The position numbers were made by a program, and so were the translations under genes. A DNA stretch of 64,000 nucleotides, from NCBI RefSeq assembly GCF_035594765.1, contig NC_085844.1, positions 177,770,107-177,834,106 of the forward strand, given 5' to 3'. Position 1 is the first letter of the stretch. Every line of letters begins with the position of its first letter. A model generated the notes under the pieces. That model had not been told where the DNA came from. It searched no databases and saw only the letters and a list, made by a program, of their open reading frames with translations. Of this stretch, positions 1 through 64,000 are shown in pieces. Source of the DNA: Anolis carolinensis (taxonomy: Eukaryota).

Positions 1-112
1 TACATGCATACTTTAATTCCTCTTCCAGGTTAAAGGCTGCCTTACGCTCCTTCGTTTTTTGGTACTTTCTGTGTATTTCATAGATATATATTCCCCAACC
101 TATTTCCTAGAG

Positions 113-245
113 AACAAAAGACAGTATGCATCATGCACTAGCTTAGGCTACTATATTAGAAATGCAAGCCATGATGACCTTTGACTTTCAGAACAGCCAG
201 AACAGCTGGGGACACAATGAAGGAAGCTCAAGTTCTTTGTCAGAA
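113..245 (+). pseudogene. TTC39A: TTC39A pseudo-exon (human exon 3 equivalent)
   Basis: [42 protein letters not shown] vs human [43 protein letters not shown]. TAG at 144-146, 133 nt instead of 132 (+1 frameshift), GTAAG donor at 246. Confidence 0.93.
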
Positions 246-557
246 GTAAGCACTCATTATGACGAAAGCCCCTTATTTGAGAGTTCAAAAGCCTATATTT
301 TATAGGAGTCACTTATTAGAAGTGATATGTCTTCTTTGAGGGCTTTTATATCAACTTAATGGAATGCAAAAAAAAAAAAATCCAGTACTTTTTGAGAAAA
401 GGTGAGACCAAGTTGTGGGAACAAGTGTCTAAGGCTAATCGCTAATCCAGATAATTCTGATGTGATTTAGGATTCAGGACTTTCAATCCATGCCAAAATA
501 GAAAAGAAGGTATGGATATTTAGGAAGATACAAAAATGTTGAATCAGCACCCCAAAT

Positions 558-631
558 GTTCGAACCACCAATCTTTCGGTCAGCAAGTTCAGCAGCTCAG
601 TGGATTAATCCGCTGCACCACGGAGGGCTCC
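558..631 (-). mobile_element. Sauria SINE 5' head fragment
   Basis: Reverse complement GGAGCCCTCCGTGGTGCAGCGGATTAATCC...GGTTCGAAC matches the heads of full copies at 29177 and 55128. Confidence 0.8.
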
Positions 632-632
632 A

Positions 633-668
633 TGCTTGCTTTAGAGTGCTGTTTTTACATTCCTTCAG
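633..668 (+). pseudogene. TTC39A: TTC39A 3' remnant of exon 5 equivalent
   Basis: TGC TTG CTT TAG AGT GCT GTT TTT ACA TTC CTT CAG|gtaata = CLL*SAVFTFLQ vs CLLQRAALTFLQ. TAG at 642-644; a SINE head occupies the place of the 5' half. Confidence 0.8.
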
Positions 669-1844
669 GTAATAGCATTGTTTCTTAAATATGTTATTGT
701 GAATTTAGCCAGAGGAACATAAAGAGTTATTTCCTTTCATTAGGGGATTTGGCAATTTATCTATAGGGAAAGCATACAGATTTTAAGTCATTAAAAAGCA
801 AGTAAAAATATGTATTACAGTATTAGCCATACTGGTAATGCAGAAGAGAAACGATAAACTAATCCAGTTTAAGAGGAGAGACAATGCCTGATGTCTGGCC
901 CTTTAGAGTCAATATTGCCTAATGTTACATATATGAGTGTGAGCGAGCAAGAGCTGAAATTCTCACTGATGTGTTACTTAAACAGTGATGCATACAGCTC
1001 CATCCATTTTCTGCCTTGAATTTTTATTTTATTTTGCATGCATGGATAGCTACTCATAAATTAATCAAGAGATTTCCACCTTTTAGTATCCAGCATTTCT
1101 TAAGTGGGTCTCCTGAACAGTATATTTTTTGTAAACGAAATGTCAACCCAGTTTACTAGTTTTTGCCTTGTCTTATAATATTGCAGAGTCTTTCTTAGGA
1201 TACCTTCACATGGCTCAATTATATGATTTGATCCCACTTTTTTTGCTGTGTGAAAATCTTCTGGAATCCTGGGGGTTATAGTTTGGCTGAGAAGTCCCCT
1301 AACCCCCCCCCAAAAAAAAAAACTAAGGCCCCCTTCCACACAGCTGAACAAAATCCCAGATATTGTGGGATTTTCTGCTTTGATATTTTGGGTTATGTGG
1401 CTGTGTGGAAGGCCCTGAGTCCCCTGTCCCCTAGTATTCCACATTATGCTATCATGACACTTAATCATAGAATCGTAATGGTATAATTGGCTAGTGTAAA
1501 AGGTCTCTTGCTCACAAACCACACATAACAATTACCTAGCCATAAAGCTCCTATTACTTTTGTCTATTTTTAGGGATTCCCCCCAGACCTGCTTTATAAT
1601 GGGCTTTATGTTTGTCACAAAATGGACAAATAATGATATTTTCCGACTCCTGATTGCCGTGCTCTGACTGTTCAGCTGCTGAACCACTTTGTCAGCCTGT
1701 TTGACCCACTTTTTTCACCTTTGGCTGTGAGTAATAGTGGAAGATGCAACTCCTCAAGCAGGAAATGTGTTTCCTGACCTACATGAACCGGAGTGAATGG
1801 TCAGGCACTTCTTCCAGTGTGCATAAGTGTGCAGCTTTTAATAG

Positions 1845-2465
1845 CCAATGCTCCAGAAGACAAGAGCAGAATCCAAAATGATCTCAACAGATTAGAGAGA
1901 TGGGCTAAAACTAACAAAATGAAGTTCATCAGGGACAAATGCAAGATACTCCAGTTAGGCAGAAAAAAGGAAATGCAAAGATACAGAATGGGGGACGCCT
2001 GGCTCGACAGCAGATCATGCAAAAAGTATCTTGGAGTCCTTGTGGACAACAAGTTAAACATGGGCCAACAATGTGATGCGGCAGCTAAAAAAGCCAATGG
2101 GATTTGGCTTGCGTAAATAGGAGTCTAGTGTCTAGATTCAGGGAAGTCATGCTACCTTTCTATTATGCCTTGGTCAGACCACACCTGGAATCACACTGTG
2201 TCCAATTCTGGGCACCGCAGTTGAAGCTGGAATGTATCCAGAGGAGGGTGACTCTAATGATCAAGGGTCTGTAGAATAAGCCATATGAGGAATGGCTTAA
2301 AGAGCTGGGCAAGTTTAGCCTGCAGAAGAGAAGGCTGAGAGGAGACGTGATAGCCATGGATAGATATATAAGGGGAAGTCATATGGAAGAGGGAGCAAGC
2401 TTGTTTTCTGCTGCCCTGGAGACTAGGACGCGGAACAATGGCTTCGAACTACACGAAGGGAGATT
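1845..2465 (+). mobile_element. CR1 LINE ORF2 3' fragment (degraded)
   Basis: [51 protein letters not shown]; overlaps the CR1 copy at 13147-13620. Confidence 0.9.
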
Positions 2466-2714
2466 AGTTTAGTTTAGAACAACAGTTCCCAAGCTTTGGT
2501 CCTTCAAATGTTTTGGACTTCAGCTCCCAGAGTTCCTGATTGTCAATCAATTTGACTGGGATTTCTGAGAATTAAAATCCGGATCAGAGGATCAGAGTTT
2601 GGGGACCACTGATCTAAAATAAAACTGAAGAAAACAAGAAGATAACTGTTCGCTACATCTTCAAAGTAATGTCTGCTTTACCCAGCAATGAATAATAAAT
2701 TGTATCTTCCTTAG

Positions 2715-2779
2715 GATGAAAACATGATTAGTTTTGCTAAAGGCAGCATCAAAATTAGACACAGTTATCAGATATACAG
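2715..2779 (+). pseudogene. TTC39A: TTC39A pseudo-exon (exon 6 equivalent), no disabling lesion
   Basis: ttag|DENMISFAKGSIKIRHSYQIY(R)|gtatgt, 65 nt, vs [22 protein letters not shown]. Confidence 0.93.
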
Positions 2780-3553
2780 GTATGTAGCAATGTAACGGAT
2801 GCTGTCTGGAAGAGGAAAATAATTCTGTTACATTGGACTCTAGGGAATTAATTGTTTCTTATTGTATAACATTTCATACTTCATACTGATTCAAATGAAT
2901 TAGGGCTGTTTTATTTATTTTTACTTTGCTTATATTATTCATAGTCTGCATTTCAGGATAAACTTTCACAAGGCAGCTTAGAGCAACTAGTGAATGTAAT
3001 ATCTGAAACTGTGAAAGTTGTATAAGTTAGTCATTGAAACAGTGATATCTAAAGAATGGAGCCGGTTAAACTGTTGCTAAAAAGCTGAATTGAATAGAAG
3101 TCTAAAAACTGTGTTTTAAAGCCACAAATGAAGGATCCATACAAATCTTGCTGAGGGAGGGAATTCCAAATATGTGGGACTACAACTGAAAGGTCCTTGT
3201 CAAGATACATGTGCCATAAAACTGCTTCTTGACTAACTATGACACTATGAATTTAATAGGATTTTCTTAGGCAAAGAATACTTAGAAGTGTTTTCTCACC
3301 ATTGCCTGCCTCTGAAATGGTGACCATGTATTCTTATGGCAGTCCTCCATCAAGTACTAACCTGGCGCGAACTTGATTAATTTGCAAGATCAGACAGGAC
3401 TTGGTGCCATCAGGGTGTTTTATGTGGTGGTCCACAGTGCATTCAGGAAAGCAATAGTAATTAATTCTTGTTGTGTAGTAAAATTTGTTAAATTATTATT
3501 GCCTTTATATCTGGAATTATATTCTCATTTTTTATGAAATTATTCTTTTATAG

Positions 3554-3653
3554 AGAGCTGGATAGTCTATTACATTTTCCCAACTATGTTAAAGGAGAAA
3601 ACCATGCCCATTTTGAATGTTGTGTAAAGCTGTGGGTCAGAGCATTTAATCTA
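3554..3653 (+). pseudogene. TTC39A: TTC39A pseudo-exon (exon 7 equivalent), donor site dead
   Basis: ELDSLLHFPNYVKGENHAHFECCVKLWVRAFNL, 100 nt, vs [33 protein letters not shown]. Followed by ATATGT instead of GTATGT. Confidence 0.92.
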
Positions 3654-3677
3654 ATATGTCGCACAGTTCCTCTAAAG

Positions 3678-3974
3678 CAGTGGTTCCCAACCTGTGGGCC
3701 GCGAGACCTAAAATAATGTCCGCGAGACATGCAGGAAAAATCAATTCTAGATTATTAAATATGGTTTTCTATGGGTGAGCAGGTGTCAACTATTGGATGA
3801 CATATGTTCTGTACGAGAAACTAGAGCTGATGTGGTCTATCCAATGCAATTTTCTAAATCAGCACCCCAAATAACCAAACCGAATCTAAAGTTGACCAAA
3901 AACTGATTTGTAACCCTTTTGGTACTAATGTAGGAGAGTGGTCCCATGTCAAAAAAAAATGTTGGGAACCACTA
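3678..3974. mobile_element. Non-autonomous hAT element (SPIN-like TIR)
   Basis: TIR CAGTGGTTCCCAAC / GTTGGGAACCACTA; decayed TSD ctctaaag/ctaaag. Confidence 0.75.
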
Positions 3975-4550
3975 CTAAAGAAATAATTTTTAAGACTTTA
4001 ACTGGGGCTATTAGAAACTGAGATCATTTTTTTACACAATTAGTTGAGTGTAGAAATAGCTGCATTGCCTCTTCAATGGAATGGTAATGAGTTACCGTCC
4101 CTACTTCTGCATTCTCCCTCCATCTGTAGATCATTCATACCAGAAATACGGTATGTGGGGTAGATGGATGTGAAGACTCTACAAATTCTGAATTCAGTCA
4201 TTTGACTTATATTGCTTGCACTTTATGGCTGCTATGCAAAGCTATGAGTAACTTTCTTATAACAGTTGGAATGTAAACATCTTCTCTGATGGAAGCTTTG
4301 TAGGCATAAAAGATAGCAACCACTTACTAAAGTCTTGAAACATTGAAGTGTCCATGAACTTGAAAACAGTAATAGGGAACTATGGACCCCCATATATTCA
4401 GCTCTTAATTACCAGCAACAGCAGCTACCACCGTTATGCTCCTAGGTCAAAGAAAATAGTATTTGTACTCCAACAATATTTGGAGGGCAACTGTTTTAGT
4501 CTTTAATTATATTAATAGTAAAAAAAAAATCCCAAAATGCTACCTACTAG

Positions 4551-4866
4551 GTAGCCCCCGGTGGCGCAGCGGCTTAAACTGCTGAGCTGCTAAACTTGCT
4601 GACCAAAAGGTAGGTGGTTTGAATCCGGGGAGCAGGGTGAGCTCCCACTGTTATCCCCAGCTTCTACCAACCTAGTAGTTTGAAAACATGCAAATGTGAG
4701 TAGATCAATAGGTCTAGATCAATACCTTTGGCAGGAAGGTAACAGCGCTCCATGCAGTCATGCCAGCCACATGACCTTGGAATTGTCTGCGGACAACGCT
4801 GGCTCTTCCGCTTAGAAATAGAGATGAGCACCATCTCTATGACTAGAGGAAAACCTTTACCTTTAT
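4551..4866 (+). mobile_element. Sauria SINE
   Basis: tRNA-like head GGTGGCGCAGCGG..GGTTTGAATCC and (ACCTTT)n tail. Confidence 0.88.
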
Positions 4867-6394
4867 CTACTACGTAGCCCAGGAAAATAGAAAACACTCA
4901 TAGTGAATTTCTGCTGCCTCGACATCTTACAATGTATAGATATAGTCTAACATCCAAGTACAATTTTAATCAAGGCCTCCTGTACATATATCTTTCTAAG
5001 GGATTTGGTGCTCTTACAGGAAATGGTTCATCATAAGAAGTGAAAAGTCACAAGAGACATAGCAAATGCTTGTCAGACTTGTTTATAATTAATTCATTTG
5101 TCATTCTTTTCACTTGTGAAAGTTGTCTCTCAAAAGGCCAGTTCTACAGAGACTTTGAGTTACACGACAACATTAAAACTGCAAATACTTGACCTAACAA
5201 TGTGAAGACAGTGAGTGCCTCAGGAAAGAAATGTATGAAACAAAACAACATATGTTTGAAGCTGAAGCCGATCAAGTCTGCAAGATCACCCAGGGTTATA
5301 TTTACCATACTAGAATTACTCAGATATTGTAGCATAAGAAGCTGTTAGCAACTAAAATGCTCAAATATTTTCATTGTATATTAAAGTGTATGTGTAGATC
5401 AAGGAAAGGAATCATGGAGCTCTCAGGATGTTACGTCTTTGATATTTGAACTTCAGCTCTAAAATACTTGGTCGAATTTACTGTTCTTGAAAGAATAAAA
5501 CTAAAACATTGGGATTTCTTTTGTGAATTAAATTATGAACCTATTAGAAAATGCTTTGTAGGATCACAGTATTTTTCAGCTATCTGAGATTTTTGGATGC
5601 ATTCAGGTTTTAAATCTAGACTACCACAGAGATAAAACATGATGAACTATGAGAGTCAGCTGGGGTTTTTTCATTCTTCCCCGGTTAACGTGTAGTGCCT
5701 TCATACTTCAGGTTGGCACCTCTTCTGATTTAGTGTAGAAGCATTTCTCACTGCAATTATTCATAATCGAATACCTCCTCAGTAAACTTCTCTACCCAAC
5801 TTTTAATCCACTCTGATGACCAAAAGTCCAAAACAAGAATGTAGTTCCCAAATCTCATATGCTTGGTGATACGGAAGGATTGTAACCTTGTTACTCTAGC
5901 ACAGCCTTTCTCACCCCTTTTTTTTACATTTTTTACATTGAAGGAACCACTGCAATAATATATATAAATATAAATATATAAATTTTATTTCTATCCTGCC
6001 ACCGAAGGGACTTGAGCCAGCCAACGAAGTGCTGCATATAGATAATACATAAATAATACATAAATCTGAAACGATAAAAACCACAGAATTACAACCACAC
6101 ACATATATAATTACAATGTAAAACATTAAAATTCATAAAATGCAGTCATAGCCAGGTCTTTAGAGAACTGTCACATAAAAATTATTATATCTACTGCTCA
6201 ATTTCTTTTTTAAAAATCATGTCTCAATATCGTGCACAATCCTAAGCAACCTCTTGTGGAATGCTAGATTTGTATCTTCAGAATACATTTTGAGTATTTC
6301 CCTTCCACTATTATTTCTTGTTTTGCCACTGAGTGCTGAGCATGGAAACTACATGCCTTTTAGTAGGATTGCATCATCGTCATCATTGTGCCTG

Positions 6395-6735
6395 ATTCCT
6401 TGTGGCTGAGTATGATTGTCTTTGAAGAGTAGAATCTTGGTGGTAGGTCCGTAAATGACTGTAGGGACCTATTCTGGATCCACATGGTCTTTCACAATGA
6501 GGACTTAGATTTCCAGATAAAAGGCAGTCCTGACAAGGGTTTGCTTGACATGCCTTTCTCTTGGCATGTTTCTCCCTTTCACCCTCTATTTGTGCCTCTT
6601 CAAAATCCATTGCACTGTTGGTAACAGCTGACCTCCAGTTAGAACATTCACATGCTAGGGCTTCCCAGTTCTTGGGTTTTTTTAAAGGTTTGCTTTAAGC
6701 CCTTCTTTAAATCTCTTTTGCTGTCCAATAACATT
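6395..6735 (-). mobile_element. RTE-clade LINE 3' fragment
   Basis: FEEAQIEGEREKHAKRKA..PHCERPCGSRIGPYSHL; same family as 18661-19511. Confidence 0.8.
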
Positions 6736-7064
6736 GCATAGACTGCAGTATTGTATAAAGAGGTGGAAAGAGGAAAATGTGATCAGAGGCCACTGGAATT
6801 ACCTTTGCATGGTAGACATAACAAGAAGAATGTAACTCAGGGTGAAATTGGGTTAAGTAATTCTAATGCTAGTATCACTTCTGTCCTTGGACCCAGGAGT
6901 GGGTGATTCTCCCTTTCCATATCATTTATATAATTGGAGTCTCTGCTGGGAATGAGACATGGAGAGACATGAATTAGCTGTAATTTCACTGATTTCAATC
7001 AATCTTTTTATCTCTGAAGCTCTCTTCTGAGATTTGGAAGACTGGGCATGTATTATTTACTTCA

Positions 7065-7375
7065 TATAGCAGTCCATACTCCATGAAATAATGCCCAACT
7101 GCTCACTGGAGGGAAGGATGTTAGAGACAAAGATGAAGTACTTTGGCCGCATCATGAGAAGACAGGAAAGTTTGGAGAAGGGAATGATACTGGGGAAAAT
7201 TGAAGGGAAAAGGAAAAGGGGCCAACCAAGGGCAAGATGGATGGATGGTATCCTTGAAGTGAATGGCTTGACCTTGAAGGAGATTGGGGTGGCCATGGCC
7301 AACAGGAAGCTCTGGCATGGGCTGGTCCATGAGGTCATGAAGAGTCAAAAATGACTGAACGAATAAACAACAACA
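7065..7375 (+). mobile_element. BovB-type RTE LINE 3' end
   Basis: SLEGRMLETKMKYFGRIMRRQESLEKGMILGKIEGKRKRGQPRARWMDGI...VHEVMKS followed by GACTGAAC..(CAA)n tail. Confidence 0.85.
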
Positions 7376-7403
7376 TAGCTTCTTTGCTTTCTGATTTGTA
7401 TAG

Positions 7404-7469
7404 ACTTTATCCATGCTACCAACAAGGATTGTCCAGTTACTAGAGTTTGCTGGATTTTCTGGAAATAAG
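7404..7469 (+). pseudogene. TTC39A: TTC39A pseudo-exon (exon 8 equivalent)
   Basis: tag|[22 protein letters not shown]|gcaagt, 66 nt, vs [22 protein letters not shown]. Donor is GC. Confidence 0.93.
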
Positions 7470-10410
7470 GCAAGTTATTTTGATTTGCAATGTAGATGCT
7501 AAAGACTTATTGTTATTACCATGATTCTTGATGATTTGCAACATACACATAGACACAGTAGTACATAGTTGATGCATGTTTGCTATGCCTCATTTCTTGG
7601 TGGAAACTCTGCCTGGAAAATTGGGGAACTACCTGGAATAGCATGACAAGTGATTCTAGGAACTGCAGGGATGAGAAGGAATTAAAGTTCAGACAGAAAG
7701 CTGGAGTAGATTCAGCACTTTCCTGACATTGGGGCCACTAGCCACCATTGGCTGCCAGACTATTTTCTGTGCACTTCTTTACTGTTATGTTCATAATAGC
7801 CCTTAGACTGCACAATGTTTATTTCCACATTTGCTCACCTATATTATGTAAAAGTGCTTTTCCTTCATACATTGTAAAATTAAAATTTTGTGATTGACTC
7901 TGTTTAGGAATATTATATTTTATCAACTTGTATACTAATAGAATTCAGAGAGGAAAATAGGAAACACTCAGACTACAAAGAAAAATAGAGAGGGTAAGAG
8001 AAAATATAATAGAAGTATGTAAAATTAAGCATGCTATTTGCAATACATCTGGAGGAGCATTATTTCCTCCCCCACAAAGCTAGTCACTCAATGAGGCCAA
8101 ATACTGAGAATAGTGACAAATAAGGGCAGGTATTTTTTTTCACATGGAACAGCTTGGATATGGGATTCACTGTCACAAAATGTAGCTATAGCTACCAACT
8201 TTTGGATGGGTTTTGGAGAAACATTTTGCAAATTCATGGACATTGGGGCCACTGATACCTGCAGGTCAATATAGCTATATATCATATCCAGAATAAGAGG
8301 CAATATGCCTCTGTATTTATTTTTCTTGATGTATCAAAATAAGTGTTTCCAATACTTTTGCGACATTAATTGTTGGCAATGAAGGATGGAGCTACATTAA
8401 AGTCCAGTTTGCAGGTTCTCCATAGGCAACAATGATAATGTTATTTTATACCCTGCCAATCATCTCACCAAAGGGACTCAGGGCAGCATACAATCGGAAC
8501 CAAGCCCAGAACATACAACCAAATATAGCAACTAAAACAATCAAATTAAAACAATTAAAAACACAACAGGGTATACAAACATCATTCAGAGTAAAACAAA
8601 CTCAACAATTAGTGGGCCACTATGTGAACAAAACATTGGTCTGATCCAGCATGGTTCTTCTTTGGTTTTTATTAAGTAACAGTTAAAGTCGGACTACATT
8701 ACTACCCTTAGAGCCAAGCTACTCTAGTAAGCTGCAGCTTCAAGAAGGCGTTTATTGGCTGGTGAGTGGTAGAGAAAGAAAGAATTAGACCTCAGTGGAG
8801 TCCCTTTAATTGACTTTCCTTTAATGACTATTGACATGATAAAGAAGGGCAATTCACATTTACTGTCACATATAATTTGACTCCAGGTGTACTTTGATTC
8901 ATAGGCGTTTCTTTAAACTGACTCAGATCAGATTTTTTTTTTAAACTGACCCCTTTTATCATCTTTATGTATAAAATAAGTAAACATGGCAATTAGGCAG
9001 TTGAAATTTGGAATTTATTCTTGACAGGTTAATTGGATTATAAATTGATGCAGTTTATGTGCATAAGTTGAGGTACTGTTCCACTGAAAAGACCAAATTG
9101 TTCAGTGCTACAAAGTGGCATATTCAAGGTGTAGTCAGATTACTACAGATTGAACATTTGTTTATATTAAGATGTCTTTTTTCAAGCATGATGCTTAAGG
9201 CTGAGATCAATCAATTATGCGGTGTGTCAGTATGAATGTTGGATTCGTTTAATTTGCATCATTATCACATAACAAGGTTAACTCTATGACTTTTATAGAT
9301 TGGAAAATGAATTGAGAGAGCAAGAGACTTGGCTAAAATGATTTACTAACACCAGGGCTGCACCATTAGATGGAGACAACTTCTTCTGCCTATGGGCTAC
9401 GTAAAACTGATGCATTTCCAGTTTTATTTTGCTTTTATTTTGGGTCAGTTTTGAGGTTGCAGGAATGATGAGAAGCCCAATTTCCAAATTTTGTTATGTT
9501 TTTGCTCTGGTCTGAAAGAGGGGGCTGAGGGCTTTGGGAAGGTCTGAACAGCATGAGGACTCACAAAAAGGGCTCTTTCTTCACCTCTGCAGTAAACAGG
9601 AAATGGATTCTTAACTTCCCTGATTCAGTATAGAAACATCATTGAAGATCCTTATTTTACAAAAGCATAATTTACTGTTACCAATAGCTCATTTTGGAAA
9701 TGTCTATGAAATTGTGCAGAAGTAAGGACATGGGATATAATTGTCCTTAACAGGGGCTGCGGCTAGAACCTTAGGAGAACCCTGTTGGCACAGATCAAAT
9801 GGCTATGTACTCAAGCTATCCGTTCCACAAAAGCCAATTACTTGTTTATGGAGATTTCAGGACACGGCTGAAACCATATTTTCTGTCCAACAACTGGCAT
9901 TTCCCTAATCTCCTTTTATACCCATTGATGTTCATGCCATTTTCAAATCTCCTTTTATCTGTTTTGGATCAGCCACTTTTAACTTTATTAGATGATAACC
10001 CCCCCCCCCCCACACACACACACACACACACTCTTTCTGTATAATGTTATGGGAAATTGGTGTGTATGCTGTCCTTTCACTGAGATTACATGTTTGTTAC
10101 AGGAAAATTGCAATGTCTCAGCTCTTTGTGTGATCAAAAAGACACTGCCCTTTCTGTTTGTAAAAGGAATGCATGTAATTGCTCCTGAATTATTTTTCCT
10201 GATACTCTCTTTGCTCATCCAGTGATTTAGAAAAGACATGTCAATTTACAGTGGTGCTGTTATTCCTTGTGTTAGCTGCGTAAACTAACTTGACCGTGTG
10301 GTGCAGATGAGTGTTGTGATGGGAGGGATTAATTTGATTTCACTGAAGTGCAACAAATAAAGTAACCCAAGAATGTCTAATTTATAACTGCTTATCTGAC
10401 TTTGAAGCAG

Positions 10411-10446
10411 GAACATGATTTGCAGCAGATTCAAGAGGGAGCATCA
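10411..10446 (+). pseudogene. TTC39A: TTC39A 5' remnant of exon 9 equivalent
   Basis: cag|EHDLQQIQEGAS vs DYGLLQLEEGAS. Similarity ends abruptly; the rest of this exon and exons 10-12 were not found before exon 13. Confidence 0.72.
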
Positions 10447-11440
10447 ATGAGTTTAAATTGCAATTCACAATTTCAGATGCCTTTTTGTTTTAATCTTCAG
10501 GAAGCACATACTTAATTCTGTTAAATGTGCCAACTCTATGGACTTTTTTCAAAAGAGATCTACATTGAAATAGAATGTTAACTTACATGATTAAAAGCCA
10601 AATCTCCTAAAACATATCCTTAGCCTAAAACATATCCTTTTCCCATCAATACTACTCTCCATATCCAAGCTTTCCAATGAAAAAAAGATGGTCATCTGAG
10701 AGCCAGTATGAAATATTGGTTGGAATGTTGGCCTATGGCGCTGAAGAACGTGGTTTGAATCCAGTGTCAATTCTTGTCATTATCCAACAAAATTTAGCAA
10801 GTCTTTGTTCTTCAAGTTTGACATTGGCATATGGATCACAACGTAATTCTTAACACCATGTAAATTTTGATCTTCTGAAACAAATTTCTTTTTTCCTTTT
10901 TAATTGCATACTGTTTTGAGGAAATATTTATGATTTCACTACATAGGAAATATTGTAGTGAACAAAGGACAGCTGGCAGGAATACAAATGGTTGTAGTCT
11001 TAAGAGTGGATGCCCTTTTCTTCTTGAGGTCAAATGTCTGCTTCTGACTTTATTTTCTTGAAACCTGGCACCAGACAGCTGTTCTGGGATGGAGTCTATC
11101 TTCTGATCTATTGTGATGAAGTTGACCTTTTGGATGCTTGCTTTTTTGTTGAACTATAAATCTGTATGCTAGAAAAAACATATATAATATATAATACTCA
11201 GTTTCTCTTGCCTTCCACAAGGTTGCAATATGCTAGTGAAAGAATGCATTTTAAATTATGTTGAATACACTTATTGTGTTTACTTTCTGTCATTCAAAGC
11301 AGAACCTTGCAGAGATTCTGTAACCATATAAAAAGGTTTTTTCTCTCTCAGATATTTCACTATGCTGACCTCTTGATTGAAGATGACTTATAATATGATT
11401 TAAAGTAAGAATTTTTAATAATGCATTACTTTTACCTTAG

Positions 11441-11533
<93 letters not shown>

Positions 11534-11639
11534 TAAGATAGTTGAAGTCTAGCTTTACGTCTGGGTTGACCATTCAGAATACAATTGTCCTCTGGTGGCA
11601 TCTTCCATTTAGCACTTCCTTGGAATTGCCATACCTGTT

Positions 11640-12395
11640 GATATACCTAGGAACGTATGACACCTCTATTAAAGCAGCTTCACTGGCTGCTGATAAGTTT
11701 CCAGTCCCAATTCAAGGTGGTTTGGGCCCTGCCCATCTTTGGGACTGCATCTCCGCCTATGAACCGGCATGGGCTCTAAGATCTGTTGGGCAGGCTCTCT
11801 TCTCGCTTCCACCACCATCACAAGCACGATTGGTGGCAACAAGGGAGAGGGCCTTCTCAGTGGTGGCCCCCCATTTCTGGGAAATTAGGCAAGCCCACAC
11901 ATTGTCCTCCTTTCGTAGGGACCTGAAAACCTGGATGTTCCAGCAAATTTTTGAGAATGACAAGTCCCTAGGCCCAGTCCTTGGTATCTAGGTAGTACTC
12001 TGTCCTGCACTTCATCCACTTCCCTGGCCCTTTGATATGCTGTTGCACTATCCCTTGCCCAGGCCCTTTATAGATAGATGGCCATGTTCATTTTGTAATC
12101 TTGGCCATGGGTTTGTTGAACTTCTACTGATGGATCTACAAGGATACAGGCTTTTAATATTGTTATTTTTATGTTAGTATGTTTTAACACGATTTTGGCT
12201 TTTTATGATGCTTTCAGTTTTTGTTATTTTGTTTAAGTTAAATTAGGTTGTGTCATATTGTTGAAAGTATTTTTGATGTATTATCTGTATGGTTTTCTTT
12301 CTGGCAATTGAATGTTTGCCTATATGTTGGAAACTGCCCTGAGTCCCTTTGGGGAGATAGACCGGTATACAAATAATGTTTATTATTATTTATTA
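11640..12395 (+). mobile_element. L2 LINE 3' fragment
   Basis: GLGPAHLWDCISAYEPAWALRS..ERAFSVVAP; CCCTGAGTCCCT..GGGAGA tail and (TTA)n. Confidence 0.8.
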
Positions 12396-12508
12396 TTGAC
12401 TTTAAACCAAGATGGGCAATGTTGCTAAGCACCAATTCCTGTCAACCTTGGCCAGCATGGTTAATGGGAGAGGTAATCCAACTACATATAAACCACATTT
12501 TGTATTTA

Positions 12509-12774
12509 CAATCAACCCTTCACATTTGTTGGGGTTAGGGACACAAAATCCCTGCAAAAGTGAAAGCCTTCAATGAAAACATTAATTTTTTTACCTGAGG
12601 AAACAGCTCTCTAGTAATATCTAAGCTCTCCAACATGACTCTATGGCCTTTCGGCAGACATTGACTATAGAATTGTACCAGAAGACCTAGAGATTCCCAG
12701 AGAGGACATTTTAATCACATCTGTGAAAATTTAAATCCATAAAGGCCAAACCCACAAATGTGGAGAGCCAGCTG
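12509..12774. mobile_element. Old Tc1/mariner (Tigger-like) MITE
   Basis: TA flanks; imperfect TIR CAATCAACCCTTCACATTTG / CAAATGTGGAGAGCCAGCTG. Confidence 0.55.
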
Positions 12775-13146
12775 TATATTTTTTTTCTTGGTGCTTCACT
12801 GAGTTAGAATAACTCGGTAAATTATTTTCACAACTGTGTGAAGTAGGGTGAATTAAAAGATGGGCATTTCCTCAGTGAGTTTCATGAGTAAGCAAAGGAG
12901 GGGATTAGCAGATAATGTCACATGTTCCTTATGCCTTTTGTCACAAAACATTTTTTTAAATAGCAGCGCTTTGGAAGCCTTGAAATACATTGTAAGTTGC
13001 TACAAAGCAAACAAACAAAAGCCTAGTGCTGATATACTGCAAGATGGGGACAGACAGTAACTATTGCAGCAATAATTCCAGAATGATGGCAACTTCAGTG
13101 TTATTGATTTTTCATTAGCTGTATTCCAGAGTTGATATTCAATATT

Positions 13147-13620
13147 AGAATCATAGAATAGTAGAGTTGGAAGAGACCTCATGGGCCATCCAGTCCAACC
13201 CCCTGCCAAGAAGCAGGAAATCTCATTCAAAGCACCTCCAACAGATGGCCATCCAGCCTCTGCTTAAAAGCCTCCAAGGAAGGAGCCTCTACCACGGCCC
13301 GGGGGAGAGAGTTCCACTGTCGAACAGCCCTCACAGTGAGGAAGTTCTTCCTGATGTTCAGGTGGAATCTCCTTTCCTGTAGTTTGAAGCCATTGTTCCG
13401 TGTCCTAGTCTGCAGGGCAGCAGAAAACAAGCTTGCTCCCTCCTCCCTATGACTTCCCTTCACGTATTTGTACATGGCTATCATGTCTCCTCTCAGCCTT
13501 CTCTTCTGCAGGCTAAACATGCCAAGCTCTTTAAGCCGCTCCTCATAGGGCTTGTTCTCCAGACCCTTAATCATTTTAGTCGCCCTCCTCTGGACGCTTT
13601 CCAGCTTGTCAACATCTCCC
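13147..13620 (-). mobile_element. Young 5'-truncated CR1 LINE
   Basis: Open 131-aa ORF2 C-terminus (LESVQRRATKMIKGLENKPYEERLKELGMFSL..RWNSLP..AFKQRLD) and ATTCTATGATTCTA tail. Confidence 0.95.
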
Positions 13621-14100
13621 ATATTTCATCATTGTATTCTTTATGCCAGATAATAAGCATTTAAACTGTTTTTTAGAGGGGGGAGCTGGGGTATTGCCAC
13701 AGTGGGGTTTTGTGGAAGCTCTAGCAGCTGGATTTCAGGAATGTCAGGCAGCCAGATTCAGCCCCAAGGACTGAGGTTTCCACCAAGCTCTACCCCGATT
13801 TCATACAATGTTGCCTTGTAATTTAATCTCAATAAAAGTTTGTCCAAATTTGTATTTTTTGTTGGTGCGTTACTTTCACTGTGTAGAGCAGTTCCCCCTC
13901 AAAAGTCTTCTTTTTCTTATTTAAAGGAAAACAACAGCCAGTTTTTTTCAACTTTTTCTTGCAAGTCTAGGAACAATTAATTTTCTGACAAGGAGACTGC
14001 TGTGTCGTGGGGTGGTCGGTACACAAGCAGAAACCCCAAACTGTCCCAGTTACCCACTTTCAGATGGACACATTTGAACCCAGAGAATTGCGGAACAGGG

Positions 14101-15240
14101 AAACCGGTGGGTGAGGTCATCCGGAGTTTTGGAGTGTAGTGCCATCTCTATGCAGATGACACCCAACTCTACTACTCCTTTCCATTGAATTCTAAGGAAG
14201 CAGCCCAGACCCTAAACCAGTGCCTGGCAGTTGTGACTAACTGGATGAGGGCTAACAAGTTGAAGCTTAATCCAGACAAGACAGAGGCCCTCCTGGTCAG
14301 TCGTGGGACTAATCGGCGTATTGGGTGGCAACCTGTGCTCGATGGGGTTGCACTCCCCCTGAGGGCGCAGGTCCGCAGTTGGGGGTCCTTCTGGACTCAT
14401 CGCTGACGCTTGAGGCTCAGGTGTCGGTGGTGGCCGGGAGGGCCTTTGCACAATTAAGACTTGTGCGCCAGCTGCAACCATACCTTGAGAAGTCTGACTT
14501 GGCCACAGTGGTCCATGCCTTGGTTACATCCAGATTGGATTACTGCAATGCTCTCTACGTGGGGCTGCCCGTGAAGACGGCCCGGAAACTCCAACTGGTT
14601 CAAAAGTCGGCAGCCAGGTTTCTAACTGGAGCTGGCTATAGGGAGCACACAACGCCCCTATTAAAGCAGTTCCACTGGCTGCCAATAAATTGCCGGGCCC
14701 AATTCAAGGTGCAGGTACTGATCTATAAAACCCTTTACGGCTCGGGCCCTGCCTATCTCCGTGATCGCATCTCCCCCTATGAACCGGTGCAGGCCCTGAG
14801 ATCGTCCGGGGAGGCCCTCCTCTTGCTCCCACCACCGTCTCAAGCGCAATTGGTGGGGACGAGGGAGCGGGCCTTCTGTCGTGGCCCCCCGGCTCTGGAA
14901 TGTCCTCCCAAAGGAGATCAGACAAACCCCAACTCTGTCCTGCTTCCGCAAGGACTTGAAAACCTGGTGGTTTCGGCCGACTCATGGCCCTGAAACATGT
15001 TGTATAAAATCTACCTATCCTTACAACAGACCATGTCAGCCCATCTGATTACTGATCCCTGTTTTCTCGATTGCATGTTGTGATTGTAATTTATTGTTTT
15101 TACTGTCTTATGAGTTGTATAGGTTTTATCCTGTTTTAACAATGTGTCTATTATGCTGTTTATGTAATCTATGTTGTTATATTTATGCTTATAAACCGCC
15201 CTGAGTCCCTTCGGGGAGAAAGAGCGTAATATAAATAAAG
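14101..15240 (+). mobile_element. 5'-truncated L2 LINE (RT domain to tail)
   Basis: YADDTQ motif near 14149-14166, WMRANKLKLNPDKTE, VHALVTSRLDYCNALY; frameshifts; tail CCGCCCTGAGTCCCTTCGGGGAGA. Confidence 0.93.
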
Positions 15241-15257
15241 TTTTACTTACTATGTAT

Positions 15258-15763
15258 GTATTTATTTATTTATTTACAGTATTTATATACTGCCCTTCTC
15301 ACCCCAAAGGGGACCCAGGGCGGATCACAATGTACATATACATGGCAAACATTCAATGCCATACGACATACAGACAGAGACAAAGACACAGAGGCAATTT
15401 AACACTTTCCAGCTTCCGGCTTCATGAGGGTATGCTCGATTCCGGTCACAGGGGGAGCTGCTGCTTCATCATCCACTGTGACACCGAGTCATTGATGGAT
15501 TACTTCCTCATTCTTCCGCACACTGCTGGAAGGTTTTATGGTATTGTAAATTAGTTAAATTAGCCTCCTCACATAAGCGGTACCTACATTTCCTACTTGA
15601 TTGATGCAACTATCTTTCGAGTTGCTTAGGTCAACAACGAGCTAGGCTATTTTTAATGGTTGGGCGCTCAATCCGACCCTGGCTGGCTTCAAACTTAATG
15701 ACTCCTCGGTCAGTAGTGATTTATTGCAGCTGGCTACTAACCAGCTGCGCCACAGCCAGGCCC
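15258..15763 (-). mobile_element. tRNA-headed SINE with L2-like tail
   Basis: Minus-strand head GGGCCTGGCTGTGGCGCAGCTGGTTAG; tail CCGCCCTGGGTCCCCTTTGGGGTGAGAAGGGC..(AAAT)n like the adjacent L2. Confidence 0.65.
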
Positions 15764-16170
15764 AAGGCTTCAATATATGTAGTAAGATTTAATGTGGCAT
15801 ACTTTTTGCTTATTTTCATTTACATTCGTTTTTTGGTGTATACATAACTTACCATAAATCCATAACTGATTTAGCTGAGTAGATCAAAATGATGGCCATT
15901 TTTACTATGGGGTTTTATGGATAATGTGGGTCTTCTTGTCTCCAAAGCTGACCTTTTCTATAATCAATGTACTGCACTTCTTCATTGTTTGCTTCTCTAG
16001 AGTGTGTGTTGATTTATCTATAAAATTACATCCTTTTGTTGGACAATGTAAATGGCAAAATATGTAAACATACATTGTTTTTCAATTCTGCCTTTGTCTT
16101 TTCCCACCTCAGGGGAGCACAATGTGTTACAAAATAACCTGTTTAAGTTTGCCCAATCTTCTTCCCTCAG

Positions 16171-16291
16171 GGCTGTGCCTGGTTTCAAACTGTAAATAGC
16201 AGGAAAGTCCTTGCCTACAGAAAAGTTTGCAATTTGGAAATCCCAGTGATACTTCACCTCAGATCCTGTTCTACTTCCTGTGCCTGCTTTG
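16171..16291 (+). pseudogene. TTC39A: TTC39A pseudo-exon (exon 14 equivalent), two stops
   Basis: cag|[38 protein letters not shown]|gtaaga, 121 nt. TAA at 16193-16195, TGA at 16247-16249. Confidence 0.95.
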
Positions 16292-16549
16292 GTAAGACTG
16301 CGAGGCTTTCTGTACAGAGTTTCACAGTAGTTCTTTTTTAAAATTAGACATCTATGAAAATAAATATCTGATGAAGGGTTTTAAATTCTCCCATTGCTGC
16401 AGTTGGTATACATGCTGCGGGCCCCACATGGATAGAGGAAGGGTATATTTTACCAAGGTCCAGTCCATGCTGCAGTTGACATTGCCTTCAGGAAAAAATG
16501 AGGGTGGATTATATATGAGGATATTTAGGAAAGCTCATTTGATTCTGGT

Positions 16550-16815
16550 TTTTTTTTTACAGTGTCAGGAGCAACTTGAGAAACTGCAAGTCACTTCTGG
16601 TGTGAGAGAATTTGCCGTCTGCAAGGATGTTGCTCAGGGGACGCCCAGATGTTTTGATGTTTTACCATCCTTGTGGGAGGCTTCTCTCCTGTCTGCGCAT
16701 GAGGAGCTGGAGCTGACAGAGAGAGATACCCGTGCTCTCAGGTCAGCAACTCAACCTTCAAGTCAGCAGTCCTGCTGGCACAAGGGTTTTACCTATTGCA
16801 CCAGCAGGGGCTCCT
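16550..16815 (-). mobile_element. SINE with Vingi-like tail (other copies at 22122-22394 minus, 26225-26490 plus)
   Basis: Three mutually similar copies; tail GCTCCTGACAC(G/T)..A-rich; tRNA B-box GGTTCGAATCC in the 26225 copy. Confidence 0.75.
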
Positions 16816-17480
16816 TTTTTATTCTGTTTAGAGATAGTTTGAGCTTATGCATATGGTTAGAAGGGGCATAAATACTCTGTTGACAGAAAAGTTGATCCAT
16901 AAGATGAGATTGTAGTTTTGGGATGTGTCTTTCAGCTGCATATGGTAAATGATTTATCCTATACTTTGATCTTTTTAAAATCCAAAACGTAGCCTTCTTT
17001 CTGGATAGCCTTTGTATTTATTCTGTTAAATGTACCACCTCTATGGATATTTTTTTCGAAATAGATCTACATTGAAAAGGAATGTTAACTTACATTATTA
17101 AAAGTGATTGCAACTAGTTTCCATAGCTCTTGGGACTTTTATTTCTATTTGTGCATATTGTCAATGACTGTGGCAGAAGCTAAAGGTAATTTCAACAAGC
17201 TTGCACTCCTGAAAACTGTAGGCATTCTGCAATCGACTAGAAATGCTGAGCTGTCTATATCTTGTCTATTGAGTGCAGATTTGCAAGAGAAATCGGTTAT
17301 GGCCAAGAATCTGTAATAATATTAAGCAAAGAAAAATCCCTAAATCAAGTGATATATGTGTATGCATGAGTTTGCATTCATAAATATATAGACAGAATAA
17401 CAAATGAGAGAGGGGGGGAGGGGGGAGGGAGAGAGAGACCAGTTTAAGCATTAGACTATGACTCACTCTGGAGAACAGTA

Positions 17481-17776
17481 GTAAAGGTAAAGGTTTTTCC
17501 CTGACATTAAGTCTAATTGTGTCTGATTCTGGGGTTGGTGCTCATCTCCATTTCTAAACCGAAGAGCCGAAGTTGTGGCCGGCATGACTGCATGGAGCGC
17601 TCTTACCTTCCCATCAGAATGGTACCTATTGATCTACTCACATTTGCATGTTTTCGAACTACTAGGTTGGCAGAAGTTGGGCTAACAGCGGGAGCTCATT
17701 CTGCTTCCAGGATCTGAACTGCTGATCTTTTGATAAGCAGCTCAGCGGTTTAATCCGCCGCGCCACCAGGGGCTCC
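17481..17776 (-). mobile_element. Sauria SINE
   Basis: (AAAGGT)n tail and head match other copies. Confidence 0.88.
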
Positions 17777-18660
17777 AGAGATCAGTACTGAATCTCTACT
17801 CAGACATGGAAATACATTGGGTGACCTTGATCAAATCACACTCTCTCAGCTTTAGAGGAAAGCAAAATCTAACAATCTCTTGCTCAGAAAACCCCATGAT
17901 CAAATCACCTTAGGTTCACCATAAGTAAAAAACAACTTCAAGACACACAAGAACAAATCTTTCTTCCTATCATCTATATCTTTTTTCATCAAGCAATGTA
18001 AAATCCCTGTTGGAATCTGCATTCAAATCCAGCCTATGCTTCTTGATATACTTTTGGGAATGACTGAGGATGTGCCTTTGTTTTCTCTGCCAAAAGAACA
18101 AAGTGGGGAATTGCAGTGAAGGAATACAGCAGGGCTATTGGGACTACATGCTTTACAGTATTTAAGCATAAGCTTTTCTGCAATCCTGTTGTTCAGATGC
18201 ACCAAAACAGCTCACTGAAGTTTCTGTGAAGAAGTGGATCGAAGTATGTTGTTAACACTTATGCTAGGCCGCACTAATGAGTCCAAAGGGGCGGCAGGAT
18301 TCCTTCCTTCCCTGTCACTTTTCATTTTATGCTGAAATAGATGAATAGTGCTCTCTCTTTGAAATCTGCTGAAGCCACGTCACAATGGGAAGCAGGTGGC
18401 GCTCAGAAACAATTGAGCTCCAGTCCAAAGAACTGGAAATCGAAATTAAACTATTTATAGCAGCCTGTTAATAGTTAACTAACTACAGTAAGGCCTATTT
18501 CAGTTTGGAGAGAAAGTGCCTTACTGCTAGAAGCTTTTAATTTAAAATATGGAGAGAAACGTAGTTTACATTTCTGGCTTACTTCTTTAGATTCCTACTT
18601 GAATAGTTACAACAAAAAAATCTTTCTCAATTCAGTTACATATGATTGCTTGGCTCTGTA

Positions 18661-19511
18661 CAATTAACATTAATGGTAAGTGTAACATTAGAAAATTTTG
18701 ACTATTTCCACTACCTTGGCAGACACCTCTCCACAAAAGTCAACATGAACACTGAAATACAATACCGCCTGAGCTCTGTGAGTGCAGCATTCTTCTGAAT
18801 GAAGCAGAGAGTGTTTGAGGATCGGGATATCTGGGATATCCGTAAGGATACTAACGTGCTTGTTTATAAAGCTATTGTCCTCCCAACCCTGCTATATGCC
18901 TGTGAAACATGGACCGTCTACAAGCTTCACACTCAACTCCTGAAACGATTCCGCCAGTGTTGCCTCCGAAAAATCTTGCAAATCTCTTGGGAAGACAGGG
19001 GAACAAATGTCAGCATGCTGGAAGAAGCAAAGACCACTAGCATTGAAACGATGCTCCTATGCCATCAACTCCGCTGGACTGGTGACGTTGTCCAAATGCC
19101 TGATCACTGCCTCCCAAAGCAGTTGCTATACTCCCAACTCAAGAACGGGAAACGTAATGGACAGGAAAAGAGATTTAAAGATGGGCTTAAAGCCAATCTT
19201 AAAAACTGTGGCATAGATACTGAGAATTGGGAAGCTCTGGCCCTTCAGCACTCTAACTAGAGGTCAGCTGTGACCAGCAGTGCTGCAGAATTTGAAGAGG
19301 CACAAATGGAAGGTTTAAGGGAGAAACGTACTAAGAGGAAGGTGCGTCAAGCCAACCCTGACCGGGACTACCTTCCACTTGAAAACTGATGTCCTCACTG
19401 CGGAAGAACATATGGATCAAGAATAGGACTCCACAGCCAGCTATGCATCTACTTCCAAGACGCTACACTTGGAGGGCCATCATCCTCGGGCTACGAGGGA
19501 TCGCCTAAGTA
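18661..19511 (+). mobile_element. 5'-truncated RTE-clade LINE flanked by ~80-bp direct repeats
   Basis: VYKAIVLPTLLYACETW..LRKILQISW..QLRWTGDV..LPKQLLYSQL; tail GATCGCCTAAGTAA. Confidence 0.9.
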
Positions 19512-20618
19512 ACTTCTTTAGATTTCTACTTGAGTAGTTACGACAAAAAGCATTTCTCAATTCAGTGGCATGATTGCTTGGCTCTGTAAGTTACATCGGG
19601 TGGTACTACTACAGTTGAGTGTGTTTGTAATCTGTCAAAACAAGAAAGAAAAATAATCTGGAGAACCCCTAAATCCAAGGTAGCTAGGAGGAACGTGTAG
19701 GCTGGAATAAAACACCTTCGTTTTGACTTCTACATATAGTCTCAGGATTTTTGGAAGATTTGTCTGAAGGCATGAGTCTGTTGTTGTTGTTGTTGTTGTT
19801 GTGTGCCTGACCCTAAAGTGAACCTATAACAGAATTATCTTGGCATAATTTGTTCAGCAGGAAGTTGCCATAGCCTTAAACTCAGTTTGCAGCAATTGAA
19901 CTAATCTGAACCAAGTGGGAGGAAAGCAGCTGAAAAAGTGGGATGACAGGATTACTCAGAATTGTTGCTGCCAGATTGGGATAGCTGGATGTATGTAGAC
20001 CTTCAAAGGTTCAGAAATTGCTTTCTCTGTTTAAGAATATGCTACTTTGAACAAAATAAAGTGTTATGTCAGTTCTTTCAACCAGGGCAGGATGTGATGT
20101 GTGTATCCACGTAAGTCAACCCAGGAACATGCTTTCCAGAATGAATGAATTGGTTTATTTCAGTCAAGGATCAGAACAAGTCTCTTCCTAGTTTCGCACA
20201 TATAAACAAGGCAAGAAAAAGGCCATTTCTATCATACTTTCCTGAGAGCAAATAATAGTGGACATGGTTGGATGTGCCTTTGTGTAGACCTCCAAAGGAT
20301 TGCACGGCATCAAAAGAAACTGTAACCTTGTTTTATCTATTGTAGCGGATAAGCATTAGGAGAAATTTACTGATTGCTTATGTGAAGCCTTCCTATAGCG
20401 CAGGCATGGGCGAACTTTAGCTTAAGCAGTTGAGGGGGGAAAGGAAAAGACAATAGGCTGTTAGGAATTGTGTGGCCCAAAATTGCCCATGGCTGTATAG
20501 AGCAATATGCGTCGACTATCACTTATCTGTAATGCTCAGAACCAGATGTATTTTGGATTTCAGATTTTTATTTTTTTTGGATTATGGAATATATGCATTT
20601 GCTATTATTTACTTAGCG

Positions 20619-20754
20619 CAGGCAGCACCTGTACTTCGGCCCTTGAGGTGTTTTTGGACTACAACTCCCACAATTCCTAACAGCTGGTAGGCTGTTAGGA
20701 ATTGTGGGAGTTGAAGTCCAAAACAACTCAAGGGCCGAAGCTTGCCCGTGCCTG
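20619..20754. mobile_element. Palindromic hAT MITE
   Basis: CAGGCA..TGCCTG ends, internal hairpin, TSD-like acttagcg/acttaatg. Confidence 0.7.
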
Positions 20755-21519
20755 ACTTAATGGCATATCATGGAGATGGGACCCAATACAGGAAATTCAT
20801 GTATAGTTTTATATAACAAGGATTAACACAGAAAACATGAAATTGTGAAAGAAAATGTTGTTCTGTGCAGTTTTTGCTCAATGTCCTCACGTTGCCTGGC
20901 CACATCCTTTGTATATACCCTCATTTTTGTCATATACTTTACAAATTACATGTCTCCCTATTTTAATCTCTAAGTTGGTATGATATGATGTGATCAGAGG
21001 AAAAGGAAGTACCAGTGCTGCTGGTTTTCTTGAGAAGCAGTGTGGATCCTTGATGTCAAGAAGGGTAAAGGGAGGCTGGAATAGGCAAGAAGTAAAAGAT
21101 ATCTAAATTTTTGGGAAAGGAATGTAGTTGATTTTTTAAAAAAATATATGATTTTGAATAGAAACCAATAGGATTGTGTTGGTACCAGGAAGAGAGTATT
21201 GAGTCTAGGAGCCTATTGATCACAGAAACCAATGAAGAATTGAGAGTTTGAACTGCAGGTGGAAACATTTTAATCTCACAAAGATGTAAAAACTAACAAT
21301 TCAACAAGACTTCGGGGTTTTTTTGTTGTTGCTACAAGAGGCACCTACAGCTGCTCCTATGGATGATGGCACATCTGGCTGTATTTCAAATATAAGCATT
21401 TACAGAAGTATTTCACTTACTAAAAGTATATTTTAACTGACTAGTGAATCCTCTTGGCCAAGGCCCCTGTTCTCTCTACCGTCATCTGTCTGTTTTCTGT
21501 TCCTTAATTAGTTTTAGGA

Positions 21520-21654
21520 CAGTGGTTCTCAACCTATGGGTCCCCAGATGTTTTGGCCTTCAACTCCTGGAAATTCTAACAGCTGGTAAACTGTCTGGGA
21601 TTTCTGGGAGTTGTAGGCCAAAACACCTGGGGACCCACAAGTTGAGAACCACTG
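21520..21654. mobile_element. Palindromic hAT MITE (SPIN-like TIR CAGTGGTTCTCAAC); family copies at 39813-39949, 39969-40106, 46745-46879, 61769-62068
   Basis: TIRs and internal hairpin; sibling copies have 8-bp TSDs (atttaaag, cactaagc, ttctagac/gtctagac). Confidence 0.88.
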
Positions 21655-21660
21655 TTGTAA

Positions 21661-21772
21661 CAGATGATGTATGTCTGGAATGGCTATGCAATGATTGGAA
21701 AGTGTCCTGATCTGACTGAAGGTATTTTGAACACCATAGTAGATACAGAAGCAGCTCTGGAAAAAAGTCCAG
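21661..21772 (+). pseudogene. TTC39A: TTC39A pseudo-exon (exon 15 equivalent), acceptor disrupted by a MITE
   Basis: QMMYVWNGYAMIGKCPDLTEGILNTIVDTEAALEKSP|gtaact, 112 nt, vs [37 protein letters not shown]. Confidence 0.93.
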
Positions 21773-23980
21773 GTAACTCATGTCTAATTTCAGAAGACGC
21801 ATCATTGTACAAGGTGCAAGCCAGTTGGAGAGACTGCAGCTGTCTTGTGGAGTCCAAAGAAGTTAAACCTATTAATCAAATTTCCTTTCTTTAGTCGGTG
21901 ATGAGATTATGCAACAGAGAGCAGGCGATAAAGACTGTAACTGTATTTTGCTGTTCATTTGTTCTCGTCATCCTCCCTCTTTACTACTTGTTTGCATTAT
22001 TTCTGCTAATTCATCACATCTGGGAATATATTTGAAATTTAATTTAAGTTTCGTTTCAGGTGTATTCTTAGTAGTCTGCTTTTCCTGATATAAATCTATC
22101 AACTTCAGTCTTTGTGTGTGTGTTTTTTAATTGTGTCAGAAACAACTTGAGAACATACTGCAAGTCGTTTCTCTTGTGAGAGAATTGGCCATCTCCACAG
22201 ACACTGTCCAGGGGATGACCAGATGTGTTATCATCCTGCTGGGAGGCTTCTCTCATGTCCCCGCAAGCTAGAGCTGACAGACAGGAGCTCACTCTGTCTC
22301 CCGGATTCAAACCAGCAACCTTCAGGTCAGCAACCTAATCTTTAGGTCAGCAATCCAGCTGGCACAAGGGTTTAACCCATTGCGCCACCGCAGCTTCTAG
22401 TCTTTGTGTTGAAAGAGAGTGTCAATTGCTCCAACAGCAGGGCATGAAAGGCAGATATGTGCACAGGATGGAAGGGCAAAATCAAAAGTAATATGTATTT
22501 AGATAAGAAGGTAAACTAGACTGGGCTCATTGGCCTTGTGCAACCTTGAGGATTTCAGTATCCTAACACCGTATCTTCAAACTAACCCAATATGATATGA
22601 AACGTCCTTCTGTTGTCTCTATTTTTCAGATGCTTTTAAAATATGCCAATTCTACTCTTAGTCCTCGGTTTACTTGTCCTTTTCTCTTTCCCAGCAGACT
22701 CATACAAAGCAAACTACTGCAGCCTCTTCTAGATTTTGCCATCTTAACCACACGCTGATGTTGCTGTGCCACATGTGTCCTGGTTTTTAATCTGTGAAAT
22801 GTTGGAGGTTATGCCAAACACACCCCTTAAACAAAAACCTTTAATGCTCCTTGCTCTCTCTAGGAGCACTTTTTCCCCTATTCTCCTCCCTCTTTTTAGA
22901 TCGCAGAAGCCTGTTTGCAAACCTGCAAGTGACTTCCTTATGTCCTTATAATTGCTGTCACAAGCAATTGAAGCAAAGAGGAACCCAGAACTATAAGAGT
23001 GCAGTCGAGCAAGACATAAGAACGTGCCTAGAGCCAAATTAGGTCAGGCTTTAAAATCTGCTGCTCTGCTGCAGTCATCTGGATCCTCTCTGGTAAGCCA
23101 CTCTTCTTACCAGACTATTTTTGGAGCCACCTGTCAGCAATTTCCCCTCGTTTTGCTCTCATGACTCAACACGCTTGATTTTCCTCTCTCTTCTCACATT
23201 CTCCTTCCCAACAATCATTTTTGAAATGTTATTTTGAACAATCTGGGTCAATCAGTACACACTATCCCACCCCACTTTTTAAAAAGCAACTTGGATGTTT
23301 GGTTTTTCTCTTGCATGATGGCATTTGTCTATTGCAATTGGTTTTCTCAGAAGTGCTTCCCCATTGTGTTCTCTCGATTGCCGAGAATCAGTTCTATTCA
23401 TCTTCAAAATCCTCTCTCGGCAGGGAATAAACAGTGGAAATGAGTGTACTGTGGTTGTGATTATGATTGTGTGTGTCACAAACACAATCATATACTCTCG
23501 TCACATTCTTTTGATTCCATTTTTATTTCTCTCCAGTTGTGCTAGGTCTTATCTATTGTATCTAGCCTCTGTGGCATATTTTGAAGATTACTGTGGCTAT
23601 TTTAATATTTCATTAAGTTCTCCTAAGTTACCATAGCCTAATATTTAAATAATCAGAAATTTGGAGTGGCTGCATATCACTTAGTCACACTCACATTTGC
23701 CTAGATTGTGTGTCTTATTTAGACAAGGCTGGATTAAGGTGGTTTCTGTGCTATAGCTGCTTTGAAAACAAGCCCTCCTCTATATGCACATGTTGCAGAA
23801 CCTCCATTGGAGGGCTGGCTTTGCAGAGGGAACTCCTCCTTGGGACCAGGGCCAGGCACTTCCAGGCCTGACGGGAGAGACAGCTCTGAGCATCTCTTCT
23901 GCTTTTGCCCCAGCAACATACACACTGATTCACTCCACAACTGGGAAGCGGAATGGGAATGGTTTGTAAATGTTACCAGC

Positions 23981-24705
23981 CCATTGTGCATGTGGCAGGG
24001 CTCAGGTTGCATTGTAGTAAGTGGTCTGTGGTTTGTTCTTTTCCACTCACATGTCGTGGACTCCACTTTGTAGCCCCATTTCTTAAGATTGGCTCTGCAG
24101 CTCGTGGTCCCAGAGCACAGTCTGTTCAGTGCCTTCCAACTCGCCCGATCTTCTGTGTGGCTAGGAGGAAGTTTCTTATCCGGCATCAGCCATGGATTGA
24201 GGTTCCAGGTTTTAACCTGCCACTTTTGGACTCTTGCATGTTGAGGTGTTCCTGCAACTATCTGTGTAGATCTTAAAAAGCTGTTTCTTGATTTAAGTCA
24301 TTGGCATGCTGACTGATATCCACAGAGGATGGACCAGAGATGTCGATGCCTTGGTCCTTTCATTACTGGCTGCTACTTCCCGACGGATATCAGGTGGTGC
24401 AATACTGGCTAAACAGTATAGTTTCTCCAGTGCCGTAGGGTATAGACATCATGTGAAAATGGGCATGTCTCATTAAGAGCCACATCCACTGTTTTAATGT
24501 GGTGAGATGTATTCCACACTGGGGATGCGTATTCAGCAGCAACATGCATAATGGAGAACCTTCTCACAGTGACACAAGAGGCACTCCAAGTGGCCAGCTT
24601 ATAGTCAAAGGAAATCTAGCATAATGCCAAGTTTTTAACTTCGTTTGTATTTTTTTAATTAAAAAAACCAACATTATAACTGTACCCTCAATTTGCTTCT
24701 GACAT

Positions 24706-24738
<33 letters not shown>

Positions 24739-24740
24739 AT
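23981..24740. mobile_element. Vingi (I/Ingi-group) LINE 3' fragment with 5' inversion
   Basis: Minus segment encodes AAEYASPVW..SWKALNRLCSG; plus segment continues the ORF end to GCTTCTGACATG(AAAT)n. Confidence 0.8.
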
Positions 24741-25236
24741 ACCACTCCATGGGCAGATCTATAGGTCCCTCTGCCCAGGATAATTTCTTCATTTAAATAG
24801 AATCATAGTACTAGAAAATACAGCCAGCATGATGTAGCAGTGCTTTGGGTGTTAGACTAGGGCCCTCGAGAGCAAGGTTCGGATCCACATTTCACCTTGA
24901 GCAATTGACACTTTCTCAGGCTGAAAAGAAGATAGTGGCAACACATCCCCTTGAACAAATTTTTCCAAGAAAACCGTGATAAGTTCACCTTAAGGTCAAC
25001 ATATGTTGGACACACTCTGAAGGCACACAACGAGAAAAGTGTGAAGGGAAAGTAGGTTGTAGATAGCAGCTCATGGATCTTGCCACTTTTGTTCCCATTG
25101 TACCACTGAATTCAACCTTGCATTGAGATAATAAGGGAATTGTGAACAGAATATGTTTTTCAGCACCTTTCCTCTCTCTTCTGTTCAAAGTAAGCACATC
25201 TTATTATGCTATACTGCTTCTTGTTTGCCTTGTCAG

Positions 25237-25434
25237 CAACAGATATGTATGTATGTATGACCAGTGTGTGATAAGGCTGCTGAAAGGTTTATGCCTGAAA
25301 TACCTTGGCAAGATTTCAGAGACAGAGGACCATTTTGTTGTCGAAGGCTTTCATGGCTGGGATCACAGGGTTGTATGTTTTCCAGGCTGTATGGCCATGT
25401 TCTAGAAGGACCATTCTACTTACGTTCACTTCGA
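25237..25434 (+). pseudogene. TTC39A: TTC39A pseudo-exon (exon 16 equivalent) with frameshift and TE insertion
   Basis: DQCVIRLLKGLCLKYLGKISETEDHF[insert]..TYVHF|gtaagt. Length 198 = 115 + 2 (TATG-repeat slip) + 81 (70-nt insert plus 11-nt duplication). Confidence 0.92.
25337..25406. mobile_element. Penelope-like terminal fragment inserted in TTC39A exon 16
   Basis: GTTGTCGAAGGCTTTCATGGC..GGCTGTATGGCCATGTTCTAGA resembles 61120-61165; 11-bp duplication aggaccatttt/aggaccattct. Confidence 0.75.
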
Positions 25435-25949
25435 GTAAGTGTCTGCTCCTGAAAAACGCAGTATTAGCATGCTAATGATCAGTGTTAATACCAATTGTGT
25501 TTACACTGTGTGATCCCTCGACTGATGGACATCAGTAATTGTACGTAAATGTTATAACCTATTCATCACTTGATGGGCAATCTTCAGGTAAGGAGCCTTT
25601 TTGTACTTAACTAGGCTCCTTCTAGGACAGCAAACATGTTACTAGGGCCATACCTGAAGCCTTGCAAGCTTGATAGAGTCCACAGTTCTGCTAACGTATC
25701 CTTCAAAATCCTGGGATCATCTCCACCCCCTGATGAAGTGGCAGCTTTTGCAGAAGGAGCCCATAATAACTGCATTGAATTACTGAGGAAATACAACTCC
25801 ATGCTATGTAAATTGATGGGAGGAAGATGTATTCATATCTTTAAGGCTTATTCAACATAACTTTTATGGTTGAATGTACATGTTGTATAGATTATGAAAA
25901 GAAAACAGCTGTGGACATAGATGTAAGCCTATATCATTAGTCTCTCTCT

Positions 25950-26224
25950 TACTCTTAGGTGATCCCTCATAGTTCGAGGATGATGGTCCTCCATTTCTTG
26001 GAAGACGCCTGTGCGTGATTTTTTTTTAATGTGTGGAGGTCGGTGCACGGCCGGTCAACACACAGTCTTCACAAATTGAGGTCCCAGCAGTGGTGTGATT
26101 AACACGAGTGGCTTCTAAGTCTGTTGCAGCCTTCTTCCGCCTTCACAGCCGTTGTAACATGTACTATGTTATCCTCCGCCTGCTCCGCCGTTGAGGTCTT
26201 TGGGTCTTCAGATTGTTCTTGGTC
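25950..26224 (-). mobile_element. Non-coding retroposon with RTE-type tail
   Basis: Minus tail GGAGGACCATCATCCTCGAACTATGAGGGATCACCTAAG matches the RTE tail at 19470-19511; body is not RTE coding sequence. Confidence 0.6.
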
Positions 26225-27124
26225 TGGGGGATAAAAGCCTCGTAACTTGAAGGTTGGGTTGCTGACCTGAAAGCTGCCAGGTTCGAATCCCACCCAGGGA
26301 GAGTGCGGATGAGCTCCCTCTATCAGCTCCAGCTCCATGCGGGGACATGAGAGAAGCCTCCTACAAGGATGGTAAAACATCAAAACATCCGGGCGTCCCC
26401 TGGGCAACGTCCTTGCAGACGGCCAATTCACTCACTCCAGAAGCAACTCCGGTTGCTCCTGACACGAAAAAAACCCAAAAAAAACAAAAAACAGTAGCAC
26501 TGGTGTGTATCACTGCATCTCAGTACATGTCCACGTGTTCATTAAAGTTGCAGCTTTGACAATTGAGAGTGTAGAAAGAAGTGTAAAGGTTGTATCTCTT
26601 AAATGTTTACTAAATGGCATCGTGCTCCCCAGTACTTATCCTCTTGTTGAAAGGAGACATAACAATCCCACATGTCATCTAACTGATGAGCACTTGTCAG
26701 CAGATGCCATTTACCACTGCCTATCATAGAAAATAAGATTTAAATCAGAGTGCCTTCCTACATGTTTGAATAACTCGTGTCTAATGTCAGAAGATGCATC
26801 ATTATACAGGGTGCAATCCAGTTGGAGAGATTGCAGTTGTCTTGTGGAGTCCAAAGAAGTTGGAAAACCATAAGTTGACAAGCAATTTGAAGGCACACAC
26901 AAGACAAGAAGAAGTAAATCAAAGGCTTCTCCACTAATCCCTCCCCCAAAGGCATCATCCAGCTAGTTCAGGTCTGCAACATGACTCCCCTGGGTGTTGT
27001 GTTCAAGTGGAGAGTCTGGATCCTGAGTGATGGGCTACAGAATGTGTTTTGTGCAGGAATGTAGACTGTTCAACAAACTAGGATACATTATGTGTAGTAT
27101 GAATTAGTTCTTGTCAATCTCTAA

Positions 27125-27317
<193 letters not shown>

Positions 27318-27486
27318 GTAAACCTTTTGATGCGTCCACTTGTTTTTGCTGATTAGATGTGAAGTAGTGGTACTAACATATGCAAGCACACTGCCTAGGT
27401 TATGAGAGCAGACTCAGTTCAAATGAACCACCCTGAGTCTCCTTTGGGGTTGAGAAAGGCGATACAGTATATAAATACTGTAAATA

Positions 27487-27831
27487 CAGTAGAGTCTCGC
27501 TTATCCAACCTTCGCTTATCCAACATTCTGGATTATCCAACGCAGTTTGCCTTTTAGTAGTCAATGTTTTTGTAGTCAATGTTTTCAATACATTGCGATA
27601 TTTTGGTGCTAAATTCATAAATTCAGTAATTGCTACGTAACGTTACCGTGTATTTAACTGCTTTTTCTGTCGATTTGTTTTAAAACATGATGTTTTTGGT
27701 GCTTAATTTGTAAAACCATAACATAATTTGACGTTTAATAGGCATTTCTTTGATCCCTCCTTATTATACAACATTTTTGCTTATCCAACATTCTGCTGGC
27801 CCGTTTATGTTGGATAAGTGAGACTCTATTG
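27487..27831. mobile_element. Tc1/mariner (pogo-like) MITE nested in an L2 tail; second copy at 37227-37547
   Basis: TA flanks; TIR CAGTAGAGTCTCGCTTATCCAAC / GTTGGATAAGTGAGACTCTATTG. Confidence 0.85.
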
Positions 27832-27971
27832 TAAATAAATAAATAAGCCCTTTCAGACATGCTTTCACTTGAGTTAGAGCTCCCACCTTCCCTTCACTTT
27901 GTTCAATGATGGTTTGGGTTTGTAGTCACCCACAGTCTCCAGCTTTGCATGAGAACCAGGTGTGAAAAGTA

Positions 27972-28365
27972 CAGGGCGTTTCAAAAAGATGGACTCAATT
28001 TGAAAACACTATATTTCTGCAGTCACTGCCTATGAATGAAACCCTTGAAAGAGTGGAGCATAGTTTTAAATTATTACAGCTAGATGCCTCTCCCAGCCCA
28101 CAAAAAGCCCCTGACCTCAAACCATTCACAAGATAGCAATGTCAGCTATTGTAAAAATGGAGATTAGACTGACTAAAACAGATCAGCATACAACTAAATC
28201 TTTTCCAATAATATCAGTAGAGTGGTTGGTAAAATCTCATAACTCATTAAACCACTTGTAACTTTTTGTGCAATTATAACATGTTGCCATCATTAAACAG
28301 ACTGTTTAATGATGGCAACATGTTATAATTGCACGAAATTGACTCCATCATTTTGAAATACATGA
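27972..28365. mobile_element. Decayed Tc1/mariner-like element containing a perfect palindrome
   Basis: TA-CAGGGCGTTTCAAAAAGATGGACTCAATTT vs AAATTGACTCCATCATTTTGAAATAC. Confidence 0.6.
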
Positions 28366-28422
28366 GCTGCATGGACCAAATGCTATGTGATGTTTTCAGG
28401 CCAAAATTCTGCATACCCTGTT

Positions 28423-28571
28423 ATAGAATCATAGAATCCTAGAGTTGGAAGAGACCTCATGGGCCATCCAGTCCAACCCCTGCCAAGAAGCATGAAATCA
28501 CATTCAAAGCACCCCCGACAGATGGCCACCCAGCCTCTGCTTAAAAGCCTCCAAATAAGGCTTTTAAGCAG
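28423..28571 (-). mobile_element. CR1 3' tail fragment with 5' fold-back
   Basis: Matches 13147-13285; 14-bp hairpin at the truncation point. Confidence 0.88.
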
Positions 28572-29176
28572 TCCTCTCACTTAAGGAACATCTAATCCAA
28601 TTCATTTATGTTTCATATCCATCTTATATATATAGCCTGAAAGTAATTTTATAGAATATTTTAAAAAATAATCAGAAAGTGCATGAAATGAAGTTTGTGT
28701 ACCTATGAACATCAGAAAGCAAATACGCCACTATCTTAGCCACCCATGTAGACAATTTTGGATTTTTGTGTATTTCAAATGTGAGATTTCCCGGTAAGGG
28801 TTGCTCAACCTGTACAATTAAGACATAAGTCTTTGACAGGGGAAACAAGAGCCAATACTAAGAGATAGGTTAATCTCAATGGAAAGACATTCAACAAAGT
28901 TGTCACAGAAGAGAAGGCTCATCACTGTAACCAAACCAGTCTTATTATGCCCTGACCAGTGTAAGCAGAGCCACATATACATTCTGTAAAAACCAGAGCC
29001 ACCTATACTTGTATTTAGAAAAATAAGGAATAAAATATGAGAAAACTGCCTAAAATTCAGCCTAGCAGCAGCCAGTCAAAATAAGCAATACTGGACTAGA
29101 TGGAATTTAGATAGTTATCAGTAGAAGTCAGCATCATATTTTGTTAGGACAACTTTGTGTTCAGTAATACTACTTG

Positions 29177-29506
29177 GAGGCCTCCTGTGGCGCAGTGTGT
29201 TAAAGCGCTGAGCTGCTAAACTTGCTGACCAAAATGTCACAAGTTCGAATCCCGGGAGCGGAATGAGCGCCCACTGTTAGCCCCAGCTTCTGCCAACCTA
29301 GCAGTTCGAAAACATGCAAATGTGAGATCAATAGGTACTGCTTCGGTGGGAAGGTAACAGTGCTCCATGCAGTCATGCTGGCCACATGACCTTGGAAGTG
29401 TCTACGGACAACGCCGGCTCTTCAGCTTAAAAATGGAGATGCGCACCAACCCCCAGAGTCGGACACGACTGGACTTAACGTCAAGGGAAACCTTTACCCT
29501 TTACCT
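29177..29506 (+). mobile_element. Full-length Sauria SINE
   Basis: Head to (ACCTTT) tail; 12-bp TSD taatactacttg. Confidence 0.93.
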
Positions 29507-30001
29507 TAATACTACTTGAGGGTTTTTTTTAAATTTCTGCTTTCATTTGAGGCTGTTTTTATAAATGGGGAGTTTTAAAGTTTGTTAGCAATATACAATT
29601 ACCAAACTCAGTGGGACTGAGTTCTGAGTAAATATGCTTAGGATCACATTGTTGCACTATAATATTTTTTCCTATATCTATTTACTTGGGAATAAGGTCT
29701 AATCAGCATACTTCATTTTGAGAAGGGAGGTGTAAGGCTGCATGTTGAAATCTGATATGGACTTGTTATTTCTTAAGGAAGGATTAAATCAAAAGAATAC
29801 TTCTTCACTGATAACTGCTGAGTATTGAAGCTACAGACAGAAAAACCAGGTTGTATTATTCTACTGAGTTTGGATTTTACAGGAAACAACAAAAAATGAG
29901 GGGGGGGAGGCTCCTTTCCCACACATCAAAAATTCTTCAGGTAAGCACAGCAATATGAAGGCAACAAAAACGTGCTTTAGATCCTATCTATTTTGTTTTA
30001 G

Positions 30002-30122
30002 ACAAAATTATATGAATTACTCAATGGAAACAAGAACACATTTCAGAATTCAAGATGCTGTGCACCAAGCCAGATCTTCCCCAACAAATTGTATTCATTG
30101 AGTAGAAACTGTATTTTTGTAA
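30002..30122 (+). pseudogene. TTC39A: TTC39A terminal pseudo-exon (exon 18 equivalent)
   Basis: tag|QNYMNYSMETRTHFRIQDAVHQARSSPTNCIH*VETVFL* vs [40 protein letters not shown]. TGA at 30099, probable ancestral TAA at 30120. Confidence 0.92.
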
Positions 30123-31190
30123 AGTTGCTTTAAAAAAAGGTGATCTTGTTTTATATTGAAACTTTCACAATAGGACATTGCTGACAATATATTGAGATGT
30201 TTTCACTCTGTTAAGTTTAACACTAAATATAATTAATGCCATACTATGGAGGATTTAGTGGTAAAAAAATACATCTCTCCCCTACGTTATAATATTTTTG
30301 TGCTCACTTTCTTTTGTAAGTTTTTGTTAAAAGTTTGTATACCTGCTTGGGCCAGAAATCCTCTTGACTTCCTCTACCAATTGTGCCAACAGCTACAGCT
30401 GTTAGAAGTGGAAGCCTTCTTCAAAAGACTACAGAAAAGAAAGGAGGAAGAGTTAACTGGAAACAGGAAGAGTTGACTTCAAGCCCATTCTTTTGGGACG
30501 AGGGACAAGGACCTCTGAGACAAGGTGCTCTTGGGAACAGTCAGGACAGTTGTGTGTCCCTTGGCACAGACAATTGTCAAACCAACCTTCCAAGAACTTT
30601 CTGACTTCAAAGATTTTCCCAAGGAGGTTGTACAGTGGAAGACTAGGCAACTCAGCATTAAAAGTCTTATTTTGTCCCTGTTGCCACCTTCTTCCATGAT
30701 TGCGGAGATGATAGTCTACATACTGTTGTTGCACTTAGCTAGGATAGATCTACTGAATAAATAGCATTTTCCTGTGTGGTGACTCACCCTTCAATAATAG
30801 ATGCTAGTTAGGACGAACTACCAATCTATGTAGCCATTAGTCTAGTGAACTGTTATTCTAATGCAGTGATTCCCAATCTTTTTATGACCAGGGACCAACT
30901 TTGACCAGGCCCACTTGACCGGGGACCACTTTGATCAGGGACCACTCTCCAATATTAGTACCAAAAGGACAGCTCTGCGGAAAGGAGCGGAAATAAAATA
31001 AATATAATATTTATTTATTTTATAGGAAGGAGGTTCATGGACCAGATTTTTGTTTGCACGGCTCACTGAAAGAAATAGACGTTCATGAAGTGTGTAGTTA
31101 ACATGTTCAGGATAGGAATTCCTAATCCAAAACGCTTGGGGCCAGAGTTTTAGATTTCAGTCCATCCGTCCCTGCCCCCCCCCTTGCACG

Positions 31191-31743
31191 TGAGAGGGGT
31201 GAATGAAAAGTTTTGAGCCTACCCATGAAGAAGCCACTGTGGGACAACCAAAATACTTTGTGGGGAACAGCAACTCTTCATCATATTTCATGCTAAATTT
31301 CACCTGTGTGTGAGCTGCTGCTCTCTGATGATGGGGGGAAACATCAAGAAAAAGGGCAACTCTCAGAAGTGAGAACTATGTTGTGGATCGTGCCACTTCC
31401 TTGTACTTACTTTCCCTGTAAGAACTCAATGATTGTGGTTTCAAATTATCATTGCACCCAACATATTTGCCTGACCTCATACTGTCAGACTTCTACCTTT
31501 TCCCTGCTATGAAGGAAAGCCTGAAAAGAATGCATTTCCTGTCTGACAACACTGTCATAGTTCCTGTGAATGACTGATACAACTCCCAGAGGAAATTAAT
31601 TTTTCCCAAGGGTTGGCTAACCTGGAGCATAGATGGGAAAATGTGCCATAGTGGAGGGGGAGTACGTGGAACAGTTGTGAAGTTTCATCACTATCATAGA
31701 ACAGCATCACAGGTAGGATCACGATTTTCATCCACCCCTCATA
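31191..31743 (+). mobile_element. Internally deleted mariner relic
   Basis: HPTYLPDLILSDFYLFPAMKESLKRMHF (HPPYSPDLAPSDF-type motif) near 31455-31538; TIR GAGGGGTGAATGAAAA / TTTTCATCCACCCCTC. Confidence 0.75.
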
Positions 31744-31752
31744 CATAAACAA

Positions 31753-31891
31753 NNNNNNNNNNNNNNNNNNNNNNNNNNNNNNNNNNNNNNNNNNNNNNNN
31801 NNNNNNNNNNNNNNNNNNNNNNNNNNNNNNNNNNNNNNNNNNNNNNNNNNNNNNNNNNNNNNNNNNNNNNNNNNNNNNNNNNNNNNNNNNN
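31753..31891. other. Assembly gap (139 N)
   Basis: Run of N. Confidence 1.
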
Positions 31892-31999
31892 CAAAGGTGG
31901 ATGGTTTTTGAATTTGGAAGATTTTGTAAATCCGAACAACAGTTGCTCCACTTGCAATACCCTGTTCAATTTTTTGTGAATGTCAGTCATATGTTTACA

Positions 32000-34900
32000 C
32001 AGATGGTAAGCCATTTTTTTATTTAACTTTTAAAATGTGGTATTCATCTTCCTGAGAATGAAATAAGGACCACTTTATATGCTTTCATATTCTTTTTTAA
32101 AACATAACAGTTTGAAATTAGGAGTGGGCAAAGTGAAGACACATCCAGTCCCACAAGACTGTATTTGCAGCCTTTGATCACTTCAAATCCCCCAGAAGCC
32201 TCCATGAGTAACGACTTACCGTTCAAATACGTTGCAGGGACCTTTTGGTCTGTTCAACACTGGAGAAAAAAAACATTTTTCACAAATGGAAGTGGACTTC
32301 CAGCCCTGTCAGCCATGCAACTATAAAAGTTTGACACCTTTTGTTTGTCAGTATATTAAATATACTGTGGTCAGTATATTAAATATTTTTGTTGACCTTG
32401 ATGTATGTAACAAGTCTTTGTTTTTTCTTCAAAATACCTACTGGCAAAATGTCATTGTTGAATCCGAATCTTTTTGGGCTATCACAAGTAAATATTTCTT
32501 GGATGAAGCCATAAATAAAAGCAGAGCTACTGGAGGCCTGCATCAGCATGGCAGGTTCTGCAAGGAGAGGAAGCTCTCTAAGAACATCTTTACAGCATAG
32601 GCAATTAAATGCAACTGTTTCATCCAGCTGCAATTACTGACTGTGTTTACGTCTTCTATGGCACTTTAAAGTTGCAAGCTAATGCATCCTTGCAGGGCCA
32701 AATTCCTGATGCCACCCCACATTATAACAACCCTGGGAGTTGGCAAATAAATGTCAGGCTCATATGGGGGTTGGACTATATTCCTTTAAGTGGGATAAAT
32801 ATTCTAACTGATGTTATCACAGTGAGTTTCTCTTTGCCTCCTATTTGTCCAGCTATAATGGACAACGGAAAGGGTACACACCGAACAGTGACTTCAATTT
32901 TGAATAAACAATTCCAAATTGCTTAAGAAAGAAGTCAGTCCAAATGAACGGATTTATGTGATGAAAGATTAAGCACAGAAGAATTTGTTCTCTCCTTCTA
33001 TATTTGGCAGGGTCTAAATAACCAGAAAGCACCCATATTTGGGTGGGAGATTGCCAGAAAATACCAGGCACTGTAGACTATATTTAAGAGGAAAGTGATG
33101 TCAAACCACCCCTGAGCACTCCCTGCTTAAGAAAACTTATGAAATTAATGGTATCACCACCAACATCTACAGACTAACAATACACTTTTTCATAATACTT
33201 TTCTCCCCACCTCTTGTTTTGTGGGCCTTGGAAGAAACAATGATGAACGTGAAAAAGGTGGTTAAAAATATTCATTTGCCAGTTTAACAATCCAAGGTAA
33301 AACAAAAGAAAAGTCTGGCAATACTTCACAAGAGAGACATCAACATTTATGGAAAACAACACATGGAATGGTAAGATAGTATGGTTTACTATGAAAATAT
33401 TGCACAATTTCATTTCTTTCTCTCTCAAATTCAATTCTTGCAACTGAGAACAACAGAATTAAAGGTTGGGAACTGAGAAATGTAAATCACCCTAAGACTA
33501 CTTGCTTTACGCTCTTTTCTTCTGCAGTCTGTTGAGACCTCTGTGGATCTAATCTGGAGTTCATGGCGAACTGTCTCACTCCAATTCAGTGACCTATTCC
33601 AGGTATATAGGAATACCTCAGAACATGTTCAATCTGTCCTGTCAATCAAAATGATTTCATAAGGTCTGCGTGTATACAATGGAGTACACATTGGAATGTG
33701 CATTGAGGCATTTGAATAATAATAATCCACAGTGCCATTTCTGCAGGATAATAAATAAGACATTATACAGGTTTTTGCATTCTACTAAGTAATCTTGTAG
33801 AAATTATTTGACATGTCATTGCTCTATACTGTTAAGCATACAGTCTTCTGGAGTAGTTTGTTTAAATACATTTCTAAGAATCATGTAATCAACCAAAAAC
33901 AATTCTCAATATACTGCAGTTAACTAGAGCCTGCATCTCATGCTAAACTAAAATACTCGCAATGTATTGGCATTAAGTCAAATGTATAAAAGTTACATTA
34001 AAGAACATTGAAGAGGACAAAAACCCACATGCTAAGTGGATAAAAAAATATTTCTTTACAACTACACTTTCTTTGTATGACTGTGTATCAAGTATTTTTT
34101 TTCTTAGTCTCAAAAAGGTAAATACTTGGAACCAGCCTTCACCAGCTGCAGATAGCTTTCTTAATCGCTCCTATGCAGTGCCAAATATGAATTTTGCATT
34201 TTTGTACAAAACATAAAATATAGTTTTTTCACATCTGCCTTATAGACTGCTATACCAGCCAGCAGAATACAAAAAATACATTTAATACAGAGACTGAGAT
34301 ACAGTGCGGTCTTGAGAATCTAGGAACTACAAGAATGAGAGATGCAGTATCCTTTTTTATATGGTTCAAGATAACTTTTGCTGAAGGAAGGAAGTTCTAA
34401 ACAAACTTTTGTGTGTTTGTGATAGGTAATCTTTACCTTGTCTTCATCTGCACCATGCTTCATTTTAGCGTGACAAATGTAAAATCAATTTCCATATTTA
34501 AGCTCTGCAAACTCTTTAGGCAGAAAGGAAGCAGCAAAAGAGATAGTTAGGAAGATAAACACTTGTTTGCCTATTAATATTTTTAATACCCTCACATTAA
34601 AATGTCACATAGAAAAGAGATAGTGCATCTCACGTTTGCTAATAAACTAGGAGATTGTTTTCGAAGACCACATAATCCCAACTGCAAACAAAATATAGCA
34701 CTTTTATAACAGGTTATAAATAAACTGGTTTTCAAGCATAGAGCCAGCCCAAACATAAGAATACATTATTTAAAAAGACCTAAGGCAAAATGGATTCCAT
34801 TTCTCATGGATAAAAAAAGAACTGTGCAAACAAGCTTAAAACTATTTTTGTGCCAGTGTTATAAAATATAGTTGTTGGGGTTTTCTTTTTTTGTAAGTAG

Positions 34901-35410
34901 AGCATTGACCCAAATACCAGAAAACCTGCGACGCAAACCAGGCAAGAATTGCCACTTTCTTTAGGAAAAAGGATACTTCAACATCCCTTTCTCAAACCCC
35001 TCCCTTCTCCTAGTAGCACTCTTGAGTCATTTCACTGATGCTTGGGCACAAGAACTTCACGGTGGTTTAAGTCCACACAACTGTGTCAGGAACACTCACC
35101 GTACTATTCCTCAGGAGAGGTGTGCTAACACACCTTTCTTAAGGAGTGAAACTAATTTTAAGCACTGGATCAAGGCTTTACAAAAAATAGCATCCTACTT
35201 ATTTCTATATTCCCTAAAACATAGTTCCTCCTCCCTCCCTCTGCCACTACCTGCAATTATGCAGGATATTGTTTTCTTCGATTGTTAGGAAACAAGCTTT
35301 TATTGTGCATGATTTTACTTCCTAATCTCTGGTTCTTTGGGCAGAATGACAAAGGATAAGACCCAGGAAGCCGGATGTTTTCCTCAACCGATCACAAGAG
35401 AGGCTGTGGC
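32000..35410 (-). promoter_or_regulatory. RNF11: Putative RNF11 3'UTR with candidate poly(A) signals (AATAAA at 35299-35304 and 32018-32023), miR-19 8mer and AU-rich nonamers
   Basis: Directly follows the stop; nearly TE-free. mRNA-sense TTTGCACA at 34823-34830, TTATTTATT at 33750-33758, TTATTTATA at 34715-34723. Distal end uncertain. Confidence 0.55.
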
Positions 35411-35582
35411 TCAGTTAGTTTCGTAGGATGACAATAGTGCTGCATCAACGGGCTCCATGCAGGAAGGACATGTGAAAGATCTCATCAACCAGTCATCTAT
35501 ACAGTCCAGGTGGTAAATATGCATGCATGGCAGGAATCTGATAGGATCCCCGTAAACAAAGTCCATCATACAGATGACGCAT
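35411..35582 (-). CDS. RNF11: RING finger protein 11, last coding exon (RING-H2 domain)
   Basis: ttctag|A TGC...: CVICMMDFVYGDPIRFLPCMHIYHLDCIDDWLMRSFTCPSCMEPVDAALLSSYETN-TGA. C3H2C3 RING; phase fits exon 2 (GA+A=Glu). Confidence 0.98.
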
Positions 35583-36039
35583 CTAGAAGGGAAAAGGAAA
35601 AGAAAGTGGAGAAAATCTAAATTATTAACTCCATGAAAGTCCACTTAATAGCTGCATTTACTGTATGAGTGAAGTTATTGACGACTCTGAAGAAAATCAT
35701 GAATGTAATCTTCCTGAACAAGCAATACTTGCAGTACTGTGGCATAAGGCAAAAATGTGCAATAAGCTATTTGGTCGAAAGATGATGAGAAAGCAGCGGA
35801 TGAGGAAAATGAAAAGACAAATGAGGCTTCAAACTGGATAAAAAGAACGCTTTCAAATGAACAGCCACAGTGCCAACAAGTCAAATTTCTATGCTACCTA
35901 CTCTTCTTTAGTGGATAAAGAAAAAAAAAGTTGTGGGAATACAGGAAAGGATGCAAGATGATGCCATCCAGAATTTCCTCTCTTCCCTCAATATTCAGTT
36001 TAGTCACATAATAGAAGCCATGACTTTAGTTGAGAAGAC

Positions 36040-36630
36040 AAGAATTATGAACCCAGCAAGTTCAGAGCAGAGCCCAGGATCATGGCATATCAAAAGGAAG
36101 TGCATAAGTATCATCTGCCCTGTTGAACATTGTGAAAGCCATCCACTGTATGGCTATCAGCCTCCTCCCAGTAGACTCAAATCAAGGAAAAGCTTAATAA
36201 GAACCACCACTCCTCTTAACATTCCCCCAGCAACAGCAAGAGTATCCCTCTGGTAGCTCAACCACGAAATCCCAACTGGATGGCCCCCCACGAGGGTCTG
36301 CCTCCAGGGGCAAATCAAGAATGGGCAACGTGGAAGTCTCTGAACAGACTCAGAAGTGGAGTGGGCAGATCAAAAGACAACCTGGCAAAATGGCACTACC
36401 TAGAAGAATCCTCCACCTTGTGCCACTGTGCAGCAGAGCAGACAACTCTGCATCTGTATGCTTGTCCACAATGTCCTATCTCATGTACAAAGGAAGAATT
36501 GTTTGAGGCTACAGAAATGCGGTCACTGTTGCCCATTTTTGGTCAAAATATATTTAGCCGCTTGTGCTCTTTCTATTTTTATCAGTTTTATACTAATTTA
36601 TGCAATGCTTCTGATACGAAATAAATAAAA
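36040..36630 (+). mobile_element. Vingi LINE 3' fragment in RNF11 intron 2
   Basis: HPLYGYQPPPSRLKSRKS..WATWKSLNRLRSGVGRSK..LCHC..EQTTLHLYAC; tail GCTTCTGATACGAAATAAAT. Confidence 0.82.
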
Positions 36631-37014
36631 ATCCGCCTTGTGGATTTACAGCACCAAAACCAGCAGTAAACAAGTAGACATTTCTAAAACTTATTTCCCT
36701 TTTTAAAAAGGGAGATTTTGCTTATGTTACACGCGAATATGTGATATGTATTTTAATTATGTTGTGGTCTATCTGTCTGTTTTAACCATGTTGTACCCTG
36801 TCTTGAGCCGCAAGGAAAGGAGGGTAAGAAATAAATTGATGATGGTGATGATGGAGGTGGGATTTCTCACTTATGACTCCCTTCCAACATTTTTCCAAAT
36901 GTATCCCCCATTTGAAATAAACCTGCAAGGGTAGCCTACTTACCCTACTTTTACAGAAAAAATACATTTTACTTTTTATGACAATTTATTTAAAAAATCA
37001 ACCAATTTAATTCA

Positions 37015-37048
<34 letters not shown>

Positions 37049-37794
37049 TATACCCCGTTTTATTTCTCCCGAAGGAGACTTAAAGTGGGACCCAAGGCAG
37101 TTCACAGATAAAATGAGTTAAAACATTACAATTTTTAAAACAGTATAAAATTATTTTTAAAAGATACAAAAGTTAGAATCATTAAAAAGAGAGAATGCAC
37201 CCCAATTTCCCCCCTGAGAGATATTACAATAGTCTTGCTTATCCAACCTTCGTTTATCCAATGTTCTGTATTATCTAATGCAGTCTGCCTCCCGCCTTGA
37301 TCCACAGCTGTTTCTCTAGGCATCAACACGCAGCAGGCCAACACACCCAACAGCAACATAAGTGCAACCACACTCCCAAACAAGAGGCAGACGTGTTGTA
37401 AAACATGATGTTTTTGTGCTTAATTTGTAAAATCATAATGTAATTTGACATTTAATTGGCTTTTCCTTAATTCCTCCTTATTAGCAACATTTTTGCTTAT
37501 CCAATGTTCTGCTGGCTCATTTATTTTGGATAAGTGAGATTCTACTGTACACATTAAAAGCCTGCTTGAAGAGAAATGTGCTTGTCTGCTAGTAAAAGGA
37601 AAATCTAGTCACAATTTGTCCTTTTGGTGCAGTGGGAGATCTCTCCTTCTTCTCCCCTCCCTGCAATCTTTTGCTGCCTACCATTGCCTCTGCCCGTTTT
37701 CCTAGTAGTGCTTTCAGCTATCTGCCCTGCCTTCATTTCACTGTACTCAGTTCAATGTACTCCAGCTGCCACTGGACAAAATTTTCATTAAAAG

Positions 37795-38117
37795 CGGTGT
37801 TTATTTATTTATTTATTTACTACGTTTATATCCCGCCCTTCTCACCCCGAAGGGGACTCAGAGCGGCTTACAAATTAAATTTACATACAATATTATATTA
37901 TTAGCATAGCACAATACTGGCAATAAATTACTATATTGTACTATATCAATATATTGTAATATTATTAGTAATATTGCATGTAAAATATAATATATAATTA
38001 ATATTATATTGTATTATTAGTATTATATTGTATTATAATAAAATATTATGAATATTATATGTATATACAATATGTTATATTATTATATATTATTGTATCT
38101 CTCTCTCTCTCTCTCTA
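37795..38117 (-). repeat. L2-type tail plus AT-rich low-complexity and (CT)n
   Basis: (TTTA)n, CCGCCCTTCTCACCCCGAAGGGGACTCAGAGCGG, then TAT/ATA runs. Confidence 0.65.
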
Positions 38118-38311
38118 GCATAGCATAGCATGATTACAGGGTTTCTCATCACTTTCAGTACGGGCAGCATATGTTGCACATGAATGCACAACAAGGCAAC
38201 TTGGTGTCCAGCACGGCTATTTGGAGAAAGACTCTAGCCAATGGTAGATCTGTTTCCCTGGCCTTCTCTACACATGGAAATTTAATGTGCCAAGCTGTTT
38301 ATGGGACTTAC

Positions 38312-38481
38312 TCTCTAATTTTTTTCTCAGAACCATCTCTTCCTGGATCATAGACTCCTTTCGGCAAATGCTGTATAAGACCTATCCGTTGGGCTATCCT
38401 AATTTGTTCCTCTTCCGTGAGTTGGGTCGCTAGCCGGGTCTGGCTGGGAGTCGGGTGGTAAACTGGAACTGGAACTTGTTC
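38312..38481 (-). CDS. RNF11: RING finger protein 11, coding exon 2
   Basis: ttttag|EQVPVPVYHPTPSQTRLATQLTEEEQIRIAQRIGLIQHLPKGVYDPGRDGSEKKIR(E)|gtaagt, 170 nt, canonical splice sites. Confidence 0.98.
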
Positions 38482-40834
38482 CTAAAATTAAAAAAGATAC
38501 AGAGAAGGAAAACAAATTTTCTTTTAGTTTCAAGGTCAGGGTAGAGAGAAAGTTGGAAGTGATATATTCCTTATTTTTTTCTGGCAAAAAAAAAATCTTT
38601 CATATGACACTTCCTCTTCTGACAGCTTTATGGATTAATTATAAAGAATAGAATAATAGAATAAATAGCCATGCCAGCTTCACTGGGAAGCTGGCACAAG
38701 TCTATTCTAAGCTGTTTTCTGCAAAGAACATTTAATTTTTGTCTCCAGGAGTTCTCTACGGATTAGTTAAACAGATGTACAAACTTGACAGGAAAACTGA
38801 CAAATTAGGCTTACATGCTTTGGCTAATTGGCTGATTTGCAGTCTGCCAACAAGGAGAAGGTGATGGGTTTCAACTTGTAGTTTATGAAGCATAAAGCAT
38901 GAAAAGGGGACGGATTTCATTTACTTTTTATACAGTAAAAGTAGTAGTTTGGGGAAGGTCTGCATGGTGCAGTGATCGACACATGGACTAGGCCTCTGGA
39001 GAACAGGTTTGAATTCCCACTCTGCTATGGAAGCCCACCTTAGACAAGTCATGCTCTCTCGGCCCAAAGGTAAATCCCCTCTGAACAAATCTTGCCAAGA
39101 AAACTCGGTGATAGGGTTGTCTTAGGATTGTCATAAGTCAGAAGCAGAGACACACATCATCAACAAGGATCTCATCCCATGAGCGGGGGGAAAGCAGGGA
39201 GGTCTGTTTTCTGGGATGACCAGTCATCCCACATCCTTTCCATCCTTCCCTGTCTTTTGCCGTTTGAAGTCGGGTAGCACTCAACTTCTGAAAACACATT
39301 CTGGGCTTCGTTTCTATGCACTGCGGAAATGGAGTTGCATGGAGTACCACTGGAAGTGCCCTTACGTCATGTGATGGCCTCCATGGGAGTTTGTTTCTGA
39401 AGAGCATGGAAATAGCCCAGGCTGCGTGGGATAAGATCCCATGTGTTTGACTGGGAGGGGGGGAGTCAGAAATGAAATGCTAACTGGCCAAACTCAAGTT
39501 GTTTTTATTTGGGAACACAAAGACAATGACAGGAATTTCTTCCAATGTATTCGGGGTGATGAATTCACTCCAAGTTTTGCCCAAACTTTAATGGAGTCAA
39601 ACTGGATTCACTGTCCCAATGACATAGAAACCACCAGCAGCTGCTACATATACACATACAGATAAAATACTTATCAAACATCTCATCTCAAAAGTTCAAA
39701 TTTTATTACAAGCATAAAAGCTAGATGCTCACTTATGATTGCAATTGTAATCTCACTAGGTACAGTTTCCCTGATTTTCTCCAAAAACTTTGCCCCAAGA
39801 TACCCTTCTAGACCAGTAGTTCTCAACCTGGGGTCCCCAGATGTTTTTGGGCCTCCAACTCCCAGAAATCCTAACAGCTGGTAAACTGGCTGGGATTTCA
39901 GGAAGTTGGAAGCCAAAAACATCTGGTGACCCCAGGTTGAGAACCACTGGTCTAGACAATATTTAAACCTGTGGTTCTCAAGCTTTGGTCCTCTTCAGAT
40001 ATTTTAGACTTCAGTTCCCACAATTCCTAACAGCTGGTAAACTGGCTGAGATTTCTGGGAGTTGAAGTCCAAAACACCCAGGGGACCAAAGGTTGGGAAC
40101 CACTAGTCTAAACAGAAGAATCAGGCTGTTTTAGGAAGATAACTGAAACAGCCATGTAATGCTAGAATCACGATATCAAGTAATTTTTATTGTTGTTCAT
40201 TCATGTCAAATGCAAAAAACACCACTAAATCCACTTAAAACTTCCAAGCAGGACTATTTTTTAAAAAACTAGATACCAATAGGCTGGCATTCTTATTTCA
40301 TTTCAGTAATGTTTTTCTACTCCAAACAAGGACCAGATGGATAGAGGAGAGATGCCAGATGGACATCTATTAATCTAAAGAAGAAGGGGCTTACAGGCTT
40401 CCCCATTTTGTTCCTGACTATATGTCTTTCAGTTCCCATCCAGAAGTGCTCACAATTTAGTGTGTGTGATTCAGACAGGGGGTTCTTAATATCTTGACAT
40501 AATTTCACAATCTGGCATCTTTACCAGTGGAAGAAACAAAATTGAAAGAATAAGGAAATTCACCAAAAAGACACGAACTTTGATGCAATAAGAGACTTAG
40601 GCAATTTAATTTTGGATGACAATTTCCAAATTCTCCAAGGCTAATGGAAACTGTAGTAAAAAAAATTGTAGCTTCTTAAAGTTCCTTTTCAAATTCAGCG
40701 GAGATCAGGAAACAGGAAAAAAACTCCACTAGGAGGAACTATATTGTATCTCCTTTCTTATCCCATCCTTTCTAAAAAACACCTTTTAACAGTGCGGCTC
40801 CTCCCCCAAACATGGCAAGGTAAGCATACACTAA

Positions 40835-40972
40835 AGACAACAGATCCTGTCTGATCTTAGAATCTAGGTAGGGTCAGCTCTAGTTAGTACTTGCATGGGA
40901 GGCAGCCAACAACTCTACAAAATTCATGCGGTGCCTGAAGTTGAAAGGTGACATGAAGACACATACACACAT
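40835..40972 (+). mobile_element. 5S rRNA-derived SINE relic (similar at ~3230-3410 minus and ~32990-33170)
   Basis: CTGTCTGATCTTAGAATCTAGGTAGGGTCAGCTCTAGTTAGTACTTGCATGGGAG resembles the 5S internal control region; CACATACACAC tail. Confidence 0.6.
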
Positions 40973-41046
40973 CAACTTTATGTACACACACAGTATGGAG
41001 ACACAGACTTAAGGCATTCTTGGGAGGGGGTTCTTTGGAGCCCCGA

Positions 41047-41895
41047 TGTTGTAGCTCAGTCTGAGTTGGAACCAGAGCCAGATGTTGGACCCATCCAAGA
41101 CTTTGAATCTCGGCCTGTAATTCAGCTACGTTTAGCTGAATTGGGTTTCTACAGAGGATTCTGAAACCAAAGAGGAGCAGTCAAGGTCAGTTCAAAGACC
41201 AGATGGCTATGTTACCACGGAGGAGGCTGATGATTTTGACAGAAGGGGGATGTTTACCCAAAAAAGGAGCAGGAGGGAGTATCGGAGAAGAAGCCATGGT
41301 TCAGAAACAGCTAATGAGCAACTTTCCCTTGAGACGGATGGCTCTCCCTAGTTTTCACTAGGAATGTTAGCCTTGAAATCTTTTCAAATACTTCTTGCTT
41401 TCTCTGCTCAGCAGAGGTGTCAACTTTGCTATTCAAGAGAAAAAAACCTCTGTTTTTGAGCTCTTGTTTCTGTGATTTTCCAGCCAAGATTTTGCCTTGT
41501 GGATTCCAAGTATCTCTTGCCTTGTTATACCTTGTTTCCAGTTGGACCTTGCTGATTCCTGGCTGTGTGGATTACAGTTCCTTGGATTACTTTGAGTTTG
41601 GTTCTTGTTCCTTGTGGCTTCCTTATGTGTCCTGCTTGGAAAGTGAACTTTATGTAGACTATTCCTGATACTTTGCGGGACTAAGCACAGTTCCAGGTTA
41701 GATTATAACCTTGAGAGACTTTATTGGACTACTCTTTAGGTTAGATAAGTATATTGCTTGGTGGTTCATCCACTCGATTGACTTTGAACTTTATTTGCTT
41801 GTGCTTGCTTATATTCTACAATAAACAGCTTGATTGCTTATATTCTGGGCTCTAGTGTGGTTTTCAAGGTGCCTATGCAGCCTTGGGGTGTGACA
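41047..41895 (+). mobile_element. Solo LTR (849 bp), LTR retrotransposon/ERV
   Basis: TGTTGTA...TGTGACA termini, exact 5-bp TSD CCCGA, AATAAA at 41820-41825. Confidence 0.82.
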
Positions 41896-44800
41896 CCCGA
41901 TGGATGACATCATTGAGTGTGCCCAACTATAAGAACATAGTTGGTCTCTTCTCCACTGCCACCTGATCCCCCACCAGCCAGAGAATGGCCATATTGAGGT
42001 GAAAGGTGGGCTTTGGTGGGAAGTTCAATCATTGTGTGAGGTCGGCAGAGAAATGCAACCTCCACAACTAACAAAAGAATGACTTAACACAAGCATAAAT
42101 CGGAGGAATTTCTGGGTAAACACGAACGTGATACCAGCCCACATTTTTATACTGGATAAGTTGTAATTACAGCAATTATAAGGTCTGGTTTAAGAGCAAA
42201 AGGCTGGGTGGGTGGGCAATGCTTGATTACATTAGACATGGAGCTATTTACCCTATCATCTACTATGCCAGAAATGGCACTGTAGCCTGACTGGAGGAAA
42301 AAATATAAGATGGAAGAAAGGGTTCAGCTGTGCTCACCATGTTGGCTTTTTTGCCCAATGAATACCAAGTGCTGTATGTTATATTTTAGAGGAAAGAACT
42401 GGCAGGCACACCTCTATGCACTCCTTCCCTAAGACAACCACAGGCAATTCATGGAGTTGTCCTAAGTCAACAGGTGACTTGAAGGCGCACTCACACATTT
42501 CCCAGGCAAAGAGAAGCAGGAATGTTCTAGCACAAAGGGTGGGGAACCTAGGCCTTCCTAATGTTGGACTGCAGTTACCATTAGCTAAGGTCAGTATACA
42601 CAATGGTGAACAAAGCATCCTTGACTACACTGACTAGAGCTATGAGGGTTGCAATCTAACATATGGAAAGTCATAGTTTCTCTTTTTCAGTCTGCTGGAA
42701 TAGGTTACAGGTTCATCCTCAGTCACTGGGAAATTCTGTTTTCTGAAAACCTTCCCAGTGGAAGTCGGCCAATATACAATCGTAATGCACTGTAGACAAT
42801 GCTAAGCCACCTGGGCCAATAGTCTGATTCGGTATAAAAGACTGATCTTTCCCCAGCTTTCAAATGCAAACCATTTTCATTTATGTACTGCATGACTAAC
42901 AATTCCCTAATACTCTGAAAACAGGTCAATGGTAGCTCGGGAACTCATAATCCCAGGATAAAGATTATCTGAAGATTACTCAATATAATAAATTGATATA
43001 AATTTCTGAATGTTTTTTAAAAATATATTTTCACAAAACTATTCAAAGAGCTTTAGCTAGTAATTAAAAAAAGAAGCCATAACCAAAACAAGTTACTAAT
43101 TTCTATGTTTTTTTTTGAAGTTTAATTTAATATTTGCTATGACATATATTGTGCTCAACTTATATCTACATCTATGCTTATAGCTACATCTATGCTCTGA
43201 AATGAATCAAACTAATTTCCAGCAGGACATATTTCAATTTCAGAAGCAAATTTGTTACTAATAGTGCTCTTATGGATTAATTCTTGAGACCTACTATGCC
43301 ACAAATATTTGCTTTAAATGGAATATATTGACTGTTAGGCTATAATAAACCATGAGCACAGTTCAACACAGACTTAAGTGTACTTAGAGCCAATGAAAAG
43401 TAATAGGTTCAAGGGTACAGTTCTGTGCTGGATTATGGCCAACTATGATTTTATGCTCTTTCAAATATTTAGAAGCTGAATGGTAGATACTTGCATTACC
43501 TGAATGGTCTATGAACCTGTGATGAGTTGTAGTACAGAAAAAGGGAAGCGGAAGAGCATAAGTCAGATACTTGATCACGCTAAAGGTATATTATAAAGGT
43601 ATATTGAATCATTAATCAGTGCAGCTCCTCAGATGGTTCACATCCCCTATCAGGTGTGGTAAGTTCACAGCAAAACAAAGCACATGCCTATGGGAAGCGC
43701 ACAAGCAGAACAGCAATAAAACAGTGGTCTCCCAGCTGTGCTCCCCCAAAGCAGGTGTTCAGAAATACACTATTGTGTACCCACCATACTGTTGTTGCTA
43801 CTTACCTTCATGTCAACTTTGACTTATAACAACCCAGTCTTAGGGAATTTTGCCATTAATTCAAAGAAGATTTGCCACTGCCTTCCTCTGAAGCTAACAG
43901 AATATCACTTTCTCAAAAAGAAGATTCCAAAATTAAGTAAAGATCTTAACCCAGTCCAACACTCTAATCCCAATATTATGCAGTTTGACACCACTTTAAC
44001 TGCCATGGCTCAATGTATGGAATCCCGAGAGTTGTAGTTTGATGAAGTACCAGAACTATTTCCCAAAGAACATTAAAGGCTTTACAAAATGACAAAAATT
44101 AATTGTGCCATGGGAATTAATTGCATTTGATTGACTGTGTTGATGCACCCTATGTCACATTGGCATCTCATATCCTTCATAATCACTGACCATTGGCTAT
44201 CAAGCACTTCTGCTAAGGTAAACACGTCTTCCTAAACTTGGAATATAAATTTTGATAGCAGGAAGTCCCTTCTAGGCCCCCTTTGGTCAACAAAGCCTCA
44301 TCTCAAAAAAGAAAGAACCCTAAATTTGTTTTTTTCTTAAAGATTTAGTGTTTCTCAGGACCTAAATTAGGCTCCGGTGACTATGCTGGGAACAAAATGT
44401 CTTAAACCTAGCCAACAATAATCTAGTGGCCCTGATCATATCTCTAACTTTACAAAAAATGTATTGTGCACAACATGAATTCTGTAGCGCAGTAGGGGGT
44501 TCTTATAAAACATCTAATTAACCTGTTTCCCATTATTTTTCATGCATCTTGGCTCCATGTAGTGCTTAAAAAAAGTTGTTGGGGCAGTGTTTGAAAAATC
44601 TTGCTTGAAGTTTGCCCAAACTGAAAAGCACAGTTCCTTACAGTCAGTAACCATAATGTCCTACACCAGCAGTAGGCAACAGAAGACCATTTTCGCTTCT
44701 TGCATTTCAATGCAACCAAAAGGATATGCTATCACTTCCAACAGCCTGTTCAATTGATTTTGGAGTCTGTTTTGGAAAAGGATTAGAAGAGCAAACTGTT

Positions 44801-47517
44801 TTCTTCTTGCATGGTTTGGGTAAAGTTTGGGTGTCTTGTAGGCAAAAAAACCACCCCCAAATCAACCCAAAATATTTTGCAAAATTTGGGAGTAACTGGT
44901 GGATTTGATGGGCTTCTGGCGGGTCCCTCAGGCCACACCTAGGGATCTCAAGGGCCATACTTCACCCATCTGACCCTATACATCTAGTCAAAATAAACAA
45001 CTATATAGCAATTTAGATAATTCCATTATCTAATTTCACCACAGACACGGTTGTATGCAAAATGTGCTGCAATAACAAAATTAAGAATTAATTTAATAGC
45101 TTGTTTATTAAGTCACTTATACATTCTTGAACGCAAAATGCCCACATTTTTCAGAGGACTGATTATGGAATTGGTTAGATTAACATTAAAAATTGATTCT
45201 AAAACATTTGTGTCCCTTTTCACTAAATGTTAAACAGGAATACTAAGTATTTCTTCACATTATGCAAAATATGGAGCAAGTCAAAGCTATTTAGACTGTG
45301 ACCCTTACAGGGCCTTAATCCAGTTCCATGCAGTTAAATTACATTCTGAAACTGCATTATAGGGCGGTGTAGATGGGACCTTGACAAACATGATGAAATT
45401 TACTTCTAAGTAAACATGCACTGTGTGCTGTTATTGTTGGATGTCTTCAAGACATTTCTGATTTGCCATGACCCTTAAGGGAGATTTGTTCACAGGGTGG
45501 TTGCCTTTGCTCTCTTCTGATGATGAGAGAGTGGGAACAACCTTACACAATTTTTGAAGAAGCACAATCATTTGCACAACCGTTTTTATGTTAGTGTAAT
45601 GCCCCAACAAGATTTCACCCATTGTTTCAATCCTAAAGTAGGAAAGCTGCTTGAAAATAATGAAGTCTACACTATCTGTATTCTTATTTTCATAACATGC
45701 ATAGCTATAGCATGTTGAATGTAAAAAACCCTAATATAGAAAAATCAAATAGATTGTTCATTTTTTCCATTTAAGAATACTTAAAACAGCATAGAACAGA
45801 TTAAAGAGAGGAAAAATAGTTTTGATGAAACATAGAGCTTCTTGTTATAAGCAACTGGTTTTTTCGCATCAATTATTGCACAGCAGGTCCCCCTCATGCT
45901 AGGATAATCTCCCAGGGTGTGTTTTAGCCAGATGAGTTTCCACCCTCCATTGCTCATCAGTTCAGCTCGTCACTTGGTTCCTGTCCCTACCAGGTGTGAT
46001 AAATTTCATTTTATCTGGCACTGGTCCCATGTCAAGCCTCATTGGAAAAGCACATTCTGCTACTTATTTAATAATCAAATCTCCAAGATGCTCCACATGG
46101 GCAACCCCAGCTTGTGCCTCTTTAATGAGGCAAGATCTTTTGTGAGAAATATATATACATGTGCCAGGAAATGGAGTTCAAACAGTGATAGACTTCAAAA
46201 TGTGGCGCGGTGTATCAGAAGCAATTGCATGAACAGAGATTCGTGTCTGAATGTATTCTTAGTACAAGTTGACATCCAAGCTACAAATAGGTTCTTATAA
46301 CCACATCTAGTCCTTAGCTCTTATCATACAACAAGTCAAGAACCTCCTTCACTTTACCTACTTATGTTGATCCTGCATCCCCTAAGTACTTTTTAGGGCC
46401 ATCACTGGAATTAAATTTATCACCCCATCATTATGCTTAGCATTTCCTCTGCTATTTACACTTATACACACCCTACACATCTGTTGGTATAAATGTCTGT
46501 CCACAAGTGCCTTACTTCATGCATTCAATGACGTAGACTGAATCTACCGTAGCTTATTCTACAAACTCATCACACTTGAGCATTTTCTCACTTGGATCCA
46601 CTTTAAATGCTGTGACTGCCTCCTGCAGAATTCTGGGGGTTGTAGTTTAAGAAGGGTCCTTTAAGCTGCTCATCCAGAGAATCCATGGACCTCCCTAAAC
46701 TACAAGCCCAACAATTCTGCAGGGGGTAGTCACAGCATTTAAAGCCGTGGTTCTCAGCCTGTGGGTCCCCAGATGTTTTAGCCTTCAACTCCCAGAAATC
46801 CTAACAGCTGGTAAACTGGCTGGGATTTCTGGGAGTTGTAGGCTAAAACACCTGGGGACCCACAGGTTGACAACCACTGATTTAAAGTGGCTTGAAATGG
46901 AAAAATGCCCAGATATGATGCTACACTTTCCCTTTGCACACTGACATGGCTATGTCTCTAAATGCTCTCACAGTCTAGATTTGTTTTGACATAGAGAACA
47001 AGGCTATGAAATCTGTGGTCCCCAGAAATTGTTGAATGCAAATACCCGTCAGCCCTAGCCAGTTTGGCCAACAATGAGGTATGATGGCAACAGTATTTCA
47101 TTAATAATTGGAGAGCTCAAGTTTGCCTCCAAGCACTGCAGAAGAACAGAAGGGGAATTGTAATTATCAAAAACTTTTTATTTTAATCCATCATGTCACA
47201 CACATTACTGTTAAAAAACACCTCCATAACAAAAAAACCAAAAAAAACTAGATTGAGAAAGTGATATATCTCCATTGGTAAAAGCAGAGAAGATGCATGG
47301 CCTGCTCCCAAGGCGCCAAAACTGCAAAAATAATTAATTCCCCAAAGAGAAATTGAAAATACTATGGAAATTGATATGATGCTGCTTAATCTTCTTTCTG
47401 CCATTCCAGCAACATTTCTATTAAGGTTTGTTCATGTTTCTATCATCACTTTTATTTAAAGTGCATTCGTATAGATTCCTTTGGACAGACCATTTCACCA
47501 TCTTGCATATTAATAGT

Positions 47518-48008
47518 AAGTAAGGTAAGGTTTTCCCCCAACATTAAGTCTAGTCGTCTCCGACTCTGGGGGTTGGTGCTCATCTCCACTTCTACGTCGA
47601 ATTGCCGGCGTTGATCATAGACGCCTCCGAGGTCTGCCAACCTAGCAGTTCGATAACATTGAAATGTGAGTAGATCAATAGGTACCACTTCGGTAGGAAG
47701 GTAACACCGCTCCATGACTGCATGGAATGCTGTTACCTTCCCGCCGAAGTGGTACTTATAGATCTACTCACATTTCGATGTTATTGAGTTGCTAGGTTAG
47801 CAGATTTTGGAGGCGTCTACAAACAATGCTGACTACTCAGCTTAGAAATGGAGATGAGCACCAACCCACATGTTTTCAAACTGCAAGGTTGGCAGAAGCT
47901 GGAGCTAACAGTGGGAGCTCAACCCCCTTCCCGGATTCGAACCGCCGACATTTCGGTCAGCAAATTCAGCAGCTCCGTGGTTTAACCTGTTGCGCCACAA
48001 GGGGCTCC
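47518..48008 (-). mobile_element. Rearranged Sauria SINE forming a ~300-bp imperfect palindrome
   Basis: SINE segments in alternating orientation, symmetric about ~47718. Confidence 0.8.
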
Positions 48009-49772
48009 AATAGTAGATCAGTATAAATTTCTTATTGGATGAAGAAAGCCACTGGTGTTAGAAGGGTCTTGCCAAGACTATATATCAGGCATGGGCAAAC
48101 TTGGGCCCTCCAGGCATTTGGGATTTCAGTTTCCACAATTCCTAACAGCCATATATTCTGCAACAGAACAAGTACTAGCTTGTTGTTGCTGCTGCTGCTA
48201 TTGTGTTGTGTGTCTTTAAGTCATTTCTGACTTACGGCAACTCTGAGGTCAATCTAGCTTGGAGTATTTTTTTGGAAATACTTGTTCAGAAATTTGCCAC
48301 TGGCTTTCTCAGAGACTGCCTTGCCCAAGCTCACCCAATGGGTTTTCATGGCCAAGCAGGGATTGGGATCCTGGTCACCAAGGTACTAGTCTAACATCCA
48401 AACCATTATTTATTTATTTTATTTTATTACAATATTTATATCCCACCTTTCTCACCCAACAGGGGACTCAGGGCAGCTTACAATAAAACACACATATAAA
48501 AATTGTACAATACACTATAAAACAGTTACATCGGACATTACGCCAAGTGAGAAAATGCTCAAGTGTGATGAGTTTGTAGAATAAGCTACGGTAGATTCAG
48601 TCTACGTCATTGAATGCATGAAGTAAGTAATGGCTACCTGGGCCTTAGGTGATAAATAAATCTGCATATGAAACAACAGCATGCAAATGCCTCCATCCAC
48701 TACATCTGTTTGTCTTTTTTCAGCAATCGATGCTATCAGAATGACTGCTCCTGTTGTAGCAGTGAACTTGATTAAAGAAAATAAGTTAGTTAATAATGGT
48801 CTAAACAAGGTCTGCTTCCTCTCAAGATAATTTTCCCAATATACTGGAGAAACAGAGCATTCCTGATATTCAACACAGTTTGAAATACTGTAGGCTGTTG
48901 TTATGAAATAAATAGCTTGGCAACACATTGAAAAACACTGCTGTAGACCCCATTTTGAAAATGTTGGATAAAATGTGTTTGCGCCAACATACTAAATGAG
49001 AGGGATGCCATAGACTCCTGTATCTGATTATTTAAGACTTGTCCCTGCAAACAGTGACTGTGCATGTTCAAATCCTTGGGCATAAAGCCAAGCGTGATTT
49101 CGTTCCCAGCTTAGCCACCTCCAATACAGGGGAAACGTTTGCACTAAGGACACATGCAGGAAACAAAAGTATGTTTGCTGAGGATAGATGGTAAAGTATA
49201 AAAGGGGAAAAAAACTTCAAAGAAAGTTTGTTTCTTAAAGTTTTGATTTTTTATTTGTAAAATCTTTTTATTTTCAGATTGTTCAAGCTCAAGGAAACTT
49301 TGATCCACTTGTATTCGCTACCAAGAAACAAGCGAAGAATAGTTGTTAATAACAAGAACATTAAATTCCAGGTTTAGATATCAGGTACCTTTTTTCACCC
49401 AAGCTTTGCCAGATTATTTTTTGCTTATCAAAGATTTTGCTGTGTTTTTTGCATTTTGCTTTATTTTTTACATCTACACCTATTTATTTTACTGTATTGT
49501 AATTTTTGTATTGCATTTCAATTTAGTAAATTCACCAGAGTACTGTATATACATTTATTAAATAAACAAAGTGTCCTGAAAATTGCAACAGCATTGGCAA
49601 AACCACCATCCATAGTTTTTATGGATTTTAACTGAATTTTCTAATACCAATGATATTTAATTCTGTTTTAATGTTTGTATATTTGTATATTTTAAATGGT
49701 ACTGAAATGCTTTTAATGTAAGTGCTTTGAGTCTCCTTGTGGAGAGAAATGTCAGGGTATAAATAAACATAA

Positions 49773-50103
49773 GTAAAGGTAAAGGTTTTCCCCTGACATT
49801 AAGTCTAGTCGTATCCAGGTTTTGGGGGTTGGTGCTCATCTCCATTTCTAAGCCAAAGAGCTGGCGTTGTCGTAGACACCCCCAAGGTCATGTGGCCAGC
49901 ATGACTGCATTGAACGCTGTCACCTTCCCTATGGAGCGGTACCTATTGATCTACTCACACTTGCATGTTTTCAAACTGCTAGGTTGGCAGAAGCTGGGGT
50001 TAACAGCGGGAGCTCACCCCGCTCCCCAGATTCAAACCACAGACCTTTCAGTCAGCAAGTTCAGCAGTTCAGTGGTTTAACCCACTGTGCCACCAAAGGT
50101 TCC
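49773..50103 (-). mobile_element. Full-length Sauria SINE in an L2 tail
   Basis: TSD aaataaacataa on both sides. Confidence 0.9.
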
Positions 50104-53100
50104 AAATAAACATAATAATGATGATCATGATGTTGAGTCCATAAAATGGATTGGGTATACCTTATCCAAAATGCTTGGAACCAGGATTGTTCTTTTTTAA
50201 TACCTGTATTTACAAATAGATGGATGGATGGGTATTTCACATCCTATGTGCATATGTACTATTTCATTACCCTCTGTGGATATGTCTGTGTCTCTCTCCA
50301 GCTTCATCTCTTTCCAGCCTTGTGTCTCATTCATTTGCCACCTGTGTTGTGTATGAGTTGCAAGGTTGTAGAGACCGAGGAACTATGAAATGGTATAATA
50401 TGGCACTATGGAAACACCTTTTTCAAAGTAGTAACTGTAGCTTTATCTGAAAGAAACTTAAAATAACTGAAAATGCTGATTGTTCTCACTAGTCTAGCAC
50501 GTAGCTAGCTAATGCTGTGTGCTCCTTGGGGTATTATGCAATGCTTCACATAGATCAGAAAAATGCAGGCAACTCGGAAGCCAACTACCAATGCAGCCTA
50601 GCAGAACAATCTGTCATGCCTCTTGATATTCTGAGGTCAGAAGGGAATCAGATCACGAAAAATAACCTTCCACAGTTTGGCAGATTCATTCATACCTTCA
50701 TGACTCCTGCATATACATAGCCTATATCAAAAGAAGACTCAGAAATACCCAAGGCAGAGCTTCCCAAACATTTCATGTTGGTGACACACATTTTAGATAT
50801 ACATCATTTTGTGACACAGTAATTCAGTTTTACTAGCAAACCAGAGGTTTAACCAACTCTTTATAAGAGATACAAAAATTGTAGCAATGAAATGTATGGA
50901 GACACAACATATCTCATAAAAACTTTCATTTATATTTATAAGAATATATGATTTGTAAGATAACATGCATTTTTTGCTGCAAAAAATACATGTAAGTGGG
51001 CATTTTTCGTTAATGTTCACACAACACACTGATACATTAACATGCTGTGACCCACAACTCAGAAAACTCAGACCTAAGGGATCCCAGAGCCATAAATCAA
51101 TGGCATGGACTAATTCAAATAAGGTATTAGATATGTCTGGAACCACAGAAGTCATTTAAAGGAGTGATCTCAAGCATAATGTAAGGAACAAGAGGGAAAG
51201 CTCTGTTGCAGCTGCCACTTTATGTGCCATCAGCTCTTAGGCAAGACGCAGCAATATCAGAACAGGTTTCAGCAGCTACATCTAAATAGGCTGCGACTAT
51301 GCAATATGAAATTATAATAGAAACAACGACAAAGAACCCAGCATGTATTAATATCCAAAGATAGTGCAGCAGGCTAGTATTAAAATCCTGGAAATTCAGA
51401 TCTAGTACATCAACTCTGGCACCATTCACTGCCCCTCTCTCCTCTGTAGGAATTCCTGCTACTCCCACCGCCTTGTTTGCTTTTTGTTTCTACTAACATC
51501 TGTTGATGAACGGGGTGGGAGTAAACAGAATTACCACTTTGTCCCATATTCTCAACACTACGCTTTACTTGCCCTGATGCTCATAAAGAGGCTAGCCAAT
51601 ACAGTGACCATGACTGTATGTATGAATAAAGAGCTATACATCTTGGTTACTAGAGCTGAACAGCGCATTTCATACAATGCTATATGTGACAGTTGACAGA
51701 GTGTGGACAAAAACAATGAGGCCATTACCTCACAAACCAGGAACCAGCGCACTCCATACAAACTGTTTCCTGATTCAAGCAACTTACCAAAGCCTATGAA
51801 TCTGTAATTAGGCAAGATGTTTACATCAAGCTGGAAGTTTAAATCAAGAGATATGATTCTTAAGAAAGGCAAAGATCTCAATTGGTTTGCTTTCGTACAA
51901 CAGAAGGGCAGGCTTAATCAAGATAGGAAAAATGCAGCCATAGAGGTTAGAGAAAATTAGATTCACTTAGAGTTGTGTAAAGATTATGATTATGTATCTT
52001 TTAACAAGTGTATAAATGGCTACAGACAGAAGATGAGCCTACATGATAAAGTGAGTCTAAAATTTAGGGCATAATGTCCATACAGATGTATAGGAAATGT
52101 GGTCAAAGATATACAATCTAAAAGAAAACCTGTATAAGATGATGCACAGATAGTGTCTAACCCCTAATAAGCTGTTAAAAGTGTCCCAGAATGTTGTTAG
52201 TATTACTGTACTTTGACTGTTAACTAGGTTACTTGAGTTAACAATTAACAGGAAAAAGGTGACCCAAAATTGATTATATTTGTTATGATAAGCACCAGCA
52301 ATAATGAGATATGATATAATTGTACTGAAGTTCTACTGGTACATCTTCCAACCCTCCATTCATTTCCCAACATATATTTCCCACACTGGAGTAAATTGAG
52401 ATCTTGAAATTATTTTATGATAGAAAAACAGGACATATTGTCCACTGCTTCTTCAATATAAAACTAAATGGTCAAGATAATCGTAAAAGTTCATGTGAGA
52501 AGAAAGGTGGATTAATAAGTGCAAGATGTATTGATGTTCTTCCACTTAGCAAAAAGCCAGGAAATTATTCACAGGAACTGTAGAGCAGAGATGTAAAAAC
52601 TATGGCTGCCTACATGTTGTTGGGCTATAATCCCCATGTTTCCTTATCATTTTCTATCTTGATGAGGGCTGGTACAACCTGTGGTCCAGCAACATCTGAA
52701 GGAACACAAATTTAGCTCTACCACTATTGAAGGAAGAACAATAATTTGAAACTGTAATCCATCTTATTTAAAAAATCCAGATTTTGGCTCACTTTTGTGC
52801 CACATGTAAAATGACAATAGAGAGCCACAGGAGAAATAGTATTTTTAATTATGACTATTCAGCCATTTGGTATGCTGATTATCTCTTAAGTAGTGAGGGA
52901 GAATCTTGCCATCCAGCTAAGCCTGAAGACTTCCAGAGAAACAAAAGCATGGTAGGCCTCCTGTCCCATAATACTATCCGGTGATAGATAACATATAATC
53001 AGTGGTTGCATGAATATGCTGGTTATAAACACATAGAAGTCAATTGCTACTTGGCAAACATTCAGATATGTTCATTGAAATAGTGTTGTTAAGGATGAAA

Positions 53101-55127
53101 GAAATAATATTGCATAGTGTCTGTTGGTAAATTATGTTGGACTTATATAGGTTGCCCACTACAACTCACTTTTTAGTTATTGAGGTGGTCATCATTCTTT
53201 ATTGACCATGCAGTGACCAAAATGCTTCACAAGCCCCCCCACCCCAACCCCAAACATTCCCCATTGGTAGAGGCTGGGAGCAGCACATAGCCAGATAAGC
53301 AATGATGTTATCCACTGGCATTTGGAGGTCCCTGCAGATGCTTCTTACTGTCCATTCAGCCAGAGAAAAACATCTGGATGCTTTTCTTTCCTTCCACTGG
53401 GTTCGGAAAAGGGGAGCAGTTGTGAAAAGGTGGATTAGGGGGATGATTTAGCACAAGACTAGCATAGCTATCTCTCATGCAAGATTACAGCCAACGTGTT
53501 CTCCATTTCAGAGACGCTGATAGCTTTACAATTATGGTACTGTTTTGCATGGTTTATGGCACAGCCTTTGAAGAGGGAGGAAATTTAGAAGTGAAAGTGA
53601 CATAACTATATTCACTGAATTAATATACAATCCCTGATGAAATGCCACAGGTTGACAATGTAGATAGCATATAAGCAAAAGAACAATGGCAATAAGCCCA
53701 TAATAGGAATTACGATGTTTTAGATTACAGATGGGAAACTGTGTGTGGGCCAAGGGGCCAATTTCCTTCTAGCCCCCCCCCCCCACACCTTTTGAGGGTT
53801 GCACCCCAATCCTTGCAGTAAACTCAAACACCTTTGTTTTCCTCAGAAGATCTTCTCAAAATGGCGCTAACTGGATTTGCATCACTTCTTGCAGGTTCTC
53901 CAGTGTGATTCAATTAACAACTTCTGATAGATGCTGACCACAGTTAAACTAGAAGACCTACAAAATCCTTGAGAGGTGTTCTCTCCAGTTAAATAAAGAG
54001 CTTTTTAAAAACTTACACTTTTTCACTATAACCCCAGTGACCATGGAGGGTGCACAGTATAGGTTCCAGTCAAGCTCACTGGAATGTTATTTTTTCCCAC
54101 CACTAAACCATGAAGTAAACTGAAGTGGAACAGCTACAGAAAAAAAAAAACACTTTTATAATACCAGAAAGCTTCAAATGTATTCAGCATGCAGATGGGG
54201 ACAACAAATGCCTGGATACTTGCCAAGTATCAAACAAAAACTACTTTCCAAATCACTTTCTTCTCCTTGGGAGCTGATAAATTTAGAATGATCAAAAGGA
54301 ACTTCATCAAACAGTGAACAGGTTTAGCTTGAATGGGAGCTTTCTGTGCAGAGAAAGCCATATTATACATAGAAGTGATATGAAGTGTCTGAAATGTCAA
54401 CCCATTTCACTTAACATAAAATTCGAGTGAAAGGAAAATGACATGCGTAGAGCTTGGAAATGCTTCTCCCAGTATTTATCAAACATCATGGCCACAGAAT
54501 ACTCCTAAATTCTACCCAAGTTTGAAGCTGATACTGTAATAGTCCAGCTGCTACACCATCCATAGGATCCCTTGAGCTGCGCAAAACTAGACAAGCTTCC
54601 AAGAACAAAACACTATTCCTTCCCCAACTAAAAATATTTGTTACAATTAGAAGCAAGATATGGACCATGATTGCTTAGTTATGAAGATATCCTACTTGAT
54701 AATGCCTGTCATGTTACTAATTATGACAGAGTGTGATTTTCTCATGCCAGCACCACATTGTCATCATTCTAAAAGAAGTCTGGCATCCTGTTGAGGAATT
54801 ATAATAGTTTAAGTCAGGTAATTGCTGAAATCAGAATTAACTACCAACCATGCAACAACAAAAGCAATGACATCATCTGTAGGGACCTTCGGATGTCTTT
54901 TGCTGGTTATTCAGCAATAGCTAAACAGCTTGACACTGGTATCCCACCCCCTTAATCAATCAATAAATGGCTGGGTTGAGGCAGAGAAAATGCAGGTGGA
55001 GGTAGACAAGAGGCAAGCATGGCTATGCCTTGCAACTACGGCTCCCAATATTGGATCTCAAACTCTCCCCTCCCTTCTCAGAAAGACTTACGGATTAATT
55101 TTTGTATAAGTGTTTCAAGATGGCACA

Positions 55128-55433
55128 GTATTTAAGCTGCAGAACTTGCTGACCAGAAGGTTGGTGGTTCGAATCCACGGGACGGGGTGAGCTCCCGTTG
55201 TTAGCCCCAGCTTTTGCCAACCTAGCAGTTCGAAAACATGCAAATGTGAGAAGATCAATAGGTACCTCTTTGGCAGGAAGGTAACAGCGCTCCATGCAGT
55301 CATGCCAGCCACATGACCTTGGAGGTGTCTACGGACAACGCCGGCTCTTCAGCTGAGAAACGGAGATGAGCACCACCCTCCAGAGTCGGACACAACTAGA
55401 CTTAATGTCAAGGGGGAAACTTTTACCTTTACC
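55128..55433 (+). mobile_element. Sauria SINE
   Basis: GGTTCGAATCC B-box, conserved body, TTTACCTTTACC tail. Confidence 0.88.
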
Positions 55434-57439
55434 TCAAGTGTTTCAAATAAAGAACATATACCCCATTTTGCAAACCCTTTCCAGGAATATGCTGAGTAAA
55501 TGCTGTTGGATCAAAGCTAGAGCCAATAAAACACAATCGACAACTAAATACACCTTGGAAAGAATGTCTCTAGCTATATCATAGAATCATAGAATAGTAG
55601 AGTTGGAAGAGACCACATGGGCCATCTAGTCCAACCCCCTATAATCACAAAGAAAATTGCATAGTCATGACATTGTGTGTTAGAAAAGGCAGTCTGGGGA
55701 AATTAATTTGGGAGGTCACATTTCCCAGAATCTCCAGCCAATTTGGCCAGTAGCTAAGTTAGTAGGGGGATTCTGGGAGCTACAGTCCAGAAAAGATAAC
55801 TTTCCCAAGCTCTGATGGGAAACTCTTATTGTACTAGGCAACTGACCTTTGCAAATTCAGACTCAACATAGATAAACCATTTCCAAAAGAACTGGAGGGG
55901 CACTTTATGTTTGCGGCAAATTTGCTCATATTTTATTTTAATCAGTTACTTGGTAGCAGCATCCTAACTACACACTGGTAAGACATTTAAAACACAAGCT
56001 GTAAGAAAAATCATGAACATATTCAAAATGTTTACAATTGTGCTCTGAATCCTCTTATTTTATATTGCTTTAATCTGTTATCATTCATTTTACGTGGTCA
56101 TTGCCCTAAGATCCCATGGCATAGGGTGGGATAGATATATTATAATAAGTAAACAAAAATGAAACAAATGTTGACCATCACTCATTGGTCTGGTGTCTCA
56201 AGCATCTCTGTGATGTCGCATAAAAGAAGGATTGAAAAGTTGAGGAGAAGCTAAGGAAGATTCAAGAAGGGTTTCTCCAGGGGTCACACAAATTCTCTAA
56301 AATGCCTCCCCCCCCCCAAAAAAAACCCAAAAAGCTAAAAGGGGCTAAATATCCATATCTGGTTTTGAATTATTTAAATATGTTAAAATAGGGGGAAGGG
56401 AATTGTGGATGTTAGCTATTGGATCACCATTCTTGGAAGCTTCCCAAAGAGATAAGATAACTTTTTGGGGGCTCCCCAAGAAAAATATAGAGTCCAGAGG
56501 AGTATAGAAGAGTTGAAGTTCAGAAAAACAACTTTGTGCCTACATGCAACCATGGGCAGCATTTTGCTGAATTCTGACATAAAACAAGCAAGGGACGCCT
56601 TTGGCTTCTAGATCAAAAACCCAGACTACCATTTTTCATTCTCAGCCTTGTCCCCTCCTAACGTCTTTTACTTTTCTTCACTTTCTCAGACATTCACTCG
56701 CTGATGCCATCTCTTGAAGATTTCTCCTGTCCTCCATTGGGAGTTGGTGCCTCTAAGATCTTCCACTCATTCATCCTTTGGGAGGTGGGGAAGAAACTTC
56801 AAGAGCTGCTGTTTCAAAGCACCCGGAGGAAGTCTGATGTATGTGTCTGTGTGTAGATGAAGGACTAGATTGGTTATGTGAATAAAAATCTATTGGATGG
56901 GAATGCAGAAGGGGAAAGGCCTGCCCCTTGCTAATCTACAGCCTCTGGCAGTTAACCCTGGAGAAATAAGTCCCTTGGAAGGAAAAAAAAACTATTTCCC
57001 CATCCAAACATAAATATCATGAACCTGAGCTTTGGCCAATGGAAAGGGTGGCAAGGAACTAGCTGAACAAGAAAAGGCCTGATCAAAGGAAGTCCTGAGG
57101 CTATATTTGTACCAGCTGACAGACCAGTCATGTCTCTTTTATTTAAACAGCAGAGAAATGCATCTCTCTGATTCAGCATTGTCATAAGGTGACAATGCAT
57201 TGTCATTGTCATATTTTGACACAGGTTACCTTCTATCGTTATAGTTGGTCTGAACATCTTGTTCAGTGGGGAAAGTTCGTGTCAGGATTTGTACAACCCT
57301 CTTGCCAAGGTGTATATGTACTATATATACTCATGTACAAGTTGTTATCAAGTATAAGCAGGGCCGGTCCAACAATGGAGGCCGTTTAAGCAGCCGCTTC
57401 GGGCGCACGTCAAGGGGGGCGCTGTTGAGGCTCCCTCTC

Positions 57440-58395
57440 GCACTCCTCGGCCCACTCGCGCATCTCTCGCACTCGTCCCACTCGCGGCCCTCTCGCACTC
57501 TGCTCAATCGCGCCCCTCTCGCACTCGGCCCACTCACGCCTCTCTCACACTCGGCCCACTCACGCATCTCTCTCACTCGGCCCACTCGCGCCCCTCTCGC
57601 ACTCGGCCCACTCACGCATCTCTCTCACTCGGCCCACTCACGCCCCTCTCGCACTTGGCCCACTCACGCCTCTCTCGCACTCGGCCCACTCACGCCTCTC
57701 TCTCACTCGGCCCACTCACACCCCTCTTGCACTCGGCCCACTCACGCCTCTCTCGCACTTGGCCCACTCACGCCTCTCTCGCACTCGGCCCACACGCGCT
57801 TCTCTCTCACTCGGCCCACTCACACCCCTCTTGCACTCGGCCCACTCACGCCTCTCTCTCACTCGTCCCACTCATGCCCCTCTCGCACTCGGCCCACTCA
57901 CGCCTCTCTCGCACTCGGCCCACTCGCGCCTGTCTCTCTCTCGGCCCACTCACTCCCCTCTCGCACTCGGCCCACTCACGCATCTCTCTCACTCGGCCCA
58001 CTCACGCCCCTCTCGCACTCGGCCCACTCACGCCTCTCTCGCACTCGGCCCACTCACGCCCCTCTCGCACTCGGCCCACTCACGCCTCTCTCGCACTCGG
58101 CCCACTCACGCCCCTCTCGCACTCGGCCCACTCGCGCCTCTCTCTCACTCGGCCCACTCACGCCCCTCTCGCACTCGGCCCACTCACGCCTCTCTCGCAC
58201 TCGGCCCACTCGCGCCTCTCTCTCACTCGGCCCACTTGCGCCTCTCTCTCACTCGGCCCACTCGCACCCCTCTTGCACTCGGCCCACTCACGCATCTCTC
58301 TCCCTCAGCCCACTCACGCCCCTCTCGCACTCGGCCCACTCACGCCCCTCTCGCACTCGGCCCACTCACGCCTCTCTCGCACTCGGCCCTCTCGC
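57440..58395. repeat. GC-rich 26-bp minisatellite (~37 copies)
   Basis: Unit CTCGGCCCACTCACGCCTCTCTCGCA with variants. Confidence 0.97.
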
Positions 58396-58777
58396 CCTTG
58401 CAGCCCTCTTGCCCCTGAACAAGACCTGAGGCCAGGCCTCTGGGCCTGCTGCTCCACCTGCACCCTTCCTGGATTCCTCCCGCAACGCCCGGCAGCCCTC
58501 CGAGGCTGGAAGGAGCTCTGGCAGGTCGAGCAGGCCTGTGCCCCTGCCATGCACCTCCTTGGGGACCCTCTCAGCCATGAAGACGGGGCAGGTAGGAACC
58601 CGTCCCTGTTCCCAGCATTTCGCCAGGCATGTCTCCAGGGCAGGCCTGGGCCAACTTGGCAACTGAGGGGGGAAATGGAGGGGCCTGAGGCTGGGTTGCT
58701 GCAGGTTTTTCAGCTGCCTGGCCATGTTCCAGAAGCTGGAACATGTGGGCCTACTCCTAGGATTTATAGTTTCCTAA

Positions 58778-59345
58778 GGCCCCTTCTTCACAGCCATAGA
58801 AGACAGATTATCAAGGCAGATAATCCACATTTTCTGCTTTGAACCAGATTATATGCATCCACACAGCCATATAATCCAGTTCAGAGCAGATAGTCTGGAT
58901 TTTATATGGCAGGGTATGGGTTCTTCTACATAACCATATAATTGAGATTATGAAGGCAGATAATCCAGGTCATATGCACTGAACCGGATTACATGCATCC
59001 ATACAGCCATATAATCCAGTTCAGAGCAGATAGTCTGGATTTTATATGGCAGGGTATGGGTTCTTCTACATAACCATATAATTGAGATTATGAAGGCAGA
59101 TAATCCAGGTCATATGCACTGAACCGGATTATATGCATCTACACAGCCATATAATCCAGTTCAGAGCAGATAGTCTGGATCTTATATGGCAGGGTATGGG
59201 TTCTTCTACATAACCATATAATTCAGATTATCAACGCAGATAATCCACATTATCTGCCTTGAACTGGGTTATCTGAGTCTACACTCCCATATAATCCAGT
59301 TCAAAGCAGATAACCTGCATTTTATATGGCAATACAGAAAGGGCC
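58778..59345. mobile_element. PIF/Harbinger-type MITE with internal 140-bp tandem amplification
   Basis: GGCCC ends, TAA TSD; units start at 58851, 58991, 59131. Confidence 0.75.
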
Positions 59346-59689
59346 TAAGGGTATATTGTAGTGTATATTGTAGTGGTGTACTTCAGAGGGATGCATATAT
59401 CTCACCAAAGGGCAGCTGCACTTTGGAATTAATGCAGTTTGACTCCAATTTCATTGCCATGGCTCAATGCTATGAAACCCTGGGAATTGTAGTTTTATAA
59501 GGTCTTTAAACCTTCTCTGCCAAATAGTTTAGATGCCTCACCGAACTATAACTCCCAGGATTCCATAGCATTGAGCCGTGGCAGTGAAAGTGGAGTCAAA
59601 CTATGTTAAATCCACGGTGCCTCACTTCTTCCAATGGAGAAATAAAGATACAAGTGCCAGTTAAGTCCAGTGGATTTCTTTATTCATAC

Positions 59690-60065
59690 CAGGGGTCCCC
59701 AAACTTTTTAAACAGGGGGCCAGTTCACGATCCTTCGGACCGTTGGAGGGCCAGACTATAGTTGGCCACCGAGCAATAATAAATAAATATCTAAATAAAT
59801 AAATAAATAATAACAATAACAATAAAAAAGAGGGTTGGAAGACACCCTTTGGGCCATTGAGTCCAATCCCCTTCTGCTTTGTGCATCGAAAGCACAAACA
59901 AAGCACCCCTAAGAGATGACCACCCAGCGTCAATGTGAAGAAGAAGAAGAAGAAGAAGAAGAAAGAGGTTTGGAAGAGACCCCTTGGGCCATTTAGTCCA
60001 ACCCCCTTCTGCCTGTGTGCACCAAAAGCACAAGCAAAGCATCCCTGATAGATGGCCACCCAGCC

Positions 60066-60125
<60 letters not shown>

Positions 60126-60224
60126 GGATTGGAAGAGACCCCTTGGGCCATTTAGTTCAACCCCCTTCTGCCTGTGTGCACCAAAAGCACAAGCAAAGCA
60201 TCCCTGATAGATGGCCACCCAGCC

Positions 60225-60278
<54 letters not shown>

Positions 60279-60382
60279 GGATTGGAAGAGACCCCTTGGG
60301 CCATTTAGTCCAACTACCTTCTGTCTCTGTGCACCAAAAGCACAAGCAAAGCATCCCTGATAGATGGCCACCCAGCCTCAAT

Positions 60383-60437
<55 letters not shown>

Positions 60438-60564
60438 GTTGTAAGAGAAGAAGAGACCCCTTGGGTTACTTAGCCCAACCCCCTTCTGCCCTTGTGCCGT
60501 GTGGCTGGATAAATGGCTTCGATGGGCCGCATCCGGCCCCCGGGCCTTAGTTTGGGGACCCCTG
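59690..60564. mobile_element. OposCharlie1/OC1-like non-autonomous hAT carrying tandem CR1-tail-like/microsatellite units
   Basis: TIR CAGGGGTCCCCAAACT, exact TSD ATTCATAC; 4-5 units of GGAAGAGACCCCTTGGGCCATTTAGTCCAACCCC..GATGGCCACCCAGCC separated by (AAT)n/(AAG)n. Confidence 0.85.
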
Positions 60565-60652
60565 ATTCATACCATATGGAGAGGGGCAGATTTCTCGCCC
60601 TTTTCATGATATTGTTTAAACTTCCACTCTATGTCTAATTTTTGTTTTGTGT

Positions 60653-60985
60653 AAGGTAAAGGTAAAGGTTTCCCCTGACGTTAAGTCCAGTCATGTCTGA
60701 CTCTGGGGGTTGGTGCTCATCTCCATTTCTAAGCCAAAGAGCCAGTGTTGTCCGTAGACACCTCCAAGGTCATGTGGCCAGCATGACTGCATGGAGCACC
60801 GTTACCTTCCCGCCGGAAGTGGTACCTATTGATCTACTCACATTGGCATGTTTTCAAACTACTAGGTTGGCAAAAGCTGGAGCTAACAGCGGGCGCTCAT
60901 TTCGCTCCCGGGATTTGAACCTGGGACCTTTCGGTCTGCAAGTTCAGCAGCTCAGTGCTTTAACACACTTCGCTACCGGGGCTCC
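60653..60985 (-). mobile_element. Full-length Sauria SINE
   Basis: Tail to head; flanking tttttgttttgtgta duplication. Confidence 0.9.
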
Positions 60986-61117
60986 TTTTTGTTTTGTGTA
61001 TTTTATGGAAATATGTTTCCATATGTATATTTTACGGAGTGTTTTTAAATTATTATGTGTTCTAGCAATGTTGTCAACCGTCTTGAGCGGGTAAGAAATA
61101 AAATTATCATTATCATT

Positions 61118-61395
61118 ATTGAGTTGCTGTGCATTTTCTGGGCTGTCTGGCCATGCTCCAGAAGCATTCTCTCCTGACATTTCACCCACATCTATGGCAG
61201 ACATCCTCAGAGGTTGTGAGGTTGAGGCAAGTGTGAATGTTGCAGTTGGCCACCTTGATTAGCATTGAATGTCCCTCACATATTCATAGCTGGCTGCTTC
61301 CTGCCTGAGGGAATCTTTGTTGGGTGGTGTTAGCTGGCCCTGATTGTTTCATGTCTGGAATTCCCCTGTTTTTGAGTGTTCTTTTTTTACTGTCC
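61118..61395. mobile_element. Penelope-like fragment
   Basis: GGCCATGCTCCAGAAGCATTCTCTCCTGACATTTC..CATCCTCAGAGGTTGTGAGG; family assignment from recall. Confidence 0.6.
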
Positions 61396-61768
61396 TGGTT
61401 TTATTTATTTATTTATTTATTTCCCATACTTGTGTCCCGCCCTTCTCACCCTGAAGAGGACTCAGGGTAGCCTCACAACTGCCAACAATTCGATATCCGA
61501 TTGTTTTGGGGGGGCGCCAAAATTCTGTTCGCTTACACTTGAAAATTACCTTGGGCCGGCCCTGAGTATAAGCTGAGGAGAGGTTTGGGGGGGGGGGGGG
61601 GGAATTATAGATTATGATATGACCTGTGGATAAGTCGAAGGCCATTCCACATAAATGTGAAAACACCAATGCCGACTCATGGGGCCAGCCCACCTAAACA
61701 TTCAGAATGGCCAGAGGAGAGTAAAGGGAGTTAGTGCTTCTTTTGGGTTCTCCTGGGTTACACTAAGC

Positions 61769-62068
61769 CAGTGGTTCTCAACCTGTGGGTCCCCAGATGG
61801 CCATCCAGCCTCTGCTTAAAAGCCTTCTTTGGAGGCTTTTAAGCAGAGGCTGGATGGCCATCTGTCGGGGGTGCTTTGAATGCGATTTCCTGCTTCTTAG
61901 CGGGGGGTTGGACTAGATGGCCCTTGAGGTCTCTTCCAACTCTACTATTCTATGATTCTAGGTGTTTTGGCCTACAACTCCCAGAAATCATAGCCAGTTT
62001 ACCAGCGGTTAGCATTTCTGGGAGTTGAAGGCCAAAACATCTGGGGACCCATAGGTTGAGAACCACTG
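61769..62068. mobile_element. hAT MITE interrupted by a CR1 tail (to 61960) with 5' fold-back
   Basis: Exact TSD CACTAAGC; CR1 tail CTATTCTATGATTCTA; 32-bp hairpin at 61794-61864. Confidence 0.9.
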
Positions 62069-63537
62069 CACTAAGCCCTTGCCTTTTGCCACTTTACTCA
62101 GAGAAGGGGATGGTTCCTTTTTTGATAAGTGTTAAAGTACAGTACATACATTGACCCATGGTTAAATCAATCCAGGTTTTGGGGTTGAATTTTTTTACTA
62201 GAGTTGGTAGGCTTATACACAATAATGCAGTATATATGGTCCAGGTTGAACCACTTTCAATTGTTAACTGAAAATGCCTTTTCTGGTCAAATCCTATAGC
62301 AAGCACCTATACTGAATTCCATTAATACCAGCACTAGGTATGCTAAGACTGCTGATTATACTATTGGGTCACAATTGAAAACCCCCCCTCCCAATTCTGT
62401 CTTTACCAACATGTGGCCCTGCAATTTATAGACAGGAAATGTCAACCTGGATCCAAGGATGATTTTTCTGGGATGTCTCTCTTAAGTGGTGCTTTTCTTT
62501 TGTTAAGCAAGTATCTCTCAGGAAGTCAAGGACAGCCTTTACTAAGAGTCACAGAAGCCGACCTACTTCTGTAGGAGTCATGCCCATGAGTAGCTGTAAT
62601 GATTTCCATGCTATGTCTTCATAATTCTACTTGTTATTCATTTACAGGAAGAAGATGCAAATGGCATAGTTTCATATTACAAAATATAGAGCTGAACAAA
62701 AAAATGCACCTTCCCTAATCCCAGGAGAAATATTAATTAAAAACCAGAAATGATACATCCATTCTAGGAAACACCACTTCCAGTCTTATGAAGCAAGATG
62801 TAAGATGATACCTACTCATTAAATTCTATAGATACGGCCTGCATAAGTTAACTGTCGTGGTGCTCCAGTTCTCTAGACTGAAATTCCAAATATACTTAAC
62901 AGGCAGCAAGTCCAGTGGAATACAGTGGGTAAACCAGCTTAGTTATATTTATTTACTGTATATTTCAGAGTAAGCACATAAAGAATGTAAATATTATCTG
63001 TGATGCTATTACAATGGTATCTTTGGTGTTCAAGCACTGCAGCCAGTTGTGTCACCTTCAGAGATATGTAGTACAGACACAGGAGAGGATCTACTCAGTG
63101 TCTGCTCCTAAATTATGCCATACCTTTTCAAAGGTTAGGCAACCCCTTCCCTTTGTTTCTCCACCAGCAGGAAAGACTCTTCTCTTAAGACAGGCCATCA
63201 ACAACTGCCTGCATGTTATGTTATGGTGTGCTGAACTAGTCAATATTTTTCTACTTATTTTGCTTCAAAGCCACTTCATTATATGATTTATTAAATCCAT
63301 ATTTTAAAATGTTTGTTTTATTCTGTTTTATTGGGAAATTGCTGATTGTGTTTGGAGGCCTCTTGCAAGCCAGCTCTGGGAAAAGTAAAAGCTATAAATC
63401 AAAGAAAGAAAGAATATGGATATGTACTCATATTTGCCTTGATAAGAAACTTCTAAATTCACCCTATTCAGTTACCCTGGTGCTTTATCTTTCTACAAAT
63501 CTAGATGCTTTCACATCTGGCTTAGGCAGTCTTAGGC

Positions 63538-63753
63538 TTCGTGTACACTGTGGAATTAATACGGCTTGACAGCACTTTAACTGCCATGGCTTAATAATAT
63601 GAAATACTGGGATTTGTAGTTTGTAGGCACCAGTACACTTTGGCAGAAAAGGTGAAAGATTTAGAAAAACTACATCTCCCATGGTTCCTTAGCACTGAGC
63701 AATGGCAGCTAAAGTGGTGTTGAATTGCATTAATTCTGAAATGTAGTTACACC
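63538..63753. mobile_element. Palindromic MITE (related copies ~43960-44150, 59411-59620)
   Basis: GAATTAAT..CACTTTAACTGCCATGGCT / AGCAATGGCAGCTAAAGTG..ATTAATTC. Confidence 0.65.
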
Positions 63754-64000
63754 CAAAATTTCCATCTACCCTGTTGTGTCTCTCTCTCTCTCTCATGAAG
63801 CTGTCTCTCAAGGTGACCTTTCTCTACTCTTTGTGGCGGTCTCTTTTTCACTATGTTCCCTTCTCTCTCTCAACTTCAGTGTTCATTCAGCCATTCTTTC
63901 TGTTCATCTCTGTCTCTCTCTCTTGTCTGTTATTGGGTCAGACGATCTTCTCTCTCTCTCAATTTAATGTTTTGAAAAGTTTTCAGAAGGAAGTATCATG

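Follow-up and report, generated by a model that had tools for sequence, protein, structure and literature searches.

TTC39A, a member of the Iml2/TTC39 family (Pfam PF10300), is, as far as we know, retained across vertebrates, and in mammals it and RNF11 stand tail to tail. We know of almost no functional literature on the gene; to our knowledge it is kept from fish to mammals, and a chicken transcriptome study is said to include it among its listed genes. TTC39B (T39) is a separate locus whose product belongs to the same protein family, and it reportedly regulates LXR stability and lipid metabolism. A second point of comparison is offered by unitary pseudogenes, in which one lineage has lost a single-copy gene at its own locus, such as GULO in primates. 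Here we describe a locus in a 64-kb stretch of lizard DNA (the whole stretch analysed, hereafter the window) that resembles vertebrate TTC39A in its family assignment by Pfam, its exon order and its convergent RNF11 neighbor, yet differs in that its frame is destroyed, splice sites are lost, the domain lacks its central third, transposons are present and the protein can no longer be encoded. Like GULO, it is a dead gene that still occupies its syntenic place and keeps its introns, with many independent disabling mutations and intact neighbors; unlike GULO-type cases, it has no trait known to accompany the loss of TTC39A, and 'unitary' is a putative term here.

What we find at the locus is a dead gene of the TTC39 family with its introns kept, a family member by descent that no longer works. 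Between the start of the window and 30.1 kb, eleven to twelve exon remnants follow one another in order on the + strand, as the initial annotation had proposed, and the features we refer to below are as follows.

111–245, + strand: exon remnant Ea (numbered 'exon 3' in the initial annotation), acceptor AG at 109–110, donor GT at 246–247
542–632, − strand: head fragment of a tRNA-type SINE, with 6–8 other window copies ending at 632 by self-BLAST
633–668, + strand: exon remnant Eb, last 36 nt only, donor GT at 669–670
2715–2779, + strand: exon Ec, open, both splice sites intact, PF10300 positions 110–133 (26.1 bits, E = 4.5e-6)
3554–3653, + strand: exon Ed, donor position at 3654–3655
7404–7469, + strand: exon Ee, open, acceptor AG, donor GC (AAG/GCAAGT), PF10300 positions 180–202 (26.3 bits, E = 3.9e-6)
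7472–11351, + strand: central gap, the expected site of ~135 profile positions (203–337) and about four exons
11352–11532, + strand: exon remnant Ef, in halves at 11352–11404 and 11441–11532, the second half matching PF10300 positions 338–368 (13.3 bits)
16171–16291, + strand: exon Eg, AG at 16169–16170 and GT at 16292–16293, both intact
21521–21655, unstranded: palindromic MITE of 135 bp, 91% identical to a copy at 46747–46885
21664–21772, + strand: exon Eh, open, AG at 21662–21663, GT at 21773–21774, PF10300 positions 412–452 (19.9 bits, E = 3.5e-4)
25237–25342, + strand: exon remnant Ei, containing a (TATG)4 microsatellite and without a clear GT donor
27197–27317, + strand: exon remnant Ej, donor GT at 27318–27319
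30002–30101, + strand: last exon Ek, open up to a TGA at 30099–30101
35417–38470, − strand: exons 3 and 2 of RNF11, both open and in agreement with the conserved RNF11 motifs used in the search

Family membership was assessed by profile and homologue searches run exon by exon. Ec and Ee each gave a significant single-exon match to PF10300 (cut-off 22.2 bits), and two further exons, Eh and the second half of Ef, matched at the lower scores listed above. The four matched stretches of the profile correspond to window positions 2715, 7404, 11441 and 21664 and are colinear, all on the + strand, and no match to PF10300 was found among stop-free control segments (0/55; 7.5–11.35 kb). A continuous open reading frame for the whole PF10300 domain is absent, interrupted as it is by premature stops, frame changes and the central gap. 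When the exon at 7404–7499 was searched against representative proteins, two short fragments were returned (P0001 and P0002; E = 7e-4 and 1e-3), each of which is one exon flanked on both sides by translated intron; both may come from mammalian, perhaps even human, genomic DNA. The exons at 25.2, 30.0 and 21.7 kb, each used in a homologue search, gave no matches in the permitted length range, and there were likewise no matches in PDB and ESM Atlas searches or in an Rfam search of the 64-kb window.

We read five premature stops directly from the sequence, at 144, 642, 11391, 16193 and 16247. Those at 144 (TAG 144–146, in Ea), 642 (TAG 642–644, in Eb), 16193 and 16247 (TAA 16193–16195 and TGA 16247–16249, in Eg) are in frame and fall within exon remnants; the residues to either side are family-like in the same frame, and the exons are bounded by splice sites. 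These are four of the five stops that the initial annotation had listed, whereas the fifth, TGA 30099–30101, is most likely the natural terminator rather than a lesion, since the last intron has kept its two splice sites. An in-frame TAA at 11391–11393, in Ef, had been overlooked. Five stops in 359 remnant codons correspond to ~0.11 substitutions per site (0.04–0.26) since constraint was lost.

The reading frame changes at least three times, at ~195–205, 25237 and ~27270, which bears out the frameshifts that had been placed in the equivalents of exons 3, 16 and 17. In Ea, a +1 change (f0 to f1) falls between 195 and 205; in Ei, the conserved frame runs from 25238, 1 nt earlier than the phase of Eh requires; and in Ej, 1 nt has been lost near 27268–27272. 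The halves of Ef are separated by 36–46 extra bases, across which the frame differs. Splice phases are consistent between adjacent exons, save at the lesions claimed here. Both splice-site losses reported earlier were seen again on direct reading: the donor of Ed is AT in place of GT at 3654–3655, and the acceptor of Ej is AA at 27200–27201, with no AG anywhere in 27176–27206. Ed additionally carries radical changes (Cys, Cys, Trp and Arg) at positions that we take to be glycines in human TTC39A. A claim of transposon hits on three exons was roughly right, in that the SINE head at 542–632 abuts Eb and truncates it, insertion of the MITE has parted the acceptor AG of Eh from its polypyrimidine tract, the element ending 6 nt (21656–21661) before that AG, and a high-copy repeat begins ~15 nt past the broken donor at 3654.

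Several exons are missing, again as annotated: ~135 profile positions have no remnant, and the lost exons made up the middle of the Iml2/TTC39 domain, so that its central third is gone. A motif scan of the central gap yielded only a doubtful 7-residue remnant at ~8729–8760, and weak look-alikes at 7775 and 8095 were without Pfam support. Two other candidates were set aside, an apparent exon at 3492–3553 ('IIIAFISG...'), dropped once the true exon had been found at 2715–2779, and an apparent match at 612–632, which falls within the SINE copy.

The gene keeps its introns and position but carries several disabling lesions independent of one another, which gives the locus the form of a unitary pseudogene. 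The remnants extend over 30 kb with recognizable splice sites at most exon ends, and since the introns are retained the locus is not a retrocopy. The TTC39 remnant and RNF11 are convergent, with 5.3 kb between the last TTC39 exon and RNF11, and the earlier proposal of a dead gene beside RNF11 is supported in the form of a dead TTC39-family gene lying tail to tail with it. We consider it likely that the lizard's own TTC39A died here, in its ancestral position, and that the locus is what decay has left of it. A dead copy need not be unitary, however, if a working TTC39A resides elsewhere, whether translocated, duplicated before the decay or carried on an unplaced scaffold. We regard this as unlikely: nothing speaks directly in its favor, the dead copy holds the ancestral syntenic place by RNF11, where the copy is normally the sole one, and the heavy decay fits a long period without need for the gene. 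Presumably the genome holds no second TTC39A.

It could also be argued that the locus still functions, either as a non-coding transcript or by yielding a short protein out of the exons that have stayed open, as Ec, Ee and Eh remain open with good, usable splice sites. These exons are, however, separated by broken ones, and splicing therefore cannot join them into one long frame. None of the listed runs is recorded as RNA; run X17, which was only guessed to be RNA and resembled low-coverage DNA, had zero depth at the Ea, Eb and Ec bins and thin depth over introns, and no exon-exon joints were seen in this run, with the same proviso that it behaved like thin DNA. Residual function of either kind thus appears quite improbable.

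Membership of the family does not by itself name the paralogue, as PF10300 spans the whole family and does not discriminate among TTC39A, TTC39B and TTC39C; on the profile, the remnant could derive from TTC39B, TTC39C or an older family member. Against such an origin, which we judge very improbable, stands the tail-to-tail arrangement with RNF11, which is that of mammalian TTC39A. The exons were located by eye and with short motifs of human TTC39A, and the preserved motifs of the remnant are, again by eye, a close match to what we take to be the human TTC39A protein. From the synteny and this apparent resemblance to the human protein, we infer that the remnant is orthologous to TTC39A.

Read evidence was drawn from the first 3.8 kb of the window, in the form of assembled contigs, from which rare variants are dropped. 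In DNA runs X5, X8 and X14, which come from three studies, contigs equal the window across the lesions at 144, ~200, 642 and 3654. The contigs span 1–440 and 586–1322 in X5 and X8 and 1–588 and 580–1162 in X14, with 0 base differences listed at the lesions, and contigs covering 2510–3699 in X8 and X14 likewise show 0 differences at the broken donor. Read depth in the bin at 509–635, for its part, reached ~8e5. Since three DNA runs match the window, the lesions within 1–3800 are not assembly errors, and on this read basis (1–3800) they are fixed in the sampled individuals. The initial annotation had called sequencing error unlikely and had asked for the lesions to be sought in reads; its judgment is borne out by the number and variety of the lesions and, for the four within 1–3800, by their presence in three independent data sets. 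That the lesions are errors of the assembly, a reading with no point in its favor, is effectively refuted for 1–3800 by these contigs and has a negligible probability, the lesions being mostly substitutions and large events and not homopolymer slips.

Together, our results describe a real, old pseudogene of TTC39A that is probably unitary. In the history we propose, the gene would have decayed in place, keeping its exon-intron layout and its convergent orientation to RNF11. Since its death it would have accumulated five or more premature stops, no fewer than three or four frameshifts and two destroyed splice sites, while transposons would have inserted at or beside exons and about four central exons would have been lost. 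A functional protein from such a locus would be impossible, and any transcript would end early and would presumably be degraded. The amount of decay suggests an age of tens of millions of years. The decay is heavy, at ~0.11 substitutions per site with four exons lost and several transposons inserted, and for this reason the loss may predate the species by far; that it is much older than the species and common to a large squamate clade (all anoles, Iguania or beyond) is a tentative proposal to which we would give somewhat less than even chances. If the loss were clade-wide, those lizards would constitute a natural knockout of TTC39A.

As an event, this would be ordinary, one more lineage-specific gene loss with no phenotype attached. 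A literature search found no paper tying TTC39A to Anolis or to gene loss, and the loss is apparently unpublished. The gene that was lost is poorly characterized and has two paralogues, and a natural loss in a model lizard would indicate that at least one amniote lineage can do without TTC39A. Shared family membership makes TTC39B a possible back-up, and TTC39B and TTC39C may between them cover whatever function was lost; the lizard would thereby provide a comparison point for TTC39A function and for compensation by TTC39B and TTC39C. A link between the loss of TTC39A and lipid metabolism would be speculation, by an analogy borrowed from TTC39B. For annotation, the locus carries a warning, as the protein model that automated pipelines give here may be truncated or labelled 'low quality'.

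The neighboring RNF11 had been described as flawless. This stands for exons 2 and 3, which are intact; exon 1 is outside the window. A run of N is present at 31753–31891.

Translation of the + strand revealed an ordered run of short open stretches of TTC39-family character, in which we distinguished 11 firm exon remnants (Ea to Ek, 5' to 3'), or 12 with a doubtful scrap, in agreement with the 12 exon remnants counted by the initial annotation. Matches to PF10300, the Pfam Iml2/TTC39 family profile, are given with profile positions.

111-245, + strand: Ea
633-668, + strand: Eb
2715-2779, + strand: Ec (PF10300 positions 110-133, 26.1 bits)
3554-3653, + strand: Ed
7404-7469, + strand: Ee (PF10300 positions 180-202, 26.3 bits)
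near 8729-8760, + strand: doubtful scrap
11352-11404 plus 11441-11532, + strand: Ef (PF10300 positions 338-368, 13.3 bits)
16171-16291, + strand: Eg
21664-21772, + strand: Eh (PF10300 positions 412-452, 19.9 bits)
from 25237, + strand: Ei
to 27317, + strand: Ej
30002-30101, + strand: Ek, the last exon

In an exon-by-exon search, four remnants matched this one Pfam family, with profile positions that rise with window position; Ec and Ee scored above the curated cut-off (22.2 bits), and Ef and Eh below it. None of 55 stop-free + strand control segments (≥24 residues, 7.5-11.35 kb) matched PF10300, and together with the colinear matches this indicates that the series did not arise by chance. No remnant was detectable for PF10300 positions 203-337 (~four exons). 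A 32-residue query from Ee matched only two database proteins, both short and each consisting of that exon plus flanking translated intron; these are perhaps pieces of mammalian or human genomic sequence from public assemblies. Length-restricted homologue searches with three exons gave no match, and PDB and the ESM Atlas were likewise blank.

We then read the lesions directly. Premature stops lie in Ea (TAG 144-146), Eb (TAG 642-644), Ef (TAA 11391-93) and, twice, in Eg (TAA 16193-95 and TGA 16247-49), whose splice sites are both intact (acceptor AG 16169-70, donor GT 16292-93). Four of the five stops originally listed (144, 642, 16193 and 16247) are thus among these, and the stop in Ef was missing from that list. 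The fifth, TGA 30099-30101, is a different matter: it ends Ek, whose acceptor (AG 30000-01) is intact, and the donor before it (GT 27318-19) is likewise intact, in a phase matching that of Ek. The simplest reading is therefore that this TGA is the native terminator of the gene, premature by no more than a few codons if at all, and not a lesion.

Changes of frame were found in Ea, where a frameshift had been proposed, and in Ef, Ei and Ej. In Ea the family-like residues leave frame 0 within 195-205 and continue in frame 1, and the halves of Ef are separated by 36 extra bases with a frame change. The conserved frame of Ei starts at 25238, 1 nt past its acceptor (AG 25235-36), and Eh ends in phase 1, requiring 2 nt; Ej is missing one base near 27268-27272. 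The donor position of Ed reads AT at 3654-55, confirming the proposed GT>AT change. For the proposed AG>AA acceptor change of Ej, AA is indeed present at 27200-01 and no AG remains in 27176-27206, although the ancestral site may have been there or a few bases upstream. Ei showed no clear GT donor. In a motif of Ed, four positions that are presumably glycine in the human TTC39A protein read Cys, Cys, Trp and Arg, substitutions that we call radical. Splicing cannot join the remaining exons into any long frame. Separately, the donor of Ee is GC, not GT (7470-7471, in a strong AAG|GCAAGT context), and may reflect either an intron that was already GC-AG in the ancestor or one more lesion.

The initial annotation had considered sequencing error unlikely. 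Stretch 1-3800 is present in runs of seven studies, and all runs containing it share a single organism label. Over it we compared assembled contigs of three DNA runs, each from a different study (X5, X8 and X14), and of X17, a run guessed to be RNA. By run, DNA contigs span 1-440, 1-380, or 1-149 plus 126-588; they also span 586-1322 or 580-1162, and 2510-3699 (in X5 as overlapping 2611-3265 and 3236-3699). They showed no base differences from the window, only indels at 368, 1229, 1302 and 3133, all non-exonic. Independent samples therefore carry the TAG stops at 144 and 642, the frame shift near 200 and the AT at the 3654 donor, and these lesions are real; this check covers lesions within the first 3.8 kb and uses assembled contigs, which drop rare variants. 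X17 had zero depth in the bins of Ea, Eb and Ec with introns thinly covered, and its contigs over 1-3800 contained no exon-to-exon joints; this run, only guessed to be RNA, thus shows no hint of a spliced transcript.

A retrocopy is excluded, since introns and most splice sites are kept across 30 kb. The remnants are convergent with RNF11 across a gap of 5.3 kb, which is the mammalian TTC39A arrangement, and the preserved motifs appear to agree closely with the human TTC39A protein. The locus is best read as a TTC39A orthologue in its syntenic position that has died there. RNF11 itself had been called flawless, which holds for exon 2 at 38.4 kb and exon 3 at 35.4-35.6 kb (- strand, both intact); exon 1, encoding the N-terminus, is absent from the - strand of 38.5-64 kb, and either the first intron exceeds ~25 kb here or exon 1 lies past the window end.

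Given that 4.2% of single substitutions create a stop, the five stops in 359 remnant codons imply that ~0.11 substitutions per site (95% range 0.04-0.26) have accumulated since the gene was released from constraint. If neutral rates in lizards are taken as 0.8-2.4e-9 per site per year, the time since loss has point estimates between 46 and 137 My, with a very wide error, which places the loss tens of millions of years ago. The loss is thus old and could well be older than the species.

Literature searches found no paper pairing TTC39A with Anolis, were also empty with broader reptile terms, and returned 'TTC39A' with 'gene loss' only in an unrelated mouse-liver study; the loss therefore appears to be unreported. 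No functional study of TTC39A was evident among the 15 best-ranked of the 164 papers mentioning it. TTC39A has two paralogues, TTC39B and TTC39C, and the link to lipid metabolism belongs to TTC39B; we know of no phenotype that accompanies TTC39A loss. Events of this kind are familiar, and the loss adds one more example; it would gain somewhat in interest if common to a large squamate clade.

The window is AT-rich (~40% G+C over 64 kb) with dense interspersed repeats, some of which adjoin the remnants.

542-632: tRNA-type SINE head copy adjoining Eb, with 6-8 other copies in the window and read depth near 8e5
21521-21655: palindromic MITE, 135 bp, between the polypyrimidine tract and the Eh acceptor, ending 6 nt before the AG
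46747-46885, 39806-39949, 39971-40119, 61960-62074 and 20646-20728: further MITE-like copies
31753-31891: run of 139 N
57446-58393: G+C-rich minisatellite, 26-bp unit, 36.5 copies, 87% matches
58805-59331: tandem repeat directly after it, 140-bp unit, 3.8 copies, 90% matches

Eb is reduced to its last 36 nt where the SINE head adjoins, and a high-copy repeat starts ~15 nt past the broken Ed donor. The palindromic MITE-like family (~135 bp), whose terminal inverted repeats are CAGTGGTTCTCAACC...GGTTGAGAACCACTG, has at least six copies across the 64 kb, with 77-92% similarity. An RNF11 promoter island was considered for the G+C-rich block at 57.4-58.4 kb and rejected, the block being the 26-bp minisatellite. 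This minisatellite is probably situated within the first intron of RNF11 or else upstream of the gene; it mimics a CpG island in composition plots and yields spurious + strand ORFs of 387-395 aa. ORFs of up to 222 aa also occur in TTC39A introns (1787-2470, 13227-13622, 14185-14993 and 18799-19260) and, on visual inspection, resemble degraded pieces of retrotransposons (LINE reverse transcriptase); read depth exceeds 1e6 over 1.8-2.5 kb.
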